NCBI GenBank assembly: GCA_965223905.1
Contig: CBDCXV010000011.1
Location: 1,152,001-1,216,000, forward strand
Length of the DNA stretch: 64,000 nucleotides
Source of the DNA: Candidatus Latescibacterota bacterium
Lineage (GTDB): Bacteria; Latescibacterota; UBA2968; UBA8231
Reading direction: 5' to 3'
Shown: in pieces, positions 1 to 64,000 of the stretch
Layout: each line of letters opens with the position of its first letter
Position numbering within the stretch: position 1 is the first letter of the stretch
Program-made: the position numbers and the translations under genes
The notes under the pieces: model-generated
What the model was told of the DNA's origin: nothing
Databases searched by the model: none
The model's input: only the letters and a program-made list of their open reading frames with translations

Positions 1-1459
1 CCGTCTTCTGCCGGGTGTAGAACAGCACCCCCTCGCTCCCCTGGACGTGCAGGTCCCCGAAGAACGACTGGTCCCAGCCGGAGAAGGAGAACAGGGCCAT
101 CGGCGCCGGCACCCCGAGGTTGATGCCGATCATGCCGCACTCGGCCTCGCGGGCGAAGCGGCGGGCCGCCCCCCCGTCGCGGGTGAAGATGGTGGCGGCG
201 TTGCCGAACGGGATGCGGTTGACCCAGGCGATCGCCTCGTCGACGGTCGACGGCCGCATCATCCCGAGCACCGGGCCGAACAGCTCCTCGCTGAAAACCC
301 GGTGGTTGGGGGTCACCCGGTCGAGCAGGGTGGGGCCGACGAAGAACCCCTCCTCAGGGATGCCCTCGCGGCCATCGCGGGCGACCTCGAGCTCCTGGTC
401 CGGCGCTTCCTCTATGCAGCGGAACAGCCGCTGCCGGGCCGCCGGGTCGATCACCGGCCCCATGCCGGCGCCGCGGTCGGCCAGGGTGTCGCCGACCTCG
501 AGGCCGTCCATGGCCGCCAGGACCTGCTCGCGCAGGGGCTCGGCCCCGGCGCCGACGCCCATCAGCAGGGAGCCGGCCATGCAGCGCTGCCCGGCGCAGC
601 CGAAAGCGGAGCCCATGATCGCATCAATCGTCGCGTTCCCGGCCAGGGCCTCCCCGACGAGCCCGCTTTCCACCGCGTCCGGCATCGCCAGCAGCACGTT
701 CTTGGCGCCGCCGGCCGACTGCACCCGCTTGCCGTGGCGGGCCGCCAGCTCGTACACCCGGCCGGCGACCCCGGAGGAGCCGACGAAGCTGACCGCGGCG
801 ACCTCCGGGTGCACGCACAGGGCCTCGACCACCTCCCTGCCGCCGTGGACGACGTTGAGGATCCCGGGCGGCAGGCCGGCCTCGAGGAACAGCTCGGCCA
901 GGCGGTTGGCGGTGAGCGGCACCTTCTCGCTCGGCTTGAGGACGAAGCTGTTGCCGCAGGCGATCGCCAGGGGGTACATCCACATCGGCACCATCGCCGG
1001 GAAGTTGAACGGCGTGATGCCGGCACAGATCCCTATCGGCTCGCGCGTCGCCCAGCCGTCGATGCCGCGCGCCAGCTCCGGCAGGATCTCCCCCTTGGCG
1101 AGATGGCCGATGCCGCAGGCGAACTCGACGACCTCGATGCCGCGGCGGACGTCCCCCCGGGCCTCCTCGCGGGTCTTGCCGTTCTCGCACACGACCAGCC
1201 GGGCCAGCTCCTCGAAGCGCGCCTCGAGCAGCTCGCGGTAGCGGAAGAGCACGCGGGCGCGATCCGGGGCGGGCGTCCGCGCCCAGCCGGGGAAAGCCTC
1301 CCGGGCGGTGCGGACGGCGATGTCGACCTCCCGGGCCGTGCACTGGGGAGCGCGCGCGATCACGGCCCCGCTCGAGGGCTGGTGGACGGGGGTGAACTCA
1401 GCCGTCTCGGGCTCGGTCCACCTGTCCCCGATCAGTATCGGAACGACGGGGGCTGCCAT
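1..1459 (-). CDS. mmsA: CoA-acylating methylmalonate-semialdehyde dehydrogenase (3' end runs off the window)
   Basis: Manual translation from ATG 1459: ENGKT, GITPFNFPAMVPMWMYPLAIACGNSFVLKPSE, SAFGCAGQRCMA, EELFGPV, FFPFSGW. Absent from the ORF track because it has no stop in the window. Confidence 0.9.
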   Translation of the reverse strand, partial: MAAPVVPILIGDRWTEPETAEFTPVHQPSSGAVIARAPQCTAREVDIAVRTAREAFPGWARTPAPDRARVLFRYRELLEARFEELARLVVCENGKTREEARGDVRRGIEVVEFACGIGHLAKGEILPELARGIDGWATREPIGICAGITPFNFPAMVPMWMYPLAIACGNSFVLKPSEKVPLTANRLAELFLEAGLPPGILNVVHGGREVVEALCVHPEVAAVSFVGSSGVAGRVYELAARHGKRVQSAGGAKNVLLAMPDAVESGLVGEALAGNATIDAIMGSAFGCAGQRCMAGSLLMGVGAGAEPLREQVLAAMDGLEVGDTLADRGAGMGPVIDPAARQRLFRCIEEAPDQELEVARDGREGIPEEGFFVGPTLLDRVTPNHRVFSEELFGPVLGMMRPSTVDEAIAWVNRIPFGNAATIFTRDGGAARRFAREAECGMIGINLGVPAPMALFSFSGWDQSFFGDLHVQGSEGVLFYTRQKT

Positions 1460-1484
1460 GAGTAGCTCCGTTTTCTGTCGGCGC

Positions 1485-2375
1485 TCAGCCGGGCCCTGCG
1501 GCCCGCCTGGCGGCGAGAATGGTGTTGAAGAGCAGCATCGCGATCGTCATCGGCCCCACCCCTCCCGGGACCGGGGTGATGGCGCTCGCCTTCCTGCTGA
1601 CGCTGTCGAAGTCGACGTTGCCGATCAGGCGATAGCCGCTTCTGCGGGTGGAATCCTCGATGCGCACCACCCCGACGTCGATCACCACGGCGCCCTCGGC
1701 GACCATGTCGGCGGTAATGATGTGGGGGCGGTCGGCCGCGGCGATCAGGATGTCCGCGGCGCGGGTGTGGGCGCCGATGTCGCGGGTGCCGGTGTGGCAG
1801 ACAGTCACCGTGGCGTTGGCCCCTGGCCCCTTCTGCGCCAGAATGTTGGCCAGCGGCCTGCCGACGAGGGTGCTGCGCCCCACGACGACGACGTGCTTTC
1901 CCGCCATCTCGATGCCGCTACGCCTCAGCATCTGCACCACCCCGTGCGGCGTGCAGGGCAGGAAGCCCTCCTCCTGGCGCAGCATGCGGCCGAGGTTCAC
2001 CGGGTGCAGTCCGTCGACGTCCTTGCCGGGATCGACGGCGTTGAGGACGAGGCTCTCGTCCAGGCCTTGGGGAAGGGGCAGCTGCACGAGGATTCCGTGG
2101 ACCGTTTCGTCGGCATTGAGGGCGGCGATCAGTTCCAGCAGCTCCTCCTGCGGGACGTCGCCGGGAAGCCGGTGCTCGCGCGAGTCGATGGCGATCTTCT
2201 CGCAGGCCCGGCGCTTCCCCTTGACGTAGGAGAGGGACGCCGGGTCGTCGCCGGCCAGCACCACCGCCAGCCCCGGGACGAGGCCGTGCCACACCCGGAG
2301 AGCGGCAACCTCCCGCCGCATCTTCTCCCGCATCCCCGCGGCTATCTCGTTTCCGTCCAGGATTCGCGCAGTCAT
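1485..2375 (-). CDS. folD: Bifunctional methylenetetrahydrofolate dehydrogenase/cyclohydrolase
   Basis: YVKGK, GILVQLPLP, KDVDGLHP, PCTPHG, VVVGRSTLVGRP, TPVPGGVGPMT motifs. Confidence 0.97.
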   Translation of the reverse strand: MTARILDGNEIAAGMREKMRREVAALRVWHGLVPGLAVVLAGDDPASLSYVKGKRRACEKIAIDSREHRLPGDVPQEELLELIAALNADETVHGILVQLPLPQGLDESLVLNAVDPGKDVDGLHPVNLGRMLRQEEGFLPCTPHGVVQMLRRSGIEMAGKHVVVVGRSTLVGRPLANILAQKGPGANATVTVCHTGTRDIGAHTRAADILIAAADRPHIITADMVAEGAVVIDVGVVRIEDSTRRSGYRLIGNVDFDSVSRKASAITPVPGGVGPMTIAMLLFNTILAARRAAGPG

Positions 2376-2490
2376 CAGGTTATCGGCGGGCTGTAGTAAA
2401 TCGAAGACATCTGGAAACTATCGGTTGGCGGTACTCGATTCCGGCGGCACCGGTCATCGCCCGGCCGCGGCCACCGCCGGCGAGGGGGCC

Positions 2491-3843
2491 TCAGCCCGCG
2501 GCGACGAAGTCCCGGCCGACGGCGTCCCGGAGCGCCCCGGGGACCATCACCGAACCGTCCGCCTGCTGGTAGTTCTCGACGATGGAGATCAGCATCCGCC
2601 CCATGGCGCAGCCGGTGTCGTTGACGGTGTGGCAGAACCTCGGCCCGCCCTGTTTGCCCTTGTAGCGGATGTTGAGGCGGCGGGCCTGGTAGTCGGTGGT
2701 GTTGGTGTCGGTCATGACTTCCATGAACTCGCCGCTGCCCGGCAGCCAGACCTCGAAGTCGCGCTGCCGGTGGCTGGCGAGGTAGCCGGCGTCTCCGCCG
2801 CACTTGTCGACCGACCGGTACGGAAGCTCGAGGGTCTGCAGCAGCCACTCGTTGATCTCGCCGAACTCCTCGTACATCCGCTGCGACTGCTCCGGCGCGC
2901 AGACCGAGTTCATCTCGATCTTGTCGAACTGGTGCACCCGCTTGATCCCCTTGACGTCCCTGCCCCAGGAGCCGGCCTCGGAGCGGAAGCAGGTGGTGGA
3001 GGCGAACAGCCTGACCGGCAGGTCATCCTCGGCCAGGGTGCGGTCCATGAAGTAGCTAAAGTTGGCCGGCTCCGAGGAGCCGACGAGAAACAGCTCGGTC
3101 CCCTCCTCGACGTTGTCGGTTTGGATGGCGTACACCTGGTCCCGGCCTTCGGGGAAATGGGAGGTCCCGTAGAGGGAGCGCTCGCGCACCAGCAGCGGCG
3201 GCACCATCATCTCGTAGCCCCGGCGCAGGAGCTCTCCGGACAGCAGCTGCTGCAGGCCGAGCTGCATCCGGGCCGAGGCCCCGCGGATGTAGGCGAAGCG
3301 GGAGCCGGAGACCTCGGACGCCTGGGCGGTCTCCATGCCGACGGCCGGGCCGAGGTCGGCGTGCTGCCGCGGCGCGAACTCGCCGCTTGCGTGCAGGGGC
3401 ATCGCCGGCATGGAGGCGGCGCTGTGGCCGCCGCTTCCCAGCTCTTCGCGGGGGCGGTACCCCGCACCGGGGATCCACACCTTCTCTTCGGGGTTGTCGG
3501 ACTCGTCGTCCCCGTCCGGCATGCCGGGGTGGGGCCAGTTGGGAAACCAGTCGAGGATCTGCTGCCACTCGCCGCTGACCTCGCCGAACTCGGCTTCGAG
3601 GCGGCGCCCCTTCTCGCGCAGCTCCTGCCCCCTGCTGCGGGCGGCATCGGGGTCGGTCCTGCCGAGCCGGGCGAGCTGCTTCTTCTCGCCGTTTACTTCG
3701 TCGATCTCCGCCTGCAGCCGGCGGCGTTCCCCGTCGAGGGCGAGCCAGCGGTCGACGTCCGCTTTGGCCGGGTCGACGCGGCGCAGGCGGATCGCCCGCC
3801 GCAGGGATTCGGGGTCGTTGCGTATGGTTCGTACGTCGATCAC
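2491..3843 (-). CDS. serS: Serine--tRNA ligase
   Basis: N-terminal coiled coil, CFRSEAGSWGRDVKGIKRVHQFDKIE (motif 2), DFEVWLPG, DYQARRLNIRY, ENYQQADGSV. Confidence 0.95.
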   Translation of the reverse strand: MIDVRTIRNDPESLRRAIRLRRVDPAKADVDRWLALDGERRRLQAEIDEVNGEKKQLARLGRTDPDAARSRGQELREKGRRLEAEFGEVSGEWQQILDWFPNWPHPGMPDGDDESDNPEEKVWIPGAGYRPREELGSGGHSAASMPAMPLHASGEFAPRQHADLGPAVGMETAQASEVSGSRFAYIRGASARMQLGLQQLLSGELLRRGYEMMVPPLLVRERSLYGTSHFPEGRDQVYAIQTDNVEEGTELFLVGSSEPANFSYFMDRTLAEDDLPVRLFASTTCFRSEAGSWGRDVKGIKRVHQFDKIEMNSVCAPEQSQRMYEEFGEINEWLLQTLELPYRSVDKCGGDAGYLASHRQRDFEVWLPGSGEFMEVMTDTNTTDYQARRLNIRYKGKQGGPRFCHTVNDTGCAMGRMLISIVENYQQADGSVMVPGALRDAVGRDFVAAG

Positions 3844-3972
3844 TTAGATTTCACGCGCTGCTGAAGAGCGTTGTCATCGGCCCTGGCGGGTGCCCGATCG
3901 CTGTCTTTGCGACCGCGGGATGGAGCCGGCCGGAAGGGCCCTCCCGCGGCCGCTGCAAACTTAGGAGTTGCC

Positions 3973-4620
3973 ATGTACGCTGTCATCTTCGACGTCGACG
4001 GAGTGCTCGTCGACAGCGAGGCGTTGAGCTGCGGCGCCTGGCTGCCGGTGTTGGAGGGCCGCGGCATAGAGTTCCGGCTCTCCGACATCGAAGATTTCAT
4101 CGGGCAGAGCGACGCCGCCGTCCTCGATCACTTCCGGGAGCGGCACCCCGCCGTCGATCTCGGCGATCACCTGATCGACGAGAAGGAGCAGGAGTTCTTC
4201 GCTGCCGCCCGCGGCCGCCTGCGGGCCTTTCCCGGGCTGACGCGGGTGCTGCAACGGCTCCAGGCGGGGGACGTGCCCATGGCCGTCGCCTCCTCCGGCC
4301 GCCACGGGAAGATCCGCTTCTCCCTGCGCACCGCCGGCCTCGAGGGGTTCTTCGATGTCGTCTGCAGCGCCTCCGACGTCGCCCGCGGCAAGCCGGCCCC
4401 CGACCTGTTCCTTCGCGCCGCCGGACTCCTCGGCGCGGAGCCTCGTATTTGCAACGTCGTGGAGGACTCGGTTCCCGGAATCGCCGCGGCGAAGGCCGCG
4501 GGCATGAAGGCCCTGGGGTTCACTTCGTCGCATCCGGCCGGGGTGCTGCTCGGTGCCGGCGCCGACGCCGTTTTCTCCCACTACGACCAACTACCTGCCC
4601 TTCTGCTTGGGAAGGGTTAG
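3973..4620 (+). CDS. HAD-family phosphatase (beta-phosphoglucomutase-like)
   Basis: FDVDGVLVDS, VASS, GKPAPD, VVEDS motifs; AGGAG RBS before ATG 3973. Confidence 0.9.
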   Translation: MYAVIFDVDGVLVDSEALSCGAWLPVLEGRGIEFRLSDIEDFIGQSDAAVLDHFRERHPAVDLGDHLIDEKEQEFFAAARGRLRAFPGLTRVLQRLQAGDVPMAVASSGRHGKIRFSLRTAGLEGFFDVVCSASDVARGKPAPDLFLRAAGLLGAEPRICNVVEDSVPGIAAAKAAGMKALGFTSSHPAGVLLGAGADAVFSHYDQLPALLLGKG

Positions 4621-4680
4621 TTGCCGGCGGGGGGGGGGGCATCCTCGACCTCGTGGGCCCCTGGCAAACGCGCCAACGCA

Positions 4681-5490
4681 CTACCGGACCCAGTGCCGGA
4701 ACAGCGGCCTGACCTCCTTGGCGAGCCGCTCGAACAGCTCCCGCGGCACCGGGGGAACCAGGTTTTCCTTCATTCCCCTTTCGTCGGCGAGCCTGCGGCG
4801 CTCGTCGCTTCCCGGCATCAGGCTGTCGAGGTTGAGCCACCAGGGGGCGAAGCGGATCGCCAGCCCGACCCGGGGTTGGTCCGACCGGTTGGGCGCGGCG
4901 GCGTGCCACAGCCGGCTGTCGAGCACGGCCACCGTGCCGGAGTCGCCGGTGAGAGCGGTCTCCCCTTCGAGAACGGACTGCGGATCGACGCCGTTGCCGC
5001 CGCTGGGGTTGTTGGGCTCGCGGTGGCTTCCCGGCGACACGAGGGTGCCGCCGTTCTCCCTGGTGAACGGGGAGAGCATCCACAGCGTCGTCAGGTGCAT
5101 GACCATGTCCGGGTACGGGGCCTCGACGTGGCCGGCGTTGCGCTGGTTGAACGGCCAGTCCGCGTGCCAGTCGCCGCGGGCGTTGCCCGGGTAGTTGACG
5201 ATCGAGGAGGTGTAGGAGACCCGGTAATGCTCCCCCAGCAGGGCCTGGCAGAGGGCGGCGAGCCGGTCTTCGATGAGGTAGGGGGTGAAGGACTGGCAGT
5301 AGCGGATCAGACCGGAGACGGCGCCGATGTTCGCAGGCGCGTCCGTGCGTTCCTGCCGGTGCAGGTCGACGGCGCGCAGGACGTCGGCGCCCACCGGGTC
5401 GACCTCGGCCGGGGGAATCACCTCTTCGAGGAGGCAGAACCCCTGATCTGCCAGCTGTCCCTCGAGGTCGTCAGTGGTTGGGTTCGCCAT
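4681..5490 (-). CDS. Phytanoyl-CoA dioxygenase (PhyH) family protein
   Basis: WHAD (HxD), ENGGT..PGSH, LWH, NRS..PR motifs. Confidence 0.88.
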   Translation of the reverse strand: MANPTTDDLEGQLADQGFCLLEEVIPPAEVDPVGADVLRAVDLHRQERTDAPANIGAVSGLIRYCQSFTPYLIEDRLAALCQALLGEHYRVSYTSSIVNYPGNARGDWHADWPFNQRNAGHVEAPYPDMVMHLTTLWMLSPFTRENGGTLVSPGSHREPNNPSGGNGVDPQSVLEGETALTGDSGTVAVLDSRLWHAAAPNRSDQPRVGLAIRFAPWWLNLDSLMPGSDERRRLADERGMKENLVPPVPRELFERLAKEVRPLFRHWVR

Positions 5491-5776
5491 GGAATCTCCA
5501 GCCTGAGGCAGGCTGCGTTATTGTCCCCTGGCTGGCTGCCTTCGCGAAGCATACCTGCTCATGCAGGAACTCGGGGGCAAAATCTGCTCCGTTGCTCCAT
5601 GAAAGCGTATGTCCTTCCAAAGTGAAAGATTTGAAGAATTTTTGGTCTTTCAACGGCTCGAAAACTTCACCAAATAACTCAGATGACAAATCGGCCTCGC
5701 CAGCAACTCCATCATTGAATGACAACCATACTCTATAGCCATCTATATATTTGGCTTGCTCAACATGTATGAACAT
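5471..5776 (-). CDS. DUF2442 family protein (putative antitoxin)
   Basis: YRVWLSFNDG, FEPLKD, TLSWSNGADFAPEFL; lies directly downstream of the DUF4160 gene. Confidence 0.85.
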   Translation of the reverse strand: MFIHVEQAKYIDGYRVWLSFNDGVAGEADLSSELFGEVFEPLKDQKFFKSFTLEGHTLSWSNGADFAPEFLHEQVCFAKAASQGTITQPASGWRFHGEPNH

Positions 5777-5779
5777 GAC

Positions 5780-5917
5780 CTACTCCAATGGTTTGATTTT
5801 TGACAATGGTTTTCGGTTCATTGCGGCTTCCCAGTTGGCCCTGAGTTCGTCTTGATGCAAAGAAGTACCACTCGAGTACGGCACTCAGTGCTCTCCTCGG
5901 GAATCTTCCGGTTACAA
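5780..5917 (-). pseudogene. 3' half of a DUF4160 family gene, interrupted by the composite transposon and carrying a +1 frameshift
   Basis: VVTGRFPRRALSAVLEWY, then after a frameshift LHQDELRANWEAAMNRKPLSKIKPLE*; joins the 5' half at 11888-12014. Confidence 0.85.
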
Positions 5918-7051
5918 CTGGACTTTTGCAAAAGGCAGAATTCCTGGGATAATCGGTCAAGGATAGAGGGTAGCGCGAATTCGATGGAACTTGGTATGTT
6001 TGGTAGGACGAAGGCATCCCCCGCCTTCGTTTCCCCTGGCCATGTGAGAGGTTGTTCATGCCAGGTATTGTTGATTTTCCCACGGTGGTTGAAGACGCGG
6101 TGGCAGAGTTCGGCGGCATCTTCGCCAACGCCCCGGAGCGCCGTCACTTTGCCGCGTATCTGACCGGGATGGTGGCCGAACGCAAAAATGTATCGGCGAT
6201 CAACGCCGAGTTCGTCGAGACCACCGATCAGTCCTGCCTGAACCGCTGGATTACGCAGGTGCGATGGGACGGGAAATGGCTCAACGAACATCGCCTGGAA
6301 TGGTTGCAGGAGCGTCCCTCGACGCGCTATTCGGGACGCGGGGTGATCGCCATCGACAACACCTTGGTCGGCCACAGCGGAGACAAGATCGAGGACGTGG
6401 GTTGGTTTTGGGATCACTCCGACCAGCGCTATATGATTGCGCATGACTACGTCATCGCCAACTACGTGTGCACCTCGGGGAAATACTATCCGGCGGAAGT
6501 GGCTGCGAATATCCCACCCGAGGATCGCAAACAGGTCAGCATCGGCAAGCGCAAACAATGGTATTTCACCAAGACCGTGCGCCTGCCCAAGCTCGATCAC
6601 CGCGTTCGTTTGCTGATCCTGTGGGATCGCAAGAACGGCAGGGAAGCGGTCAAGTTTCTACTCACCAATCGCGTGCACTGGGAGATCAGTCGTATTCTGA
6701 ACGTCTATCGCAAACGCTGGACGGGCACCGAGACTTTTCATCGGGACGGCAAGCACCATCTGGGCATGGGAGACTGTCAGTTACGCAGCGGCGAGGGCCA
6801 GACCCGGCATAGGTACCTCGTGATGCTTACGCACAGTCTGCTCAGGGCACGGAGGCGGCAGGGCCGTGCGCGTGACTGGGCTCATACCGTGCTAACGACC
6901 ATTGGCGAGGCCTGTCGAGCCGTGTCGCGAGAGACGCTCAGTAAAACCATCACCTGGGCGGTCGAACAGGCCATAACAGTAGGGTGGACGCAGGAGAGAA
7001 TCGTCGCACACCTAAAACTTGTGTAAAAAAGCGGAGTTTGCAAAAGTCCAG
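5918..7051 (+). mobile_element. IS701-family IS, left copy (internally deleted)
   Basis: Terminal inverted repeats CTGGACTTTTGCAAA / TTTGCAAAAGTCCAG; ~250 bp shorter than the right copy. Confidence 0.85.
6058..7026 (+). pseudogene. IS701-family DDE transposase with an in-frame internal deletion
   Basis: YLTGMVAERKN, VIAIDNT, YRKRW..ETFHRDGK; lacks the LEFRRF...FAFDCYF...GLMKA block seen in the right copy. Confidence 0.75.
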
Positions 7052-7310
7052 TGATAAGTGAGGGAGGCTGTTACAACGCACTCTTCGACCTTGAACTTGC
7101 TGGCTACTGCGGTAGTAGTAGCGATACGTAGCACGCGAATCAGGCAGCCTGTTTCCGGTTTTGAATGCATCCTGCGGTAGCCCGGCCACGTCTTGCGTAT
7201 GCCGTCGATTACGGCACAGGCTTGATCTATGCGTTTGCGTTTCCAGAATCGTGATGGCATTGAAATACAAGGGTTTCCTGAGTCTTCTCCTTACCGAGCT
7301 AATGAGCTGC

Positions 7311-8195
7311 CTAATTCGCACGTTTTACCTGTCCCCAACTGATAGGAGTGATTGCCGTTTCGTCAGACAGCCAGGGCGACCAGGAAGGCTCCCAAGCCGG
7401 GAAGTCAAGTAAGACCTGGAAGTTACTGCCATCAGCATCGATTAGGAACAGTTGTTCTTCATCCTTTCTGTTGAATGCTATGCGCCTGGAGTCAGGAGAC
7501 CAAGTCGGGTTAAGTCCATCCGTAAGGTAGCGAAGGTCAGAACCGTCAATTCCCATTAGCCAAATTTCTTCATATCCCTTAGGAAGGACTAATTTATTGC
7601 CATCCGGAGATACCTGAATGTCAGAATACCATTGATCGCTCGACAACAAAATCTGTCTATCTGTTCCGTCTGAATTCAGAATACCAACATGGCCTTTGTA
7701 GGTATATACAAATTGCCCGCCAGGAGACCAGTCTAAATTCCCGGCTGGTGTATACAGTTGGACATAGCCTGTTCCATCCGAATTGATAATGGATATATGT
7801 AGCCTATCGACAAATGCAATCCGTGATCCATCCGGAGACCAAACAGGATCATAATATGAACGAGTGGTGTTTTCATACTTTGGACGCCGCCGCAGCTCCC
7901 GAGGGTTTGATCCATCCGAATTGATAATCCAAATGTCTGTTGGATTGGTTACCGTATCGTAATGCAGAAATACAATCTGTTTGCCGTCTGGAGACCAATC
8001 AAATGATCCCGGATGTATCGGAATTCCTTCGACAGGGGCATCCGTTGTTAGTCTATCGGTTAGATGAAAAGGGGTGGCATCGGGAGCCGAATCGACAACA
8101 TAGAGCCCGTCGCCTGTAGAAAAAGCGATCTTGCTGGTTTGGGAACTGCTGGGGACCCCTATACAGAGAATCCCCAACAGTATGATGGCCATCAT
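7311..8195 (-). CDS. Secreted TolB/PD40-like beta-propeller protein with C-terminal WGxxK motif
   Basis: Signal peptide, repeated WSPDG...I(N/D)xDG units, ends TAITPISWGQVKRAN. Confidence 0.85.
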   Translation of the reverse strand: MMAIILLGILCIGVPSSSQTSKIAFSTGDGLYVVDSAPDATPFHLTDRLTTDAPVEGIPIHPGSFDWSPDGKQIVFLHYDTVTNPTDIWIINSDGSNPRELRRRPKYENTTRSYYDPVWSPDGSRIAFVDRLHISIINSDGTGYVQLYTPAGNLDWSPGGQFVYTYKGHVGILNSDGTDRQILLSSDQWYSDIQVSPDGNKLVLPKGYEEIWLMGIDGSDLRYLTDGLNPTWSPDSRRIAFNRKDEEQLFLIDADGSNFQVLLDFPAWEPSWSPWLSDETAITPISWGQVKRAN

Positions 8196-10103
8196 ACGGA
8201 GTCGTTTTTCTCCGTAATCTTATCCCAAAGGTCTGTGTCTTGATTGAGCTTACCCTCGCTGCCGGAGAAGTTAAATCCGCCGATTCCATTCACGTCCGCG
8301 TCATCTGCTGTGTCGAATGAAGCTGCGAATATACACTTGTTAATGGCGGTTGAAATAGGATGGTCTGGAGCCCACCACCATAATATGACGAGCGTCTTTT
8401 TCGTATCTCCAGCAAGGCGCTTCATTTCCGCAGCACAGTCGGTAATGCGCTTCTGGTTTGTCCCTGTATTGTCTTTGACGAAGGGGTCTGAGGATATAAT
8501 GTCGCACCCCTTGGAGAATTCTTCCAGAAAGATCGGGTGCATAATGTTCAGGGAGCAGGGCTTTGCCGAAGTCTTGCCCTTGTAGTCATACAGCCCGTCG
8601 TATAGGTCCTTGAGGGATGTTACGGGAGTAACTATTTGCCCCCCTGGAACGAATTCGGCTCCCGGTCCCGAGTCTGGTTCATCTTTCAGACCCCAAAACA
8701 GAACTCTCGAATCGTTAGGGTGATTTCCTGTAGGCTCGTTAAACCAATCTCTAATAGTTCCTGTTTTCGAATACAGGGCTCCGAATGCCTTTGTATCGTC
8801 GTCGTCAATGATGCTCAAGGTAGTTTCTATGTCAGTCTGAATGACATTGAAGTGTGCAGCCTTAAGGATCGGAGAGTTTACCGCATTGCCGTTGCCGTTG
8901 TCGTAGGCAACCAGCATCATATCAGGCCAGTCGTCTCCGTAGTCGGGGGCCGGGACAAAATAGACATTATCAACCCTGTCGGTGCTGTCCGCGAGAAGAT
9001 TGTCGTTTATGTCCAGTAATTGCGCCTGGACATTGTCTCCAGATATACTTTTCCTGGTCGGTGAGGCTGCAACGCTTATCGATGCGATGTAGTTGGGAGC
9101 TGTCGCATAGGAGACGGTATTGTTGACGTTTACCTTGAGCTTCCCGTCTAAAGGAGTTCCAGCCTGTCCTCGCGGCACCGTCAGGTATGCCCGGTAGGTC
9201 TGTCGGTTAGGTGGAGCACCACTTTTCGATGTATACAAAACCGGATCGAACTCCCGGTGGACAATCGGGTAAATCAGCCGGTCGGGACTGTTGGCAAAAT
9301 ACGGTGGAACATTGCGGCTGAAGCGTATCCAAGTATTACCGGAAGGCTGTTCGCCTGATCGAGTGGGGCTGGTAAGCTTGAATTTGTATATCCCTCCAGG
9401 GACAGAAGTCGGCAAGGCATCGGTGGGCAGTCCCCCCTGTATCAAAATAGGGATTCTGGTCTCCAGTCGCGGCTCCCCCGTATGTCTCAAGGGTAAATAG
9501 AGAGGTGTCGCTGCCGTCCTTGTATATGTCCAGCTTGGCTTGTTCGCCGCCCTTTTCCGATTGCAAGCGGACACGAACCGTCTCTCCTGTCGGTAGCTTG
9601 GGGATAAAGAAATACTGCTCTACCGTGCCAAGGTCGGAACTCGACCTACCGAACATATACCAGTTGAATCGCGGCTCCCAACATTCCATTGCATACCAGG
9701 AGATGTTTTTGAATTCCACCGTGTAATAGGTGTTGTTGCTGGTCGGCTCCACCCGTAGTCGATACAGCCCTTGTGGTCTGCTGTTGGGTATGTCCAGGGT
9801 AACGGTCTTCACGTCCCTTTAGTCCGGAAGGACCACGGAGCCGGATTCCGGGTTGCTGCCAGGGTCATCAAGGAGGTTATCGCACTGGTATAGGCTCGCT
9901 TTGAGGCCGTGAGAGTTCCCTTGGTCGTCCGCGTTGGTGACTGTGACATTCACCTGTCGTCCCGGAACAACCGGGACATCTACCCACAACAGGAAGTCTT
10001 TCCAGCCGCGATACGCAGTTTCAGTGTCGTTCACGACGCTACCACCGCTGTCGTTAGCTACGAGGTAGGTGCTACCAAGCTGCTTGAGTGCCATTTCCTT
10101 CAT
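8192..10103 (-). pseudogene. Disrupted ~630-aa protein, C-terminal part glycoside-hydrolase TIM-barrel-like
   Basis: ORFs 10103-9819 and 9812-9336 are in frame across one TAA; frameshift near the G-run at ~9435 leads into the 9574-8192 frame (FWGLKDEP, DIISSDPF). Confidence 0.55.
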
Positions 10104-10260
10104 CTCCTGGAATTTCTGTGATGAAGGGATTCATATCCGGGATATGGTACGCAATGAACAATCGCAAATCAAGCTATTTGTCGGTGAACATCATCGGCTT
10201 GTCCCTAACCCATTATGCCACAAGGAGATAGATCAACCACTAAAAAAAGGAGCACAGAAA

Positions 10261-10476
10261 ATGACGCAAGACCAATTAAAAAAAGCCCGCGATGCCATCG
10301 GCATGTATCAATGGGAGCTGGGGATCGCCCTCGGCGTCAGTGAGGCTGAAATCTGCCTGTGGGAGAAGGGCAAACGAACCATGCCGGAAAGGTATCTCCG
10401 GCTCATGGGGGCGGTCATTCACCACCAGGAAAGAGGATTGCGTATGAAGAACCTATCTCAAAATAGGCAAACTTAA
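10261..10476 (+). CDS. XRE-family HTH regulator (paralog of the island xre genes)
   Basis: LKKARDAIGMYQWELGIALGVSEAEICLWEKGKR; AGGAG RBS; nearly identical to the genes starting at 49863 and 51813. Confidence 0.85.
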   Translation: MTQDQLKKARDAIGMYQWELGIALGVSEAEICLWEKGKRTMPERYLRLMGAVIHHQERGLRMKNLSQNRQT

Positions 10477-10504
10477 ACTTGTTTTCGAAATGACAGTGAT
10501 GTAC

Positions 10505-11887
10505 CTGGACTTTTGCAAAAGGCAGAATTCCTGGGATAATCGGTCAAGGATAGAGGGTAGCGCCAATTCGATGGAACTTGGTATGTTTGGTAGAACGAAG
10601 GCATCCCCCGCTTTCGTTTCCCCTGGCCATGAGAGAGGTTGTTCATGCCAGGTATTGTTGACTTCCCACGGTGGTTGAAGAAGCGGTGGCAGAGTTCGGC
10701 GGCATCTTCGCCAACGCCCCGGAGCGCCGGCATTTTGGCGAATACCTGACCGGGCTTCTGGTGGCCGAACGCAAACATGTATCGGCGATCAACGCCGAGT
10801 TCGTCGAGACCACCGATCAATCCTGCCTGAACCGCTGGATTACGCAGGTGCGATGGGACGGGAAATGGCTCAACGAACACCGCCTGGAATGGTTGCAGGA
10901 CCCCCCCTCGACGCGCTATTCGGCGCGCGGGGTGATCGCCATCGACAACACCTTGGTCGGCCACAGCGGAGACAAGATCGAGGACGTGGGTTGGTTTTGG
11001 GATCACTCCGACCAGCGCCATAGGATTGCCCACGACTACGTCATCGCCAACTACGTGGTGCACCTCGGGGAAATACTATCCGTTGGAATTCCGTCGCTTT
11101 CGCAAGCGCCAGGAAGGGGAGACGGGCGCGTCCTTCAAGAGCCATACCGAGCTGTTCAAAGAGCTGGTGGACGGGGTCGTTTTCCGACAGATCCCGGGCG
11201 ATTTCGCCTTCGACTGCTACTTCAGCAGTGTCGAGTGTCTCGATCACATCCATAGTCATGGGCGCGGCTACGTAGGGGCCCTGAAGAGCAACCGCAAGGT
11301 CGAGTTCAAGGGCGGCCTGATGAAGGCCGCGGAAGTGGCTGCGAATATCCCACCCGAGGATCGCAAACAGGTCAGCATCGGCAAGCGCAAACAATGGTAT
11401 TTCACCAAGACCGTGCGCCTGCCCAAGCTCGATCACCGCGTTCGTTTGCTGATCCTGTGGGATCGCAAGAACGGCAGGGAAGCGGTCAAGTTTCTACTGA
11501 CCAATCGCGTGCACTGGGAGATCAGTCGTATTCTGAACGTCTATCGCAAACGCTGGACGGGCACCGAGACTTTTCATCGGGACGGCAAGCACCATCTGGG
11601 CATGGGAGACGGTCAGTTACGCAGCGGCGAGGGCCAGACCCGGCATAGGTACCTCGTGATGCTGACGCACAGTCTGCTCATGGCACGGAGGCGGCAGGGC
11701 CGTGCGCGTGACTGGGCTCATACCGTGCTAACGACCATTGGCGAGGCCTGTCGAGCCGTGTCGCGAGAGACGCTCAGCAAAACCATCTCCTGGGCGGTCG
11801 AACAGGCCACAACAGTAGGGTGGACGCAGGAGAGAATCGTCACACACCTAAAACTTGTGTAAAAAAGCGGAGTTTGCAAAAGTCCAG
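10505..11887 (+). mobile_element. IS701-family IS, right copy (full length, transposase frameshifted)
   Basis: Same TIRs; transposase 10645-11862 is broken into frames by single-base indels near 10660 and 11057. Confidence 0.85.
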
Positions 11888-12014
11888 TTACAACACCAGT
11901 TTCGATATCTACAGTGATTTCGTATTCGCCATAGGCCGCATGAAAATGAGCCGGTGGGTGATCGCGGATATACATGCGGATCACTATCCCAAGAAATCGA
12001 CTTATTTCAGGCAT
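11888..12014 (-). pseudogene. 5' half of the DUF4160 family gene (putative toxin)
   Basis: MPEISRFLGIVIRMYIRDHPPAHFHAAYGEYEITVDIETGVV is typical of DUF4160. Confidence 0.88.
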
Positions 12015-12299
12015 GATCCGAACTGTCCGGCTACCATTCTTTTCTCAAGAATACGGGCCGCAATTTCGCTTCGGAATGGTCTTCAGGCCCGGTCGATCAA
12101 AGTACTCGAACTCAGCATCTTAACTGAAGTTCCAGGCATTTGTCAATCGATCTCTCGGGGGTGGGAAGGTCTGCTTTGAGGTTGGAATTGGCGATGGCGA
12201 GCCAGGAGGCGCGCAGATCAGGGATCAGGTGGCAATACCGTCAGGCTTGGTCCAGGCCAGCCCGATCCCCATTGGAAGGGAATCCTCCCCTCGGTCCCC

Positions 12300-13565
12300 T
12301 TATGCCGGCTGCGCCGCCGCCGTCTTCAGCTCCTCGTTGCGGGCGGGGTGGAAGTAGATCGCGAAGAGCACGGTCCCCGCGATGCTGGCGGCCGCGGCAA
12401 TCGCGAACAGGGTCCCGTATCCGGATGCGGCGATCACCTGCCCGCCGAAGCTGCCGGTCAGCATGAAGGAGCACCCCATGGCCATCGAGCTCACCGCGGC
12501 CATCCCCGGCCGCCAGCGCGGCTCCACGATTTCCTGCTGAAAGACCGTCAGGGTGGGCAGCCGGATCGCCGACAGCGAATGCACGAAGAAGAGGGTGCAG
12601 GCCGCGGCAGCCCAGTTACCCGACAGCATGACCGGGAGCAGGGCGGCCGCCTGCAGCAGCGAGGTGGCGATAATGGTTGCCCGCTGACCCCGGGAGGCGA
12701 CTATCAGCGGCGTCGACAGGGCCGCCAGCCCGCTCACCAGCATGGCGGTCGCGGCGACGGCTCCTATCAACGCCGTCGGCTCTCCGAGGAAGTCGTCCAT
12801 GTAGACGTTGAAGAAGGTCTGCTGGGTCGCCATGGAGATGGCGCAGAGGAAGCCGGCCCCCGCCACCGCGGCCATGGGACCGCGGGGACGCGGCGACTCC
12901 CCATCGGAACCGCCGACCGCGAGGCTGCCCGGTGTCGGCTTTGTGGCGGCGACGGCGAGGGCGGCCGGGACGATCATCACCGCGGCGAGGAACAGCGGGT
13001 ACCGGTACGGGGCCGGGCCGTCGAGGGAGGCCCCCATCAGGGCCGCGAAGGTTCCGGGCAGCACCCCTCCGACGAGGTTGCCGGCGAACCCGGCGATCGG
13101 CCACATCGCCGCCTGCACCGCGAACACGTGGATGCGCTCGACCCGCGTCGTGATCGAGAGCAGGAAGGGACCGGCGTTGACGATGGAGAGAGCGAACCCG
13201 AAGGCGCGCGGCAGGCGGGCGACTATCAGCCAGTCGGCCTGCCATGCGCGCGGCACGAACTCGGCGAAGGGCAGCATGGCGTTGCCGACGGCGACGAGCG
13301 CGAGTCCGAGGACGATCATCCGGCGCGCCCCCCAGCGTCTGCCCATCGCCCCTGCCGGAATGCAGAACAGGGCGTAGGAGGCCGCGCCGGCGGCGTTGAC
13401 GAAGCCGACGAACCCGATGTCGTGCCCGAGGCGCAGCAGGTAGATGTTGAGAAGCAGGCTGTAGATGCCGCTGGAGGAGGCGAACCCCACCAGGGCTCCG
13501 CTCAGCAGGTAGAGGCGTACGTCGCGGTTGAAGGAGCGGACGATCTGAAGGTATTCGTGCAGCAA
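12300..13565 (-). CDS. MFS transporter
   Basis: About 12 hydrophobic segments, GAMGRRWGARR loop motif. Confidence 0.85.
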   Translation of the reverse strand: MLHEYLQIVRSFNRDVRLYLLSGALVGFASSSGIYSLLLNIYLLRLGHDIGFVGFVNAAGAASYALFCIPAGAMGRRWGARRMIVLGLALVAVGNAMLPFAEFVPRAWQADWLIVARLPRAFGFALSIVNAGPFLLSITTRVERIHVFAVQAAMWPIAGFAGNLVGGVLPGTFAALMGASLDGPAPYRYPLFLAAVMIVPAALAVAATKPTPGSLAVGGSDGESPRPRGPMAAVAGAGFLCAISMATQQTFFNVYMDDFLGEPTALIGAVAATAMLVSGLAALSTPLIVASRGQRATIIATSLLQAAALLPVMLSGNWAAAACTLFFVHSLSAIRLPTLTVFQQEIVEPRWRPGMAAVSSMAMGCSFMLTGSFGGQVIAASGYGTLFAIAAAASIAGTVLFAIYFHPARNEELKTAAAQPA

Positions 13566-13757
13566 TCAGGGCCCCGACTGAGAAGTGGACTGCCGGCACT
13601 CCCCCTTGGCGGCCCGTTGAACAAGTCCACCTGGGCTGCGGCCGGCTCGCCAGGTGCCGCCGGAAGGGATGGCTCCGCGGAAATTGCCAGGGGTTGAAGC
13701 CGGACACCGGAGCGCGGGCCGGGCCGCGCTGTTCCGGCCTCGCGGCTGTCGGCCGCC

Positions 13758-14615
13758 CTATCCCCCGAAGGTGGAGCTCTTCAGGACCGTCTGGGTTTCG
13801 TAGATCGAACCGGGCCGCAGGGCGGCGGGCAGGGGCATGCGCCAGGGCACCTTTTCCATGCGCGGCTCGACAGTGGGCTCGCCGCGCACGTAGGAGGCGC
13901 AGTAGAGATCCCAGTCGAGCTGCTGGCAGAGGGGCCACGCGTCGCCGGCGCAGTACTGAAGCAGCAGCAGGCGCCGGGGGTTCGCCGAGGAGTTCGGCAG
14001 CGAAGCGTGCAGGGTGCGCACGTGGTGGAGGGAGATGCCGCCGGCCTCCACCTCGATCAGCTCGGCTTTGGAATCGTCGAAGCCGGCCTCGGTGACGGCG
14101 CCGGCGAAGCAGCCGTCCTGGTGGTGGTCCCAGATCTTCCCCTTGTGGGAGCCGGGGACGACCATCAGGCAGCCGTTCTGCTCGGTCATTTCGTCGATCG
14201 CGACGCCGACGGCGAGCAGGTCGTCGTTGGTATGCGGGTAGAAGGCCCAGTCCTGGTGCCAGTGGACGGGGCTGCCGAACTCCCCGGACTTCATGTTGAG
14301 CTTGTCGCCGTTGGTGCGCATCGCGTCCCCCCCGATCAGCTGCGCGACGATGTCGAGGATGCGGTCGTTGCGCAGGGCCGCGGCGTAGGCCGGATGCGCC
14401 TTCACCGGGCTCTTGATGCGGCGCAGCTTGGGCATCTCCGGGGTGTGATCCGGCTCCAGGTCGAAGACCCCGTCGTGCTCGCTCACCTCCCGCGACTTCT
14501 CGACGAACTCCTCGGTGACCCGGCGCAGCTCGGCGACTTCGGCCGGGGTCAGGACCCCGTCAACGCTGCAGTATCCCTTTTCGTGGTACGCTTCGATTTC
14601 CTGTCGAGACAGCAT
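13758..14615 (-). CDS. Phytanoyl-CoA dioxygenase (PhyH) family protein
   Basis: WHQDWAFYPHTN, NGCLMVVPGSH, LHAS.PN.S..PRR. Confidence 0.9.
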   Translation of the reverse strand: MLSRQEIEAYHEKGYCSVDGVLTPAEVAELRRVTEEFVEKSREVSEHDGVFDLEPDHTPEMPKLRRIKSPVKAHPAYAAALRNDRILDIVAQLIGGDAMRTNGDKLNMKSGEFGSPVHWHQDWAFYPHTNDDLLAVGVAIDEMTEQNGCLMVVPGSHKGKIWDHHQDGCFAGAVTEAGFDDSKAELIEVEAGGISLHHVRTLHASLPNSSANPRRLLLLQYCAGDAWPLCQQLDWDLYCASYVRGEPTVEPRMEKVPWRMPLPAALRPGSIYETQTVLKSSTFGG

Positions 14616-14624
14616 CTCTTCTTC

Positions 14625-15368
14625 CTATTTGAGCTTGACGATTTCGCGCTGCGCGGCGCTCAGACGAGCGTCGAGGCCGGCGCTGAAGCGCAGCCCCTGG
14701 CCGCCCCAGTCGGGCATGTAACCTGTGCTGTAACAATAATAAAGGGTCCGTCTCGGACGGCGGGAAGTGTTGACCGTTGAACCGTGCGTGAGGGCTTCGG
14801 TGAAGATGATCGCGTCCCCCGCCCTCGCCGGGAGCGGCACCAGGGAGGGATCCTCCTCCGGGTGCGGGCCCCAGGGGCGCGGGAAGTTCGCCTTGTGGGT
14901 GCCCGGCACCACGGCGAAGCAGCCGTCCTCCGGGCCGCAATCGACGGTCGGGAACACCGCCTTGGTCAGCGTCGACATCATCTGCCCGTTGTGGCAGCGG
15001 TACTGGCACTTCGGATGGATCGGCGTGCCGTGCATGTGCATGTGCGTGTACCCGCCTCCCCAGCGATAGATCGCGTAGGTGTGGTTGAGGCGCCAGGGCC
15101 CGCCGGTGACGGTCTCGACCACGTCGAGGACCTCGGGAAGCTCCATCAGCGGCTGCATCGCCGCGTCGGCTTCCATGATGTTGGAGATGTAGAGCTCCCG
15201 CTCGGTCTTTTCGGTACCGAGGACCAGCGGCTCGGGGTACTCCCGCGGATCCATCCCCTCGAAGCGGTCGAGCACCCCGTTGCAGGCCGCCACGAGGTCG
15301 GGCGGGACCACCTGCTCGAGCAGGATGTAGCCGTTGAGATCGAACAGGTAGGTCTGCTCCGCGTTCAT
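14625..15368 (-). CDS. Phytanoyl-CoA dioxygenase (PhyH) family protein
   Basis: FDLNGY, GCFAVVPGTHK, GDAIIFTEALTHG, RRTLYY. Confidence 0.85.
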   Translation of the reverse strand: MNAEQTYLFDLNGYILLEQVVPPDLVAACNGVLDRFEGMDPREYPEPLVLGTEKTERELYISNIMEADAAMQPLMELPEVLDVVETVTGGPWRLNHTYAIYRWGGGYTHMHMHGTPIHPKCQYRCHNGQMMSTLTKAVFPTVDCGPEDGCFAVVPGTHKANFPRPWGPHPEEDPSLVPLPARAGDAIIFTEALTHGSTVNTSRRPRRTLYYCYSTGYMPDWGGQGLRFSAGLDARLSAAQREIVKLK

Positions 15369-15399
15369 TGCCGACTCCCGACTATTCTCTGGTGAAACC

Positions 15400-16743
15400 T
15401 CATCCCTCGCTCTCCAGCGCCAAGTCCCGCTCCAGGCCCGCGCCCCAGGCGAGCAGCTCCTCGTCGCCGCCCACGGGGGCGATGAACTGAATCCCCAGGG
15501 GCATTCCCGAGGCCGAAGACTCGCCCGCGGGCAGCCCCAGCACCGGCATTCCCGCGTGGGTCCAGGGCAGGTTCATGCTCGGGTCCCCGGTGGTCGCCAG
15601 TCCTTTCGGAGCCGGGCCGGTGGCTGCCGGACAGGCCCAGAGGTCGATGCCTTCCGCGGCCATCTGGGATTCGAGCTCCTGGCGCAGCTCGCCGCGGCCG
15701 CGGCGGGCTGCTTCGACCGCGGCCCGCGACACGCCGCGGCCCTGCTCGACCAGAGCCGCGGTGCCCTCGTCGTAGAGGCCGGCGTACTCGTCGAACCAGG
15801 GCTCGTGGACCCGTGCCATCTCGGCGACCATCATCTGCCGGTGGCGGTAGTCGATCTCCTCGATGTCCTCGAACGCCGGGGCTTCGACGACCTCGTACCC
15901 GGCGCTTCGCAGGACCTCCAGCTGGTTTTCGAAATCCTCCCGGGCAGCCGGCTCGGTCTGGTCGAGATAGGGGCCCTCCGGCACCCCGAGGACCGGCCGG
16001 CCCGGGGCGGAAACCGCGGCCCGCCATTCGCCGCAGAGCACCGAAGCGGCCCGTCCCGCCGTGGCGACGTCCCGGGTGAAGGTGCCGATGGTGTCGACCG
16101 AAGGGGAGCAGTGGATGAATCCGGAGATGTCGATGCGGCCGTAGGTCGGCTTGAAGCCGGTGATCCCGCAGAACGCCGCCGGCCTGACGATGGAGCCGAT
16201 GGTCTGCGACCCGAACGCCAGCCGGCAGTACCCGGCGGCCACGGCCGCGGCCGAGCCGCTGCTCGAGCCTCCGGGACTGTGCCCGAGGTGGTGGGGATTG
16301 CGCGTCGCCGCCGGCTTGAAGCAGGCGAACTCGGTGGTCACCGCCTTGCCGAGAACCAGGGCGCCCGCGGCCCGCAGCGCCCGGATGCACCCGGCTTCGG
16401 GCCCGGCGAGCACCTCCGGGGGCAGCTGCGAGCCGGCGCGGGTCCCGAAGCCGTCGACGTGGATGATGTCCTTGACCGCGACCAGCATGCCGAACAGCGG
16501 CATGCCGGCGGCGGGCTCCGCCGGCAGCCGGCCCGCCTCCTCCAGCAGGCGGGAGCGGCGGTCCGCCTCGGGCAGCAGCGCCCGGATGTCGCCGTCGAGC
16601 GCCTCGATGCGGCGGCAGGCCTCATCTATCTCTTCCCTCAGGCCCGGCATTCCGCCCAAACTCGCCCTGTCCGTGCCCGGTTCTACGCGCCCGTTGGAGT
16701 ATCCCATCCCTCCTGCCTCCCTGTCATTGCCGCGGGTGTCCAT
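15400..16743 (-). CDS. Amidase-signature family amidase
   Basis: VAVKD, GKAVTTEFA, NPHH...SPGGSSSGSAAAVA, GSQTIGSIVRPAAFCG; start codon uncertain. Confidence 0.92.
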   Translation of the reverse strand: MDTRGNDREAGGMGYSNGRVEPGTDRASLGGMPGLREEIDEACRRIEALDGDIRALLPEADRRSRLLEEAGRLPAEPAAGMPLFGMLVAVKDIIHVDGFGTRAGSQLPPEVLAGPEAGCIRALRAAGALVLGKAVTTEFACFKPAATRNPHHLGHSPGGSSSGSAAAVAAGYCRLAFGSQTIGSIVRPAAFCGITGFKPTYGRIDISGFIHCSPSVDTIGTFTRDVATAGRAASVLCGEWRAAVSAPGRPVLGVPEGPYLDQTEPAAREDFENQLEVLRSAGYEVVEAPAFEDIEEIDYRHRQMMVAEMARVHEPWFDEYAGLYDEGTAALVEQGRGVSRAAVEAARRGRGELRQELESQMAAEGIDLWACPAATGPAPKGLATTGDPSMNLPWTHAGMPVLGLPAGESSASGMPLGIQFIAPVGGDEELLAWGAGLERDLALESEG

Positions 16744-17032
16744 GTCCAAAGGTCAGTGGGTCCATACATAGTCTCAGCCATGCGCTTCGCCCTGCACAGC
16801 TCGCAGAGCCAGGAAGCGGTATCGAATCGAAGCCGGTGCCACAATCCAAGCAGCGTCGAGATAGTTTGCCGCCGCCTTTGTATCAGGATTCCCAGAAATT
16901 GAGCAAAACCGATACGGCGCATATGAACACGAACAGTTCCAAAAGCCATTCAAAGCCGACACCGCTACCTGCCATTCAACAGCGATCCTGAAATCCTGGC
17001 CTATTTCCCGCTTTTGCCGCCAGCCCGCCCCA

Positions 17033-17950
17033 TTACTTCCGGGGGCGCTTCTTCGCCGCCTTCTTCGCCGCTTTTTTCGCCGCCTTTTTGGGCGGCTTCC
17101 ATTTGGCGAGGTGGCCCTGCCAGCTCTTCTCCAGCTCCCCCCTGATCGCCTTGACGTCGCGGAAGCGGTCGCCGAACACCGACAGGTGGTAGCCGCCGGG
17201 GATCTGCTCCGGGCAGACGAACAGCTCGCGGCCCGGGGTCGCCGCCTTCAGCCACAGCGCCAGCAGCTGGTCGGCGAACTCCATGCAGTCGATGAACTCC
17301 GGGGTCAGCTTGCCCCCCGGCCCGAGGGCGGGAATCATGGCGTGGTGCCCGTTGAAGGGGCGGAAGTGGATCTGGTTGGCGAGCTGCACGAGGTCGGGGC
17401 GCTCGATCAGGCGCTTGAAATAAGGGGGCGACAGGTGCTTGACGACGGCCGGGTGGGAGAAATCCCACGTCATCTTCAGCGGCCGCTTCTCCTCCTTCTC
17501 GAACCCCTCGGCCAGGGCGTAGGTCTTCTCCGGGGTTTCCGTGCAGGTGTCGCGGTGGACCTCGATCGAGACATCCATGTCGAGCTCGTCGGCGACCCGC
17601 ATGACCTCGCGGGCGCAGGCCACCGCCTCCGCGGTCCCGGTGTCGTGGTCGAGCATCTGCACGTTGACGACGCGGGCGTTGTACTTCCCAATCCGCTTGA
17701 GCTTGCGCTCGGCCTCCTGCGGCCCGCCCATGTCGGTGGTGCAGGCGAAGATGAGCCCGGACTCCTCGACCACCTCGGGCGGGAACATGATGACGCGCCC
17801 GAGGAAGCCGTCGAAGCCGGCGTTCCTGATGCGCTTCAGCTTCTGTGGAAACGTCCACTCCACCCCCTTGGTGCCGTACCCGAGCAGGGTGCCGACCGAG
17901 CACATGTGGCGCAGGACCGGGGGCTCGGCCTGCTGTTTCGATTTTGCCAT
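17033..17950 (-). CDS. Xylose-isomerase-like TIM barrel protein
   Basis: IEVHRDT, WDFSH, IHFRP, VCPE metal-ligand pattern; Lys/Ala-rich tail. Confidence 0.7.
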   Translation of the reverse strand: MAKSKQQAEPPVLRHMCSVGTLLGYGTKGVEWTFPQKLKRIRNAGFDGFLGRVIMFPPEVVEESGLIFACTTDMGGPQEAERKLKRIGKYNARVVNVQMLDHDTGTAEAVACAREVMRVADELDMDVSIEVHRDTCTETPEKTYALAEGFEKEEKRPLKMTWDFSHPAVVKHLSPPYFKRLIERPDLVQLANQIHFRPFNGHHAMIPALGPGGKLTPEFIDCMEFADQLLALWLKAATPGRELFVCPEQIPGGYHLSVFGDRFRDVKAIRGELEKSWQGHLAKWKPPKKAAKKAAKKAAKKRPRK

Positions 17951-18119
17951 GGGATCTCCTTCCCTCTGTGAAACCGCCGTTGCACGGGAGCTTTGCCGGC
18001 AGGCCAAGATAGGCAGCGCGAGGGGTGGTTTCAACCGCCGGCGCCGCCTTGACTTGCGGATTTCGCCGCTCGTAACTTAGAGGAAAATCAGGTCCTTAGG
18101 GCAAAAATAAGGAGCGGTG

Positions 18120-18599
18120 ATGAGGCGAACGGCCAGTCTTCTGGCGGTGATGATGGCAGTCTGGCTGCTGTGGTCGGGACAGTACAGCTGGCTGCTCGTC
18201 GGCTTCGGCCTGCTCTCCTGCCTGCTGGTCGCCCTGATCGCCCGCCGCATGCGCATCCTCGACCTAGAAGGCCACCCCGTTCACCTGGCGCGGCGGCTGC
18301 CGGCCTACTGCCTGTGGCTGCTCTGGGCGATCGTCCGCTCCAACCTCGACGTCGCCTGGCGCATCCTCCATCCGCGGTTGCCGATCAGCCCCAATATCAT
18401 CCGGGTCAAGGCGAGCCAGCGCACCGATCTCGGCAAGGTCGTCTTCGCCAACTCCATCACCCTGACGCCGGGAACCCTGGCGCTCGAGGTCGAAGGGGAC
18501 GAGATCGAGGTGCACGCCCTGACCCGGGAGAGCGCCGCGGACCTCGAGGCCGGGGAAATGGACCGGCGCGTGACCTGGGTCGAGGGGGAGGAATCCTGA
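18120..18599 (+). CDS. mrpE: Na+/H+ antiporter subunit E
   Basis: SNLDVA, ANSITLTPGT, VHAL. Confidence 0.93.
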   Translation: MRRTASLLAVMMAVWLLWSGQYSWLLVGFGLLSCLLVALIARRMRILDLEGHPVHLARRLPAYCLWLLWAIVRSNLDVAWRILHPRLPISPNIIRVKASQRTDLGKVVFANSITLTPGTLALEVEGDEIEVHALTRESAADLEAGEMDRRVTWVEGEES

Positions 18600-18877
18600 T
18601 GTTCGTCGCCGTTGCGGCCGCGATCATCTTCACCCTCGTGCTCGCCGTGGCGCGGGCCGTCCTCGGACCGACGGCCTACGACCGCATCCTCGCCGTCAAC
18701 ATGGCGGCGACCAAGACCGTGCTCCTGATCGCCGTGGCCGGCTTTCTCACCGGCCGCCCCGAATTCCTCGACCTCGCTCTCGCCTGCGTGCTCCTCAACT
18801 TCATCGCCGCGGTCGCGGTCCTGAAGTTCGTCGACCGGGGGGATTTCTCCGTCTCGGGAGAGGCCGACCATGGCTGA
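18599..18877 (+). CDS. mrpF: Na+/H+ antiporter subunit F
   Basis: GPTAYDRILA; start overlaps the mrpE stop. Confidence 0.9.
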   Translation: MFVAVAAAIIFTLVLAVARAVLGPTAYDRILAVNMAATKTVLLIAVAGFLTGRPEFLDLALACVLLNFIAAVAVLKFVDRGDFSVSGEADHG

Positions 18878-19250
18878 GGCGGTCGCCGCCGGCTGCTGGA
18901 TCCTGCTCCTCTCCGGGTCGCTGTTCTGCGCCGTCGGCGGCATCGGCCTGCTGCGGCTCCCCGACTTCTTCAGCCGCGCCCACGGCGCCGGGGTCACCGA
19001 CACCCTCGGGACCGGGCTGCTGATAGCCGGCATGGCGCTCTACCACGAAGGGGGCCTGCTGCTTCAATACTTCGACGGGGCCATCGCCGCAGGGGAGCTG
19101 TTCCGGGGCTCGCTGGTCACCTTCAAGCTGATCCTCATCCTCCTGATCCTGTGGCTGTCGAGCCCGACCGCCACCCACGCCATCGCCAAGGCGGCGCGCC
19201 TGTCCGGCCACGAACCGCTGCTCGACGGCGCCGGCAGAAAATCCTCGTGA
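18870..19250 (+). CDS. mrpG: Na+/H+ antiporter subunit G
   Basis: GLLRLPDFFSRAH, SPTATHAIAKAA. Confidence 0.92.
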   Translation: MAEAVAAGCWILLLSGSLFCAVGGIGLLRLPDFFSRAHGAGVTDTLGTGLLIAGMALYHEGGLLLQYFDGAIAAGELFRGSLVTFKLILILLILWLSSPTATHAIAKAARLSGHEPLLDGAGRKSS

Positions 19251-19795
19251 CCGAGCTGCTCAACGTCTGCCTGCTCGCCTTCATGGCGGTCGTCGCCCTC
19301 GTCGTCCTGCGCCTGCGCAACCTGTTCGCCGCGGCGATGGTGGCGAGCTTCTTCAGCCTGCTTTCGGCGGGGATGTTCGTCATCCTCGACGCCGTCGACG
19401 TCGCCTTCACCGAGGTCGCCGTCGGCGCCGGGGTGACGACCATCATCATGCTCGGCACCCTGGTTCTGACCGGAACGGAGGAGAAGGCCGCGGCTTCCTG
19501 GTCCCCCTGGCCCCTGCTCGCGGTGCTGGCGCTGGGCGGGCTGCTGGTCTACGGCACCCTCGACATGCCGCGTTACGGCGATCCCGGCTCCGCGGTGCAC
19601 ACCCACGTCGTCGGCCCCCGCTACATCGAGGAGTCCCCCGCCGAGATCGGGGTGCCGAACATGGTGACCTCGGTGCTGGCCAGCTACCGCGGCTACGACA
19701 CCCTGGGGGAGACCGCGGTGATCTTCACCGCCGGCATCGGCCTGCTGCTGCTGATAGGGGCAGGTTTCCGCGGGCGCGGGAAGGAGGCCCCGTGA
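19247..19795 (+). CDS. Mrp subunit, DUF4040/MrpA C-terminal (MrpB-related)
   Basis: AVDVAFTEVAVGAG, NMVTSVLASYRGYDTLGE. Confidence 0.88.
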   Translation: MTELLNVCLLAFMAVVALVVLRLRNLFAAAMVASFFSLLSAGMFVILDAVDVAFTEVAVGAGVTTIIMLGTLVLTGTEEKAAASWSPWPLLAVLALGGLLVYGTLDMPRYGDPGSAVHTHVVGPRYIEESPAEIGVPNMVTSVLASYRGYDTLGETAVIFTAGIGLLLLIGAGFRGRGKEAP

Positions 19796-20229
19796 GCGAC
19801 CACCTCATCCTGCGCGTCGTCGCCAAGCTGTTCATCCCCTTCATCCTGCTGTTCGCCCTCTACGTGCAGTTCCACGGCGACTTCGGGCCGGGGGGCGGCT
19901 TCCAGGCCGGGGTGATCTTCGCCGCGGCGTTTTCCCTCCACTGCCTGGTGTTCGGCATCGACCGAACCCGGCGCGCCTTCCCGCCGAACCTCGTCGAGTT
20001 CTGCGCCGCCTTCGGCATGCTCCTCTACATCGGCACCGGGGCCGCGGGAATCCTGCTCGGGGGGTCCTTCCTCGACTACAACGTCCTCGGCAGCGACCCG
20101 GTGAAAGGGCAGCACCTCGGCATCCTGCTCGTCGAGCTGGGGGTCGGGATCACGGTCGCCGCGGTGATGGTGGCGCTCTTCTTCTGCTTCTGCGGCAGGT
20201 CGCCGGAAGGGAAGGACCGGGAGCAGTGA
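19792..20229 (+). CDS. mrpB: Na+/H+ antiporter subunit B
   Basis: HGDFGPGGGFQAG. Confidence 0.92.
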   Translation: MSDHLILRVVAKLFIPFILLFALYVQFHGDFGPGGGFQAGVIFAAAFSLHCLVFGIDRTRRAFPPNLVEFCAAFGMLLYIGTGAAGILLGGSFLDYNVLGSDPVKGQHLGILLVELGVGITVAAVMVALFFCFCGRSPEGKDREQ

Positions 20230-20624
20230 GCGGCTGGTCCGGCCTCTACAACTACTGGGCCGTCATCTTCCTGATGATGACCGGCCTCTACACCGTGATC
20301 TCGCGGCACAACCTCGTCAAGAAGATGATCGGGCTGACCGTCTTCCAGACGTCGGTGTTCCTGCTCTACATCACCATGGGCAAGGTCGCCGGCGGCACGG
20401 CGCCGATCGTAGGGGCTCCCGGTGCGGCGTACGCCAACCCTCTGCCCCACGCCCTCATCCTGACGGCCATCGTCGTCGGCATCTCCACCACCGCGGTCGG
20501 CCTCGCCCTGATCATCCGCATCCACCAGGCCTACGGCACCCTCGAGGAGGACGAGATCGCCGCCCTCGACCATCCCCCCGCCGACAGCCGCCCCCCGGAC
20601 GTTCGCCCCCCGGATCGCAATTGA
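20226..20624 (+). CDS. mrpC: Na+/H+ antiporter subunit C
   Basis: NLVKKMIGL, NPLPHALILTAIVVG. Confidence 0.93.
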   Translation: MSGWSGLYNYWAVIFLMMTGLYTVISRHNLVKKMIGLTVFQTSVFLLYITMGKVAGGTAPIVGAPGAAYANPLPHALILTAIVVGISTTAVGLALIIRIHQAYGTLEEDEIAALDHPPADSRPPDVRPPDRN

Positions 20625-22099
20625 TCGGCCGGCACCTCCCGATCCTGCTGATCGCCCTGCCGCTGGTCTCGGCCCCGCTCTGCGTGCTCCTGCGCCGGCG
20701 CGCCCCGGCCTGGGGCCTGGCGGCCGTTGTCAGCTGGCTGACCCTGGGGATGGCCGGCGCCCTGCTCGCCGAGGTGCTGCGCTCCGGTCCGGTCAGCTAC
20801 GCCCTCGGCAGCTGGAGCGCGCCCTGGGGGATCGAGTACCGCATCGACGCGGTCAACGCCTTCGTGCTCCTGCTGGTGTCGCTGATCGGCGCCGTGGTCG
20901 TCCTCTTCGCGCCGGGCAGCATCGCCGGAGAGCTGCCCAAGGCGCGCGGCAACCTCTTCTACGCCGCCTGGCTGCTCTGCCTGACCGGCCAGCTCGGCAT
21001 GGTGGCCACCGGCGACGCCTTCAACGTCTTCGTCTTCCTCGAGATCTCCTCCCTGTCGGCCTACGCCCTGGTCGGCATGGGGCCGGACCGCCGCGCCCTG
21101 TCCGCCGCGTTCCGCTACCTCGTCATGGGCACCATCGGGGGGACCTTCTTCGTCACCGGGGTCGGCCTCCTCTACATGATGACGGGCACCCTGAACATGG
21201 CCGACATGGCCGAGCGCCTGCCGCCGGTCATGCACACCCGCACCGTGCTGGCCGCCTTCGCCTTCCTCAGCATCGGCCTGAGCCTCAAGCTGGCGCTGTT
21301 TCCCATGCACCTCTGGCTGCCGGACGCGTACGCGTACGCGCCGTCCGCGGTCACCGCCTTTCTCGCGGCCACCGCGACCAAGGTCGCCGTCTACGTCTTC
21401 CTGCGCTTCTTCTTCACCATCTTCGGCGGCGACTACGCCTTCGGCACCCTCAACCTCGACTACCTGCTGATCCCCCTGGCCCTCGCCGGGGTTTTCGCCG
21501 GCTCGCTGGCGGCCCTGTTCCAGCACAACGTCAAGCGCATGCTCGCCTACTCCAGCGTCGCCCAGGTCGGCTACATGATGCTGGGGATCGGGCTGTTCTC
21601 GGTGACCGGCCTCACCGCCACCCTCGTGCACCTGTTCAACCACGCCCTGATGAAGGGGGCGCTCTTCCTCGCCATGGGGTGCGTCGCCTGCAGGATCGGA
21701 TCGGTCGAGCTGGAAGACCTGCGGGGCCTCGGAAAACGCATGCCGCTGACCGCGGCCGCCTTCGTCGCCGGGGGGCTGAGCCTGATCGGCGTGCCCCTTA
21801 CAGCCGGCTTCATCAGCAAGTGGTACCTGGTGCTGGCGGCGCTCGAACGCGGCATGTGGCCGGTCGCCGTGCTCGTGCTGGCCGGCTCCCTGATCGCCGT
21901 CGCCTACGTCTGGCGGGTGGTGGAGGCAGCCTACTTCCGGGAACCGGCCGGGGAGTCCGGGATCGCCGAAGCGCCGCTGTCGATGCAGATCCCGCTGTGG
22001 ATCCTGGTCGCCGCCAACTTCTACTTCGGCCTAGCGACGGAAACGACGGCCGGGGTCGCCGGGCAGGGAGCGCGGCTGCTGATGGGAACCGCCCCGTGA
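20621..22099 (+). CDS. mrpD: Na+/H+ antiporter subunit D
   Basis: GDAFNVFVFLEI, HLWLPDAY, KRMLAYSS, GFISKW. Confidence 0.92.
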   Translation: MIGRHLPILLIALPLVSAPLCVLLRRRAPAWGLAAVVSWLTLGMAGALLAEVLRSGPVSYALGSWSAPWGIEYRIDAVNAFVLLLVSLIGAVVVLFAPGSIAGELPKARGNLFYAAWLLCLTGQLGMVATGDAFNVFVFLEISSLSAYALVGMGPDRRALSAAFRYLVMGTIGGTFFVTGVGLLYMMTGTLNMADMAERLPPVMHTRTVLAAFAFLSIGLSLKLALFPMHLWLPDAYAYAPSAVTAFLAATATKVAVYVFLRFFFTIFGGDYAFGTLNLDYLLIPLALAGVFAGSLAALFQHNVKRMLAYSSVAQVGYMMLGIGLFSVTGLTATLVHLFNHALMKGALFLAMGCVACRIGSVELEDLRGLGKRMPLTAAAFVAGGLSLIGVPLTAGFISKWYLVLAALERGMWPVAVLVLAGSLIAVAYVWRVVEAAYFREPAGESGIAEAPLSMQIPLWILVAANFYFGLATETTAGVAGQGARLLMGTAP

Positions 22100-22181
22100 G
22101 TTCCGCCATGGTTCTGCTCGCGGTTGCGGTATCGTCCGGCCCTGCGCCCGGGGGGTGCGGGCTGCCCATGGGAGCGGCTCC

Positions 22182-23660
22182 GTGAGCCCCTCCGCCCTCA
22201 TCGTCGCCGCGGTCTTCCTGCCGCTGGCCGCCTGCCCCCTGATCGCCCTCACCGGGCGCCGCCCCAACCTGCGCGAGGCGGTGACCCTGGCCGCCGGCGT
22301 CCTGACCTTCGGCGCCGTGCTGCAGCTGCTGCCGCTGGTGACCGCGGGGGAACGGCCCGGGGCAAGCCTCATGCAGGTGCTGCCCGGCATCGATCTCGCC
22401 TTCGAGGTCGAGCCGCTCGGCATGCTCTTCGCCATGGTCGCTTCCGGCCTGTGGATCGTCACCTCCTGCTACTCGATCGGGTACATGCGCGGCCACCACG
22501 AGAGCTCCCAAACCCGCTTCTTCTTCTTTTTCGCCGTCGCCGTCGGCGCCGCCCTGGCGGTCGCCTTCGCGCGCAACCTGTTCACCCTGTTCCTCGCCTA
22601 CGAAGTGCTGACGTTCTCGACCTACCCGCTGGTGACCCACGCGCGCACCCCCGCGGCCCGGCGAGGCGGCCGCATCTATCTCGGCATCCTGCTCGGCACC
22701 TCGTTCTTCTTCCTGCTGCCGGCCATCCTCTGGACCTGGCACCTGACCGGCACCCTCGAGTTCGCGGAAGGGGGCATCCTGCAGGGGAGCAGCGGCACCG
22801 CCGTCGTCGCCCTGCTCCTCCTCTACGCCTTCGGAACCGGCAAGGCGGCGCTCATCCCCTTCCACCGCTGGCTGCCCGCGGCCATGGTCGCCCCGGCTCC
22901 GGTCAGCGCCCTGCTGCACGCGGTGGCCGTGGTCAAGGCGGGGGTCTTCACGGTGCTGAAGGTCATCCTCTACGTCTTCGGCCTCGACCTGCTGCGGGAG
23001 ACGTCGGCCGGCGTCTGGCTGATGTACGCGGCCGGCGCCACCGTCCTGATCGCCTCGCTGGTGGCGATGACGAAGGACAACCTCAAGGCGCGGCTCGCCT
23101 ACTCCACGGTGAGCCAGCTCTCCTACATCCTGCTCGGCGGCGCCCTGGCCAGCTCCTGGGGGATCGTCGGCGGCGGCATGCACATCGCCATGCACGCCTT
23201 CGGCAAGATCACCCTCTTCTTCTGCGCCGGGGCCATCGACGTCGCCCTGCACAAGACCGAGATCAGCGACATGCGCGGCATCGGCAGGCAGATGCCGGTG
23301 ACGATGTCCTGCTTCCTCGTCGGCGCCCTGAGCGTCATCGGCCTGCCCCCGATGGGAGGCTCGTGGAGCAAGTGGTACCTCGCCCTGGGGGCGGTCGACG
23401 CCGGGCAGCTGCTGTTCCTGGCGGTGCTGATGGTCAGCACCCTGCTCAACATCGCCTACCTGATGCCGATCCCGATCCGGGCCTTCTTCCCGCGAGGAGA
23501 GGGCGCCGCGCCGGGTGGCGGGGCCGCGGGCAGCGGCGGCATCCGCGAGGCCCCGGCCTTCATGCTGGCGCCGATCTGCTTCACGGCCCTGGGATGCCTC
23601 GTTCTCTTCTTCTGCGCCGGCGGCCTCTACCGGCTGCTGCTGCCGCTGGCAGGCAAGTGA
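22182..23660 (+). CDS. MrpD-like proton-conducting membrane subunit
   Basis: WLPAAMVAPAPVSALLHAVAVVKAG, KARLAYSTVSQ. Confidence 0.88.
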   Translation: MSPSALIVAAVFLPLAACPLIALTGRRPNLREAVTLAAGVLTFGAVLQLLPLVTAGERPGASLMQVLPGIDLAFEVEPLGMLFAMVASGLWIVTSCYSIGYMRGHHESSQTRFFFFFAVAVGAALAVAFARNLFTLFLAYEVLTFSTYPLVTHARTPAARRGGRIYLGILLGTSFFFLLPAILWTWHLTGTLEFAEGGILQGSSGTAVVALLLLYAFGTGKAALIPFHRWLPAAMVAPAPVSALLHAVAVVKAGVFTVLKVILYVFGLDLLRETSAGVWLMYAAGATVLIASLVAMTKDNLKARLAYSTVSQLSYILLGGALASSWGIVGGGMHIAMHAFGKITLFFCAGAIDVALHKTEISDMRGIGRQMPVTMSCFLVGALSVIGLPPMGGSWSKWYLALGAVDAGQLLFLAVLMVSTLLNIAYLMPIPIRAFFPRGEGAAPGGGAAGSGGIREAPAFMLAPICFTALGCLVLFFCAGGLYRLLLPLAGK

Positions 23661-23682
23661 CGCGGGCAGCGGCGAGGCGACC

Positions 23683-24069
23683 ATGAACCGACCGACCGAC
23701 AGCGGCCGGGGCTGGATCGAAAGACCGGGCAGCACCGGCAAGCTCTACCGCCTGCTGCTGGTTATCTGCGGCCTGCTCCTGGCGGCCGACCTCCTCGATG
23801 TTCTCGGGGTCTTCCACAAGCACGTCCATCACGACGCCGAGGGCTGGCTCGGCTTCTACAGCCTCTTCGGGTTCGCCGCCTACGCCTTCATCGTCGGCGC
23901 CGGTTGGGTCTGGCGCGCGCTCGTGGGGCGCGGCCCCGACTACTACGACCAGGCGTCGTCCGGGGGGACCGAAGGGGAGGAGAACTCCTCTTCCGGTGAG
24001 GACCCATCCCGCGATGCGGACTCACCATGCGACGAGGACTCGTCTCGCGATGGGGGCTCATCAAGATGA
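23683..24069 (+). CDS. Small membrane protein of the Mrp operon
   Basis: Two TM segments, GFYSLFGF, DYYD; acidic low-complexity tail. Confidence 0.7.
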   Translation: MNRPTDSGRGWIERPGSTGKLYRLLLVICGLLLAADLLDVLGVFHKHVHHDAEGWLGFYSLFGFAAYAFIVGAGWVWRALVGRGPDYYDQASSGGTEGEENSSSGEDPSRDADSPCDEDSSRDGGSSR

Positions 24070-25844
24070 GCAGGCCCGTCCGCATCCTCCTGGCTCTGGC
24101 GGCCCTGGCGCCGCTGGCGGCGATCCCCGCTTCCGGCGCGGACCTGACTCCCGGGGCGATCATGATCCTCGGGGCGCCGCTGCTCGCGGTGCTGAGGGGG
24201 CGGCTGCAGCAGCTCTGCCTGATCGCCCTGCCGCTCCTGAGCTGCGCCCACCTGTTCGCTCTCGACCCGGGCTCCTTCGGGCAGCTCGCCGTCTTCGACT
24301 ACACCCTTACCGTCGCCCGGGTAGACAGGCTCAGCCTCGCCTTCGGGTACATCTTCAGCATGGCGGCCGTCATCGCGGCGATCTACGCGCTCCACGTCAG
24401 GGACAGCCTGCAGCACACCTGCGGCGCCGTCTACATCGGCGCGGCGACCGGGGCGGTGTTCGCCGGCGACCTGCTCACCCTCTTCGTCTACTGGGAGCTC
24501 ACCTCGGTCGCCTCGGTCTTCCTGGTCTGGGCCGGCGGCGGCGAGCGCGCCTTCCGGGCGGGCATGCGCTACCTCCTTATCCAGGTCGGCTCCGGGGTGC
24601 TGCTGCTGTCCGGCCTGCTCGTCCGCTACGACGCCACCGGCTCGCTCGCCTTCGACCACCTCGGCGACCCGGGGATCGACAACCTCGGCGGCACCCTGAT
24701 CTTCCTCGCCTTCGGCATCAAGTGCGCCTTCCCGTTCCTGCACAACTGGCTGCAGGACGCCTACCCCGAGGCCTCGGTCACCGGCACCGTCATCCTCAGC
24801 GCCTTCACCACCAAGCTCGCGGTGTACAGCCTCGCCCGCGGCTTCGCCGGCGTGGAGATCCTGGTGCCGATCGGGACCGCGATGACGGTGTTCCCGGTCT
24901 TCTTCGCCGTCATCGAGAACGACCTGCGCCGGGTGCTGGCGTACAGCCTCAACAACCAGCTCGGGTTCATGGTCGTCGGGATCGGCATCGGCACCGAGCT
25001 GGCCCTGAACGGGGCGGTCTCGCACGCCTTCGTCCACATCATCTACAAGGCGCTGCTGTTCATGTCGGTGGGAGCCGTGCTCTACCGGGCGGGCACGGCG
25101 AAGGCCTCGGAGCTCGGCATGCTCTACAAGTCGATGCCCTGGACCGCGTTCTTCTGCCTCATCGGGGCGGCCTCGATCTCGGCCTTTCCCCTGTTCAGCG
25201 GATTCGTCACCAAATCGATGACCCTGGGCGCCGCGGCACAGGAGGGTTGGATAGTCTGCTGGTTCCTGCTGCTCTTCGCCTCCGCGGGGGTGCTCCACCA
25301 CTCGGGGATCAAGATCCCCTTCTACGGCTTCTTCGGCCTCCGCGACTCCGGGATCCGCTGCCGGGAAGCCCCCTTCAACATGCTGCTGGCGATGGGAATC
25401 GCCGCCTTTCTGTGCGTCGCCATCGGCGTCTACCCGCAGCCCCTCTACGACATCCTGCCGCACGACATCGGCGAGTTCCACGCCTACACGGCGAACCACG
25501 TGATCACGCAGCTGCAGCTGCTCTTCTTCGCCATGCTCGCCTTCGCCTTGCTGGCGCGCCGCCACCTCGAGACGCCGGAGCTGCCGTCGGTCAACCTCGA
25601 TTTCGACTGGGTCTACCGGAAGCTGCTTCCCGGGGCGGTGCGGTCGCTGGCAGGGGTCTTCGTGCCGGTGCGGGACCGCCTCCGCGACAACGCCGCGGCC
25701 ACCGTCCTGGAGCTCGCCGGTTTCCTTCAGGAGCACCACGGCCCGGCCGGCATCCTCGGCCGCACCTCGCTGACGAGCGTCTCGGTCCTCATCGTCGGGC
25801 TGCTGCTGGCGCTGTCGCTGATTCTCTATTTCGCGGGTTCGTAG
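24066..25844 (+). CDS. MrpD/MrpA-like antiporter subunit
   Basis: HNWLQDAYPEA, SAFTTK, NDLRRVLAYS, NLDFDWVYRK. Confidence 0.88.
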   Translation: MSRPVRILLALAALAPLAAIPASGADLTPGAIMILGAPLLAVLRGRLQQLCLIALPLLSCAHLFALDPGSFGQLAVFDYTLTVARVDRLSLAFGYIFSMAAVIAAIYALHVRDSLQHTCGAVYIGAATGAVFAGDLLTLFVYWELTSVASVFLVWAGGGERAFRAGMRYLLIQVGSGVLLLSGLLVRYDATGSLAFDHLGDPGIDNLGGTLIFLAFGIKCAFPFLHNWLQDAYPEASVTGTVILSAFTTKLAVYSLARGFAGVEILVPIGTAMTVFPVFFAVIENDLRRVLAYSLNNQLGFMVVGIGIGTELALNGAVSHAFVHIIYKALLFMSVGAVLYRAGTAKASELGMLYKSMPWTAFFCLIGAASISAFPLFSGFVTKSMTLGAAAQEGWIVCWFLLLFASAGVLHHSGIKIPFYGFFGLRDSGIRCREAPFNMLLAMGIAAFLCVAIGVYPQPLYDILPHDIGEFHAYTANHVITQLQLLFFAMLAFALLARRHLETPELPSVNLDFDWVYRKLLPGAVRSLAGVFVPVRDRLRDNAAATVLELAGFLQEHHGPAGILGRTSLTSVSVLIVGLLLALSLILYFAGS

Positions 25845-25906
25845 GACTCTCTCAACAATCGGCCGGTCCGGGTCTCCGACAGCATGGCCGACCCAGTCCG
25901 GGTCCG

Positions 25907-26670
25907 TTACCTCAGCAGGGTCATCTTGCGCACCAGGGCCTTGTCCCCTGCGGCGAGCCGGTAGAGGTAGACGCCGGCGGCCACGGGGCGGCCCTGCTCG
26001 TCGCGGCCCTCCCAGTCCACCTGGTGTATCCCGGCGGTCAGGGTGCGGTTGGGTATCAGGGTTTTGACCACCTGCCCGGCGAGGCTGTAGATGACCGGGG
26101 AGGCCTCCCCGGTTTCAGTCAGCTGGAAATAGAGGGTCGTGCTGGGGTTGAAGGGGTTGGTCACCGTGGCCCGCAGCTGCTTGCCGACATCGGCGGCCAC
26201 CGGCGTGTAGCGGGACAGGGCTCCGGCGTGATTCGTAGTTCAACAGCGACGAACCGTTGTCCACAAGCGGCGTTCCAATTCAACACACCAGTCATTGCGG
26301 GACGCGTCGTCCTCGTCGTTGGACGAGCGGAAGGTGATCCCTGGAGAGCTGGCATCGAGAGTCCCGGCAACGATGAGCTCGGAGCGAGTGCCGTCGTTGT
26401 CGTTCTCGGTGTTGGTGTCATCGCTGTTGGCGACGAATTCGACCGTCGCCCGGGGATCGAGCGTCAACGTTATCCCCGACGGAATGGTCACGTCGCCGGT
26501 CAGGGTGACGGAATCATCCCACGGCTCGATGCGGAACAGTTTGCCCTCGCCGGCATCCAATTCAGACGCGTCCAGCGTCACCGTCGTCGTCCGCGTGCCC
26601 GTGGTCCCACACTGCGTGTTGACCACCATCAGATAGCGCGTGCCGTCCGTATGGGTGAAGGCGCCCAAGA
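25907..26670 (-). pseudogene. Collapsed relic of a paralog of the giant surface protein
   Basis: YLMVVN segment resembles YVLVVN of the giant protein; YTPVAADVGKQLRATV is fused directly to NPFNPSTT...RKMTLLR (FlgD-Ig tail). Confidence 0.7.
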
Positions 26671-27080
26671 AGAAGCCGCGGCCCTGCTCTACGGATTCAC
26701 GAAATACCTCGCCGGCACGGGTTTCTCAAACTCAACGGTGACAGCACTTGCAGATGCCGCGAGGGAGGTGGTTCTCGTTCGGAGTGCCGGGCTGGAAGGG
26801 CCAGCCGCGCTATTCGCGGAGGCGTTCGGTCAGGCCGGCGTTCTGCCGGTGAGCGCGGCCATCGGCGCCTTCATCATGATATGGGGATTGTATACGCTGC
26901 TGGAGGGAAGCCGCCTTGGATACAAGCAGACGTGAGCACCTTGCCCCGCGGCGCGGTCAGAGCTGGAATCCGAGCAGGGCAATGCCCGTCATCGCACCGG
27001 GACGACCCCCGCCACAGCTCGAGTTCGCAACCCTGACCTCACGTTCTTGACCGCCGTTGCCAACGCCACCGGTACGCCCG

Positions 27081-27340
27081 AACGGTTGGCGCCTGGGCGA
27101 TGGCCGCTTCATGTGCTGCGAGTGTGGGGCGCGCAGTTCGGTGACGGCGGGGACGATCTTTGACCGAACCCGGACGCTGCTGAGCGTGTGGTTCACCGCC
27201 TGCGGGTTGTTCGCTACCGGCAAGGACGGGATCTCGGCGTTGAGCTTGAAGCGGGTGCTGAGACCGGCTCGTACCAGACCGCGTCACCGACGGGTGGCCG
27301 GCCTACCAGGGACTGGCGCAACTCGGCTACGTGCATGATC
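27081..27340 (+). pseudogene. IS1595-family transposase N-terminal fragment
   Basis: FMCCECGARSSVTAGTIFDRTRT...WF...GKDGISALSLKRVL. Confidence 0.75.
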
Positions 27341-27510
27341 GTCGCTCTCAAAGCGTAGCCGGTGCTCCCCTTGGCGGACGCCGCCCCGGGCCGTCCACCT
27401 GGGATACCCGCCTGCCCTCTCAGAACCCGCGATTTCTTTTCTGATTGGCCGGCCTCTGCGAAACGCCGCTCTGCCGCCAGCGTGCGCCGGCCGATGACAA
27501 AGCGGCCCCC

Positions 27511-30500
27511 TCATCTCAGCAGGGTCATTTTCTGTGTGAGGGATTTGTCTCCGGCGGTGAGGCGGTAGAGGTAGACGCCGGCGCCTACCGGGCGGCCCTG
27601 CTCGTCGCGCCCTTCCCAGAAGACTTGGTGGATTCCGGCTTTCAGGGTGCGGCCGCGAATCAAGGTCTTCACCACCTGGCCGGCGAGGTTGTAGATGACC
27701 AGGGAGCCCTCTGCGCTTTCGGGCACCTGGAAGTAGATCGTCGTGCTGGGGTTGAACGGATTGGGCGCGGCCAGGGCGGCCAATCCTTCCATGCCCGTCA
27801 GCACCATCTGCTCGGCCAGGGCCTTGGCCGCGGCCGAGCGGGTTATGGCCGATCCCGAGTTGGACCAAGGCCCTGTGCCCTCGCGGCTGGTGGCCTTCAA
27901 GCGGACGGTGTACAGGGTGTATGCAGGCAGGCCCGTCAGCGTCTTACTGGTCACCCGGCCGAGCGTCGTTTCCGAGCATACGGCCTGACGCGGCGCATCG
28001 GAGTCGTCCTTCTCCTCCTCCGGCGGATCCTCCTCCGACCGGAAAGCAGGGTAGCAGTATTGCATGGTGTAGCCGGTGACGGGCGCGCCGCTCGTCGGGT
28101 GAGACCAGCTGATGTCGAGTTTGCCCGTGCCCGACGAAGGCACCCTGACCGTCGGGACCGTCATCTTGCTGGGCGGGCCGATGTCCTGAACGATGGCGTT
28201 GATCAGCTTGTTGCTGTTAGCCGAAGGGTTGCCGTCGTCAGTAGCCCGGATCCTGACCACATAGATGTTGTTGGTATTCGCATCGGTGGGATTCTCGTAA
28301 TCCGGCGCCGACTCGAACCTCAGGGTCAGGCTCGAACCCGACGAGGTGAAGGAGAACTCGTCGCTGTCCGTGCTGTAGATGTCCCAGGTAATGCCGTCCC
28401 CTTCGGCGTCGGTGGCCGTATACGTGCCCACGGCGGTGGTGTTCTCGTTGACATTCAGGCGCCCCGTGCCTGAAATCACCGGAGCCGTATTGGCCCGCGT
28501 GTAGGTCCTTCGTATGGCCGACCAGGGACTGTCTCCCTCGTCGCTGGTCGCTTTCACGCGAACCGAGTATCGGGTCCCGGAGCGCAGGTTCTCCAGGGTC
28601 GTGCTCGTGGTACCGGCCTCGAAGGGCAAGGTGGTCGTGGAGCTGCAGGCGTTGGTTTGGCAATACTGCAGCTTCCATCCTGTGACTGGGGCATCGCTGG
28701 CCGACGTGGACCACCCGACGTCCAGTTCTTCGTGTCCATTGGTAGCCGGAACCGTGACGGTGACCGTGGGCTTCCCCGGCGGCTCCACGTCCAGGATGTT
28801 GACGGTCACCGCCCGGCTGGCCGAGGACGACGACGAGCAGCCGCCCCGGGCCCGGATCGTGACCTGGTACTGGCGGGAATCGGTCTCGTAGTCGGGGGCG
28901 CTGCGGAAGCTCAAGGTGCCCCCGGAGAAATTGAACGCGCTCGCGTCGGCCCCTCCCAGCGGCAACCAGCGGCCGCCGCCGCCGTCCGGGTCGCTGAGGG
29001 AATAGCTGGCCACCGCGGTGGTGTTCTCGGGGATCGACTGGGACGTGGGACCCGAGATCGTCGGGGCACCGCAGTCGGTGCGGCCGCTGCCGGCGGCCCA
29101 GCCGCTGGTGCCCTCGTCGTTGGCGGCATTCACCTGCACTTCGTACGCGGTGTTGGGCGTAAGGCTCGAAATCGTCGTCGAGGTCCCGGTGCCCGAAAAC
29201 GAGTGCGTGCGCCAGTTTCCCGAGGCCCGGTATTGCACGTCGTAGTCGGTGACCGGCGGCCGGCCGCTGGTGTTGGGCGCGTCCCATTCCACCTCCACAC
29301 TCGTGCGCCCCGCCGCCGACACCCGCACATTGGACGGCGGTCCCGGCGGCTCGTCGACATCGGTCACGTTCACGGTTACCGTCTCGGTGTCGGACGCCCC
29401 CTTCGGGTCCGTCGCCCGGACGGTCAGGCTGTATGAAGTGGTCCCGCTTTCGTAGCTCGGGGCATTCTGGAAGCTCACCTCGCCGCTGCTACTGATCTGG
29501 AAGACGTTCCCGATCACGGACCAGGTGATGGCTTGGCCTTCCGGGTCCGTGGCCGTGAAGGTGGCTACGGACCGGGTGTTCTCCGGCACGGACTGCGTGC
29601 CGGTGTCGTCGATGACCGGCGGCCGGTTCGGCGCCTTCACCGCAGCGGTAGCGTCGCTCTGCGCGCTCTTGCCCGGACCGTGGGCGTCGGTGTAGCCGAC
29701 CGTCGCCCGCAGCTGCTTGCCCACATCCGACGTCACCGGCGTGTAGCGGGACGTGGCCGCAATGGGGTAGCGCGGCGACCGCTCGATAGGCACCCACCCC
29801 GAACTCGCGTCGGCCCGCCGCTGCCACTGCCAGCTAGTGTCCGCCACGCTCCCGTCTACGTCCACCAGGGTGGCCGTCATCCGCCGACCCACCTCCGGCG
29901 ACGACGTCGACAAACGCACCGTGCCGGGGGTGTCGGCCGGCCTCACCGACGACGTCACCGCGCTCTGCGCGCTCTTGTTCGGACCGTGGGCGTCGGTGTA
30001 GCCGACCGTCGCCCGCAGCTGCTTGCCCACATCCGACGTCACCGGCGTGTAGCGGGACGTGGCCGCAATGGGGTAGCGCGCCGACCGCTCGATAGGCACC
30101 CACCCCGAACCCGCGTCGGCCCGCCGCTGCCACTGCCAGCTAGTGTCCGCCACGCTCCCGTCGACGTCCACCAGGGTGGCCGTCATCCGCCGACCTACCT
30201 CCGGCGACGACGTCGACAGTCTCACCGTGCCGGGGGTGTCGGCCGGCCTCACCGACGACGTCACCGCGCTCTGCGCGCTCTTGTTCGGACCGTGGGCGTC
30301 GGTGTAGCCGACCGTCGCCCGCAGCTGCTTGCCCACATCCGACGTCACCGGCGTGTAGCGGGACGTGGCCGCAATGGGGTAGCGCGCCGACCGCTCGATA
30401 GGCACCCACCCCGAACTCGCGTCGGCCCGCCGCTGCCACTGCCAGCTAGTGTCCGCCACGCTCCCGTCGACGTCCACCAGGGTGGCCGTCATCCGCCGAC

Positions 30501-30939
30501 CTACCTCCGGCGACGACGTCGACAAACGCACCGTGCCGGGGGTGTCGGCCGGCCTCACCGACGACGTCACCGCGCTCTGCGCGCTCTTGTTCGGACCGTG
30601 GGCGTCGGTGTAGCCGACCGTCGCCCGCAGCTGCTTGCCCACATCCGCCGTCACCGGCGTGTAGCGGGACGTGGCCGCAATGGGGTAGCGCGCCGACCGC
30701 TCGATAGGCACCCACCCCGAACCCGCGTCGGCCCGCCGCTGCCACTGCCAGCTAGTGTCCGCCACGCTCCCGTCGACGTCCACCAGGGTGGCCGTCATCC
30801 GCTGACCCACCTCCGGCGACGCCGTCGACAAACGCACCGTGCCGGGGGTGTCGCCGTCGTCGTCAACCAGCCTCACCGTAGCGGTTGCGTGCGTGCCCGT
30901 GCTCACCCTCTCCGGCAGATCCCCGAATCCCAACGCCAC
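27511..30939 (-). pseudogene. 3' half of a giant surface protein gene (102-aa repeats, cadherin-like, Fn3, FlgD-Ig tail)
   Basis: Begins mid-domain (VALGFGDLP) at the TSD; ATDPEG/PDYE cadherin motifs, LTPNTAYEVQV Fn3, PNPFNPSTT tail. Confidence 0.85.
29655..30853. repeat. Four near-identical 306-bp coding tandem repeats
   Basis: GTGCCGGGGGTGTC recurs at 29921, 30227, 30533 and 30839. Confidence 0.95.
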
Positions 30940-31233
30940 GGGAATTATATAGATAACTACGCAAGCGCAACTTTAGTAATCTCATCCGCGAATTTAAAGA
31001 AAATCTGGTATAATATAATAGAGAAAATACCAGAGAGAAGGACATCCCGGTCCTCAAAGTGTTTAGCTCGGAGCACGGAAGCATGTCAGATTGACACCGT
31101 GCATTAAGCTACTGGGGTGAGGAATCATTCCGTTTGGTTGACAAGCGAGCAAGGAGGGTGACTGAGGATTTCTCGGTTGCAGGCTGCCGGGAGCAGGCAG
31201 CGGGTTTGTCATCTTGCTGGCTATTCGAAAAGA
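30940..31233. repeat. Left long terminal inverted repeat
   Basis: Imperfect inverted match to 56521-56810; homology continues through the transposase 3' remnant to ~31490. Confidence 0.9.
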
Positions 31234-31490
31234 CTCGCCCTTTCCTTCGACCGATGATGAGTGAAGGGAACCGGAGGGACCTCCGTCTCCAGAAGGTCCC
31301 GGTAGGTCAGCCGTTTCCCCACCATCCCGGAAGCAAGCAGTTCCATCTGTTCCAGGATATCCATTCCTCGGATATTGTACCTGCCTGCGCGAACTCGTTG
31401 AGGTATCGGGGAAAATACTTCGGAGATACGTGGCAATACCCGTGATAGGTTCCTTTCGCCAGAGCATTAAACGATTCCGCACGGTTCGTT
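31221..31490 (-). pseudogene. 3' remnant of the terminal IS1595 transposase
   Basis: TNRAESFNALAK...SPKYFPRYLNE and GRYNIRGMDILEQMELLASG match the 55371-56381 protein; frameshifted. Confidence 0.88.
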
Positions 31491-31968
31491 CCGGCGCCCC
31501 TGGGGACGCAGGTTCCGTTTTCGTGTTTCTCCATGCACTCACTGCACCTGTCTGGTTCTTCAGGGAGACCCAGCACCGACTCTTTTTCCCCAGGCGTTGT
31601 GGTGGGGCCATTGGGAGCAGTCTCGGCACCAGTGCCATACGTTGCTGCCTCATTTTCTTCGGTAAGTAGGCAATTTTTTTTCCTGATCGTTAAAAACACA
31701 AACGACGCTTGCACCGCTGTTGGGACGTCTCCGACGACCCCCCAACTGAGACGACGAGAACCTATAACCCTGAGCGCAAGATAGCTGGATAGCTCCATTG
31801 AGCACTCATCACATGCTCTCATTTTTTCCGCCGTCGCCGCCCGCAGGCGGGGCGTTGGAGAGAATAGGTTTTTTGCAGAGGCTGATAAATCAGTCCTCTA
31901 CATATTTTTAACCAAATTAGTGTGAGTTTCGTTACTTACCGGGTGGGTTTGAGTCCTAACTCAACGGC

Positions 31969-33354
31969 TTATCCCTCTTGTAGTTCGGAAACCTCAACCT
32001 TTATGGATTTTCCTGTAACCACTTCAATAGTAGTTTCGATTAAACTTGAGTTTCTCTTTGCTCTACTTTTATGCACTGCGTTTTCAGGAGTAAAATGAAG
32101 CGTCAGTGTGTGTCCATCAGAAGTCATGACACTGGTATTGCAAAGAGCATCGTACAGAGATTGTCGGGATTGCTTAAAAGTTTCTACGACCTTTATCCAG
32201 TTTTCCTCCGAAAGGACAGTATTATTGGTCCCCACTTTATCCTTTGTTATAATTGTCCTGGACCTCCGAACCGATTTCTTCCCCTCAAGATAACGAATAC
32301 AATCCTTAATCGACCTCGCATCGAATTCACCTCCAATTATGTGGCTATGGTTCCTTATAATTTCAGGTGCATCGGGAGAAGAGTTTTTATCGATGACAAC
32401 GATAGCGGGGATTTCACCAAGAGGGTCATTTAAATTATCACTAATACCTTCCTCCAAAATTTGATTAATCTGTTCATCTCTAAATGAGTATCCGACAAAT
32501 ATCAATTTGTCAGCCTCCGTTGATATGTCCTTGAGATCACCATAAAACGAGCCAAAGGGAAAGGGGACATCCTTTAATGATCGTCCTTTAAACCCCGGAT
32601 ACAGTATTGCCATGTCTGCTGGATCGAAAAGTCTCCCGATTAAATCACTGCACTGTATTTCCTCGCCAACACGCCTCCAATTCGTTGATCCATGTAGCTT
32701 TGTAAGACTGCCTTTCGTTCTTTCAGACCTAAATGATATCCGGCGCTCCATATTCAATACAGTTGTTCCCCCTGGCTTGGTCACCATCCCGTCTTCTATA
32801 GGAAATTTATTATGAATTATGGTTCCCTCAAACACCTTGTCATAGTTTGTAGTGAAGATATTCAGAGGAAGAGATCCTATTCCCAAAAGGTTTTTAATAA
32901 ACTCAGCCCAAAGATTGGTTTGATAAAATTCATCGCTATTATCCATCCCATATATTTCGTGAATTCTCTTCCATATCGAATTCCTTATATCCTTTAAGTC
33001 TGCTTCTGTCGATGCAGATTCATTCGGATTACAATACATCGTCTCATGATTAACGTCTTTCATCTTTGCACTCGTGGACATCATCCATCCTGGGAATTTT
33101 TGGGGATCTCTTATATCAGACAAGAGGTTTTCAAATTCTTGCATTTCCCATAGAACTTGCTCGATATCTACTATAACCTCCGTCCCTACGGTTCTATTTT
33201 TCCCCCGCAAAAACTCATATGCATTCTGAAACCAACGGGATCCCCAAATATCTGGTTCTTCTTCTTGGAGACGATGGAAAAACTCCACTGTAGTGGGAAA
33301 CTTCTCTTTATCCAAAGCATACGACCCTCCAGCGCCAACAAATAGCAAGATCAT
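31969..33354 (-). CDS. SIR2-like (SIR2_2) protein with a C-terminal DnaX-C-like domain
   Basis: LFVGAGGS, IFTTNYD, KLHGS.NW, IFVGYSFRDEQIN; AT-rich gene. Confidence 0.85.
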   Translation of the reverse strand: MILLFVGAGGSYALDKEKFPTTVEFFHRLQEEEPDIWGSRWFQNAYEFLRGKNRTVGTEVIVDIEQVLWEMQEFENLLSDIRDPQKFPGWMMSTSAKMKDVNHETMYCNPNESASTEADLKDIRNSIWKRIHEIYGMDNSDEFYQTNLWAEFIKNLLGIGSLPLNIFTTNYDKVFEGTIIHNKFPIEDGMVTKPGGTTVLNMERRISFRSERTKGSLTKLHGSTNWRRVGEEIQCSDLIGRLFDPADMAILYPGFKGRSLKDVPFPFGSFYGDLKDISTEADKLIFVGYSFRDEQINQILEEGISDNLNDPLGEIPAIVVIDKNSSPDAPEIIRNHSHIIGGEFDARSIKDCIRYLEGKKSVRRSRTIITKDKVGTNNTVLSEENWIKVVETFKQSRQSLYDALCNTSVMTSDGHTLTLHFTPENAVHKSRAKRNSSLIETTIEVVTGKSIKVEVSELQEG

Positions 33355-33409
33355 AGAATTAGTCCCTTTCGCTATCGTTCCTTCTTCACAGCTCCCCAGC
33401 TTGGCGGGA

Positions 33410-33850
33410 TCACTGTAGTCGTAATCTCCATTCCCGCAGTTGTTCCCCCGTAATTCTACCCGCTAAAAACAGTTCTACTTGCTCAGCGAATTCCCTGGGT
33501 ATGGAAAGGAGATCCCTCACAACTCTAAGGTTGAACTCGCCTGAACTTGCAGGGAATAAGAACCACGTAGAATATCCCCTGGATACCGGATATCCTGCGG
33601 TTTCATAAAACCATCGAATCCCCAAAGAAGGGACAATTGCGCCGTTATCATGCTCCCACCCCAGCGCAATGACGGCCCATCTTTCATCTATGCTCTTGTC
33701 CACAACTACGTAGGTACGACCCCCTACCCTTCTCTGAGGAGAATCGATTTCCAATATCTGGTTGTCGTTCCTTATCGGGAACCTTCTTCCGCCGTCTTGT
33801 CTTGCCATTTGGTTCTTTTCTCTATCTTGACAGAGTTCTGCTCCTGTCAT
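33410..33850 (-). CDS. Conserved-looking hypothetical protein
   Basis: SP...WAVIALGW...LGIRWF...GYPVSRGYSTWFLFP; translationally coupled to the upstream ORF. Confidence 0.65.
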   Translation of the reverse strand: MTGAELCQDREKNQMARQDGGRRFPIRNDNQILEIDSPQRRVGGRTYVVVDKSIDERWAVIALGWEHDNGAIVPSLGIRWFYETAGYPVSRGYSTWFLFPASSGEFNLRVVRDLLSIPREFAEQVELFLAGRITGEQLREWRLRLQ

Positions 33851-34071
33851 GGTCTCTGTTTCAGCCAGCCCCAGCTTGCCGAAGTCACGGCAGTCGGGAT
33901 TTCCGGAGTCTCTGTCTCTGGGAGCTCGGATATGATGTCATCCTTCACAACCGCCACTGCCCACCGGAAAGCGTCGTTATCTAATGTCGCAAAGTAGATC
34001 AACCCCGCTGGGTAATCCATTGATGGGTTGTAGTGAAAGACGGCGCGGAACACCGATGTAGCTGTTCCCAT
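33847..34071 (-). CDS. Small protein with C-terminal WGxxK motif
   Basis: Ends IPTAVTSASWGWLKQRP; follows a promoter and operator. Confidence 0.55.
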   Translation of the reverse strand: MGTATSVFRAVFHYNPSMDYPAGLIYFATLDNDAFRWAVAVVKDDIISELPETETPEIPTAVTSASWGWLKQRP

Positions 34072-34121
34072 TTCTACCGCCTTTTCCTAATCCAAATCCG
34101 TAAACGGACCTGATGATGACG

Positions 34122-34191
34122 TGTCGGTGTCCACCGACTGACTGCCCATCCGTTCACCGATTATGGTAGTATTTCTTTGCGCCGCTGTCAA
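34122..34191 (-). promoter_or_regulatory. Sigma70-type promoter with downstream palindromic operator
   Basis: Minus-strand TTGACA (34191-34186), 17-bp spacer, TACCAT (34168-34163); TGTCGGTGTCCACCGACT at 34122-34139. Confidence 0.7.
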
Positions 34192-34437
34192 TCCCCTCCG
34201 TATTCGCGCCGTTGCGCTCGACGCGTGTTGCGGCCAAGTCGTGGGAGCAGTGGCGGGCACGGTTTCCCGTCTTCAATCCTTCTTGCCGGCGAATCAGGCC
34301 GATCCTACCAGCTAAAGGATAGGCGCAACGTATTACACCTACCCCTTTGGTCGGCACCTACCGGCTACGCCAGTGGTTCAAAACAATCTGAATTGCCTCA
34401 AGCGTTAGCTCCAATACCACGGCCAACCATCTTGGCA

Positions 34438-34806
34438 TCATGATTTACCACCCCCTTTCTGTGGTGTGTCGTCGTCCCCGTTCTTTTTGAACCTCCCACG
34501 GTTGTCTCGATCCCGAGACCTTGCTGCTTCGCTCCTCTCGCGGTTCTGTTCTTCCTGTCGCCGAGCTTCTTCTGGGTTAACCCCGTTTTGGATATCCGAC
34601 CCGGTTTCCGTTTTCCCAAACTCCCGCTTCACCACATTCAACCGCTCTTTCACCTTCCCCTTGATCCACTCGGAATGAGCTTTGTTGACAGCAAGATGGA
34701 AGAGGCGGACCCCCACCTCCCTGGCAACGACCACGGCGACAGCCGTTACTACTGGCTTCCAGGGTATGCCACTGTCCTTCTTTCCGTTCCTGCGTAATGG
34801 TTCCAT
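34438..34806 (-). CDS. Hypothetical membrane-anchored protein
   Basis: RBS, one hydrophobic segment, RDNRGRFKK motif. Confidence 0.55.
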   Translation of the reverse strand: MEPLRRNGKKDSGIPWKPVVTAVAVVVAREVGVRLFHLAVNKAHSEWIKGKVKERLNVVKREFGKTETGSDIQNGVNPEEARRQEEQNRERSEAARSRDRDNRGRFKKNGDDDTPQKGGGKS

Positions 34807-34817
34807 GATGTTCCTTT

Positions 34818-35027
34818 CTACAGGTCTTTTGGCCTGCCGGTTTGTTTGCCCCCTATCTTTTCCGACAGAAGGTCGATGAGTTCCCGCACTCTATGTGTGG
34901 GAATTAACACTTCGTAGGTCCCGCCGTCGCTGCGGGAGCCTTGTATCGAGACACCAGGAGCATTGATCCAGGCGAGGAATTCGCACTTCTCAATGTCCCG
35001 TATCTGGATACAGCGATGTTCGTTCAT
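34818..35027 (-). CDS. Hypothetical protein
   Basis: GAGGTG RBS, co-directional with neighbours. Confidence 0.5.
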   Translation of the reverse strand: MNEHRCIQIRDIEKCEFLAWINAPGVSIQGSRSDGGTYEVLIPTHRVRELIDLLSEKIGGKQTGRPKDL

Positions 35028-35164
35028 ACGCAGTTCACCTCTTTGTTAGGAGATAGAAGATGGATACACGACTACCAGCCGATTTCAGAGACGAAATCGC
35101 CAAGAAACAGAGAAAGGAAATTCAGAGACTACGGAAGGAGAAGGAACAGCTACGGGAAGAGCAC

Positions 35165-35210
35165 AAAAAAGCCCCCGGATCGTCAGATACCGGGGGCGTG
35201 GTTTTTTTTC
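35165..35210. terminator. Bidirectional rho-independent terminator
   Basis: AAAAAA-GCCCCCGG...CCGGGGGC-...TTTTTTTT. Confidence 0.7.
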
Positions 35211-35228
35211 TCTGGTGGGGAGGGTGAG

Positions 35229-35528
35229 TTAGGGATCGGAGTCGGAACCGTTTCCAGCTGCCTCGATTCTCTTGACCGCATTCTCGATTCTATGGATGGG
35301 CTTGACGGCATTCTCAACTCTCTTAAGTCTATCGAGGACAGACTTAATCTCTGAATGTCTTTCAAGCGTGATCCGTATTGTAGCCTCGAATAAATCTATA
35401 TGAGCATTAGCTTTTGAGATAGTCATATCGTGCGCGGAATAAAGCTGAACCAAGTTTCCTCTGATATGGTCTATATGCTTTAAAGTTTTAACTTCGAGAG
35501 GTTCTTCTTTTCTTCTTTCGTCTACCAT
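35229..35528 (-). CDS. Hypothetical coiled-coil protein
   Basis: RBS; internal R(V/I)ENAVK duplication. Confidence 0.55.
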   Translation of the reverse strand: MVDERRKEEPLEVKTLKHIDHIRGNLVQLYSAHDMTISKANAHIDLFEATIRITLERHSEIKSVLDRLKRVENAVKPIHRIENAVKRIEAAGNGSDSDP

Positions 35529-35541
35529 CGTTTCCCTTTCT

Positions 35542-35964
35542 CTATGCCTTTTCGGGTATCTGTGGCGGATTGTCGTCTGAATCGTCGGGTTTGATCTTCG
35601 GCTTGTCGTCTTTGTCTCCGAATAGCTCCTCCATCTTTTCGTCGGCTTGTATTCTGTGGATAAGCTTTATGCTTGCGGCAATGGTAAAGATTGCCCCGGC
35701 CAGCACTGCAAGATCGTCCTGGAAGCCTATGACGGGGAGGTAGTCGGGAATTAAGTCGAGGGGATTTATGAAATACGCGAGAGCCGCGAGCACCACTGCC
35801 TTAGCCTTGGCGGGTGTGTCTGGATCGGATAACACGTAATACAGGACAAGGGCTTTCGAGAGTAGATCCTTGGCGATTTTCTTAGCCAGCTTAGCAACGG
35901 CTTCGATCTTATCCCAAAAGGTTTCTTCCGAGTAGTTGGGATGTTCCATGACTAATCCCTCCAT
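35542..35964 (-). CDS. YkvA/DUF1232 family protein
   Basis: YSEETFWDK, ALAYFINPLDLIPDYLPVIGFQDD. Confidence 0.9.
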   Translation of the reverse strand: MEGLVMEHPNYSEETFWDKIEAVAKLAKKIAKDLLSKALVLYYVLSDPDTPAKAKAVVLAALAYFINPLDLIPDYLPVIGFQDDLAVLAGAIFTIAASIKLIHRIQADEKMEELFGDKDDKPKIKPDDSDDNPPQIPEKA

Positions 35965-36056
35965 CCTTTTTTTGCACCGCTCTTCTTGTCAGCTTCGTAT
36001 CCTATTTTGTTTCCCGTCAGCCCACCAATAGCACCTACCAAGATGCCAAGAGGAAC

Positions 36057-37631
36057 GGGTGTCTTAGCTGATTGTTACGGTTTCGGTGGTTGTTTTTAGG
36101 TTTTCTCGGTACTGCTGAAAGACCCGGTCAAGCGTTCCATTGTACAAGGCGCAGCGCAGGGCCAGAATGGCGTTGCTGTTTTCCTTATACCACCAAGCGC
36201 CCGACCGTTTCAGACGAACGTGGCCGATGAAGCGATGCGCCGATTCGATCGCCCCCGACCCGATCGGGTATCCGCCCTTGCGATGGCTGCCGAAATCGAC
36301 CTGGTGCAGTCGCTTTTGCAGGTAGGTCAAGGCCGTGCCGATGGCCTCTCCGGCCTCTTCCGAGAGCGGCTGCATGCGCTGCAGACCCCAGACCACGCCG
36401 CTGCCCTCGCCGCAGAACAGGCGCGCCAGGGTCGCTTCCAGCCAATGGGCAGCACGCGCCGCATCGGCGCCGTATTGGGCCTCGGCCACCGCGTGCAGGT
36501 AGCTGCTGCAATGGTAGTAGTCGAGGATCTGACGGGCGCTCGGGAACAGCTCTTCCACCCACTTCCAGATCCACGGAGCGCCATCTCCGATGGCACACAA
36601 GCGCACCTGATCCTCCGGGATCAGCCCCGCCTCCTTGACCTGGCGCAAGGCCGCGCCGAAGGCCTGTTCGTTGCCCATCTGGTGCCAGGAGATCAGCTGC
36701 TCGATGCGCTCATCGTCTATCAGGTAGAAGCGAAAGCCCTTGGCTTCGTGGTATTCCCCCTGCCAACGCCTTCGCCGAGCCCGGCTCTTCTTGCGTCCGG
36801 GACGGGTGCCTTTGGCGGTCTGGGGACGACTGGGCACGTCGGCCGCGTCGATGGCCAACACCACGATCGGCCGCCACTTGCGACCGGCGGCGGCTTGCGC
36901 AATGCGATCCTGGATATCGGCCGCGTCCGGACACACCTGCAGCACGTCCAACGACCCGGTCTGTTGCAGCACCTCGTGAATCACACAATCGCTCATCGAC
37001 GCGTCGGTGAGCTCGTCCAACAGTTCGGCGGCGCGCCGGTGGGGCATCTCCAGCCCCAGCTTGACCCCGGCCTGCTGCACGTCCCACTGCTTGCGCTGCG
37101 CCGACAGGCCCAGGGCCTCGTCCAGCGGATAGAACCCGTGGTGACAGCCAACGCAGTAGAAATAGGGACGCTCCAAGGTCACCGGCCCGAGCAGCGTCTC
37201 CACCGTGCGCGAGCGAGACGGGCGCGCTCGCAGCAGGCCTTTGCACTTGGGGCAGGCCGCCTCTTCCTGGGCCAGGAAATGGCCGTGGCGGCGTTCGACG
37301 AAGGCTTCCACCAAGGCCGCGGTGAGCCCGGAGCGCTCTTGAGACATCGCCGCGGTGATCTCCATCAACGTCGGCGCACAAGATCCGCGCTCGCTCATTT
37401 GCGTCTCCACCCGATCCAGCCATTGGTCCAAGGCTTCATGCGCCCGGCTTCGAAAGCGGTCCTGACTCTGCCGCTCCTGAAAAACTTCCAGAGAGAGAAT
37501 CGCACTCATCGCTCCCCTTCTTTCTGAAATCAGGGGAGCGCGCCGCAGGGGATGCGGAAAAAGAAAGCAACTTACTGTAAAATATACACATACGCACCTG
37601 AATTGCGCTATAACAATTACTTAAGACGCCC
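36057..37631 (-). mobile_element. ISKra4-family IS (1,575 bp)
   Basis: Imperfect TIRs GGGTGTCTTAGCTGATTGTTA / GGGCGTCTTAAGTAATTGTTA; TSD AGAGGAAC at 36049-36056 and 37632-37639. Confidence 0.88.
36064..37509 (-). CDS. ISKra4-family transposase
   Basis: CPKC..TLLG...RPYFYC..C, AIDA, IGDGAPWI, LDYYH, PIGSGAIESA. Confidence 0.9.
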   Translation of the reverse strand: MSAILSLEVFQERQSQDRFRSRAHEALDQWLDRVETQMSERGSCAPTLMEITAAMSQERSGLTAALVEAFVERRHGHFLAQEEAACPKCKGLLRARPSRSRTVETLLGPVTLERPYFYCVGCHHGFYPLDEALGLSAQRKQWDVQQAGVKLGLEMPHRRAAELLDELTDASMSDCVIHEVLQQTGSLDVLQVCPDAADIQDRIAQAAAGRKWRPIVVLAIDAADVPSRPQTAKGTRPGRKKSRARRRRWQGEYHEAKGFRFYLIDDERIEQLISWHQMGNEQAFGAALRQVKEAGLIPEDQVRLCAIGDGAPWIWKWVEELFPSARQILDYYHCSSYLHAVAEAQYGADAARAAHWLEATLARLFCGEGSGVVWGLQRMQPLSEEAGEAIGTALTYLQKRLHQVDFGSHRKGGYPIGSGAIESAHRFIGHVRLKRSGAWWYKENSNAILALRCALYNGTLDRVFQQYRENLKTTTETVTIS

Positions 37632-37758
37632 AGAGGAACTGTCGCGGTTATTCCCCACCCTCCAGAAGCTAATCCTATAGCGGAGCCGATCTTAGCCCCC
37701 GCTACGGCTCCTGTCAGCAGTCCAGCTATGGTTCCGGCTGCTTCTTTTTTCCGTGGCA

Positions 37759-38802
37759 TTATTCCTGACCTCCTATGATAGCCTTGAGTTCTCCCCAGGA
37801 GGTCTGTTCGATGGAAGTGGGAATGTCGGGAGTATCGTATTCCCATAGTTTTATAAGACTGTCTGTTCCGGCACTGGCAAGGTATCGGGAAGACATAGCG
37901 AGGGCCGTTAGTTCGTTAAATAAATACCCCTCTCTCCCCTCGTGATGTTCCAGGGTTGCAGTAGGTTCCCAGGTGACGGTGCTGAGTATTTCGATTGCCC
38001 ACGATTCAGCTAACGAAACTGCAAGCAAATTGCTATCTGGAGAGAATGACATTTCTCCAACTGGCTTGTTGAAATACGAAGATATTCCCCAGGTATTAGT
38101 GTCCCACACTTTGAGCCTATTGTTGTTGGATATGCTGGCAAGTAACCGGCCATCGGGAGAAAATTCAAGATTAGTGACATCCCAATGGTCTGAGCCCAAC
38201 AGGGTGACGATTTTCTCTCCTGTTTCTGTATTCCATATGTATATAATGTCGTCTGTTGTCCCTGTTGCCAGCATGTTTCCGCCAGGATGGAATGCCAAGA
38301 AAGAGAAATACGGACCGAATTGGTCTCGGGATATTTCCAGCTTAGTGTCGAAGGTTTCTGGATCTACAAGGTATACAATTATATCATTTCCGATTGCAAT
38401 GGTTTCCCCGTCTGAGGATAGCGAAATCAGCAGAAATTCTCTGTTGGCGGAATAGGTTTCTTCTTCAAGGTTGATAATTATTGACCTACCGGAACGCAGG
38501 AAATCCGCCCGACTGTCTCCTCCAAAATCGTTTCCGATACGCCCACTGTTTATTAAGAACTTGCCATCGCGTGAGAACGTCATATGACGCCCACCGGTAA
38601 GGTTGAGCGGTTCTATCTCTTCCTCTCCGGATTCGATATTCCAAATCCTGATTTTCCCACCCCCGGTGCTTGCCAGACGGTTTCCATCTGGCGAAAACGC
38701 CAGTGAGTTTGTTGCGTATAACGATGGAGTATCTGGAATAAGAAATTCTTTATCGGAGGCAGATACTGCGGCAGCCAGCAGACACAGCAGTAGAAACGTC
38801 AT
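37759..38802 (-). CDS. Secreted WD40-repeat protein with C-terminal WGxxK motif
   Basis: Signal peptide, FSPDG..LAS...I(R/K)(I/L/V)W repeats, ends PTSIEQTSWGELKA. Confidence 0.88.
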   Translation of the reverse strand: MTFLLLCLLAAAVSASDKEFLIPDTPSLYATNSLAFSPDGNRLASTGGGKIRIWNIESGEEEIEPLNLTGGRHMTFSRDGKFLINSGRIGNDFGGDSRADFLRSGRSIIINLEEETYSANREFLLISLSSDGETIAIGNDIIVYLVDPETFDTKLEISRDQFGPYFSFLAFHPGGNMLATGTTDDIIYIWNTETGEKIVTLLGSDHWDVTNLEFSPDGRLLASISNNNRLKVWDTNTWGISSYFNKPVGEMSFSPDSNLLAVSLAESWAIEILSTVTWEPTATLEHHEGREGYLFNELTALAMSSRYLASAGTDSLIKLWEYDTPDIPTSIEQTSWGELKAIIGGQE

Positions 38803-39396
38803 TTGTCGATCCTCTTGCCGCTATGTCAGAGAAAGAGAGCCGTAGCCGCTACGCCAGAGAGGCCATCCGTAACGTCGAGAAACCCAGCCTGGAGCTTTCG
38901 CTATCCGGAAACGGCGACTACGGGAACTGCGCGTGGGCGGCAGTAGGGAATCTCTCTCCCCGAGCAAGGTGAAAGTAATCCCCGGCTCCCATTGGAGCCG
39001 GGTCCTTGCAACCTTGCCACGCAGAGAGCGGGAAGTCCCACCTATTTACCAAGTCTCAGGGAGCTACCCCTCGACTGGAAAAAACTGGCTGTTTTATTCA
39101 GCGGGAGACCCGACAAGCAGGACTCCACGCAGCAAGATTGCGAAGGAGATAGTAAACCTTCATTGATAACGACACAAGGGGAAATCGGTTACGGGTATGA
39201 GCGGTGAAAGATTACACCGAGAAGTGCCAAATGAAGTGCCAAATTTGCACGGCGAAGACGACCTTTGACCGGCAGCCCGGGAAGTTGGCACGACTCTTTC
39301 CGAAGCCCGTGGTATTCTCCGAAGGAAAATTCTGAAGAAAGCGGCGAGCAGCGCGGAAGCGGAGCCGGAGGGACTTCGCCCCCCGGCCTGACGTGG

Positions 39397-40389
39397 TTAC
39401 TTCACCAGATTCCGATACAACAGCCGTTTCCCCACCATCCGGGCAACGACGTCTTCCATCTGCTCGATGGTGTCCTTGTCGCGGATGTTGTGCCTTCCGA
39501 CAAACTCGTCTACGTATCGCTGTAAGTGCTTGGGGGACATGGAGTGATAGGTTCCCTTGTATCCTCGCTTGATATTTGACCAGAAGCTTTCGATGCCGTT
39601 GGTGTGGGAACCATCGGTAGAGAACTGGCCTTTTGAGTGAATGACGAACTCGGATTTTCCCGGCCACTTGAAATCCTTCAAAGCACTTGCCCCGTCGCTG
39701 TAAAGGGTGCCGTTTACTCTCAGGTGCTTCCGGGCGAATGCTCTCAGAATGTCCGCAGTTTCCGCAGGAATTACGCTCGCTGCGACCTTGCCGGTTTTCC
39801 TGTCCTTCATACCGACGACGATGGTTTTTCCATCCATCCATCGTTCCCGCAGTTTCTTGTCGGCATGTTTGTTGGCCTCCTTTCCGCCTATATAGGCTTG
39901 GTCGATCTCGCCTCTCTTGCTTCTGAGCTTCTCTTGATCAGACCATGCCTCCCTGATGCGGTGCGCCATGAACCAGGCCGTTTTCTGCGTCACCCGGAGG
40001 TCCCGGTGTAGCTTCATGCTGGACACGCCTTTCAGGCTGGACAGGTGCAGGTAGATGGCAATTGCCCATTTTTGATACGAGATATGGGAGCATTCGAGCA
40101 CCGTTCCAGTGCGAACGGAGAACCGTTTGCGGCAGTCTCCGCACCAGTAAGCCTGCGGTTTGCGGTTCGGGCATTCGGAAATCATGCCGTAACATCCGCA
40201 ATGGGGGCAGTATATTTCCTTGGGCCATCGAACATCCTCGAACCACTGTTCCGCCGTTCTGTTGTCCGGGAACTTCTCGAACAGCTCGATCAGGGATACG
40301 CCTTTCCTGTCGTTCCTTCCCGGCCCTTCCGGTACAAGGCCTCTTCCGGCTTTCGACCAGCGGCCCAGGAATCGCTTCAATAGTTTCAT
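39397..40389 (-). CDS. IS1595-family transposase (internal paralog)
   Basis: CPHCG, YWCGDC, FSVRTGT, EIDQAYIGG, LYSDG, HTNGIESFW, HLQRYVDEF. Confidence 0.92.
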   Translation of the reverse strand: MKLLKRFLGRWSKAGRGLVPEGPGRNDRKGVSLIELFEKFPDNRTAEQWFEDVRWPKEIYCPHCGCYGMISECPNRKPQAYWCGDCRKRFSVRTGTVLECSHISYQKWAIAIYLHLSSLKGVSSMKLHRDLRVTQKTAWFMAHRIREAWSDQEKLRSKRGEIDQAYIGGKEANKHADKKLRERWMDGKTIVVGMKDRKTGKVAASVIPAETADILRAFARKHLRVNGTLYSDGASALKDFKWPGKSEFVIHSKGQFSTDGSHTNGIESFWSNIKRGYKGTYHSMSPKHLQRYVDEFVGRHNIRDKDTIEQMEDVVARMVGKRLLYRNLVK

Positions 40390-40890
40390 GAGTTCCTTTC
40401 TGGTGAGAATGGGGGGGAGCGGGTTGTCGGGATCGAGTCCCCCGCGCAGGTCGTTCCGAGACCCCTGGCAGGTTGACAAACGGCTGCAACGGGTGTCCCG
40501 CTCCCCTATAGGTCTTTGGAAACTGCCGGATCTCCGCTCAGGTGATTGTGAACGGGAATGATCGAACAGGTTCCCTAATGACGGCGGACTTGAAGACTTC
40601 CCGAGGATGCACCAGGGAGGCCGTCTGGCTGCCTAATCGAGGTTATTTCGGGGGGGCGACTACCCGGTTCCGGGCACCGGGGTGGAGGACGACAAAAAAT
40701 CCCCTGTCGGCCATTCGAGACAGGCGGTTACGTCACCCGGGGTCACAAACGGTTACGGCCCGAATGCCCAGGTCAAACCGAAATCCTGAAATTGTCGGTG
40801 TTCACCGACAGTAGAAACAGGGTAGCGGTCAGCAGACCCGGGAAGGAATGACGCCTCCCCGGGCTCCCCTCTGAAGGGCACCGCCCTGTC

Positions 40891-41679
40891 CTACTTGCCC
40901 GATCCTGCCTCCGGGTTGTCGGTGTTTTCCCGGGATACAGGCGCTGCTGTCGTCCTTGCCTCGCCCGATCCCGGATCTTCGCTGTTTACCGAAAAGGCGC
41001 TGTGGGAGTATATCTGCTGCTGATCGACTGAAGTTGTTTCCTTGGGAGTCCCCTTTTCCTCAAGCTGGCGTTTGAGCTGCTTGTTTTCCTGGAGCAGCTC
41101 GGCGATCCTTTCCTCGGCAACGCGCAGTTCATCCTCGGTCTTGCGCAGTTCGGCAACTTCTTCCTCGGCTTTGCTCAGTTTTTTCCCGGTCTCGCGCAGC
41201 TTGTCGCGGAGCTGCTGAATCTCCTGCGGGGACTCGATTTCGACGGGAAGCGACGGAGTGCCTTCGCCGTCAGTGACTTCCTCCTGCTGCACGGATGAGG
41301 CTTTCCCTTCAGCCACATCGGGTTCGACCTCCCTGGCCGGCTCCTTGCGTTTCGAACGGGCAGGTTGCCAGGCCTTCAAAGCCTGATCCACCGAGTTAAA
41401 TTTCCCAATTTGGGATATTTCATCATACTGCTCTGAGAGCTTCATCCATCGATGGGCCGTGCTCGTGGGGATGCCGGCGGACTTCAGCCATTCCCCCCAC
41501 TTTCCATGCGGCAGCTCTTTTTTGACCTCGCACAACGCCCGGCCGCATTCCCAGACTTCCTTAATGGTGTTCCTGAAAAATCGATTGGCAGATTTCCAAT
41601 GCTCGATTGCCCGACTCTGAGCATCGCTCAGGTCGGAGTTTTCTGCTTTCGTCTCCATTTTTCCCGATTCCTGTTCCAT
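40891..41679 (-). CDS. DUF3102-domain protein with coiled coil
   Basis: GRALCEVKKELPHGKWGEWL...TAHRWMKL. Confidence 0.8.
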   Translation of the reverse strand: MEQESGKMETKAENSDLSDAQSRAIEHWKSANRFFRNTIKEVWECGRALCEVKKELPHGKWGEWLKSAGIPTSTAHRWMKLSEQYDEISQIGKFNSVDQALKAWQPARSKRKEPAREVEPDVAEGKASSVQQEEVTDGEGTPSLPVEIESPQEIQQLRDKLRETGKKLSKAEEEVAELRKTEDELRVAEERIAELLQENKQLKRQLEEKGTPKETTSVDQQQIYSHSAFSVNSEDPGSGEARTTAAPVSRENTDNPEAGSGK

Positions 41680-42586
41680 TGATATTCAACCTTTATTTGA
41701 GTGGAATCCTGTTCAGAGTTGCATACCTTGTGTGCCGGATGCCGCATTGCCGGGACGCAAATGCCCATAAGGTATTGTTTTAATAATTAGTTACTTCATT
41801 TCCTCATCGATTCGTTATTCGTCTTTCGGTGTCCTCCTTCCTCCTGCATATGAGTTCTCGCGGTACCCTGATTCCATCAGGTAATTCTTGGGGATCTCCC
41901 CGTAAGCCCTTCTTCCACAAGCATATAGCGCCTGCTTCCATCGTCCAAGCCTGAATATGGCTGGGTTGGATGTCCATGTCAAATCGGGCTGCTGAGGGAG
42001 TGGGCAGGTGGGAACTCGGGAATTCCTGCCCCCCTCTCAACTTCCTGTTCAGAGTAACCTGTGTGCGGAAATGGCTGATTTTCGTGATACGAAGGCTGTA
42101 AGGCGCTATTTTACAACAGGTTATCCGTTTTTCGTCTCTTCGCCTCGTGTCTCCCTTCCTGGCCCGACTTCCACGCCAAATCGGCTTCTGAACGGTCGTG
42201 TTTCACGGGCAAAGGCGCTGCTTTCGTCCTTCCACCTGCCCGATTCTCGATTTCCGCCGTTCAGGGCACTTGCGTCGTACACGACCCGACTTTCCTGGCC
42301 CCGAGCAGCCGAGGCGACACTGCACGGGTGAGCCGGCACTCGACGCCCCGGCGTCGGCATTTTCGTACGGGATCGATCCGACCTGGTTTTTCGGCAAGGG
42401 TCACGCGATACTGCATGGCTGAACCGGGCCACGACCCTTCCGGTGTCCTGGCTGATACTCGGGAGCCGATCACCGATCCACCGAGGGCAAGAGGTTGTTG
42501 ACTTGTGGCAGGAGGGGAGGTTAACTTTCAGAAAAGATGCCCAATTGGGCACTATCGTCGGCGGTCACCGACCGGAGTGGAATCAA

Positions 42587-43027
42587 TCAGACAATCCCGA
42601 GCTCCTTCATGGACACGCTTCCGCCAGGAGGGGCAACGATTACATGATCCATAACGTCGATTCCTACGAGATGCCCCGCATCGCGCAAGCGGTGCGTCAG
42701 ACTGATATCCTCTTTCGACGGCGCAGGATCGCCGGAGGGGTGATTGTGGGCCAGCACGATGCCATCGGCACCCTTGAGAATCGCGGCCTTGAACACTTCC
42801 CGAGGGTGCACGAGGGACGCAGTCTGACTGCCGATGGAGGTGATTTCGTGGGCGATGACGCGGTTCCGGGTGTCGAGGTGGAGGACAACGAAAACCTCCC
42901 TGTCCGAATTCCGGAAATCATCCAAGCTGTCCAGGTAAGTAATAACGTCGCCGGGGCCGACAAGGGCCTCGCTGCACACGTCTTGCCATATCTGCTTCAC
43001 GGTTCGTTCTACGACTTCGAGTTTCAT
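42587..43027 (-). CDS. RadC-like JAB-domain protein (JAB domain only)
   Basis: REVF..LHLD, VHPREVFK, AHNHPSGDPAPSKED, MDHVIV. Confidence 0.93.
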   Translation of the reverse strand: MKLEVVERTVKQIWQDVCSEALVGPGDVITYLDSLDDFRNSDREVFVVLHLDTRNRVIAHEITSIGSQTASLVHPREVFKAAILKGADGIVLAHNHPSGDPAPSKEDISLTHRLRDAGHLVGIDVMDHVIVAPPGGSVSMKELGIV

Positions 43028-43059
43028 ACGAGGGTCCTTTCTTGAAAGGAAAGAGGAAA

Positions 43060-43677
43060 ATGACAAACCTCCTGCAACCGGATGAGGCATTGGCCGTCAT
43101 CATCGGAGACGCGCCGCTGACCCGGACGGAGGTAGTCAAGAAACTGTGGGGTTATATCAGGGAGAACGGATTACAGGACGCGAAGAATCCGCACTATATC
43201 AATGCCGACGACAATCTCAGGAAGGTGTTTGGCGGCAAGGAGCAGGTGACCCTGTTGGAGTTGACCAGGCTGGTCAACAAACACCTGTTCGTCGGCGCTG
43301 AAGGCGAAGCGGTAACGGACGAGGAGCTTGAGAGGGAGTTCGAGGAACAGGTGCTGGCGGGGTCTTACGAGACGCTGGGATGCTCGCCGGAGATCTCCGA
43401 CGCGGAACTGAAACAGAAATACCGGGAATTATCTCGGGAATATCACCCGGACAGGCTGGTAGGCGAGGAGATTCCCGCAAGTATCGTCAAGCTCGCGAAG
43501 GAACGGAACACGAGCTCGCGAACTTCCCCTCCGTGCTTCTGGCGGTGTGCGGTGGCTTCCGGAAGGGTTTCGAACCGGTCAACCTTGCCTTCCTTCACTA
43601 CTACCCAGCGACGGATAACCCATCGGGGTAGGTCTACTTCGTCGGGCATTTTTTGTCCTCACTCTTTTCGACGATAA
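43060..43677 (+). CDS. SWIB/MDM2 domain fused to a truncated DnaJ J-domain
   Basis: RTEVVKKLWGYIRENGLQD...INADDNL (SWIB); YETLG...YRELSREYHPD (J-domain); the sequence after ~43505 is unrelated. Confidence 0.75.
   Translation: MTNLLQPDEALAVIIGDAPLTRTEVVKKLWGYIRENGLQDAKNPHYINADDNLRKVFGGKEQVTLLELTRLVNKHLFVGAEGEAVTDEELEREFEEQVLAGSYETLGCSPEISDAELKQKYRELSREYHPDRLVGEEIPASIVKLAKERNTSSRTSPPCFWRCAVASGRVSNRSTLPSFTTTQRRITHRGRSTSSGIFCPHSFRR
43443..43649 (-). CDS. Small hypothetical protein, copy 1
   Basis: MPDEVDLPRWVIRRWVVVK, duplicated at 44171-44389 with the protein conserved. Confidence 0.6.
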   Translation of the reverse strand: MPDEVDLPRWVIRRWVVVKEGKVDRFETLPEATAHRQKHGGEVRELVFRSFASLTILAGISSPTSLSG

Positions 43678-43739
43678 GTGGAAAGTTATTGAAGACGACG
43701 CCCCCAGCACCGGGGAGTAGCAACCAGGAGCGCCGCCCA

Positions 43740-43997
43740 CTATACAGAGCCTTGTAGATCCTCGCATATCTCGCACAGTATCCGCTTCGCGGTCGCTTTC
43801 GCGTCCTGGTAGGAGATGCAAGAATCGTTGTGATAGAACAGAAGCGTAATCAGAAATTGATTAGGCGATATTTCATATGCACCCTTGGGGCCAGGGGCAA
43901 GCTCTACCTCAATTACCGCCCTGGTCGTGCACTTCCCAATCGGGATTGATGGGATTTCGGTTGTTCGACCGACGAAGACATTGGTTACTTTTGCCAT
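43740..43997 (-). CDS. Hypothetical protein
   Basis: AAAGGA RBS before MAKVTNVF. Confidence 0.5.
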   Translation of the reverse strand: MAKVTNVFVGRTTEIPSIPIGKCTTRAVIEVELAPGPKGAYEISPNQFLITLLFYHNDSCISYQDAKATAKRILCEICEDLQGSV

Positions 43998-44170
43998 GTT
44001 CCTTTCTTCCGGAGAATGCTCAAATGGAGTTTCTTTTTTGGGAACTATGTCAGGAATTTCACCCAAACAGGCTGGCAGGGGAGGAGATTCCCGCAGGTGT
44101 CATCAAGCTGGCGGAGGAAAAGTTTCAGGAGATTCAAAGTGCTTACGCAGCCGTTGGTGACATCCCGGCG

Positions 44171-44389
44171 CTAATCCCCGTCAGCCCTGATCCAGCCCTT
44201 GTTAGGCTGGTAGTTCTGAGGAATCGTTTTGACGCTTGACAAACGAAACTCCAACTCGCGTACTTCGCCGCCGCACTCCTGCTTGTGCGCGGTGGCCTCT
44301 GGCAGGGTCTCGAAGCGGTGCACCTTGCCGTCTTTCACTACAACCCAGCGACGGATTACCCAGCGGGGTAGGTCTACTTCGTCGGGCAT
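44171..44389 (-). CDS. Small hypothetical protein, copy 2
   Basis: Paralog of 43443-43649; coupled to the upstream SWIB gene. Confidence 0.6.
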   Translation of the reverse strand: MPDEVDLPRWVIRRWVVVKDGKVHRFETLPEATAHKQECGGEVRELEFRLSSVKTIPQNYQPNKGWIRADGD

Positions 44390-44634
44390 TAGACATTCCT
44401 TCCTGTTGGGGTTATGTGATTCTTCAGGACCTCGGTTAGCTCCTTCGCAGACACCTTGTCCCGATCCACCAGAGCGCGTAGAGTGGCATCTACGTTGATG
44501 TATGGAGGCTCGGCTTCCAGATTGTTTTCCTTGATATGATCGCCTACCAGTTCGATGATCTTTACCCAGGACAACGGGGTATCCCCGACAATGACAGCAA
44601 GCGCGGGAGAGGGTTGATGTAGTTCAGAAGTCAT
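44389..44634 (-). CDS. Stand-alone SWIB/MDM2-domain protein
   Basis: QPSPALAVIVGDTPL...HIKENNL...YINVDATL, similar to the SWIB domain at 43060. Confidence 0.75.
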   Translation of the reverse strand: MTSELHQPSPALAVIVGDTPLSWVKIIELVGDHIKENNLEAEPPYINVDATLRALVDRDKVSAKELTEVLKNHITPTGRNV

Positions 44635-44903
44635 CCTTTTTTCACCGCCAGTTCCCTGATCTCCTCCAGGGCGGTTTCCAGGTATGGATCTATGATGCCC
44701 TCGCTTTCTCCGAACATTTCCAACAGAGCGAAGGTGAGACAAATAGCCTGTGGTGCCGACACCGGTAGGGCTATCCCTCCCATCTCGGGGTGACTGAAGA
44801 AGATTGCAACGCAAGCTGGCTCTGTGTCCGCCATCAGGTGAACTTTCTCGAAGGAGATTTCTCGATAGACGGATTCGATCTTACTTCTCGTTTCGTCTTT
44901 CAT
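44631..44903 (-). CDS. Hypothetical protein
   Basis: AAAGGA RBS, stop overlaps the next start. Confidence 0.55.
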   Translation of the reverse strand: MKDETRSKIESVYREISFEKVHLMADTEPACVAIFFSHPEMGGIALPVSAPQAICLTFALLEMFGESEGIIDPYLETALEEIRELAVKKG

Positions 44904-44940
44904 TGGGTTCCTTTCTGGAAAAGAGAGGAGGAACAGTCAA

Positions 44941-45354
44941 ATGACTGTGCTTATCTGCCTGCTTTTGCTTGCCTCGGCTGCCTGGAGTATCGACCCTCCT
45001 GATTCGGTATGGGTAGAGAGCAGAGAAGATGGCTTTGTAACCCTTGCCTGGACCCTGGTCCCCGATGCGGGCGGGTATGAGGTTTACCGGGAAGTTGTTG
45101 TTACAACTGGAATAAATCAGAATGGAGAGGTAGTGCTCCTGGACGAACCTCTATTTGCTTTTGTGTTTTGGGGAACAGCGGAGCAGTCTGGCTTAGATCC
45201 AGTTCGGGTTAGGGTTGCGAAATTGGACAACGACCCTTCCCGGTGGGCTGTTTCGGCAGTGAAGGATGGAGAAGTATCAGAATGGACAGAGACGGCGGAT
45301 ATGCCGACTGCAATCCGCAAGCCAACCTGGGGAGAGGTGAAAGCGGGCAGGTAA
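44941..45354 (+). CDS. Secreted Fn3-like protein with C-terminal WGxxK motif
   Basis: Signal peptide, VTLAW...GYEVYR, ends PTAIRKPTWGEVKAGR. Confidence 0.75.
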   Translation: MTVLICLLLLASAAWSIDPPDSVWVESREDGFVTLAWTLVPDAGGYEVYREVVVTTGINQNGEVVLLDEPLFAFVFWGTAEQSGLDPVRVRVAKLDNDPSRWAVSAVKDGEVSEWTETADMPTAIRKPTWGEVKAGR

Positions 45355-45380
45355 TTGTCTAACCTTTAAGGAGAAGTGCT

Positions 45381-46022
45381 ATGATACTCGGAGTTTGTAT
45401 TCTGGTGATGATCCTTGGGTTTCCAGGGTTCCCGTCTGAACCTGATGAGGAGAATAGTCGATGGGCTTTAGGACTCAGCCTGCCGGGTATGCATTCCGTT
45501 AGCTTTTGGCGTATGGGAGCTGCTCGGGACTGGGGAGTAGGACTATCCGCTATCGACAGACGGAGAACCTACCTATACCCCGAATTCGAACAGAAACCCT
45601 ACCCCTCGTATGCAGGAGAAGAGCCGTTTCTACAAACGGACCAGGGGTTCTTTTTGCTCCCCCGTGGGGAGGAGTATCGCTCTATTTCAGCCAGTCTTAC
45701 GGTGCGGCAATACCTGAGACGGGCAGTCGGAGACATACGGCCCTATACCTATGCCCAAGGAGGAATATCGCAAAGGAGCGACCGCAGCCTGCGGGACGAC
45801 CCATCACCGGACCTTGGGTTCAACCTGGGACTCGGAATCGGTCTTCGATGGATGCCCTTTAAACAGGTCGGCCTAACGGCGGCAACCGGGCTCCGCTACT
45901 CCCGGAACAGATTGAATCAACAGGAATACCTTTCCTTTTTTGAACACACCATACTACAGGAATCCGAATACCGGACCGTGCACTTCGGAGGTACTCGGAT
46001 TAAGGCTTTCTTTGCTTTCTAA
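45381..46022 (+). CDS. Putative outer-membrane beta-barrel protein
   Basis: Signal peptide, alternating strands (IRPYTYAQGGI, FNLGLGIGLRW), C-terminal Phe. Confidence 0.6.
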   Translation: MILGVCILVMILGFPGFPSEPDEENSRWALGLSLPGMHSVSFWRMGAARDWGVGLSAIDRRRTYLYPEFEQKPYPSYAGEEPFLQTDQGFFLLPRGEEYRSISASLTVRQYLRRAVGDIRPYTYAQGGISQRSDRSLRDDPSPDLGFNLGLGIGLRWMPFKQVGLTAATGLRYSRNRLNQQEYLSFFEHTILQESEYRTVHFGGTRIKAFFAF

Positions 46023-46773
46023 ATCACCCCTCCTTTACCTTCTTTCCCTGGTGGCCTTGGCTGCATGTGGGGGCACGGGCGAACCTTTGGGGCCGTGTCG
46101 GAGCAAGGCACCTCTGTCATGCCCACCGGTTAACGTATTGCCTTACTATCCAGAAGGTAGAAGTGTGCTTGTGTGGGACAAAAACCGCAGGCACCGGTAC
46201 TCCAAGAATCCCATCACGGGAACAGCCAGTCGGATCTTTCCGGTTATCAATGCCCTCCGTGTATCCAACGGCGAGGAGATCGGGCCAGAGAATGTGGAGG
46301 AGGTAGCTCGAAAGATTCTAAGGGAAGTAGAGGAAATCAGTGGGGTCGATGAGACTCAGTTGAGACTTATTCGAGTGAGAAAGTCAAGGTTGTCCGGCTC
46401 ATGGAGCATATCCTTTGAGCAGGTATATCGTGGCTTCCTGGTATACGGTTCTGGATACGGGGTGGCGATTAATCGGCACAATAGGGTCCCCTCCATAGGG
46501 GGCGATGCGTATAACGTAGTTATGACGACAGACCTCGAAATGCAGCCGACCATAACCTCTTGCCAGGTAGAGAGGTGTCTATTGGGCAATAGCGGCGATG
46601 CTGAAATCATGGATAGTCCGTCTCTTGTGATCTATCCTGATGCGAAAGAAACCGGGATTAGCTACATAATGGGTTGGGCTGCTTCAGTGTATGATGGAGA
46701 TGATTCGCGCAGGGTAGTTGTGGATGCCTTCACCGGGAAAATCCTCTTTTCTGCAAGTCTGGTAAGATTCTAA
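46012..46773 (+). CDS. Lipoprotein with FTP/PepSY-like propeptide domains and no protease domain
   Basis: Lipobox LAAC; FEQVYRGFLVYG (FTP-like); VVVDAFTGKIL (PepSY-like); TTG start inferred. Confidence 0.6.
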   Translation: MLSKSPLLYLLSLVALAACGGTGEPLGPCRSKAPLSCPPVNVLPYYPEGRSVLVWDKNRRHRYSKNPITGTASRIFPVINALRVSNGEEIGPENVEEVARKILREVEEISGVDETQLRLIRVRKSRLSGSWSISFEQVYRGFLVYGSGYGVAINRHNRVPSIGGDAYNVVMTTDLEMQPTITSCQVERCLLGNSGDAEIMDSPSLVIYPDAKETGISYIMGWAASVYDGDDSRRVVVDAFTGKILFSASLVRF

Positions 46774-46971
46774 TCAGCTGGTCTTCTCCTACTTGCTATT
46801 TTCCCCATATTGATTCTGGTTTTTAACTCGCCAATAATGCGACCATTTTCTCGTATAGAGAAAGTCGTCTCTTAGCTTCTTCCCAGTCCATTGCTCCTAA
46901 GTCCATCGAGGATGTGCGGTCTCTGTAATCGTAGTCAAGTAAGTAAGTTGGCATAACAAGGAGGATCTCCT

Positions 46972-47178
46972 ATGGGTACTGTTCAGTTCGAAATCTTCAA
47001 AGGCGAAGATGGTAAGTACTGGTGGCGTCTGGTAGTTATTACCAGAGGTATCTATGCTCCTGCAAAGGATATCATCGCCACGTCCCACCAGGGCTTCGAT
47101 AGTCGCACCGCGTGCAAACGAGAAATAGAGAAAGTGATACAGGCGATATCTGATGGTCCTGATATTATAGAATCATAA
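46972..47178 (+). CDS. YegP/DUF1508 family protein
   Basis: FEIFKGEDGKYWWRL...IIATSHQGF..R..C...I. Confidence 0.8.
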   Translation: MGTVQFEIFKGEDGKYWWRLVVITRGIYAPAKDIIATSHQGFDSRTACKREIEKVIQAISDGPDIIES

Positions 47179-47208
47179 GAGTAGAAGTCAAATACGAGAG
47201 GATAATTA

Positions 47209-47805
47209 ATGACTAGCGAATACGTTGCAGAACTACGACTATCGGCTTGTCGATATTTAAGCATCCTTGAAGGTTTATTTGGGTCTCGTGATCCGAGATT
47301 TATTTTCGGAACAATCCGCAAGGCACTCAAGTCATCATTCGGTGATCGCCCGCGAATACATTTTCCGTGTAACTACTTTTTAACAGGTAGATGTATTGTC
47401 GATATAAATGTCACTGAACATCCTTGGGAACACTGTTGCATAGATCAAGGCAAATGGCAAGTTGCGCATGAATGTGTCCATCTTATTGACCCCGGAAAAG
47501 AGGGATCAGCAAATGTTCTGGAAGAGGGTCTGGCATCCTGGTTTCAAAATAATCAGGAATTCCATGATGACGCAGTTAATCGATACATCCATCGTAATCT
47601 TCAAGACCCTGAGAAGGATTATGAAACTGCAAGGCTGTTAGTTGTTCCTATCGCAACTGACATCACTCAGGCAGTGAAAGACATTAGAAGATCGGGAATG
47701 AGAATTCGAGACATAAAGCCGGATATTCTTGGCTCCTTTTTACCAAATATCGAAAAAGATACAATTAACGGCTTGTGCACCAAATGGCCTGATTTCATTT
47801 CCTGA
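47209..47805 (+). CDS. HExxH zinc-metallopeptidase-like protein
   Basis: QVAHECVHL followed by NVLEEGLA. Confidence 0.7.
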   Translation: MTSEYVAELRLSACRYLSILEGLFGSRDPRFIFGTIRKALKSSFGDRPRIHFPCNYFLTGRCIVDINVTEHPWEHCCIDQGKWQVAHECVHLIDPGKEGSANVLEEGLASWFQNNQEFHDDAVNRYIHRNLQDPEKDYETARLLVVPIATDITQAVKDIRRSGMRIRDIKPDILGSFLPNIEKDTINGLCTKWPDFIS

Positions 47806-47987
47806 GATACTGGGTCAGCGAAACTACCCCTTTTCTGGTATAATCCTTTTTTGAACACACCATACTACAGGGATCCGAATACCGGACCGTACACTTCGGA
47901 GGTAATCCGATTAAGGCTTTCTTTGCCTTCTGAGGATCGGTGAATCTGTTCGAATGGAACTATGAGACATCTGAAAGGAACAAGAGG

Positions 47988-48270
47988 ATGAACTTCTGGA
48001 TAGTAGGAGCGACATGGGAGGGTGTAGATATGGTTCCTGAGTTTGTAGAAAAGGGGATCTGAAAACTCGGGTGGGATTCTGCTGCAGAAGGCCCTAATAC
48101 CAGGGAATACTACGACTACGCTCCACAGATGCGTCCAGGTGATCGAATTGCGATAAAAAAGCCTTCTTTTAGGAGTAGGCCAAGGTAATATGCAGATTCG
48201 TCATATTGGAATCATCCAGCAACCATTTATCTGGAAGGATGACATAATCAACCTTAATTGTTTCTTATGG
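47988..48270 (+). pseudogene. Decayed gene resembling the N-terminal domain of McrB-like restriction proteins
   Basis: MNFWIVGATWEGVDMVPEFVEKGI*KLGW...QMRPGDRIAIKK with an in-frame TGA. Confidence 0.5.
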
Positions 48271-48297
48271 ATTAAAGCCTTATTGAGTAGGCGAGCG

Positions 48298-49002
48298 ATG
48301 GAAGTCCCCAAGGTATTTCTATGGATCGTAGTAGTATTGGCCTTTGCGTTGTATGGATGTCTGCCGCTTCCAGTGATCGAAACCACTTACCTCGAATCCC
48401 CACCCTCCTAATCGACACCTTCCAAACCCGAGGTAGAAGTTGATTCCGAAACTGGCCTTGTCGTAAGCGTTAGGGAGTCCGGAGGTTGGAAGGTGAAAAC
48501 CCGCCGAGACCCGCTTACCGGCGCGGTTAAATATTGGGAGTTGTCGTCTCCTGAGTTTCTCCCTGCCGAAATCATATTTGACGACTTTGGAGGGGACTAC
48601 AGGGACTTCACTTGGTACGAGGGATACATCACTATTTCCTGTACTCCTCCGAGTGCTGAAGTTAAAAACGATGGGCGACGTGTGTCTTTCAGTGCTTACC
48701 AGTCGGGACAAAGGTTTGGCAAATTCGCTTTTTCGGCTTTCAGGCCGATTGAATTTGCCTTGGGAACCGATAAAGGAACAGCCGATGGACCTGGCAACAT
48801 TCTTTTTAAATCACCGGATAACTCTTGGATCAACCCAGATCGGTTGCTGTCCGTAATGGTTGAAACCAAAACATCGGCAAAATGGAGCGCCAAGATGGGG
48901 TACCGTATGCGTCTGACGAACCAGGATCTTGTCCAGGTCCGCAAGTTCAAGAACAGCTATTGCTCGTCTTCCGATAGCCAGTTGACACCTGATGCCCCGT
49001 AG
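48298..49002 (+). pseudogene. Lipoprotein gene with an in-frame stop
   Basis: Lipobox ALYGC; TAA at 48409-48411; same frame continues as ORF 48493-49002. Confidence 0.55.
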
Positions 49003-49413
49003 GTAAGTTGTATATAAAGCGAACAAGTCCTATTCCCAGAACATATCGCAGCCAGTGTTTCTTGAGACGGCTTCGATTTCTTTCGTTCTTTCCATTAGAT
49101 AGTGGCAGAGGGAACCGAAAGGCGGGTCTTGACGAATCGGCAAAATGCCAGGAGTTCTCTTTCCGGCTCAAGGGACTACGCTCGTGGGGCATAGTTCAAC
49201 AGACGGACAAGAGGCTTCAGCCAATTGCCTGCCAATCTACTCGATCCCCCCTGCCAAAAACTGTCCGTCATCGTCGGATGTTCTCTTTTCCTCTTCGGGG
49301 TCTTCCTTCTCGCTGCACGGGATGCATATGTGCTCGTCGGGGGTGGGCATATAGAACAGGTGATATGGCCTGATTTCCTGGCCGCATACGCAGCAGACCG
49401 TCTTGAAAACCAT

Positions 49414-49863
49414 TTACTGCCTCGTGTCCCGGATTCTGCCCTCCTCGTCCACGAAGATCCGGAATGGCGAGGCCACCATTCTACGACAGGACTTGGTAAG
49501 GGCATGCACGCACTCGATGCAGATATCGAACTTCCTCCAATCCGTCATGCTGGCCGTTCCGACCTTGAGCTGCCCCCGCAAGTCGTCTTCGGAGGCGACC
49601 CCGTTGCAGATATCACAGATTGTGGTTCCCATTTTCGTTCTCCTTTCTCGGTGGATTTGATGCTTTGTAGGACAGGCGTAAGCCATTTTCCTGGTGATGG
49701 ATGATCGCCCCATGAGGCAGAGATACCTTTCCGGCATCGTTCGCTTCCCCTTCTCCCACAGGCACACTTCGGCTTCACTGACACCAAGGGCGATGCCCAG
49801 CTCCCACTGCTTCATGCCCAAGGCGTCTCTCGCCCTTTTCAGCTGATCTTGCGTCATCTTCAT
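49414..49863 (-). pseudogene. XRE HTH regulator, frameshifted into the downstream CxxC ORF
   Basis: Identical to the 51813 protein until LMG, then a one-base deletion (ATGGGGCGATC vs ATGGGGGCGATC). Confidence 0.75.
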
Positions 49864-49885
49864 TCTCCATTTCGAGGGGGTGATT

Positions 49886-49976
49886 TGTCGGTGGTCACCG
49901 ACAGAAGGACACAGAACGGCCCTGAACCGGCCTGACGGGGCCGGGTGTTGACAGGTATTCGGGTTCCCGTTAGAAT
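49886..49976 (+). promoter_or_regulatory. Palindromic operator plus consensus sigma70 promoter
   Basis: TGTCGGTGGTCACCGACA 49886-49903; TTGACA 49948-49953, 17-bp spacer, TAGAAT 49971-49976. Confidence 0.75.
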
Positions 49977-50081
49977 CGAAAACTGAGGTTCGAACGGTAG
50001 CGGATTCAGCGAGCGGGTCGCGGGAACTGCCTCTGCTTCACTTCATTGCAATGAGCATGGACCCGAGGGAGCGGAAGACCC

Positions 50082-50426
50082 TTGAGATGGCCTTTTCGCC
50101 GACGGCTCCACAAATGGATCGACGAAAGAAACCTTCGGGATGATCCAGACAAAGAGACATTGATTGGCATTTCAATGTCTATTCGCGAGAACCGTCGTGG
50201 AGAGCATGAAGACCCTGTACATGTGACCTTTTATTTTGCAACTCCAGGGTCTTACGATGGCGTCAAGAAAGCTATAAGTGAGAGCGGCGATCCTATCCCG
50301 GTGAGGGACGTAGATATTCAAATGAACCTGTCTGAATTCTTCTCTCTCTTCAAGAGATTCCAGGTAAAAATCTCTACCCGTGGAATTCTTGAAGGACGCG
50401 AAATATCCCTTGCCGAACTCGGGTAG
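50082..50426 (+). CDS. Hypothetical protein (possibly 5'-truncated)
   Basis: Open frame downstream of the module A promoter. Confidence 0.45.
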   Translation: MRWPFRRRLHKWIDERNLRDDPDKETLIGISMSIRENRRGEHEDPVHVTFYFATPGSYDGVKKAISESGDPIPVRDVDIQMNLSEFFSLFKRFQVKISTRGILEGREISLAELG

Positions 50427-50658
50427 CATATCGTCAAATCTCATTGAAGGGGTGCTCCGGTAGGTTCCGGATTGTATTCAGCCCTTTCCCTGGGCATTAG
50501 GCGCAATTCATCGGGATCTAATGAAGATCCAGGAGGATACTCCGGAAGCATCAAGACCCTGAATTGAAGGATCTGGACGAGTACGGCAAGGATCTTATCA
50601 GAAAGGGACTTCTACATCCAGAGGTAGAGAAGTATAATCTCAGAGGAGAACTTTTCCC

Positions 50659-50904
50659 CTATCCGTAGGGCCTGCCTTTTATACTACTCAGTTGCAGGGC
50701 TGCTCCGTTTTGCATGTTCACTGGGAGTGCAAGTAATCCCGTGTAATCCGAGGGACTTTTCCCCTCTATATACTGCCTGAACAAATCCGAAGACTGGGCA
50801 TCGAGTAAGCCGACTGACTGAGTAAGAGCATCTTCAAGTACGGCAATTCTACCATGAAGGAACTCGATATGATCCTTCAGTTGGTCTTGTTTGGGTTTCA
50901 TTTT
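50659..50904 (-). CDS. Hypothetical protein
   Basis: AAGGAG RBS before MKPKQDQL. Confidence 0.5.
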   Translation of the reverse strand, partial: KMKPKQDQLKDHIEFLHGRIAVLEDALTQSVGLLDAQSSDLFRQYIEGKSPSDYTGLLALPVNMQNGAALQLSSIKGRPYG

Positions 50905-51445
50905 GGGCTCCTTTTTAGTGATTTTTCGGGGCACGATACCTTCAAAACAGGCAGTTAGGGAGAACCACCTATGTCCAGCCCTCTTTCTGCTGGCCCGAGT
51001 TGTCCTTTGTGCAACGGGTACCTTTGTCCGCCAGAAGAAATTTCAGAAGAGTTGAAGAGGTTGAGCTTTGACCGAAACCTACCTGCTTCCGTGCGGGCTA
51101 CTCGCATTGTAAATATCGCCGCTCGGCATGGTGGAAGCTGGTGGTGTGCGGCAGTCCTGGGATATTCGACAGTGCTGAGGAGGCCAAAAGCGATGCACTG
51201 GAAAAACTGGCTGCTTTATCCTGCCAGATCGAACAACCAGTTGCGCACGCGCTTCATTGGGTACTGGAGAGCTTCGGGGAGCGGTGAGTGGCAGAGGGAA
51301 CCGAAAGGCGGGTCTTGACGAATCGGCAAAATGCAGGAGTGCTCTTTCCGGCTCAAGGGACTACGCTCGTGGGGCACAGTTCAACAGACGGACAAGAGAC
51401 TTCAGCCAATTGCCTGCCAACCTACTCGATTCCTCCTGCCACAAA

Positions 51446-51598
51446 CTATCCGTCATCGTCGGCAGTTCTCTTTTCTTTTTCGGGATCTTCCTTCTCGCTG
51501 CAGGGGATGCATATGTGCTCGCCGGGGGTGGGCATATAGAACAGGTGATATGGCCTGATTTCCTGACCGCATACACAGCAGACCGGCTTGAATACCAT
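51446..51598 (-). CDS. Small zinc-ribbon-like protein
   Basis: CCVC...CIPC; second copy starts at 49413. Confidence 0.5.
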   Translation of the reverse strand: MVFKPVCCVCGQEIRPYHLFYMPTPGEHICIPCSEKEDPEKEKRTADDDG

Positions 51599-51600
51599 TT

Positions 51601-51813
51601 TTACGACCCAGCTTTGTAGGACAGGCGTAAACCATTTTCCTGGTGATGGATGATCGCCCCCATGAGACAGAGATACCTTTCCGGCATCGTTCGCTTCCCC
51701 TTCTCCCACAGGCACACTTCGGCCTCACTGACTCCAAGGGCGATGCCCAGCTCCCACTGCTTCATGCCCAAGGCGTCTCTCGCCCTTTTCAGCTGGTCTT
51801 GCTTCATCTTCAT
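51601..51813 (-). CDS. XRE-family HTH regulator (intact copy)
   Basis: LKRARDALGMKQWELGIALGVSEAEVCLWEKGKR; GGAG RBS. Confidence 0.88.
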   Translation of the reverse strand: MKMKQDQLKRARDALGMKQWELGIALGVSEAEVCLWEKGKRTMPERYLCLMGAIIHHQENGLRLSYKAGS

Positions 51814-51834
51814 TCTCCATTATTCGGGGTTGTT

Positions 51835-51926
51835 TGTCGGTGACCACCGACAGAAGGACACAGAACCGGCCCTGAGACAGCCTGACGGGGCCGGGTGTTG
51901 ACAGGGTATTCGTGTTCCGGTAGGAT
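51835..51926 (+). promoter_or_regulatory. Palindromic operator plus sigma70 promoter
   Basis: TGTCGGTGACCACCGACA 51835-51852; TTGACA 51898-51903, 17-bp spacer, TAGGAT 51921-51926. Confidence 0.75.
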
Positions 51927-52257
51927 CAGGACTGGAGGGTGGAAATACCGTTGCAGAATTCAGCGAGCCGGTAAGGGCAACTGCGTTGACTCGCTAACTT
52001 GCCGTTTTCTGCAAGAAGGGTCGGTATGGACTCAGCGTGAGATTAGGGAAACGGAGAACGACAGAAGGAAAGCCGGGTCCCGGGTCGCCTCTGTCCGGAG
52101 GTGCTGGCGGAGTTGGATACCGTGATTCGGATGCAGTCTTTCGGATTCCTGAAGCGCGCCGAGCAGGTCCTGCAGTGAGGGAAATAAACGTCTTTCTCTA
52201 TTATGTTATACCAGATTTTCAGCGAAATCGCGCTTTTGAATCGGTATTCTACCGCTC

Positions 52258-52767
52258 ATGGACGCTATGATACAGAGCGCAGCTGGACTGCGGTCCGTTG
52301 GGGAGGAGCTGTGGCGTGAAGGCACATCTTCCGATCCCGGGACCGACAGGTTCTACGGTAGCCTGCAAGCTGCGCCCATTCTTCTGGCTCTTGGAATCGA
52401 GCTTGCATTGAAAGGATGGATCTACCGGGAGTCGAAGTGCGAACCCCCGTATATACACGACCTGCTCTGCTTATTCGAAAAGCTGGAACATGAAACCCAG
52501 GAACTGCTCGAAGATGCGTTTCAGCGTAACCGAGGCGCTGGAACTCCAGATGATCCGATTCACGAAATGGGAATACCGAAGAGTCGGCTAGAAGCACTGA
52601 CGGCAAGGGATCTTACTTGCCCGCGTCTGTCGTCTCTGAGAGAGGTTCTCGAAGAACACCGTAACCTGTTCGTAAACTATCGGTATCCGTACGAGAGAAC
52701 GCGCGAGCGCCCTTATCCTGGCGTTTTGAACAGAGTCCTGGTTGTGCTCATAGAGACCTACTGGTAG
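52258..52767 (+). CDS. HEPN-domain-like protein
   Basis: LALGIELALKG, HDLLCLFEKL, FVNYRYPYE. Confidence 0.7.
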   Translation: MDAMIQSAAGLRSVGEELWREGTSSDPGTDRFYGSLQAAPILLALGIELALKGWIYRESKCEPPYIHDLLCLFEKLEHETQELLEDAFQRNRGAGTPDDPIHEMGIPKSRLEALTARDLTCPRLSSLREVLEEHRNLFVNYRYPYERTRERPYPGVLNRVLVVLIETYW

Positions 52768-52949
52768 ACTTTATTTATTGACAGAGGGGGCAGACAATCG
52801 GAAGTGTCCAGGAATCTGGAGACTGTCACATAGATGCGTAGCTAGTACGAGCCACCTCTGACCGATCCGACCTAAAGCTGCGAATTGCTAACACGAAAGT
52901 CATCGCGGTCTTGCGATACTGACTTGGGCCTCATCCTATCCGGAAAGAT

Positions 52950-53150
52950 CGTGAATACTGACAGGAGTAAGGCCGTAATTGAAATTGCACCCCAGGTTGT
53001 CAGAATAGAAACTGCACATGGCTACCGCACTGGATTCATCTGTTACGCTGGTGAGCCTCTGCGTACTGTGGCAACGGCTTACCATGTCATAGACAATGCC
53101 GCAAACATCCCCTTATTTCCTGGCGAAGCAGTGAAAAAAACAAAACATCT
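52950..53150 (+). pseudogene. Trypsin-like serine protease N-terminal fragment
   Basis: VVRIET...TGFI...VATAYHVI, then truncated. Confidence 0.5.
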
Positions 53151-53174
53151 CGGTAATCGTGGGAATTTCCCAAA

Positions 53175-54751
53175 TTGTTGTTCGATGAGGAGGACATGAT
53201 GGAATTTGAACAGGAAATGTTTGATGAACTTGGAGCTTTATGTAGATCAAAGGGATTTATTCATGTAATTCCATACTTCTATTTTAGAGACCATGTAATT
53301 GCCTATAACGAAAATGGATTGACTCCAGAAAATCTGGGGAATCTATATTCTTGGTCACGAATCACCCGAGCAGAAATAAACCTATTAATAGGATTGATTT
53401 TGCGCGGCCCTATAGACTTCTCCTTGCCAAGTCCTCACAAACTATCGGAGTACCTGAAACGCAGCGAAGAGATTTTAGGCAGTATACATACTTATAGCAC
53501 TCGGCCTAATAGCACTCGGCAAAAAATGGATAATGACACTCGGCCAAGTGATCTAAGAGATATCGGAGATTCTATAGGGAAGGATTTGAAAGGTTCCGAT
53601 TGGATTCGTGAGGCATCGTTTTATGCTATAGGCATACGTATCGTAACGTCAAAATATATAGTCATCGTAATAGAAAAACAGAGTTAGGAGAAATTGATGT
53701 CCTGGTTGTCTTTGGGCATCTTGCGATTGTCCTTCAATGCAAGTCAAAAAGGCTTACGCTTAAGGCGCGAAGTGGGGACACCAAAGCCTTTCAGAAAGAT
53801 TTTGCGGGAGCAATAGGAGGTGCGGTCAATCAGGCATATTCATGTGCAGAATTGCTTTTCGACTCTTCTGTCGTTCTGGTAGATAATCAGGACACGGTAA
53901 TCGAAATAGATACACCGCTAACTACTGTCTATCCTTTGACTGCGGTTTCTGATCATTTTCCAGGGTTGGCATTTCAGGTATGGAATCATCTGGACTTCAA
54001 ACCCACTGACAAGACACCTGCTCCATTTGTCACAGACATATTTACCCTTGATATAATAACTGAATTCTTGGATTCTCCTCTCAAGATTCTGAGTTACCTT
54101 AGACTCCATGCCAGGTTTTATGACCGGATGCTTGCTGATCATGAGATCGTAGTATTGGGATATCACCTTGAGAATAACTTGTGGATTAATGAAAAATGGG
54201 ATAGTGTTTATTTTGAGCCAAGTTTTTGTAGCTGCATCGATATAGCAGTAGCGGCAAGAAAACACGGAATGCCAGGCCCCAAGACTCCTGAGGGGATTCT
54301 TACTTGGTTCGACGGAACAATATTCGAAGAGATAATTCCTGAAATAGAAGGCAATCCTACCCCGGAATTGATAGAATTTGGGCTTTTTCTGCTTCAGTTT
54401 GGAAAGGCAGGAATAGTCAATATTAATAACCAGGGGACTCGCATATTAGAGATCACAAGGAAAGACAAAAAGATACACGGGTTTTCTGTTCCTTTTGAAT
54501 CTGAATCGAAAGGATTGACGATTAACTGTGGTGTTTCTGATAAGGAATCGGCTGAATGGCTGTGGCAATTTTGCCTTGGTCGCAAATACGCCAGTCGTTT
54601 TGATTATTGGTTTGGTGTATCTCTTTATCCTGACGGGTCTCCACGCTTGGCCATTGCCCTGGATGACCCTTGGGAATATGATGAGAATATGGAAGAATTA
54701 ATTTCAGAAATGCCGACAGATGCCGTGTCTTTAATATCGGATACTAAATAA
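53175..54751 (+). pseudogene. Disrupted PD-(D/E)XK (NERD-like) nuclease-domain protein
   Basis: GEIDVLVVF...LQCKSKRLT...DF..AI..AVNQAYSC upstream of and in frame with ORF 53852-54751; frame break near 53640-53690. Confidence 0.6.
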
Positions 54752-55161
54752 AGACTTATGGTTCATTTACGATTCTCGGTTTTGTTCTCCCTTTTTGTAC
54801 AGTGATGGTAATTCCCTGACACTCCTCCCCTGCTCCGGGGTAGTTGTTCAGGCCGCGCAGCGTGGTCATGCCGTTCATGTTGCGGCCTGATGAGGTGGTT
54901 GCCCCAGGCGGTATCCTCCTCGGCGAAGCCCTTCCCACCACCGAGGAACAGCGCAACCAGGTCGTATCCCTCCAGCGATATCCTCGACCCGCAATTTCCT
55001 GAACCTCCCAGATACACCGGTCCTGACCGACCCCCCAGCGACAGCTTGCAGACCCAGGGGATCATACGGAGCCTCGTTCCCGCATCCGCTCCTCTCTCGC
55101 TTCCAGAAATTAAAGTTTTCTCCGTCACTACCGGATTCCTTCGACTAAAGTTTCCCCCGAT

Positions 55162-55262
55162 TTGCTTTTTTAGAAAATCCGGGTACACTAATGATAAATC
55201 GAAAAGGAATCCGTCAGGATCCGCTGCCGCTTCTCTGTCCCTTCTGTCGGTGCACGCCGACA
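55162..55262 (+). promoter_or_regulatory. Possible transposase promoter and palindromic operator
   Basis: TTGCTT, 16-bp spacer, TACACT (55162-55189); TGTCGGTGCACGCCGACA at 55245-55262. Confidence 0.55.
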
Positions 55263-55370
55263 GGTCACTTTCCCACTAACCGAAAGGAATCCTATGGGAG
55301 CGTGAATCACAATATTTTATGAGGGCCGCTGGTCTCAAGTTCGGTATTCCACGGCTCGAAGGTAATCAGA

Positions 55371-56381
55371 ATGAATAACGGTATCGATAATGGCATCGAA
55401 TTAACCCTAAAATTTCCAGACAATGCAACCGCAGAAGAATGGCTCGAAAAGGTCATATGGAGACGAGGCTTGCACTGTCCTCGCTGCGGGTGCTACGGCA
55501 TGATATCGGAGTGTCCGGACCGAAAACCCCAGAAGTATTGGTGCGGCGACTGTCGAAAACACTTCAGCGTTCGCACCGAAACCGTAATGTCCCACTCCAA
55601 GATCCCTTTGGAGAAATGGGCCACCGCCTTCTACTTGCACGTATCCGATCCGAAGGGAATCAACGCCATGCAGCTGAGCCGCAAACTCAAACTCAATTAT
55701 CGGTCGGCGTGGTTCATGCTGCATCGCATCCGGGAAGGATGGTCGGATCAGGAACCGCTGCGCAGCAGGATAGCCGAGATAGACGAAGCCTATTTCGGCG
55801 GAGACGATAAAAAGAAACACCGCAACAAGAAGTTCCACAAGCAATGGAGGTATGGTAATACCGCCGTGGCCGGAATGGTTGACCGGGAAACCGGGAACGT
55901 GGCCGCCAAAGTGATCCTCACTTCGGATCGCGAGACCTTGTTCCCCTTCGCAGAGGAACACCTATGTCCAGAGGGCACCCTAAACAGCGACAATGGCCCG
56001 GCTTATGGTGGCGGCTTCGGGTGGCCGGGAAGACACGAAACCGTCAACCACAAGAATGAATTCGTCAGAGGGGATGTCCATACGAACAGCATTGAATCGT
56101 TCTGGGCTCTGGCGAAACGAATCTATCGCGGGATCTATCACCACATATCTCCCAAGTATTTTCCCCGATACCTCAACGAGATGGCAGGGAGGTACAATAC
56201 CAGAGGAATGGATATCCTGGAACAGATGGAACTGCTTGCTTCCGGGATTGTGGGGAAACGGCTGACGTACCGGGATCTGGTGGACACGGAGGTCCCTCCG
56301 GTTCCCTTCACTCATCATCGATGGAAGGAGGGCGAACCCTTCCGAAAAGTCAGCAAGGTGAAAAACCCCGGTGAAATCTAA
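55371..56381 (+). CDS. IS1595-family transposase (terminal copy)
   Basis: CPRCG, YWCGDC, EIDEAYFGG, LNSDNG, HTNSIESFW, YFPRYLNE. Confidence 0.93.
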   Translation: MNNGIDNGIELTLKFPDNATAEEWLEKVIWRRGLHCPRCGCYGMISECPDRKPQKYWCGDCRKHFSVRTETVMSHSKIPLEKWATAFYLHVSDPKGINAMQLSRKLKLNYRSAWFMLHRIREGWSDQEPLRSRIAEIDEAYFGGDDKKKHRNKKFHKQWRYGNTAVAGMVDRETGNVAAKVILTSDRETLFPFAEEHLCPEGTLNSDNGPAYGGGFGWPGRHETVNHKNEFVRGDVHTNSIESFWALAKRIYRGIYHHISPKYFPRYLNEMAGRYNTRGMDILEQMELLASGIVGKRLTYRDLVDTEVPPVPFTHHRWKEGEPFRKVSKVKNPGEI

Positions 56382-56520
56382 GACCGCAACAGAGGCCATA
56401 CTTCGGTTTCCTGCTCGTCCCGGATGCAGGGATGCTCTCCGGGTCCATGAAGACCTTCTCGCTGGGTACCCCGTCTTGCGCATCGGGGGTCGAACTGAGT
56501 CTGTCGATGGAGCGGCAAAA

Positions 56521-56810
56521 TCTTTTCGAATAGTCAGCAAGATGACAACCGCTGCCTGCTCCCGTCAACCTGCAATCGAGGAATCAGCTTTCCCTCCTTG
56601 CTCGCTTGTCAACCAAACGGAATGATTCCTCACCCCGGCGGCTTAACCCGTGGTGTCAATCTGACATTCTTCCATGTTCGGGGCTAAACACTTTGAGGAC
56701 CTGGATGTCCTTCTCTCTGGTATTTTCTCTACTATATTATACCAGATTTTCTTTAAATTCGCGGATGAGATTACTAAAGTTGTGCTTGCGTAGTTATCTA
56801 TATAATTCCC
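56521..56810. repeat. Right long terminal inverted repeat
   Basis: Inverted match to 30940-31233. Confidence 0.9.
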
Positions 56811-59800
56811 AACGCCACCGACTCGTCGACCCGGTCGGCATCCTGAGTCGCCGTGATCGAAAACGACTGAGAGGTCGTGCTGCCCGAAAACGACAGCGTG
56901 TCTTCCACCCCCGGCCACGTCGCCGTGTAGTCGCCCGACTCAGGAGCTCTCGTGATCGGGATCTTCACCAACCGCTCCGCCGCCGCCGACAGCGACACCG
57001 TCACCGCCACCGACTCGCCCCCTTCGACGGCCTCATACGACGAGCGGCCGAACGTGACCGTCAGCCGCCGGGGTGCAACCAACTCGGCGTACTCCCTGGC
57101 CGCCACCTTGCCGGACCCGTGCGCGTCCGCGTAGTAGACGCGGGCGCTCAGCAACAACCCGGCGTCCCCTGACACCGGCCGGTAGGTCGTGTCCGACGCC
57201 ACGCGCTGGTGAGCGCGGCCGCCGGGGCCCGGCTGCCGCGTCTGGCCACTGCCAGACCGCGCCGGTCACACCCCCGTCCGGGTCTCTCAGCTGCGCCCTC
57301 AGCTGATGACCGACCTGGGGCGACGTCGGCGGCGCCAGGGAGACCACGCCCGGATCGTCCTCGTTGGTGATGCGAACGGACACGCCCAACGTCGTATCCG
57401 CTGCCGGCGGCCCGGCGGTGCGGGCCCCCACGATCACGCTCCAGACGGTGTCCCCGTCAGCGTCCTTCGGGTGTTCGTAGTCCGGTTCCTTCGTGAAGCG
57501 CAATTCGCCGTCATCCTCGTCAATGGCCAGCGTGTCGCCGGCATCGGCCCCCGACAGCGTCCAACTCACCCCCGTGGCCGCCGTGCCGTCCGTGTACCGG
57601 GCCACGTAGGGTGCCACCAGGCCCGTGGCTCGCTCCGCGAACGTCGTGTCGGCCGCGCCCAGAATCTCCAGCCGCCGGACAGGAGGCGGGGGAGCTGTCG
57701 CAACGACCGGATGCGTTTCACCGCTCTGCGCGCTCTTGCGGTCCTCCTCGTCGGCGCTTGCCCCGTCCAGGTAGGAGGCGGTCACCCGCAGCCGCTTCCC
57801 CACATCGTCCTCCGTCGGCGTGTAATAGACATATCCCGGATAGGTGGAGGGAGGCGTCCGCGTTTCCTCATCCGTGGTGGTGGGCTCCCAGCCCGACGAG
57901 CCCAGACGCTGCCACTGCTGCGAACGCACGTCCACGTTCCCGTCCGGGTCGGTGAGCGTCCCCCTCACCCGCACGTCCACCTGGGGCGTCCCCGTGAGAA
58001 ACTCGATCCGGCCGGGCCCCTCGTCCACGTTGGTCACCGTCACCTGAACGGTCAGCGGATTCGACAACAGCGATCCGTCGCTCGTGCGCAGGCTGACCTC
58101 GTAGACGTCGTTGCGGTCCGCGTCGGCGGTGCCCTCGAAATCGGGGAAGTCCGGCCTGTCGGCGAAATACAGCGTGTCGCCGCTGATCCGGAAATGAGCC
58201 GCATCCGGGCCTTCTTTCTGCAACCTGAGCACGTCGTCCGGATTCGGGTCGGTCAGCCGGTAGGTGGCCACCGAGTCCTCCCGGTCCTCGGCGAACAACA
58301 CCGCGGTGGGACCGTCCGGAGGGTCCGGCGGCGAGTTGGTCGCCGGCTCCACCAGGGTCACCGCAGCGCCGGCCGGGGAGCCGGCGGTCACCTGCCAGGG
58401 CAGCGAACCGAACCCCAGCCTCACCCTCCCGTCGTCGCCGTCGCCGTCCGGTTTCGCCGTGATCGTGAACGTCCGCGCGGCGTCGCCGTTCGAGAAGGTC
58501 AGGGTGTTGCCGCTGCCCAGCCCGCCCAGGCTGTAGTCGTCCGACTCGGTGCCGGCTTCCCCGGTCGCCTCGATCGGAATGCCCAGCTGCCGGTCCGCGG
58601 CCGGTTCCATGCGCACCGTCACCGTCGCCGCAGCGCCCCCCTCGGCCGCCTGGTACGACTCGGCGCCGAAGAAGACCTGCGCATGAATCACCCGGGCGGT
58701 GGAATCGCTCTGCGCGCGCTTGTCCGGGCCGAGGGCATCCGCATAGCCGACCGTCGCCCGCAGCCGCTTGCCCGCATCCCCTGGTTGCGGCGTATAGCTG
58801 GTCAGCCCCGGATAGCGCCCCGCCGGCAGGGGGGGCTCCCACGCGTCCGTATCCCGGTCCCGGTGCTGCCAATGCCACCCGTCCACCCGGATGCCCCTAT
58901 CCTGATCGGTGAGCACCGCGGTCAGCGGCGTGCCCACCCGCGGCGACGACGAGATCAGGGTCACCTCGCCGGGATCGTCCACGTTGGTCACCCGCACCGA
59001 CACCGGCAAGGCCGCATCCGCCGCCGGCTGACCGTCGGCGTTGGCCTCCACCGTCACCTCGTAGACCGTGTCTCGGTTGGCGTCGGCCGGATTCTCGTAG
59101 TCCGGCGGCTCCTCGAAGCGGAGCCGGCCCGCATCGTCGATCGTCAGGGTGTCGGCATCGGCCCCCCCGAGGGACCAGGACACCGGCGCGACCGCCTGCC
59201 CGTCCGCGGAGAGCGCCCGGTACGGGGCCACGACGCCCTCCCTCCTCTCGGCGAAGGTGGTATCCTGGGTGCCCACAATCACCAGGGCGCCGGTCGGGCG
59301 CTCGGCCAGGGTCAGGGTGGCGCGCGACGGCGTGCCCGCGCTCACCCCGGCCGGCAACGGCGTCCCGAACCCCAGACTCACCGTCTCGTCGTCTGAATCG
59401 GGATCCGCGTTCGCCTGAATCGCAAACGACTGCGCCGTGGCCCCCGACTCGAACCACAGCGTGTCGGCCACCCCCGGCCACGTCACCGTGTAGTCGCCTT
59501 CCTCGGTCTCCGAATCCGGGGTCACCGAAATCGGGATCTTCAGCGCCCGGTCCGTCTCCGGCGATACCGATACCGTCACCGATGCGGTGCCCCCTTCCCT
59601 CGCCGAATACGATTCCCTGTCGAACGAGACCGTCAGGTCCGCCGGCTCCGGGGATTCTGCCACCGGGCCGATGGCCGCGCTCGCGGCGCTCTTGTCCGGG
59701 CCGTGCCCGTCCGTGTAGCGCACCGTCGCCTGAAGATACTGCCCTGCATCGGCCGACACCGGCGTATACGCCGCCGCCGTGGCCCCCGAAACCGGCGTCC

Positions 59801-62800
59801 AGTCCGTCGCCTCTGGGGCCCGCCGATGCCACTGCCAGCCGCCGATCGACACCACGCCGTCGGCGTCGCTCAGCGTCGCCGTCAGCTCCGTGCCCACCTC
59901 CGCCGTCGCCGGTCTAACCGTCACCACCCCGGGCGTATCGTCGTCGTCGACCAGAGACACCGTGGCGCTGGACGGCGTGCCCGCAACCACCCCGGAAGGC
60001 AGATCGCGGAAACCCAACGTCACCTCTTCGTCGACCGTGTCTGCATCCTGACCCGCCGTGATCGTGAACGTCGCTTCGTCCGCCTCCGGTGCGAACGACA
60101 GCCCCCCGTCCGTCAGCCCGGCCACCGCGAAGTCCCCCGACGGGGGATTGACCGCAATCGGGATGCGCAGCGCCTGAGACGCCGGCGCCGACAGCCGCAC
60201 CGTCACCGTCGCCGCCTCCCCCCCTTCACTCGCCGAGTAGGACGACGCCCCGTAGGTGACCGTCACCGACGGCGGGGGAGGAGGAGGAGGAGGAGACCCC
60301 GCAGCCCGAGGCGTGGCCGTGACCCGGGCGAGGGCACTGGTCCCCACCCCGTTGACCGTCCGCACCTCGAAGGTGTACTCCAACCCGTTGGTCAAACCCT
60401 GCCAGCCCTCGCTGTACCCCGAGGTGAACCGACGCGGGTAATCCGACGAACTCGGGTCGACGGCCGTCTCGAACCACCGCTCACCGAACGGCCACAGCCT
60501 GGCCCCGTCGACCAGGCGGTACACCCGCGTGTCCCGGCGCGTGATCCCCGACCCGTTGTCCGACCCCAGTACAAACCGCAGCCGCACCCGGCCGTCCCCC
60601 TCCTCCACGCTCAATACCGGCGGGTCGGGAGCTCCAACCGGCGTCGCCGCCACCGAGGTGGAGTCGCTGTTCCCCGCCCCGTTGACCGCCCATAGCTCGA
60701 AGGTGTAGGCCGTGCCGTTGGTCAACTGATCGATCGTGTGACTCGTCGTCACCCCCAGAGTCCCCGGGGTCCAACTGCCGCCGCTGCCGTAGCGATACCC
60801 ATACCCCCTCAGCGCCGAACCGTTGTCCGTAAGCGGCGGATCCCACCTCAGATCCACCCGGGCGTTCCCCGCAGCCGCCTCCAGGTTCCGAGGCGCCGAA
60901 GGCACGCCCCCAGGCGTCGCCGACACGACGAACGATTCCGGACCCGTCTCCGCACCCAGAAGCGCCCGCACCTGAAACTCATACGACACCCCGTTGGTCA
61001 GACTCCCCACCTCAACCGCCGTCACCGTCGCCCCGGCGCCGGTCGGTTCCCAGCTGTCTCCATCCCAGGTGCCGTCTTCCTGCTTGTACCGGTACGACCA
61101 CCCCGTGATGCCTTCGATGCCGGCCGGCGCGTCCCAACTCAACCCGACCCCCCCGGCCCGCGCCTCGGCCCGCAAACCCAGCACCGTCACGGTGTTGGAC
61201 TTCGGACTCGGCTGCCCCTCCGGTCCGACCAGATACGCCCGGTACCAGTAGATCTTCCGGTTGTCTACCGCCGCCACCGGGGCCGAGATAGTCACCGTGC
61301 TCGACACCCGACCCCGCGCTTGGGTCGATCTCGTACCCGGAGAATCGGTGAGTGTCTCCTCGGTAACGAGGTCCCCGATATCGGCCCCGGTCAGCTCTAC
61401 ACACGTCTCGTCCCCATTCGTTTCAGTACAGCGCTCCAGCACCACATCCTCGAGGGAGAACAACAAGCCCTCGGTCGAGGACGGAGACTCCGGTTCCGAC
61501 TCCCGGAACGGAATCGGACCCGGAAAGGGGAACGATACCACGAACTGCATCCTCCCACTTTCCAGGAAGCGCACCCCAAGGACGGGCCCGGTCGGCCCCC
61601 ATTCCACAGGCTGGATCTCGACGCTGTGCGCCGACTTGTCCAGGGAAAGAACGAGTCCTTCGCTGCTGCTGAACGCGTCCCGGTAGCGCACCGTCGCCCG
61701 CAGAACCCGATCTACGTCCGAAGGCATGAGCCGGTACCCCCCGGGGGGAGGATCAAGTAGCGGATCCGTATCCGAATCATCATCATCATCGTCTTCCCAT
61801 GTCTCGCTGCCGGGCAGACGGCGCTGCCACGTCCACACCTCGTTCGTCACGGGAACATCCGGGTCCTCCAGCGCAGCCGTCACCACAAAACCCACCGTGG
61901 GCGTCGTCGTCGACAAGCTCACCGTGCCGGGATGGTCGACCCGCACGATCCGATAGAGCCGGGCGTCCCCGGCGGCCAGAGCCTGTCCGGTGACCGTGAC
62001 GTTGCCGCTGGCATCGGCCACCAGGGTACTGGAAGTGCCGTTGCTGACGCTGACGTCTTCAATCTGGTAAGACCCGCTCCCGCCAGCGACGGACGCCATC
62101 TGAGCCACATCGAAGCGCAGGTCGAGGGTCTGGCTGGTATCGGTGGCGCGGTTGACGACCAGGACATAATCGGCCTCGTCGCTGTGGAACTGGCCGAACT
62201 CCAGCCGCGCCGTACTGCCCGTCACCTGGTCGATCAGCGTCGTATCCGCCGACAGGCCGTTCTTGTCGTAGTTGGCGTCCCAGGTCAGCCGCCGGTACTC
62301 CCCCGGGGTGACCTCCGGGTAGAGTTCGTCCCCGATGACTTTCAGCTTCTGGTTGATCGTCTTGACCGTGTCAAACATGGGAGACTTCTTGCGGTTTTGC
62401 ACATCGTATGGCGAGAACCGCATCAAGCCGAAATACCAGTTTTGTCCCAATTTGTTCTCCGCCTCGGCTGCGTCCCAGTCGGCCTGGAAGTCGGATATGC
62501 AGGTTGGCATCTGGGACAAAGGATCGCGGTCGGCCAATTCATCCGCACATGAAGGGGCAGGAGGGGTTGTTGGTGGATTTGGTGACGGCACACCGGTCAT
62601 GACCCCAAGGCCATTGGTCGCGTGCGAGTAGTAGACGATACCGGTAGCCCCCCTCGCCAATGCCATGTACGCCTGCACCGAGAGCTCGGCCTTGTTGGGT
62701 CGGCGAAACCAAGAGGAATGGAGGGGCGCGGTTCCCCCCCCACTCGTATTTCTCTCCCCCGTCCAGCAATTATTATCTATCCATACAGGGTTCTCATTTT

Positions 62801-63908
62801 CATCAAGTTCAATATCTCCATTTTCATCTCGTTCAAAATATCCAGCTCGGTATTCGTGGTTGACGTTGATGATGTGATACCACTCCGCCTTGCGGCCCTC
62901 GCTGCGCGCCTTGACGACCATGTTGCGGGTGCGATCCAGACTGCCGTTGGAACCGATAAGTTGATCGAGTTGTGTCTGAACTCTGCCTTCCGAAGTCGTG
63001 CCACAGTTGTAGATGTACTGCTCGTTCATGAGGATGTTAGCCGGTCCCGGATCCGTGTTCGGACGAAAGAATTTTTGGCGGAATTCATCCTGTTCGTCGT
63101 CCGACCAGGTTTCGTCCTCGTCGACGTCGACACTGCCGACCGCGACGATGGCGCGCGTGGTGTCTCGTTCGCGGATCGCTTCGATTACCTTGCCCAGGTT
63201 GGTGTAGGTAGCCGAGTCGTAGATGCCGCCCCGAAAGCCACCCTCGCTATACCAATTCGGATAACTCTCGTGCCCGACTAAGTAGCCGAAGAAGCCGGCA
63301 CTATTCGTAGCGTTTCCCCACTTGTCGGACAAGGCCCTAACCTGCTGTTCCAGTCTATGCTCGACACTGCCGTTCATCATATCTGGTACGCCGGCAAAAT
63401 CGATCAGGCGGTCTCCGACGGGATGCTTGCTGTAGTAAGGGCCACCCCCGGGGGAGGTGAGATCGCCGTCGCCGGCGGCCTGCTCCACGACAAGGCCGCC
63501 GTAAGCCTTGAAGGTGTCTATTATAGCCTGCTCCAGAAGCTGCATGCGGGTGTAGGCATTGTTTTCTCTCTCGTCTTCGGTGTTTCCCGGTAGAGCCTCG
63601 ATATCAGAAAAATCATGGTGCCCATGAACATCCGCACGCCCTATCCGGGGCGTTTGGATCAGCAGGTTGACGCCGAGCTCCGCCAAGGAATCAGCATCGC
63701 TTTGCCTGAAGAACCGGTCGTAGGAATCCAAATCGGCCCCCGACCACCCGGCCGGCGACCACACGCCAATAACGAAACGCTCGATCGGGGCCTGGGCGCG
63801 CAGGCTCAGCGGCCACAGGGCCACCGACAGCAGCAGAATCAACCCAAGGCGCCACACGGCGCCGCCTTTGTTTGTCATATACCGTCGTCGCATGGTTCTC
63901 ACCTTCAC
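56811..63908 (-). pseudogene. 5' part of a giant secreted surface protein gene (GH-like N-domain, Fn3, Calx-beta-like, cadherin-like repeats)
   Basis: Signal peptide; QAYMALARGATGIVYY; LTNGxxYxF Fn3 repeats; SYxAxEG Calx-beta-like; PDYE cadherin-like; +1 frameshift near 57246; ends at the TSD (DESVALG). Confidence 0.85.
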
Positions 63909-64000
63909 CTAAGCGTTAAGGGGGGTTGGGAAAAAGCCCGTTCCGGCCACCGGTCCGGGTTTAGGTTTGTTGGACAAGCGCGTCGCGCGCGACAAAGGGT

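Follow-up and report, generated by a model that had tools for sequence, protein, structure and literature searches.

Introduction

Insertion sequences of the IS1595 family are listed in ISfinder with an upper size near 8 kb, and large DDE transposons that carry defence systems are found among the Tn7-like and Tn3-family elements. In the available portion of PMC8101967, the IS1595 family is characterised by an 8-bp target duplication, a zinc finger and a DDE domain, with an N-terminal zinc ribbon in all groups except IS1016. ISs that carry passenger genes are known as transporter ISs (Siguier, Gagnevin and Chandler 2009, as cited in accessible passages of PMC3129680 and PMC8101967). Compound examples of the family include Tn7560 (ISApl4), a transposon of 5,765 bp in which the ISs are directly oriented and which has no flanking duplication (PMC12561309, in the text available), and the ISEc69/mcr-2 unit (PMC7835479). 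In the literature searched, to the extent that its text was available, IS1595-family elements are small ISs, with compound units of ~6 kb at most, and we found no description there of large IS1595 elements.

Here we describe a low-GC element of 25,871 bp at positions 30940-56810 of a 64,000-nucleotide stretch ('the window') from the genome of a Candidatus Latescibacterota bacterium (contig CBDCXV010000011.1; genome G000 below), where it lies within a surface-protein gene. We consider it highly probable that this is one compound-like IS1595-family transposable unit, moved whole and driven by its terminal transposase. Five large relatives with similar ends are present in two genomes of the same genus, G001 and G002.

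The element shares with transporter ISs an IS1595-type zinc-ribbon and DDE transposase, termini starting with GG, an 8-bp duplication and the enclosure of transposase and passenger genes alike by one set of terminal inverted repeats; the published end consensus of the ISNwi1 group is one that we take to be compatible with its termini. However, it is 25.9 kb long (its relatives 24.9-48.5 kb) rather than a few kb, it has three transposase genes or remnants rather than one, and the large elements have long arms formed by inverted duplication as well as a conserved internal module. Elements of 4.6 and 7.0 kb in G000 fit the transporter IS description directly. The build resembles that of compound transposons (Tn5 and Tn10, for example): the cargo appears to lie between inverted arms derived from an IS, of which one is full and one truncated in the window element, the outermost two ends would be those used, and a single duplication flanks the whole. 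In contrast to them, no inner ends are detectable in the arms, the same IS end is present on both outer sides, one arm is reduced to ~560 bp and the cargo holds a module that is conserved in the five G001 regions compared. The large elements are also 4-8 times larger than the IS1595-family compound examples, as far as the texts available describe these. Tn7-like and Tn3-family elements are likewise tens of kb long, have terminal inverted repeats and a target duplication, and carry defence-type cargo; however, the ORFs scanned yielded no TnsABC-type, resolvase or target-selector genes, and the transposase is of a family whose other known members are small ISs. The earlier note on this DNA had suggested an undescribed class of genomic island, which was overstated: it is assembled from what a transporter IS or a compound transposon also has, and the element is a large extension of these and not a new class.

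Results

A 25.9-kb block is inserted in a surface-protein gene

The G+C content of the element, as computed, is 51.4%, and that of its flanks is 68.2% and 66.5%. Its termini are perfect 23-nt inverted repeats, GGGAATTATATAGATAACTACGC, at 30940-30962 (+) and 56788-56810 (-). With up to 3 mismatches allowed, the window held no further match (expectation 0 from 100 shuffles), and a genome-wide search at up to 5 of 23 mismatches found no further terminus copy within the element. The terminal inverted repeat covers 219 nt at 93% identity, or 315 nt at 88.6% by blastn, and resumes past an insertion of ~130-170 nt in the right arm for another 279 nt at 86%, over the 3' end of the transposase gene. 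This extended inverted homology agrees with the earlier proposal that both termini are the same transposase-distal (downstream) IS end. The features of the locus are listed in Table 1.

Table 1. Features of the element and of the gene that it interrupts, in window coordinates
Feature	Position	Strand	Basis
Interrupted target gene, downstream part: fn3, cadherin, Big_9 and FlgD_ig domains	27511-30939	-	Pfam; frame continuity
Left target-site duplication AACGCCAC, 8 bp	30932-30939		Sequence, in-silico excision
Left terminal inverted repeat	30940-31254	+	First 23 nt perfect
Left terminal IS1595 transposase remnant, ~83 residues	31242-31489	-	tblastn
SIR2-like defence-type protein, cargo	31969-33354	-	PF13289 7.3e-11; PADLOC SIR2 8e-18
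122-aa ORF	34438-34806	-	44-49% identity in G001a-e
DUF1232 protein, cargo	35542-35964	-	Pfam
Nested ISKra4-family IS, 7-bp duplication GAGGAAC	36057-37632	-	NF033572, 4.2e-74
ISKra4 transposase	36064-37509	-	Within nested IS
WD40-repeat protein, cargo	37759-38802	-	Pfam
Internal ('mid') IS1595 transposase, intact, 360 aa	39397-40479	-	PF12762, NF033547
DUF3102 protein	40891-41679	-	Pfam
RadC-like JAB protein, central module	42587-43090	-	PF04002 5.8e-40; 73-79% identity in G001a-e
SWIB-DnaJ fusion protein, central module	43042-43677	+	Pfam, NCBIfam, G001 comparison
SWIB-domain protein, central module	44389-44814	-	Pfam, G001 comparison
Regulatory block, first copy	49101-49994		Direct repeats D4, D5, D15, D17, D18, D20
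Regulatory block, second copy	51287-51944		Direct repeats, homologues, HTH matches (PHROGs, NCBIfam)
Right terminal IS1595 transposase, intact, zinc ribbon and DDE, outward-reading, 336 aa	55371-56381	+	PF12762, NF033547
Right terminal inverted repeat	56496-56810	-	Last 23 nt perfect
Right target-site duplication AACGCCAC, 8 bp	56811-56818		Sequence, in-silico excision
Interrupted target gene, upstream part	56819-57202	-	ORF 56798-57202; frame continuity

When 30940-56818 was removed in silico, a 1,291-codon open segment ran over the joint on the minus strand, with 60 and 65 codons in the other two frames, and the perfect duplication, inverted ends and restored target frame reported earlier for this 25.9-kb block were all found again. 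The empty site that the earlier note had proposed to look for also exists: a public contig of run X4 (744 nt, depth 26.7) aligns to 30824-30939, continues with 30 letters identical to 56819-56848, and carries the uninterrupted site with the 8-mer present once. In addition, G002 has two homologous repeat regions (67-80% identity) in which the flanks adjoin each other and overlap by exactly 8 nt. We conclude that the element was inserted as a block into the surface-protein gene by an 8-bp staggered cut.

The element has no detectable inner IS ends

Inner ends beside either transposase had been named in advance as the finding that would speak against a single large unit, and none was detected by mismatch scans, local alignment or inverted-repeat search. 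Local alignment of the terminal 100 nt beside the right and mid transposases gave scores of 17-19 against a shuffle mean of 17-18, and a de novo inverted-repeat search around the mid transposase gave nothing convincing. When two of the relatives, G001a and G001b, with arms of ~2.1-2.2 kb, were scanned at up to 7 of 26 mismatches, solely the two outer termini of each element were recovered; with up to 8 of 28 mismatches allowed, none of the large elements contained the ends of the 7.0-kb element (C10-type). A candidate decayed inner end at ~55091-55195, upstream of the right transposase, was rejected, as it scored 19 where shuffled sequences averaged 18.1 and reached up to 26; homology to the 8.2-kb and 4.6-kb copies in G000 begins at 55091 and 55197. 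A second end-like match (39162-39178), 220-245 bp downstream of the mid transposase, was not above chance. Since no inner ends are detectable, the arms are not independent ISs, and with no usable inner ends the element would move only as a whole.

An alignment of 21 ends shows conservation of their first ~115 nt, and the left end contains an inward-reading TGGTATAAT-like motif at 31006-31014, of which weaker copies lie at 52193-52232 and ~55160-55195. A scan for two-hexamer sigma-70 sites found none in the left end and three in the right 1.85 kb (1.4 expected). Judged by eye, the conserved motif has an extended -10 and is promoter-like, and we regard it as a putative promoter. No match in the window reached the Rfam gathering thresholds, so that no known RNA was identified in the long ends, and ARAGORN found no tRNA in the window. 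The regulon that the earlier note had attributed to the element is conjectural, its basis being this promoter-like motif and the weaker copies.

Elements of the same build occupy other sites in sister genomes

All five large relatives are flanked by perfect 8-bp duplications: G001a (34,446 bp, GAACGAGG), G001b (44,915 bp, CTCGTAGC), G001c (48,545 bp, CGACGCGA), G001d (40,424 bp, ACCAGAAC) and G002a (24,863 bp, GGTCGATC). For each of them the corresponding site in G000 is empty, with abutting flanks that overlap by 8 bp in four cases and by ~6 bp for G001c, the latter extrapolated from alignment ends. Elements of the same build have been inserted at other sites in sister genomes, as would be expected from the earlier note, which had called for a search for further large elements with these ends. 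The inverted arms are ~2.1-2.4 kb in G001a-c, 315 + 279 bp in the window element, which has one full arm and one truncated arm, and 189 bp in G002a. The two-armed relatives make it reasonable to suppose, as had been proposed, an inverted composite that lost its inner ends, though as an account of its history this is conjectural; the ancestor may have been an IS pair or a transporter IS, the inner ends of which would have been lost since.

The central module (HTH regulators, SWIB, SWIB-DnaJ, RadC and the internal transposase) is common to G001a-d, four of the five relatives. G002a has no close mid-type gene (best 45-50%), and the terminal transposase gene is missing from its right arm. The window element and each of the five relatives for which both ends are known have at least one open terminal transposase. 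A further G001 element, G001e, has a right end that was not found within the stretch examined. G001 also has mid-type genes at C3:953042 and 1024434, and in G002 there are four ends identical to the termini of the window element. The arms of G001c and G001d are 70-74% alike and their interiors 84-97%, from which we conclude that recombination between elements shapes them, and not transposition alone.

Smaller relatives occur in G000: one of 4,574 bp with 86-bp repeats and the duplication ATCGAGGC, one of 8.2 kb with no target duplication, and a stand-alone mid-type element of 7.0 kb whose termini resemble the outer termini in outline. Besides the window element, seven related elements in all, large and small, have perfect 8-bp duplications. 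At 80 mid-type loci from other taxa (up to 53% identity), drawn from a search that may omit records close to the window genome, there were no homologues of 10 module and cargo proteins within 10 kb.

Cargo and central module

Homologues of the SIR2-like cargo protein are encoded by the 8.2-kb element on contig C2 and by G002a. The cargo of the three relatives that were scanned is varied and mostly of defence type (SIR2, type I restriction-modification, Dnd and GmrSD). Genes homologous to ORF 34438-34806 adjoin the internal transposase in the G001 elements, and this ORF matched no family in Pfam, NCBIfam, PADLOC or PHROGs. In the first regulatory block, which has homologues in all six related regions compared, ORF 49414-49863 (-; Pfam, PHROGs, NCBIfam) carries an Xre-type HTH at its 5' end, and ORF 49225-49704 (+) is divergent; the second block encodes a 70-aa HTH protein, 51601-51813 (-), and ORF 51257-51619 (+). 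In the ESM Atlas the best scores were 0.76 for 34438-34806 and 0.85 for 49225-49704, with no family for either.

ORFs of at least 70 aa were scanned with Pfam (41, of which 39 lie inside the element), NCBIfam (35), PADLOC (32) and PHROGs (32). In line with the earlier note, no integrase or recombinase, relaxase, resolvase, Tn3-type, TnsABC/Tn7-type or phage structural family was found among the ORFs scanned.

The terminal transposase and the alternatives to movement as a unit

Rather than a single transposase in a small element, the 25,871 bp contain two intact IS1595 transposases and a remnant, and Pfam, NCBIfam and tblastn bear out the earlier reading of these and of the ISKra4 element, which has 13 other copies in the genome at 99.7% identity or more. 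PF12762 covers positions 7-153 of 153 in the right (2.1e-30) and mid (1.4e-32) proteins, and NF033547 matches them at 6.8e-48 and 1e-45. By tblastn, the left remnant matches the right-hand protein at residues ~238-320 only, in two frames with a frameshift near 31388, and it matches PF12762 at positions 110-149 only. The catalytic residues are intact, and D138, D207, E242, K249 and the CxxC pairs are invariant in all ten aligned transposases. The PF12760 zinc-ribbon matches (20.1 and 22.5 bits) fall under the Pfam cut-off of 25.4 bits; the zinc ribbon is assigned from the two invariant Cys pairs of the alignment.

A possible explanation that would assign the movement to another enzyme is that the mid transposase, which is 54-55% identical to the terminal one, does the work, and that the terminal genes are merely carried along in the arms and decay there. 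The dN/dS values are 0.08-0.16 for the mid and 0.41-0.55 for the terminal transposases, so that constraint is relaxed in the terminal ones and tight in the internal one; this fits the internal enzyme mattering more and counts against the terminal transposase as the driver. Likewise, all seven mid-type copies in G001, 69-85% identical to that of the window, are open, terminal genes are truncated in the left arm of the window element or missing as in G002a, the mid gene has no detectable ends of its own, and the outline of the 7.0-kb termini also favours this explanation. However, the identity of the terminal transposases to that of the G001a left arm (G001a_L) tracks terminus type, in steps of 75-81%, 65%, 55-58% and 50-53%, whereas the internal transposase shows no such relation: the ends of G001e are of type B, yet its mid protein is 93.6% identical to that of G001a. 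Moreover, G002a has its perfect duplication and empty site with no close mid-type gene, and an open terminal transposase has been kept in the window element and in all five large relatives. On balance, we regard a working mid enzyme as improbable.

A second explanation that would not need to invoke movement of the whole block is that a small IS made the duplication and that the 25.9 kb grew in place by nesting and recombination. The ISKra4 element is indeed nested with its own duplication, interiors recombine between elements, and small relatives of 4.6-8.2 kb exist. A single small IS, however, would not give the same distal end, with extended homology, at both termini, and growth in place is difficult to reconcile with five elements of 25-48 kb that have similar ends and lie at five different sites that are empty in G000, with three of them two-armed and the four in G001 sharing the central module; at the window site itself, the sole alternative allele seen is fully empty. 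We think it very improbable that the block never moved as a unit. A mis-joining of a low-GC block at IS ends that are repeated in the genome is hardly credible, even though a flank contig of run X1 ends exactly at 30939 and no contig bridging the inserted-form junctions was found among the matches listed, as an artefact would not yield an exact 8-bp duplication, a restored frame and an independent match to the empty site, and the same structure is seen in two other assemblies (one and three contigs).

Discussion

We favour a single transposable unit with arms that are inverted copies of one transposase-distal IS end. The right-hand terminal transposase would bind the identical outer termini and catalyse the move, and the truncated left arm would now act solely as an end. 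The central module, with its internal transposase, may regulate or assist the element, and the other genes, SIR2 for example, would be exchangeable cargo, mostly of anti-phage defence type. A bolder and rather doubtful proposal is that these elements form a separate lineage of IS1595 transposons that are obligately large (25-48 kb), serve as mobile defence islands and depend on the conserved control module. The orphan transposase paralogue of this module, which lacks ends of its own and is under strong purifying selection, would then have become a second subunit of the transposition machinery or its regulator. If true, a family from which only single-gene ISs are known would include a system of two transposases.

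The blocks of 25-48 kb that IS1595 enzymes appear to have moved have clean duplications and corresponding empty sites, and this extends the size range of the cargo of simple IS-type DDE transposases. Relatives carry complete type I restriction-modification and Dnd phosphorothioation systems, GmrSD and SIR2 proteins, and the elements are in this way a route for whole defence systems within a genome and possibly from one relative to another. The conserved module, with its third and strongly constrained transposase, poses a testable question on how such large units are controlled.

Inverted termini and an 8-bp duplication delimit the element

We found that positions 30940-56810 of the window form a 25,871-bp block of 51.4% G+C, set between flanks of 68.2% and 66.5%. 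Both termini are one 23-mer in inverted orientation, which was found nowhere else in the window at up to three mismatches (0 expected from 100 shuffles), and the 8-mer AACGCCAC borders the block on the left and on the right. Inverted homology between the ends covers 219 nt at 93% (315 nt at 88.6% by blastn); the right arm has an insertion of ~130-170 nt, beyond which the homology resumes for 279 nt at 86% and reaches the 3' end of a transposase gene. In-silico deletion of the block together with a single 8-mer copy left the minus strand with an open segment of 1,291 codons running through the joint, against 60 and 65 codons in the two alternative frames. The product of the interrupted gene has fn3, cadherin and Ig-like repeats. 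Beside the insertion site this gene contains four tandem 306-bp repeats of 94-95% identity (29632-30849), and weaker copies lie across the site at 57234-59911. At 57033-57265 a 2,291-aa ORF (57033-63908, minus strand) overlaps the interrupted ORF in a different frame, so that this is either a single very large repeat-protein gene with a frameshift or a pair of neighbouring genes.

The insertion was also checked by comparing contigs from four public sequencing runs with window positions 30600-34600. A 744-nt contig of run X4 (depth 26.7) matches 30824-30939 with three other letters in 116, and its next 30 letters are those of 56819-56848, just after the right-hand 8-mer. This contig is the empty site that the earlier note had proposed to look for, joining 30939 to 56819 with the 8-mer present once. 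Contigs of X4 leave 31538-34083 uncovered (contigs cannot prove absence), and the interior is present in runs X1 and X3, X1 for example covering 31340-34170 with 0 differences. Among the matches listed no contig crosses the junction of the inserted form, the X1 flank contig ending at 30939. In the same-genus genome G002 the two flanks adjoin each other, overlapping by exactly 8 nt, in two repeat regions that are homologous but only 67-80% identical. The inverted 23-mer termini, 8-bp duplication, restored frame and empty-site contig bear out the earlier claim of a large IS1595-type transposon. We conclude that the element is real and is a single IS1595-family transposition unit.

Gene content and search for inner ends

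Positions of transposase genes and the nested IS in the window's element, and of large relatives with both ends defined in sister genomes G001 and G002
Feature	Position	Length	Remarks
Right-arm IS1595 transposase	55371-56381	336 aa	intact; reads outward; family profile matches
Left-arm transposase remnant	31242-31489		residues ~238-320 only, two frames
Internal (mid) IS1595 transposase	39397-40479	360 aa	intact; 54-55% identical to right-arm enzyme
Nested ISKra4-family IS	36057-37632		own 7-bp duplication
G001a	C3:1304677-1339122	34,446 bp	duplication GAACGAGG
G001b	C3:1941107-1986021	44,915 bp	duplication CTCGTAGC
G001c	C3:4234635-4283179	48,545 bp	duplication CGACGCGA
G001d	C3:6017644-6058067	40,424 bp	duplication ACCAGAAC
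G002a	C1:2741459-2766321	24,863 bp	duplication GGTCGATC

Aligning 10 transposases, terminal and internal, showed that two Cys pairs, two Asp and one Glu, with a Lys seven residues further on, do not vary. The nested IS has 13 further copies in the genome at an identity of at least 99.7%. Further identifiable genes encode a SIR2-like protein matching defence-type SIR2 models (8e-18), DUF1232, WD40, DUF3102, RadC, SWIB-DnaJ and SWIB proteins, and, from a duplicated block, two Xre-type HTH proteins; no match was obtained for about half of the ORFs. Integrase, relaxase, resolvase, Tn7-type and virion families were absent from profile searches of the element's ORFs. Within the element, two intergenic copies of an 88-nt direct repeat (94% identity) lie at 45933-46020 and 47844-47931.

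Alignment of 21 ends shows conservation over the first ~115 nt, including an inward-reading TGGTATAAT-like motif that by eye is a putative extended -10 promoter; a two-hexamer promoter scan gave 0 hits there, and weaker copies of the motif lie at 52193-52232 and ~55160-55195. Allowing up to 5 mismatches in 23, no extra terminus copy was found within the element, the terminal 100 nt scored 17-19 against regions beside both transposases (shuffle means 17.0-18.1, thus not above controls), and no convincing inverted repeat brackets the mid transposase. These searches agree with the earlier observation that neither transposase has inner IS ends beside it.

A genus-level set of large elements

The end sequence is present in four of the 41 genomes searched, namely that of the window, G001, G002 and, as a weak match, G010. 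A check for other large elements with such ends and 8-bp duplications, also suggested earlier, yielded the five relatives in the table. The flanks of all five match adjacent positions in the window's genome, overlapping by 8 bp in four cases and by ~6 bp, extrapolated from alignment ends, for G001c; those sites are therefore empty in that genome. In a sixth element, G001e, a left end is present, the right end not being found in the stretch examined. We conclude that the window's element is one of a genus-level set of elements 25-48 kb in size. G002 has four more ends identical to the window's termini over 30 nt. Ends of this sequence at G002:C1:3233153 (+) and 958103 (-) have a common 8-bp flank, ATGCAATC, 2.27 Mb apart, which suggests later rearrangement, as if a large inversion had split one element.

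G001a-c have inverted arms of ~2.1-2.4 kb with an outward-reading transposase in each. No inner ends were found in G001a and G001b at up to 7 of 26 mismatches; the G001c interior has two more terminus-like matches, both oriented as its left end. In G002a the repeat is only 189 bp and the right end lacks a transposase. A central module of HTH, one or two small ORFs, SWIB, SWIB-DnaJ, RadC, mid transposase and a 122-aa ORF occurs in the window's element as well as in each of the five G001 regions, and is compact (~4.3 kb) in G001a; G002a has only the HTH block and SIR2 gene in common with these elements. Outside the common parts, gene content varies from element to element. G001a carries a type I R-M system (HsdR, HsdM, HsdS, YgjP-like), a DNA methylase, an ORC/CDC6-like protein of 960 aa that includes a kinase domain, and three large WD40 proteins; G001b carries DndB, DndC-like, DndD-like, DndE, cysteine desulfurase, GmrSD, PLD-helicase, NYN-CSD and ankyrin repeats; and G002a carries SIR2 and an amidohydrolase. 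More than 20 kb of the G001c interior matches that of G001d at 84-97% identity, whereas the arms of the two are only 70-74% identical.

The terminal transposase as probable partner of the ends

The terminal transposase varies with terminus type: its identity to the G001a enzyme is 75-81% where the ends are of that element's type, 65% where they are of the window's type, 55-58% with G001d/e-type ends and 50-53% with those of the G002a type. A partnership of the ends with the mid transposase is less probable, although by dN/dS (Nei-Gojobori) its gene is much more constrained (0.08-0.16 versus 0.41-0.55 for the terminal genes), and all seven mid-type copies in G001 are open. The identity of the mid enzyme does not track terminus type: in G001e, which has ends of the third of these types, it is 93.6% identical to that of G001a. 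Because the identity of the terminal enzyme co-varies with terminus type and that of the mid enzyme does not, these comparisons point to the terminal enzyme as the probable partner of the ends. Two more intact mid-type transposases (84% identity), at G001:C3:953042 and 1024434, lie outside the five G001 regions examined, which comprise G001e and the four elements with both ends, and may mark more large elements.

Smaller relatives and known systems

Three smaller elements were found in the window's genome. One of 4,574 bp (C11:1961238-1965811; 86-bp terminal repeats, duplication ATCGAGGC) has a transposase at one end and passenger DNA past it; one of 8,207 bp on C2 lacks a duplication and has repeats of 38 bp; and one of 6,999 bp on C10, with perfect 45-bp repeats, duplication GTCGTAGT and a terminus that is similar yet distinct, encodes a mid-type transposase (56% identity) along with HTH and SWIB-DnaJ-like proteins. 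Transporter-IS forms of the lineage therefore coexist with the large one. A solo end at C10:1708297, of the G002a terminus type, adjoins a low-GC stretch of ~4-8 kb that gave no transposase match, and may be a non-autonomous or truncated relative. Elsewhere in the window (5911-11896), two copies of an IS701/IS4-like IS (DDE_5, DDE_Tnp_1), with ~22-nt inverted ends at 5911-5932/7037-7057 and 10496-10519/11873-11896, enclose a low-GC 3.4-kb stretch encoding a PD40 protein and an HTH protein ~85-90% identical to that of the large element; the arrangement may represent another compound unit, unrelated to the large element.

Published descriptions of the IS1595 family list 8-bp duplications and a single transposase gene with a zinc finger and DDE domain (PMC8101967), and it was on this family that transporter ISs, which carry passenger genes, were defined (PMC3129680, citing Siguier et al. 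2009). The IS1595-family compound units that we found in the literature are small (Tn7560, 5,765 bp; PMC12561309), in contrast to the 25-48 kb seen here, and our literature search found no description of large IS1595 elements of this kind. The window's element is best classed with transporter ISs and compound transposons, as a new and large variant of these kinds.

Follow-up and report, generated by a model that had tools for sequence, protein, structure and literature searches.

What might a sirtuin-type enzyme gain from carrying a piece of the replication machinery? The question arises from a single open reading frame in the window, the 64,000-nucleotide stretch of a Candidatus Latescibacterota contig analysed here, in which a SIR2 domain is joined through a linker to a C-terminal domain resembling that of the clamp-loader subunit DnaX. 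This pairing of domains hints that the encoded protein watches or targets the replication machinery. The reading frame (31969..33354, minus strand) is intact and, in agreement with the original prediction, starts with ATG and encodes 461 aa followed by a stop codon. The gene call in the source annotation (P0001) is a protein of 370 aa starting at M92, and this shorter version removes the N-terminal MILLFVGAGGS strand-loop, which is conserved in 12 of 12 aligned family members. A possible ribosome-binding site read from the sequence, AAGGGA (33363..33368, minus strand), ends 8 nt before the ATG at 33354 and so favours the long start, giving 461 aa, over the 370-aa call. A scan of the region from 31.0 to 36.2 kb for promoters and terminators gave sites no more numerous than in shuffled sequence.

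Residues 1–358 (32281..33354, minus strand) constitute a SIR2_2 core, identified by Pfam, Foldseek and phmmer, with a Rossmann-type large domain and a helical insert; the Pfam match to SIR2_2 (PF13289) covers aa 166–326 (E 7.3e-11; 42.8 bits, above the cut-off of 24.5). In the family alignment a glycine-rich loop, G7-A8-G9-G10-S11 (33322..33336, minus strand), follows strand 1, which is predicted at E2–6. Residues G7, A8 and G9 of this loop, which by analogy with sirtuin folds we take to be the NAD-binding loop, are invariant in the 12 aligned family members. The putative catalytic Asn and Asp lie in N170-Y171-D172 of the motif TTNYD (32839..32847, minus strand) and align with N163 and D165 of PsSIR2, and the putative catalytic His is H221 of KLHGS (32692..32694, minus strand), which aligns with PsSIR2 H212, a correspondence whose position was counted by hand from the printed phmmer alignment. 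All three residues are likewise invariant (12/12), and their PsSIR2 counterparts are named as putative catalytic residues in the description of that protein (PMC11472057). The complete SIR2 motif set that had been claimed for this protein is thus present.

Among solved structures, those nearest to the core belong to anti-phage sirtuins. The best Foldseek match is the SIR2 protein of SIR2-HerA (8suw_B, E 5.6e-11; E from 5.6e-11 to 1.6e-10 for SIR2 proteins of this system), the first 12 rows are all SIR2-HerA entries, with a TMq of 0.51 for 8w9l_A, and these are followed by Avs5, KomBC, DSR2 and SPARSA; with phmmer, 8w9l_A (E 2.4e-7) is the sole sequence relative among solved structures. The core shares the TTNYD and KLHGS motifs and a length of ~350 aa with the SIR2 proteins of SIR2-HerA (Nezha; PsSIR2 of Paenibacillus, 8w9l, and E. 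coli SIR2, 8suw), although identity in the structural alignment is only 14–18%, PsSIR2 has no tau-like tail, and the HerA gene that partners SIR2 in that system is absent near the window gene. No HerA or other ATPase was found between ~31.3 and 57 kb, among all seven adjoining co-oriented ORFs and, elsewhere, ORFs of at least 120 aa, and scans of the flanking ORFs with Pfam, PADLOC, NCBIfam and PHROGs confirm that no ThsB, HerA or pAgo gene adjoins. Resemblance to ThsA of Thoeris, which has a C-terminal SLOG/STALD or Macro sensor and a ThsB (TIR) gene nearby, is confined to PADLOC models matching short stretches (E 0.014–0.016), and none of the neighbours is a TIR gene. The other PADLOC matches were to generic 'SIR2' models (best E 8e-18), and the score for NCBIfam SIR2_antiphage (NF042942) was 17.8 bits against a 500-bit cut-off, so the protein belongs to no validated system.

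The core is followed by a linker, aa 359–379 (32218..32280, minus strand), which the predicted structure and the alignment indicate to be disordered and poorly conserved (pLDDT <50 over aa 359–378; identity 31% to P0002 and 12% to P0003, the two homologues described below), and then by the tail, aa 380–461 (31972..32217, minus strand), which sequence searches and the predicted structure show to be derived from the DnaX C-terminal domain (DnaX_C). The tail had been matched to DnaX by eye, with DnaA domain I as the alternative, and the two top Pfam matches, both over aa 383–455, correspond to these two candidates: DnaX_C (PF20964; E 8.2e-5, 23.0 bits, just below the cut-off of 26.2) and DnaA_N-like_STI (E 0.0052). 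In a six-frame search of the genome the same tail scores 25.6 bits to DnaX_C; the P0003 tail scores 21.7 bits, and the P0002 tail matches only the related DnaA_N-like_STI. The genome's own DnaX (L001:229-1857, 542 aa) served as the reference for BLASTP with pairwise E values, and aa 386–453 of the window protein align with its residues 438–505 at 28% identity (E 4e-9), compared with 33% over 78 aa for P0002 (E 3e-8) and 60% over 81 aa for P0003 (E 1e-26). A profile built from the three tails gave 103 matches at E ≤ 1e-3 among 1,835,955,588 representatives, these being the three tails themselves and 100 others. Pfam scans of 84 of the others identified 73 with DnaX_C and three that are DnaX by their N-terminal domains, the rest comprising one tau_5 match, four unrelated repeat proteins and three proteins with no match; the 16 outside the Pfam scan are 536–593 aa long and match near residues 430–540. 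The almost exclusive retrieval of DnaX by the profile, the pairwise matches of the window and P0003 tails to the resident DnaX and the predicted fold described below establish true homology between the tail and the C-terminal domain of DnaX (tau), despite the sub-cut-off Pfam score.

The tail is predicted by AF2 (pLDDT 86) to have a helix-helix-strand-strand-helix-helix-strand topology, which is KH-like or DnaA-domain-I-like. Structure searches gave a divided result: Foldseek against the PDB found nothing at E ≤ 1e-3 (best E 2.7e-3), but VIA-align recovered the fold common to DnaA domain I and tau, with DnaA domain I 4tps_D closest (Z 9.2, rmsd 2.5 Å over 80 aa), followed by 2e0g (Z 7.8), 2wp0 (Z 7.4) and DciA (7ykm, Z 7.4), and with domain V of E. 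coli tau (5fku_E) at Z 5.9. Among solved folds DnaA domain I is therefore the closest, but in sequence the closest family is DnaX_C. These three (DnaA domain I, DciA and tau domain V) are replisome protein-protein interaction modules sharing the KH-like fold of the tail. The tail is homologous in both sequence and fold to DnaX_C and to E. coli tau domain V (PF12170), and the residues conserved across DnaX_C, namely W386, L404, N435 and G448, are retained in the tails, although here the domain no longer accompanies a clamp-loader ATPase. In DnaX proteins the domain is followed by a conserved motif at the extreme C-terminus; this motif is absent from the tails, which therefore cannot reproduce all of the C-terminal contacts of tau.

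Kinship with a docking domain could mean simply that the protein is tethered to the replisome, the tail constantly binding Pol III alpha or the replicative helicase and placing SIR2 at forks, where it would either modify replisome proteins by ADP-ribosylation or deacylation or sense stalled or foreign forks, and so act as a regulator or a fork-directed toxin. The parent domain has suitable partners, since the C-terminal part of tau is described as binding both DnaB and Pol III alpha, and the tau of B. subtilis as binding the helicase (PMC3643586); the same fold class serves helicase binding in DnaA domain I and DciA, and the nuclease-like T5orf172 fusions with two DnaX_C copies, considered below, would suit the targeting of enzymes to forks. 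We nonetheless regard a tether as unlikely, because the structurally closest SIR2_2 cores are defence NADases and not protein-modifying sirtuins, because a flexible linker of 20 aa and exchangeable tails (TPR repeats, or none) suit a sensor better than a fixed localisation, and because a foreign gene (40% against ~70% G+C) is unlikely to have a co-adapted housekeeping role. A predicted complex of the tail with residues 540–1234 of the resident DnaE, which is only a stand-in as a partner and was modelled without controls, gave no answer (score 0.00).

The fusion is not a singleton. Among 1.84 billion representatives the full architecture is found in three clusters at 44–57% identity, the full-length homologues of the window protein being P0002 (455 aa, 57% identity) and P0003 (460 aa, 44%). 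It is nevertheless very rare, which argues against a broadly successful system: the fusion occurs in one of 168 genomes of the host's phylum, no further copy was found among IMG/VR contigs or the genomes of other GTDB species, and a search for related loci gave only relatives without the tail, one locus in genome contigs, two in metagenome contigs and none in viral contigs. Of 112 matches in the family, three have the DnaX_C tail, 12 have TPR repeats, and most others are proteins of ~330–370 aa without a tail. A constant core with an exchangeable C-terminal module is the usual pattern for sensor modules.

The window protein and P0003 share 50% identity in the core and 25% in the tail, and the tails of the window protein and P0002 are now only ~30% identical to whichever DnaX was sampled. 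In a quick maximum-likelihood tree of 104 DnaX_C domains the P0003 tail falls in one group with P0113 and the DnaX of this genome (support 86); the window and P0002 tails group together elsewhere (support 99). We considered that the P0003 tail could be a separate capture, or could have been refreshed from the local tau, and dropped this explanation because a single clade for the three tails is not rejected by the AU test (p 0.63, with the constrained tree better by 9.5 lnL units) and because the best DnaX group is identical for all three tails, in what is a biased set of sequences. A single origin is thus the simpler account of the three tails.

DnaX_C is also joined to other effector-type domains, in proteins that are likewise rare: P0117 has a TIR domain with two copies of DnaX_C, and P0136 and P0441 have T5orf172/MUG113 with DnaX_C. 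The tail family is the same as in the window protein, but the source is of Actinomycetota type and there are one or two tandem copies; these copies are 70–84% identical to Actinomycetota DnaX, and both types of fusion are independent captures from DnaX of that type. T5orf172 domains are common in phage and mobile-element proteins, so the DnaX_C fusions may serve mobile elements and not host defence. A broader proposal is that bacterial immunity has repeatedly used the C-terminal domain of tau as an integrated bait, with SIR2, TIR and GIY-YIG-like (T5orf172) effectors each having captured a resident DnaX_C, such that phage proteins obliged to dock on tau in order to hijack or block the replisome of the host would trigger NAD+ depletion or nuclease attack. 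We hold this to be possible but rather doubtful.

The recurrence on other effectors bears on a further explanation, that the tail is a structural accessory, a KH-like module through which the protein would associate with itself or keep its own SIR2 pocket inhibited, with its DnaX origin a historical accident. Its nearest fold, DnaA domain I, self-associates, and the divergence of the window and P0002 tails from DnaX and the lower identity of tail than core (window and P0003) indicate that the tail is not constrained to remain tau-like. There is also a parallel in PsSIR2, whose small domain and C-terminal helix are described as keeping the enzyme autoinhibited (PMC11472057). However, a generic dimeriser poorly explains why three effector classes (SIR2, TIR and T5orf172) share the domain, with the TIR and T5orf172 copies so close to DnaX, and the retention of the four conserved DnaX_C residues also argues against an accessory role, which we judge to be quite unlikely.

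The genomic setting of the gene is that of a mobile element. G+C content falls from ~0.70 to 0.40–0.59 between about 31 and 57 kb, and the gene sits just inside this ~26-kb island, which lies between inverted IS1595 copies. The left arm of the island-bounding inverted repeat is at 30940..31158 and the right arm at 56592..56810, the latter adjoining an intact IS1595 transposase gene (55371-56381, plus strand); of the inverted repeats, I1 is 219 nt long and 93% complementary, and I2 is 146 nt and 92%. An IS1595-family transposase remnant (31307..31822, minus strand; a partial DDE_Tnp_IS1595 match, E 2.9e-5, and repeats D5 and I2) lies directly downstream of the 3' end of the gene. The gene itself has a G+C content of 40.5% in a genome of ~70%, and it probably entered its present host recently.

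Between IS elements an intact ORF could be an inactive passenger, idle in its host as decaying cargo. The IS remnant abutting the 3' end, the paralogue P0005 (contig C2), in which IS sequence follows from about aa 330 on, and the truncated start chosen by the source annotation could each be seen in this light. Yet all 461 codons are open, every motif is conserved and a plausible ribosome-binding site precedes the long start, and the presence of the full architecture in three lineages at the identities given above indicates purifying selection on both domains; inactivity is accordingly the least probable of the explanations that we consider, and very unlikely.

The island also carries RadC, SWIB and DUF3102 genes, and small co-oriented ORFs lie upstream of the fusion gene, the first two (33410-33850 and 33847-34071) overlapping by 4 nt. 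Searches of Pfam, PADLOC, NCBIfam and PHROGs gave no significant family for the upstream ORFs (146, 74, 122, 69 and 99 aa). Matches of the 99-aa ORF were weak, the best being Csx1 in PADLOC (E 0.0013), and the 146-aa ORF has only sub-threshold (below 0.9) matches in the Atlas, to unnamed clusters. The position of the gene directly inside the island edge, the nearby small ORFs and an island content typical of transferable elements could fit a selfish or addiction toxin acting by NAD+ depletion or interference with replication, which would benefit the IS1595-bounded element through post-segregational killing or exclusion of competitors, with an antidote perhaps encoded among the small ORFs. We think this very unlikely: those ORFs have no family match and a G+C content of 48–54%, compared with 40.5% for the gene, which argues against a co-inherited pair, and Pfam scans of the neighbours at two other loci of the SIR2 core family, L010 and L011, revealed no conserved neighbour. 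ThiC adjoins L010, and AbiEi/AbiEii and an AAA_23 protein adjoin L011. The mobile island and the AbiEi/AbiEii neighbours of L011 speak for a defence role, but the context, with small unannotatable ORFs and IS elements next to the gene and ThiC beside L010, is not consistently defensive.

We conclude that the protein is most likely cargo of the island, a one-polypeptide SIR2-type NAD+-consuming effector with a captured tau C-terminal docking domain. More specifically, it may cause abortive infection as an NADase that needs no second protein, its tau-derived tail binding either a replication protein of a phage or a phage inhibitor for which tau is the normal docking site, a reading that we find plausible while placing it somewhat short of probable. 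The SIR2 core would be inactive in the resting state, and the tau-like tail would serve as bait for a phage protein whose usual docking site is host tau. This could be an inhibitor of tau, or a replicative helicase or polymerase with which the phage recruits the replisome of its host. Binding of a multimeric partner would then gather the SIR2 cores, switch on NAD+ breakdown and abort the infection. There are precedents for individual steps, in that helicase gp40 of phage SPP1 is described as binding DnaX of its host B. subtilis and so recruiting the replisome (PMC6316719), and ThsA, Avs5 and FAM118 sirtuins as being activated by assembly (PMC12700824). The analysis shows the identity of the domains, the intactness of the catalytic residues, the recurrence of the fusion with its family of variable tails, the mobile context and the lack of a known partner gene; a defence role, a ligand for the tail and activation by assembly are inferred. 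As for the original suggestion of a decoy that senses phage replisome inhibitors, the evidence fits a bait for tau-hijacking phage replication proteins, a tether to tau partners or an oligomerisation module equally well. With just 28% identity to the resident tau, the window tail would be a poor tau mimic in the present host, and this divergence together with the import of a 40% G+C gene into a ~70% G+C genome argues against a working mimic here.

A phage-protein bait would follow the logic of DSR1 and DSR2, each a single gene with an N-terminal SIR2 NADase and a C-terminal sensor, the sensor of DSR2 being described as binding the phage tail tube. Similarity to the window core is weak in Foldseek (E ~1e-4), and the DSR proteins are about 1000 aa long (932–1000 for the Foldseek targets) with large helical sensors, whereas the window protein has 461 aa and a candidate sensor of 80 aa with a recognisable host origin. 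Another conceptual parallel is with the integrated decoys of plant NLRs (such as the WRKY domain of RRS1), in which an immune-type effector carries a copy of a domain from a host protein that pathogens target. As in those decoys, the candidate sensor domain here is copied from a host protein, as indicated by the BLASTP and profile matches to DnaX; unlike them, the protein has no NLR/STAND module, and its decoy role is a candidate one. An integrated decoy has been proposed for bacterial bNACHT11, so far as a hypothesis that names no host homologue (PMC11702601), whereas the host origin of the window tail is directly visible in its sequence. In the literature searched by title and abstract, no SIR2-DnaX_C fusion and no DnaX_C or DnaA_N-like domain in defence is described, although supplementary domain tables may list the architecture; the preprint 10.1101/2025.09.30.679545 makes no mention of DnaX, DnaA or the replisome.

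To our knowledge, the means by which single-protein abortive-infection effectors recognise infection are known for only a few sensors. The ancestry of the candidate sensor here is unambiguous, and its descent from the docking end of tau leads to a concrete guess at the trigger, namely phage proteins that engage tau. If the bait reading is correct, the protein would be a clear bacterial example of the integrated decoy principle, its tail would provide an 80-aa handle for isolating the phage proteins by which a host replisome is hijacked or inhibited, and the presence of the same domain on TIR and T5orf172 proteins would be accounted for. Were the tau domain moreover a recurrent bait, these fusions would represent the first bacterial counterpart of NLR integrated decoys with a host origin readable from sequence, and the tau C-terminus would be a common point of phage attack. 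Should the tail instead prove to be a tether or an oligomeriser, no sirtuin before this one would have been physically joined to a module of the replisome.

An uninterrupted reading frame of 461 codons, with an ATG start and, on reading the sequence, a possible ribosome-binding site (AAGGGA) 8 nt upstream, occupies positions 31969–33354 of the reverse strand. The source gene call (P0001; 31969–33081, 370 aa) begins at M92 and leaves out the conserved N-terminal glycine-rich loop. The N-terminus MILLFVGAGGS is common to all 12 aligned family members, with M1, I2, L3, F5, G7, A8 and G9 invariant, and two homologues of comparable length (P0002, 455 aa, and P0003, 460 aa) span 98–100% of the 461-aa query. 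The shared N-terminus and the two full-length homologues indicate that the 461-aa form is the real one, and the 370-aa start is probably a start-codon error.

The core (residues 1–358) matches SIR2_2 above the Pfam cut-off (E 7.3e-11); five other SIR2_2 genes are present in the same genome. PADLOC returns only generic SIR2 and pAgo-associated SIR2 models (best E 8e-18). In structure searches the whole-protein AlphaFold2 model (mean pLDDT 78.7) has its best match in SIR2 subunits from SIR2-HerA systems (8suw_B, E 5.6e-11; 8w9l_A, TMq 0.51), with Avs5, KomBC, DSR2 and SPARSA next (E 1e-5 to 1e-4). Sequence search finds only two solved relatives, both sirtuins from SIR2-HerA systems (E 2.4e-7 and 4.3e-6). 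The original prediction of a complete SIR2 motif set holds: N170, D172 and H221 are all present and align with N163, D165 and H212 of the Paenibacillus SIR2-HerA sirtuin PsSIR2 (PDB 8w9l), the H212 position having been counted by hand on the printed alignment. These PsSIR2 residues are described as putatively catalytic, and protection is lost in catalytic mutants (PMC11472057). Because the residues coincide, the enzyme looks catalytically competent, and we regard it as established from sequence comparison that the core is a sirtuin of the defence-associated type with the predicted catalytic residues intact. That the gene is an inactive passenger is, with such a core, highly improbable.

Residues 359–378 form a linker predicted to be disordered (AlphaFold2 pLDDT below 50), which is followed by a domain of about 80 aa. 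The best Pfam match of this tail (residues 380–461) is DnaX_C (PF20964; E 8.2e-5, 23.0 bits against a cut-off of 26.2), the second is the DnaA_N-like domain of plant STICHEL (E 0.0052), and in NCBIfam two DnaX equivalog models match weakly through their C-terminal ends. P0002 and P0003 match the same two Pfam families independently (E 2e-4 to 3e-4). Decisive for a DnaX ancestry is direct alignment with real DnaX proteins. The dnaX gene of the same genome (contig C9, 542 aa, DnaX_C 39.7 bits) encodes a protein whose residues 428–508 are 60% identical to the P0003 tail (E 1e-26); the P0002 tail is 33% identical to this resident DnaX over 78 aa (E 3e-8) and the window tail 28% over 68 aa (E 4e-9). 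When an HMM built from these tails was searched against all 1.84 billion protein cluster representatives, 103 matches reached E <= 1e-3, three being the fusion proteins themselves. Among the 84 of the other 100 that were included in a Pfam scan, 73 bear DnaX_C, three can be identified as DnaX from ATPase and domain-III matches, one matches tau_5, four are unrelated repeat proteins and three have no match; the remaining 16 have the length (536–593 aa) and match position (near residue 430–540) to be expected of full-length DnaX. In the alignment all three fusion tails end directly past the last strand, without the conserved motif that terminates DnaX proteins.

The tail modelled separately (AlphaFold2 pLDDT 86) has two helices, two strands, two further helices and a final strand, and VIA-align places it nearest to DnaA domain I (4tps_D, Z 9.2, rmsd 2.5 Å over 80 aligned residues; 2e0g, Z 7.8; 2wp0, Z 7.4), with the KH-like domain of DciA second (Z 7.4) and domain V of E. 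coli tau, taken from the polymerase complex, ranked lower (5fku_E residues 517–594, Z 5.9). Foldseek returns the same top two families, but only at E 2.7e-3 and 6.5e-3. The resemblance to the DnaX C-terminus had originally been called by eye, with DnaA domain I as the alternative; sequence places the tail with DnaX and fold places it with DnaA domain I, a fold relative, and the by-eye call was therefore right. We take it as established that tau was the source of this protein-interaction domain.

The fusion also recurs, as its original description had left to be seen: among 112 whole-protein relatives the tail is covered by P0001 (the window's own), P0002 and P0003 only. In twelve of the 112 the core is followed by TPR repeats; most core relatives are 330–370 aa with nothing past the core, and short unassigned tails occur in a few, which establishes that the C-terminal module varies across the family. 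The fusion proteins are mutually closest, P0002 and P0003 being 57% and 44% identical to the window protein (cores 60% and 50%, tails 50% and 25%) and every other match at most 40%. In a tree of 104 DnaX_C domains the P0003 tail groups with the resident DnaX and the other two tails lie elsewhere. A single clade for the three tails is nonetheless compatible with an AU test (p 0.63), and the best DnaX group is identical for all of them, in a sequence set biased by the manner of its collection; thus one ancient capture is the simplest reading. In the host phylum a core relative occurs in 5 of 168 genomes, this one included, and the tail is covered only in this genome's copy; no further SIR2-tail fusions turned up when GTDB species genomes, JGI metagenome contigs and IMG/VR contigs were scanned. 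This rarity is a weak point of a defence reading. Two other relatives were noted in their own settings. P0005, a 408-aa paralogue of the core (G000:C2:488137-489015; L020:1153-2379, reverse strand), is 40% identical over residues 1–305, and it was probably truncated by an IS insertion, because family similarity is lost after about residue 330 and a transposase-like ORF (L020:440-1264) overlaps the 3' end of the gene. At L011:2825-8465 a tail-less 347-aa member has an AAA_23 ATPase of 671 aa on one side and an AbiEi/AbiEii pair on the other, a defence-island-like setting.

The three-tail HMM search also surfaced the domain behind other heads. In P0117 two DnaX_C domains stand behind a TIR domain, and in P0136 two stand behind T5orf172/MUG113. 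A second T5orf172–DnaX_C protein, P0441, was identified separately. P0117 is the sole bearer of PF20964 among the best 120 of 454 relatives of its TIR domain, and P0198 is an apparent fragment of a protein near-identical to it. In the 104-domain tree the DnaX_C copies on TIR and T5orf172 heads group as a single clade (support 98), and they are 70–84% identical to DnaX proteins, some labelled Rubrobacter or Actinomycetota by NCBI; on this identity and clade, these captures are therefore judged separate from, and more recent than, that of the SIR2 fusion. The replisome domain has been acquired by three conflict-type enzymatic heads (SIR2, TIR and T5orf172). Two further bearers are of other kinds. 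P0125 (320 aa) is a tandem array of three DnaX_C-like domains; its third domain is matched by PF11490 (PolC N-terminus II) as well, at E 6.5e-12, a dual match that suggests a relationship between the C-terminal domain of tau and PolC N-terminal domain II. P0142 (287 aa), a non-DnaX protein, carries a hydrophobic helix at its N-terminus, then about 200 aa without assignment and a DnaX_C-like end (24.4 bits) that clusters with resident-type DnaX in the tree.

The gene lies directly inside the left boundary of a low-G+C mosaic island of about 25.9 kb (30940–56810), where G+C drops from about 0.70 to 0.40–0.59 over about 31–57 kb of the window; the gene itself is 40.5% G+C (core 40.6%, tail 40.2%), against 68% in the adjoining chromosomal gene. 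Inverted IS1595-family copies lie at both ends, a remnant at 31307–31822 and an intact gene at 55371–56381, and to them belong an outer inverted repeat (30940–31158 and 56592–56810; 219 nt, 93% complementary) and an inner one (31243–31388 and 56184–56329; 146 nt, 92%); a third IS1595-family copy is at 39397–40479. This layout is composite-transposon-like, and it is established that a mobile element carries the fusion gene. Five small ORFs lie upstream of it in the same orientation, none with a significant family match, and then genes for a DUF1232 protein (reverse strand; phrog_14750), a UPF0236-type transposase (36064–37509, reverse) and a WD40 protein (37759–38802, reverse). Beyond these are DUF3102 (40891–41679, reverse), RadC (42587–43090, reverse) and two SWIB-domain genes (43042–43677, forward; 44389–44814, reverse), together with many ORFs without a family. 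Pfam, PADLOC and NCBIfam scans, which covered the seven co-oriented ORFs next to the gene and island ORFs of at least 120 aa, found no HerA-, ThsB- or pAgo-like gene in the neighbourhood, in agreement with the original prediction that no such partner is adjacent. A selfish function of the island is a very unlikely account of the gene. Several features of the region were noted apart from the fusion. A segment of about 0.8 kb is duplicated at 49101–49994 and 51287–51944, about 1.95–2.19 kb apart, with 73–100% identity (repeat families D1, D2, D7–D9 and D11) and a promoter-like TTGACA element in each copy. To the left, 27511–30939 (reverse) encodes a 1142-aa secreted-type protein with four near-identical repeats of about 102 aa (306-nt period), then fibronectin-like and cadherin-like modules and a terminal motif ...GVYLYRL...KMTLLR that recurs at the end of ORF 25907–26200; the ORFs antisense to it are high-G+C artefacts. 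In the high-G+C flank just beyond the right boundary is a very long ORF of 2291 aa (57033–63908, reverse).

The C-terminal part of tau is reported to contact both Pol III alpha and DnaB helicase, and a tau–helicase interaction is reported for B. subtilis as well (PMC3643586). A constitutive tether of the sirtuin to the host replisome would draw on the same contacts and is unlikely. The window tail is only 28% identical to the present host's tau, a weak point of the bait proposed below. The helicase gp40 of phage SPP1 is described as recruiting the replisome by binding host DnaX (PMC6316719). Assembly reportedly switches on SIR2_2 enzymes, bacterial and vertebrate (PMC12700824), and resting PsSIR2 is autoinhibited (PMC11472057). 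A tail serving as a mere oligomerisation or autoinhibition module we consider quite unlikely. Joining the core, the linker (flexible, as is established), the tau tail, the variable C-termini and the mobile setting with this literature on the parts leads us, tentatively and at somewhat less than even chances, to a bait: the tail may attract phage proteins that dock on tau, and a multimeric phage partner bound by it would cluster the SIR2 cores and unleash NAD+ breakdown. A decoy for phage replisome inhibitors, as originally proposed, is one form of this idea, beside an equally compatible form in which the bait is for hijackers of the replisome.

Full-text searches of article main texts turned up no description of a DnaX/tau domain attached to SIR2, TIR or any other defence effector. 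In bacteria the integrated decoy is so far only proposed, for bNACHT11 (PMC11702601). The bNACHT11 sensor has no identifiable host homologue, whereas the tail of the window protein is traceable to host DnaX. What is new here is a candidate host-derived sensor on a single-protein SIR2 effector.

Follow-up and report, generated by a model that had tools for sequence, protein, structure and literature searches.

The 18-bp palindrome TGTCGGTG-NN-CACCGACA (8-2-8 layout) is a motif specific to a mobile element, and judging from sequence it is probably the operator of an element-encoded XRE protein, serving autoregulation and the control of transposases and some cargo. We found three exact dyads and two with one mismatch in the window (the whole 64,000-nt stretch of DNA analyzed here; Table 1), vs. 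0.00 exact dyads expected from 100 shuffles; with up to three mismatches allowed there are seven sites vs. 0.26 expected (100 shuffles). A preliminary description of this DNA had listed six copies, and there is a match at each of the six positions, but the one following radC is weak, with three mismatches. Neither that site nor one at 17167 (three mismatches, inside a high-GC ORF) is individually significant, about 0.6 three-mismatch sites being expected per 26 kb. The three exact and two one-mismatch sites bear out the conservation of the arms that had been described, and the central two bases of the six sites do vary (TT, GT, AC, TC, CA and GT). The degenerate site reported ahead of a third xre gene was likewise recovered, as a half-site.

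Table 1. Features in the window, and recA and lexA genes of the same genome
Feature	Coordinates	Strand	Remarks
Half-site	10179..10196	.	left arm perfect, right arm 4/8; 64 nt 5' of xre3 ATG
xre3	10261-10449	+	separate low-GC island
Left target-site duplication, AACGCCAC	30932..30939	.	8 bp; identical 8 bp after right end
Left terminal inverted repeat region	30940..31192	+	tip GGGAATTATATAGATAAC...
IS1595 transposase remnant	31242..31489	-	matches residues 238-320 of right-end transposase
Three-gene cargo operon	31972..34071	-	ORF74 33850-34071, ORF146 33413-33850, SIR2_2-domain protein 31972-33354
Palindrome, TGTCGGTGTCCACCGACT	34122..34139	.	1 mismatch (last base T); 51 nt 5' of ORF74 ATG
Sigma-70-like promoter, TTGACA-17-TACCAT	34163..34191	-	consensus match only, 10/12
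Internal IS1595-family transposase, tnpB-type	39400..40389	-	Pfam DDE_Tnp_IS1595 1e-32
radC remnant (residues 60-127)	40512..40717	-	between palindrome and transposase
Palindrome, TGTCGGTGTTCACCGACA	40793..40810	.	exact; 5' of radC remnant and transposase
Weak palindrome-like site, CGTCGGCGGTCACCGACC	42556..42573	.	3 mismatches; between radC stop and ORF143 start
xre1, hybrid ORF	49417..49857	-	XRE residues 1-52, then different CxxC-containing C-terminal segment
Palindrome	49886..49903	.	exact; 28 nt 5' of xre1 ATG
Divergent sigma-70-like promoter, TTGACA-17-TAGAAT	49948..49976	+	11/12; consensus prediction
xre2	51604..51807	-	68-aa Cro-like XRE helix-turn-helix protein
Palindrome	51835..51852	.	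exact; 27 nt 5' of xre2 ATG
Divergent sigma-70-like promoter, TTGACA-17-TAGGAT	51898..51926	+	consensus prediction
Palindrome, TGTCGGTGCACGCCGACA	55245..55262	.	1 mismatch (A12 to G); 108 nt 5' of terminal transposase ATG
Terminal IS1595-family transposase, tnpC-type	55371..56378	+	Zn ribbon and DDE; NCBIfam IS1595 163 bits
Right terminal inverted repeat region	56560..56810	-
Right target-site duplication, AACGCCAC	56811..56818	.
recA copies	C10:1781527-1782300; C9:611408-612181
lexA	C2:306049-306240

The cargo transposon and the distribution of the dyad

The "island" at 30940-56810 is a single 25.9-kb IS1595-family cargo transposon. Its outermost 71 nt agree at 70/71 positions (left end vs. 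reverse complement of the right), the terminal repeats over 253 nt have 90% identity, and an empty paralogous site (C10:1298392-1299572) is uninterrupted and carries the target sequence once. Features of the family are all found here: a DDE_Tnp_IS1595 transposase with an N-terminal Zn ribbon, terminal inverted repeats and an 8-bp target-site duplication. The terminal and internal transposases hit Pfam DDE_Tnp_IS1595 (2e-30 and 1e-32) and NCBIfam IS1595 (163 and 156 bits, cut-off 75 bits). The probable start of the internal transposase is M31 of the long ORF 39400-40479, because at another locus, L034, the transposase start abuts the radC stop. The element holds a nested ISKra4 transposase besides the second IS1595 transposase, and a sister element of 4.6 kb occupies C11:1961238-1965815. 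The terminal repeats contain no dyad-like sequence or half-site. The preliminary description had not recognized the island as one IS1595-family transposon.

Scanning the whole 7.92-Mb genome, we found 3, 11, 25 and 188 sites with at most 0, 1, 2 and 3 mismatches, vs. 0, 0.7, 4.8 and 62.8 expected from ten order-3 Markov genomes; sites with at most one mismatch are far above chance. Low-GC mobile DNA holds seven of these 11, and the other four are inside long ORFs in high-GC DNA (C1:934997, C1:1148202, C5:1869 and C10:10073). Core intergenic DNA has zero sites with at most one mismatch in this whole-genome scan, extending genome-wide what had been noted before. Within the same genus of Latescibacterota, two sister genomes have 8 and 11 sites (the reversed-pattern control in this search gave 0), and 73 other genomes of the family have 54 in total, or 0.74 per genome. 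XRE is present in 3/76 family genomes, all in the genus carrying the mobile-type sites. One genome of another genus, G013 (84% complete), has a dyad with one mismatch in a tnpC-type leader; no XRE was found in it, and the transposase behind this dyad has three in-frame stops.

Sites at xre, transposase and cargo genes

The two xre genes of the element had been said to lie about 22 bp from their dyads, which holds to the first ATG, but XRE homologs begin at the second (MxQDQLK), giving 27-28 nt. Of the 18 xre copies from three genomes, 11 have the dyad (at most one mismatch) at this same distance and four more have a degenerate form; these counts are not of independent events, the xre copies and tnpC leaders being two families of duplicates. 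In 7/18 copies there is a degenerate palindrome or none although the helix-turn-helix residues are essentially unchanged, and autoregulation through the dyad is thus not obligatory. The fused form of xre1 is also found elsewhere (P0025). At xre1 the predicted divergent promoter would be 44 nt from the palindrome and directed away from the gene, and at xre2 a weak predicted -35/-10 pair overlaps the palindrome itself.

XRE has, by its predicted structure (pLDDT 81.7), a Cro/C2-like four-helix helix-turn-helix fold. The top Foldseek matches are 434 Cro, P22 c2, HigA2 and C proteins (probability 0.97, E >0.05); in a PDB profile search the values were E 0.006 for DBP48 and 0.03 for 434 Cro, and Pfam HTH_31 reached 21 bits, under its cut-off of 27. 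Its nearest neighbors in structure or sequence (434 Cro, P22 c2, HigA2, C.Csp231I, C.AhdI and Aca7) are dimeric operator binders. Predicted structure and neighbors place XRE among small XRE-fold (HTH_3/HTH_31) proteins, and beside the regulator's own gene there is an inverted repeat with fixed half-site spacing.

Some IS1595 transposase genes have the dyad about 110 nt upstream. The copy before the terminal transposase sits in a tnpC-type leader conserved in seven copies from three genomes; nevertheless only a minority of the genus's IS1595 transposase genes carry the dyad (roughly 4/22 matches in genome G001), and other IS1595 lineages of the genome studied here have different palindromes at -99 to -138 from the transposase start. 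The radC-transposase (radC-tnpB) operons also carry it: at L034 it is 14 nt before the radC ATG, beside the ribosome-binding site, and in the window it begins 81 nt past the stop of a DUF3102-like gene. Among cargo, it precedes the operon of the SIR2_2-domain protein (Pfam SIR2_2 7e-11; PADLOC SIR2 8e-18) and, in a sister genome, a GmrSD-like gene. Transcription from the promoter predicted just 5' of the SIR2-operon dyad would make this dyad span about +18 to +35 of the transcript, close to its 5' end. Perfect-arm dyads are also kept where xre stands without a neighboring transposase.

Local alignment of 100 nt upstream found only a block of about 19 nt common to the xre and tnpC classes, and no similarity of the SIR2 flank to the other classes. 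The arms have stayed intact or almost intact, whereas identity in the leader around them has dropped to roughly 70-85%. An asymmetric pyrimidine-rich 5' flank, CCTTC, is conserved, with TTCTGTG before it in the xre and tnpC classes.

What may bind the dyad

On our preferred reading, a family of IS1595-type cargo transposons in a single genus of Latescibacterota would carry the dyad as an operator on double-stranded DNA, to which a dimer of the element-encoded 68-aa Cro-like XRE would most likely bind; the centers of the TGTCGGTG half-sites are 10 bp apart, one helical turn. The operator before xre would bring about negative autoregulation. Being diffusible, XRE may also bind the copies before transposase genes (tnpC-type leader, radC-tnpB operons) and before some cargo (the SIR2 operon, the GmrSD-like gene), so that a common pool of repressor would serve every element copy in the cell, limiting transposition and coupling it to cargo expression. 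An XRE regulon including the transposases had been proposed before; the dyads before xre, IS1595 transposases and the SIR2 operon support it, but the 7/18 xre copies with a degenerate dyad or none and the many transposases without one do not. Further points against an XRE operator are G013, in which no XRE was found, two 3-nt spacers, the CCTTC flank, whose asymmetry does not follow from a simple symmetric dimer, and the strong divergent promoter predicted at the xre modules, too distant for simple occlusion.

The site could instead be bound by some other IS1595-element protein (the transposase with its Zn-ribbon N-terminus, another element protein or the product of an xre neighbor), the xre modules merely sharing it. 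The conserved tnpC-type leader, the G013 dyad, the different palindromes at similar distances in other IS1595 lineages and the xre copies lacking an intact site all fit this idea. Yet the terminal repeats, which the transposase must bind, are unlike the dyad, and xre genes have perfect-arm dyads where no transposase is near; moreover a Pfam search of the 147 island ORFs revealed no other DNA-binding domain. We judge such a binder unlikely. The DUF3102-like protein, an earlier candidate, is disfavored: sister genome G002, despite its 11 sites, has no intact homolog, only fragmentary matches with stop codons.

A hairpin that needs no sequence-specific protein, either an RNA 5' stem-loop that stabilizes or attenuates transcripts or a DNA cruciform, would suit the early transcribed position of the SIR2-operon dyad, the L034 dyad beside a ribosome-binding site, the 3-nt spacers and the unrelated palindromes at similar positions in other lineages. 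However, in 22 sites compensatory change occurs in 0/8 stem pairs, with 10 unpaired vs. 5 wobble cells among the departures from pairing, and their covariation score does not exceed shuffles. Seen from the coding strand, the T/C change at position 7 can fall in one arm or the other, several copies show C·A mismatches on that strand, and the same 16 arm bases are retained amid unrelated flanks. Among ten exact-arm sites the spacer is 2 nt in eight and 3 nt in two, and none has 0, 1 or 4-8 nt; a 2-nt loop is impossible, so that one pair would need opening. Rfam gave no match. The lack of compensatory arm changes and the near-fixed spacer favor a double-stranded, sequence-specific site over a hairpin, as had been argued before, and leave the hairpin improbable. 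No T-run follows the palindrome, which rules out an intrinsic terminator.

It is also very improbable that the dyads are functionless today, mere leftovers that spread when pieces of leader were duplicated within the transposon family. The xre modules and tnpC leaders are each plainly duplicate families, and the 19 nt or so beside the dyad are common to both; but the arms have outlasted the divergence of the leader, the flanks have no detectable similarity between classes beyond that block, and the dyad recurs before such unrelated genes as the SIR2 operon, the GmrSD-like gene and radC. Hardly credible at all are two further readings raised in the preliminary description, an SOS-like LexA box of the host and a partition site of parS type: palindromic form is all that speaks for these, and core intergenic DNA is without the dyad. 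The check on recA and lexA that the preliminary description had named turned up no site of up to three mismatches within 10 kb of lexA or either recA, and this discards the SOS box; parS is rejected too, there being no ParB-type domain in the 147 island ORFs and the element being a chromosomal transposon with target duplication, not a replicon.

Returning to the XRE operator, we tentatively raise a further possibility, that a family of giant IS1595 cargo transposons in Latescibacterota runs a shared "immunity" circuit. A Cro-like repressor from several portable xre-operator-promoter cassettes might act in trans on every copy in the cell, holding down two transposase lineages together with defense-type cargo (SIR2, GmrSD-like), and loss or titration of the repressor, for instance in a newly entered cell or under stress, might suddenly release both transposition and cargo expression. 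Such a response in a DDE transposon would be akin to zygotic induction.

Comparison with known systems

Repressor-operator circuits are textbook matter for phages, integrative conjugative elements and a few classical transposons. Our literature searches found none described for IS1595-type cargo transposons, nor for any mobile element of uncultured Latescibacterota. If XRE binds the dyad, this would account for the coexistence of dozens of related transposase genes without runaway transposition, would link mobility with the expression of defense-like cargo, and would give a phylum without genetic tools a defined repressor/operator pair. If it does not, the dyad remains a sharply defined marker of the transposon family.

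The phage Cro/CI repressors 434 Cro and P22 c2 are, like XRE, single-domain helix-turn-helix proteins (about 68 aa), and their predicted structural resemblance to it has a TM of 0.44-0.47. Like the putative operator at xre with its predicted divergent promoter, their dyad operator adjoins their own gene, next to a divergent promoter. XRE differs in that its sequence similarity is under curated thresholds, that its host element is a DDE transposon with transposase genes among the putative targets, and that there is one putative operator per gene here, unlike the tripartite phage OR. Restriction-modification C proteins and anti-CRISPR Aca proteins share with XRE the small XRE-type fold, the residence in mobile DNA and the inverted repeats at their own operon, which these autoregulators bind, and C.Csp231I, C.AhdI, C.Esp1396I and Aca7 rank among its top structural neighbors; however, no restriction-modification or anti-CRISPR genes adjoin xre, and the dyad is spread over several operons and many element copies.

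Siguier, Gagnevin and Chandler reportedly described, in 2009, IS1595-family "transporter IS" with passenger genes. The 25.9-kb element resembles these in its DDE_Tnp_IS1595 transposase with Zn ribbon, its long terminal inverted repeats, its 8-bp target duplication and its passenger genes, which lie between the transposase and the opposite end. It differs in its nested ISKra4 and second IS1595 transposases and in having a repressor-type gene with a shared operator-like site, of which our literature searches found no description in IS1595 transporter IS. The sizes known for transporter IS are also far below 25.9 kb.

Transposon-encoded repressors of transposase expression include IS1 InsA, Tn3 TnpR and the Mu repressor. 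In these, as proposed here, the element encodes a DNA-binding protein that can diffuse and so lower transposase expression from every copy in the cell. InsA, TnpR and the Mu repressor bind element ends, a res site or Mu operators, whereas the present dyad lies inside the element, bears no relation to its ends and is common to cargo operons.

The mobile element and its features

The low-GC block of the window is one 25.9-kb IS1595-family transposon. It is a single insertion (25,871 bp) that splits a large repeat-protein gene; its tips are inverted repeats identical at 70 of 71 bases, with similarity over ~250 nt at 90%, and the direct repeat AACGCCAC borders both ends as an 8-bp target duplication. 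Both flanks are found joined elsewhere in the source genome (98.5-99% identical); because they are contiguous there and contain the octamer once, we used that locus as the (paralogous) empty site. Among the cargo are a SIR2_2 operon, DUF1232, WD40, a DUF3102-like coiled-coil protein, RadC, two SWIB proteins and two xre modules (xre encodes a 68-aa Cro-like protein, XRE). The transposon terminus was found at five further places in the genome, one of them a 4.6-kb element with a transposase and the palindrome.

The end consensus of the ISNwi1 subgroup of IS1595 is reportedly ggnnatTAT. At every copy of the transposon end, the subterminal word TATTATACCAGATTTT or a variant of it lies ~60-85 nt inward, and a word of this type also occurs once in the interior; a role in transposase binding or as a promoter element is possible. 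A second low-GC island lies between two other transposase genes and contains the third xre, with an upstream half-site only, along with DUF2442 and DUF4160 genes.

Positions of the features discussed (unprefixed, window; C prefix, contig of the source genome)
Feature	Position	Remark
IS1595-family transposon	30940-56810	
Interrupted repeat-protein gene	27514-30939; 57036-63908	minus strand
Intact IS1595-family transposase (tnpC-type)	55371-56378	right end
Transposase at left end		remnant only
Second IS1595 transposase (tnpB-type)	39400-40389	55% identical
Nested ISKra4 transposase	36067-37509	
xre1	49417-49857	minus strand
xre2	51604-51807	minus strand
xre3	10261-10449	plus strand
Palindrome, exact	40793; 49886; 51835	
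Palindrome, one mismatch	34122; 55245	
Palindrome, at most one mismatch, outside window	C2:485791; C11:1962933	low-GC mobile DNA
Palindrome, three mismatches	42556; 17167	
Degenerate site before xre3	10179	left arm perfect, right arm degenerate
xre1/xre2 replacement	49417-49661; 51576-51604	~235 bp
tnpC leader	55270-55370	
Opposite-strand consensus promoter in tnpC leader	55338-55311	TTGAGA-16-AATATT
Subterminal word	30996-31026; 56724-56750	transposon ends
Subterminal-type word	52193-52220	internal
Second low-GC island	~5000-12300	
DDE_5/DDE_Tnp_1 transposase genes	6052-7023; 10671-11859	
Empty site	C10:1298392-1299572	
4.6-kb element	C11:1961238-1965815	
Other IS1595 transposase genes	C2:413811; C2:418943; C11:799489	and copies
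Full-length recA genes	C10:1781527-1782300; C9:611408-612181	

Distribution and contexts of the palindrome

The preliminary description reported six intergenic copies of an 18-bp palindrome in the island and a degenerate site ahead of the third xre, and the observation is confirmed. In the window the pattern TGTCGGTG-NN-CACCGACA (an 8-2-8 inverted repeat, the dyad) has three exact matches, with 0 expected from 100 shuffles; at up to three mismatches, seven sites were observed against 0.26 expected. Five of the six copies have no or one mismatch; the sixth, at 42556, has three, and such three-mismatch sites are individually without significance. A scan of the whole assembly (7.92 Mb in 11 contigs, 64% G+C) gave 3, 11, 25 and 188 sites at up to 0, 1, 2 and 3 mismatches, against means of 0, 0.7, 4.8 and 62.8 in ten genomes simulated with an order-3 Markov model; with 11 observed against 0.7 simulated, the sites with at most one mismatch are highly significant. 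Seven of these 11 are in low-GC mobile DNA, five of them in the window, and four are within long ORFs in high-GC DNA. At this threshold two sister genomes of the same genus, G001 and G002, have eight and 11 sites, and the reversed-pattern control has none.

The sites fall into recurrent contexts. In class X, the dyad lies 27-28 nt upstream of the XRE gene ATG, and a strong divergent promoter (TTGACA-17-TAGAAT, a consensus match) is found 44 nt from it. We compared 18 xre copies (five in the source genome, seven in G001, six in G002): 11 are preceded by a dyad with at most one mismatch, four by a degenerate version and three by none, and the HTH residues are practically identical throughout all 18. 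In class T, the dyad precedes tnpC-type transposase genes by ~108 nt (counted to the ATG), in a leader well conserved among seven aligned copies from three genomes. Class B consists of radC-transposase units, with the dyad 14 nt before the radC ATG (locus L034), between radC and the transposase (locus L022), or ahead of a radC remnant and transposase (40793). Cargo sites precede the SIR2 operon, 51 nt from its first gene and 3' of a consensus promoter, and, in G001, a GmrSD_C-like gene. An orthologue of the SIR2-operon site was sought through ORF146 of that operon, for which G001 and G002 yield no match; the SWIB genes in the window have no homologous site beside them.

In the 100 nt upstream of the dyads, similarity between classes is undetectable except for a ~19-nt block, GCCGnTTCTnTGTCCCTTC, common to classes X and T; a supposed ~90-nt homology between xre and tnpC leaders was rejected, the alignment showing only these ~19 nt beside the dyad. 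A pyrimidine-rich CCTTC lies on one side of the dyad in most sites. In the tnpC leader and its six homologues, the ~100 nt from palindrome to start codon (GGGAGCGTGAATCACA...GGCCGCTGGTCTCAAGTTCGGTATTCCACGG) are better conserved than the first part of the coding sequence, and an opposite-strand consensus promoter falls inside this block. Transposase-leader promoters are uncertain, their positions coming only from consensus scans. Divergent ORFs beside the tnpC-leader sites were dismissed, as their translations look non-coding and lack protein conservation. Other IS1595 transposase genes of the source genome are preceded, 99-138 nt 5' of the transposase start, by palindromes that are lineage-specific and unrelated in sequence (a perfect 24 bp at C2:413811); leaders of these IS1595-type elements may in general contain a palindrome near -99 to -138. 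A pattern scan of viral contigs found 13 loci, none with xre or transposase homologues and all within long ORFs of high-GC phages; we took these matches as chance and discarded a phage origin of the dyad.

Nature of the site and its candidate binders

A palindrome in a leader could act as an RNA hairpin, a possibility which the preliminary description had ranked below a double-stranded DNA site. We aligned 22 dyad sites in a common orientation. None of the eight stem pairs has compensatory changes; departures in the arms leave 10 unpaired cells against five wobble cells, and the covariation score does not exceed the shuffled controls, of which 486 of 500 equaled or surpassed it. Taken relative to the coding strand, the T/C change of arm position 7 can fall in either arm. 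When exact arms were sought with the spacer free from 0 to 8 nt, eight of ten sites in the three genomes had 2 nt and two had 3 nt. No T-run was found after the stem, and an Rfam search over the island yielded nothing relevant. Judged from these alignments, the conserved feature is sequence, not pairing, which points to the dyad as a site for a sequence-specific protein on double-stranded DNA and upholds the earlier ranking.

Structure prediction folds XRE into a bundle of four helices (pLDDT 81.7). In structure comparison it comes closest to 434 Cro, the designed DNA binder 8tac, P22 c2, HigA2, the controller proteins C.Csp231I and C.AhdI, and Aca7, at probability ~0.97 and TM 0.44-0.56, none at E 0.001 or better; a profile search of PDB sequences weakly recovered the same set, and Pfam HTH_31 and NCBIfam MqsA/HipB-type HTH models match below their cut-offs. 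The family is narrow: the 28 clusters from a word-based protein search all share 78% identity or more, genome contigs searched for distant xre loci gave only the congener (four loci), and metagenome contigs gave one weak partial match. None of these three sources holds diversity informative for protein-operator co-variation. The best matches to the XRE profile outside the family are proteins of 300 to over 1000 aa made of XRE-like HTH repeats, 4 to 12 in tandem, that share the W-E-x-G signature (P0029, 1048 aa, has 12 matched stretches). In xre1, compared with xre2, a replacement puts a CxxC...CxxC segment in place of the XRE C-terminus, so that the ORF is a hybrid of 149 aa; a fusion of this type occurs elsewhere as P0025 (102 aa).

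We consider it plausible, at somewhat better than even odds, that the dyad is the operator of XRE. An XRE dimer would occupy the dyad, in which 10 bp separate the centres of the half-sites. Binding at xre would cause autorepression, and a consensus scan places a weak -35/-10 pair over the xre2 dyad; at the SIR2 operon, bound XRE would form a roadblock just past the predicted start. Several observations fit this reading poorly: an intact dyad is lacking at seven of the 18 xre copies and present at only a minority of the genus's IS1595 transposase genes, the conserved 5' flank lacks symmetry, the spacer measures 3 nt at two sites, and other IS1595 lineages have their different palindromes in the same leader interval.

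XRE was found in three of the 76 genomes of the taxonomic family, all of this genus; the other 73 have 54 sites with at most one mismatch (0.74 per genome). We inspected 16 of the 54: 15 are within long ORFs in high-GC DNA and one is a class-T leader in G013, a genome of another genus. Among the other 38, many 18-mers recur unchanged between genomes of a single genus, and these we infer to be orthologous core-gene positions. The G013 site counts against XRE as the binder because no XRE was found in that genome; G013 is, however, 84% complete, and the adjoining transposase has three in-frame stops. A DUF3102 protein, an earlier-suggested alternative, is detected by Pfam in the source genome only, and protein search adds a 54-70% homologue in G001; it is intact in both, but G002, with its 11 sites, has only broken fragments, which rules it out only as a universal binder. 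For the transposase, the ends, its necessary binding sites, show no resemblance to the dyad. Two further suggestions failed, a parS-like role because the island lacks a ParB domain and an SOS-like (LexA) box because no site with up to three mismatches lies within 10 kb of lexA or either recA copy. Both recA genes are full-length; given the stated contamination of 5.1%, the second could come from a second strain or be a true duplicate.

A literature search of listings (IS1595/ISNwi1, motif words, Latescibacter transposase) returned nothing bearing on the proposed circuit. An XRE operator here would overturn no principle. The insertion agrees with what is reported for the IS1595 'transporter IS'. 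Mobile elements with a repressor and its operator are of a known kind; new would be the setting in an IS1595 cargo transposon and in an uncultured phylum.
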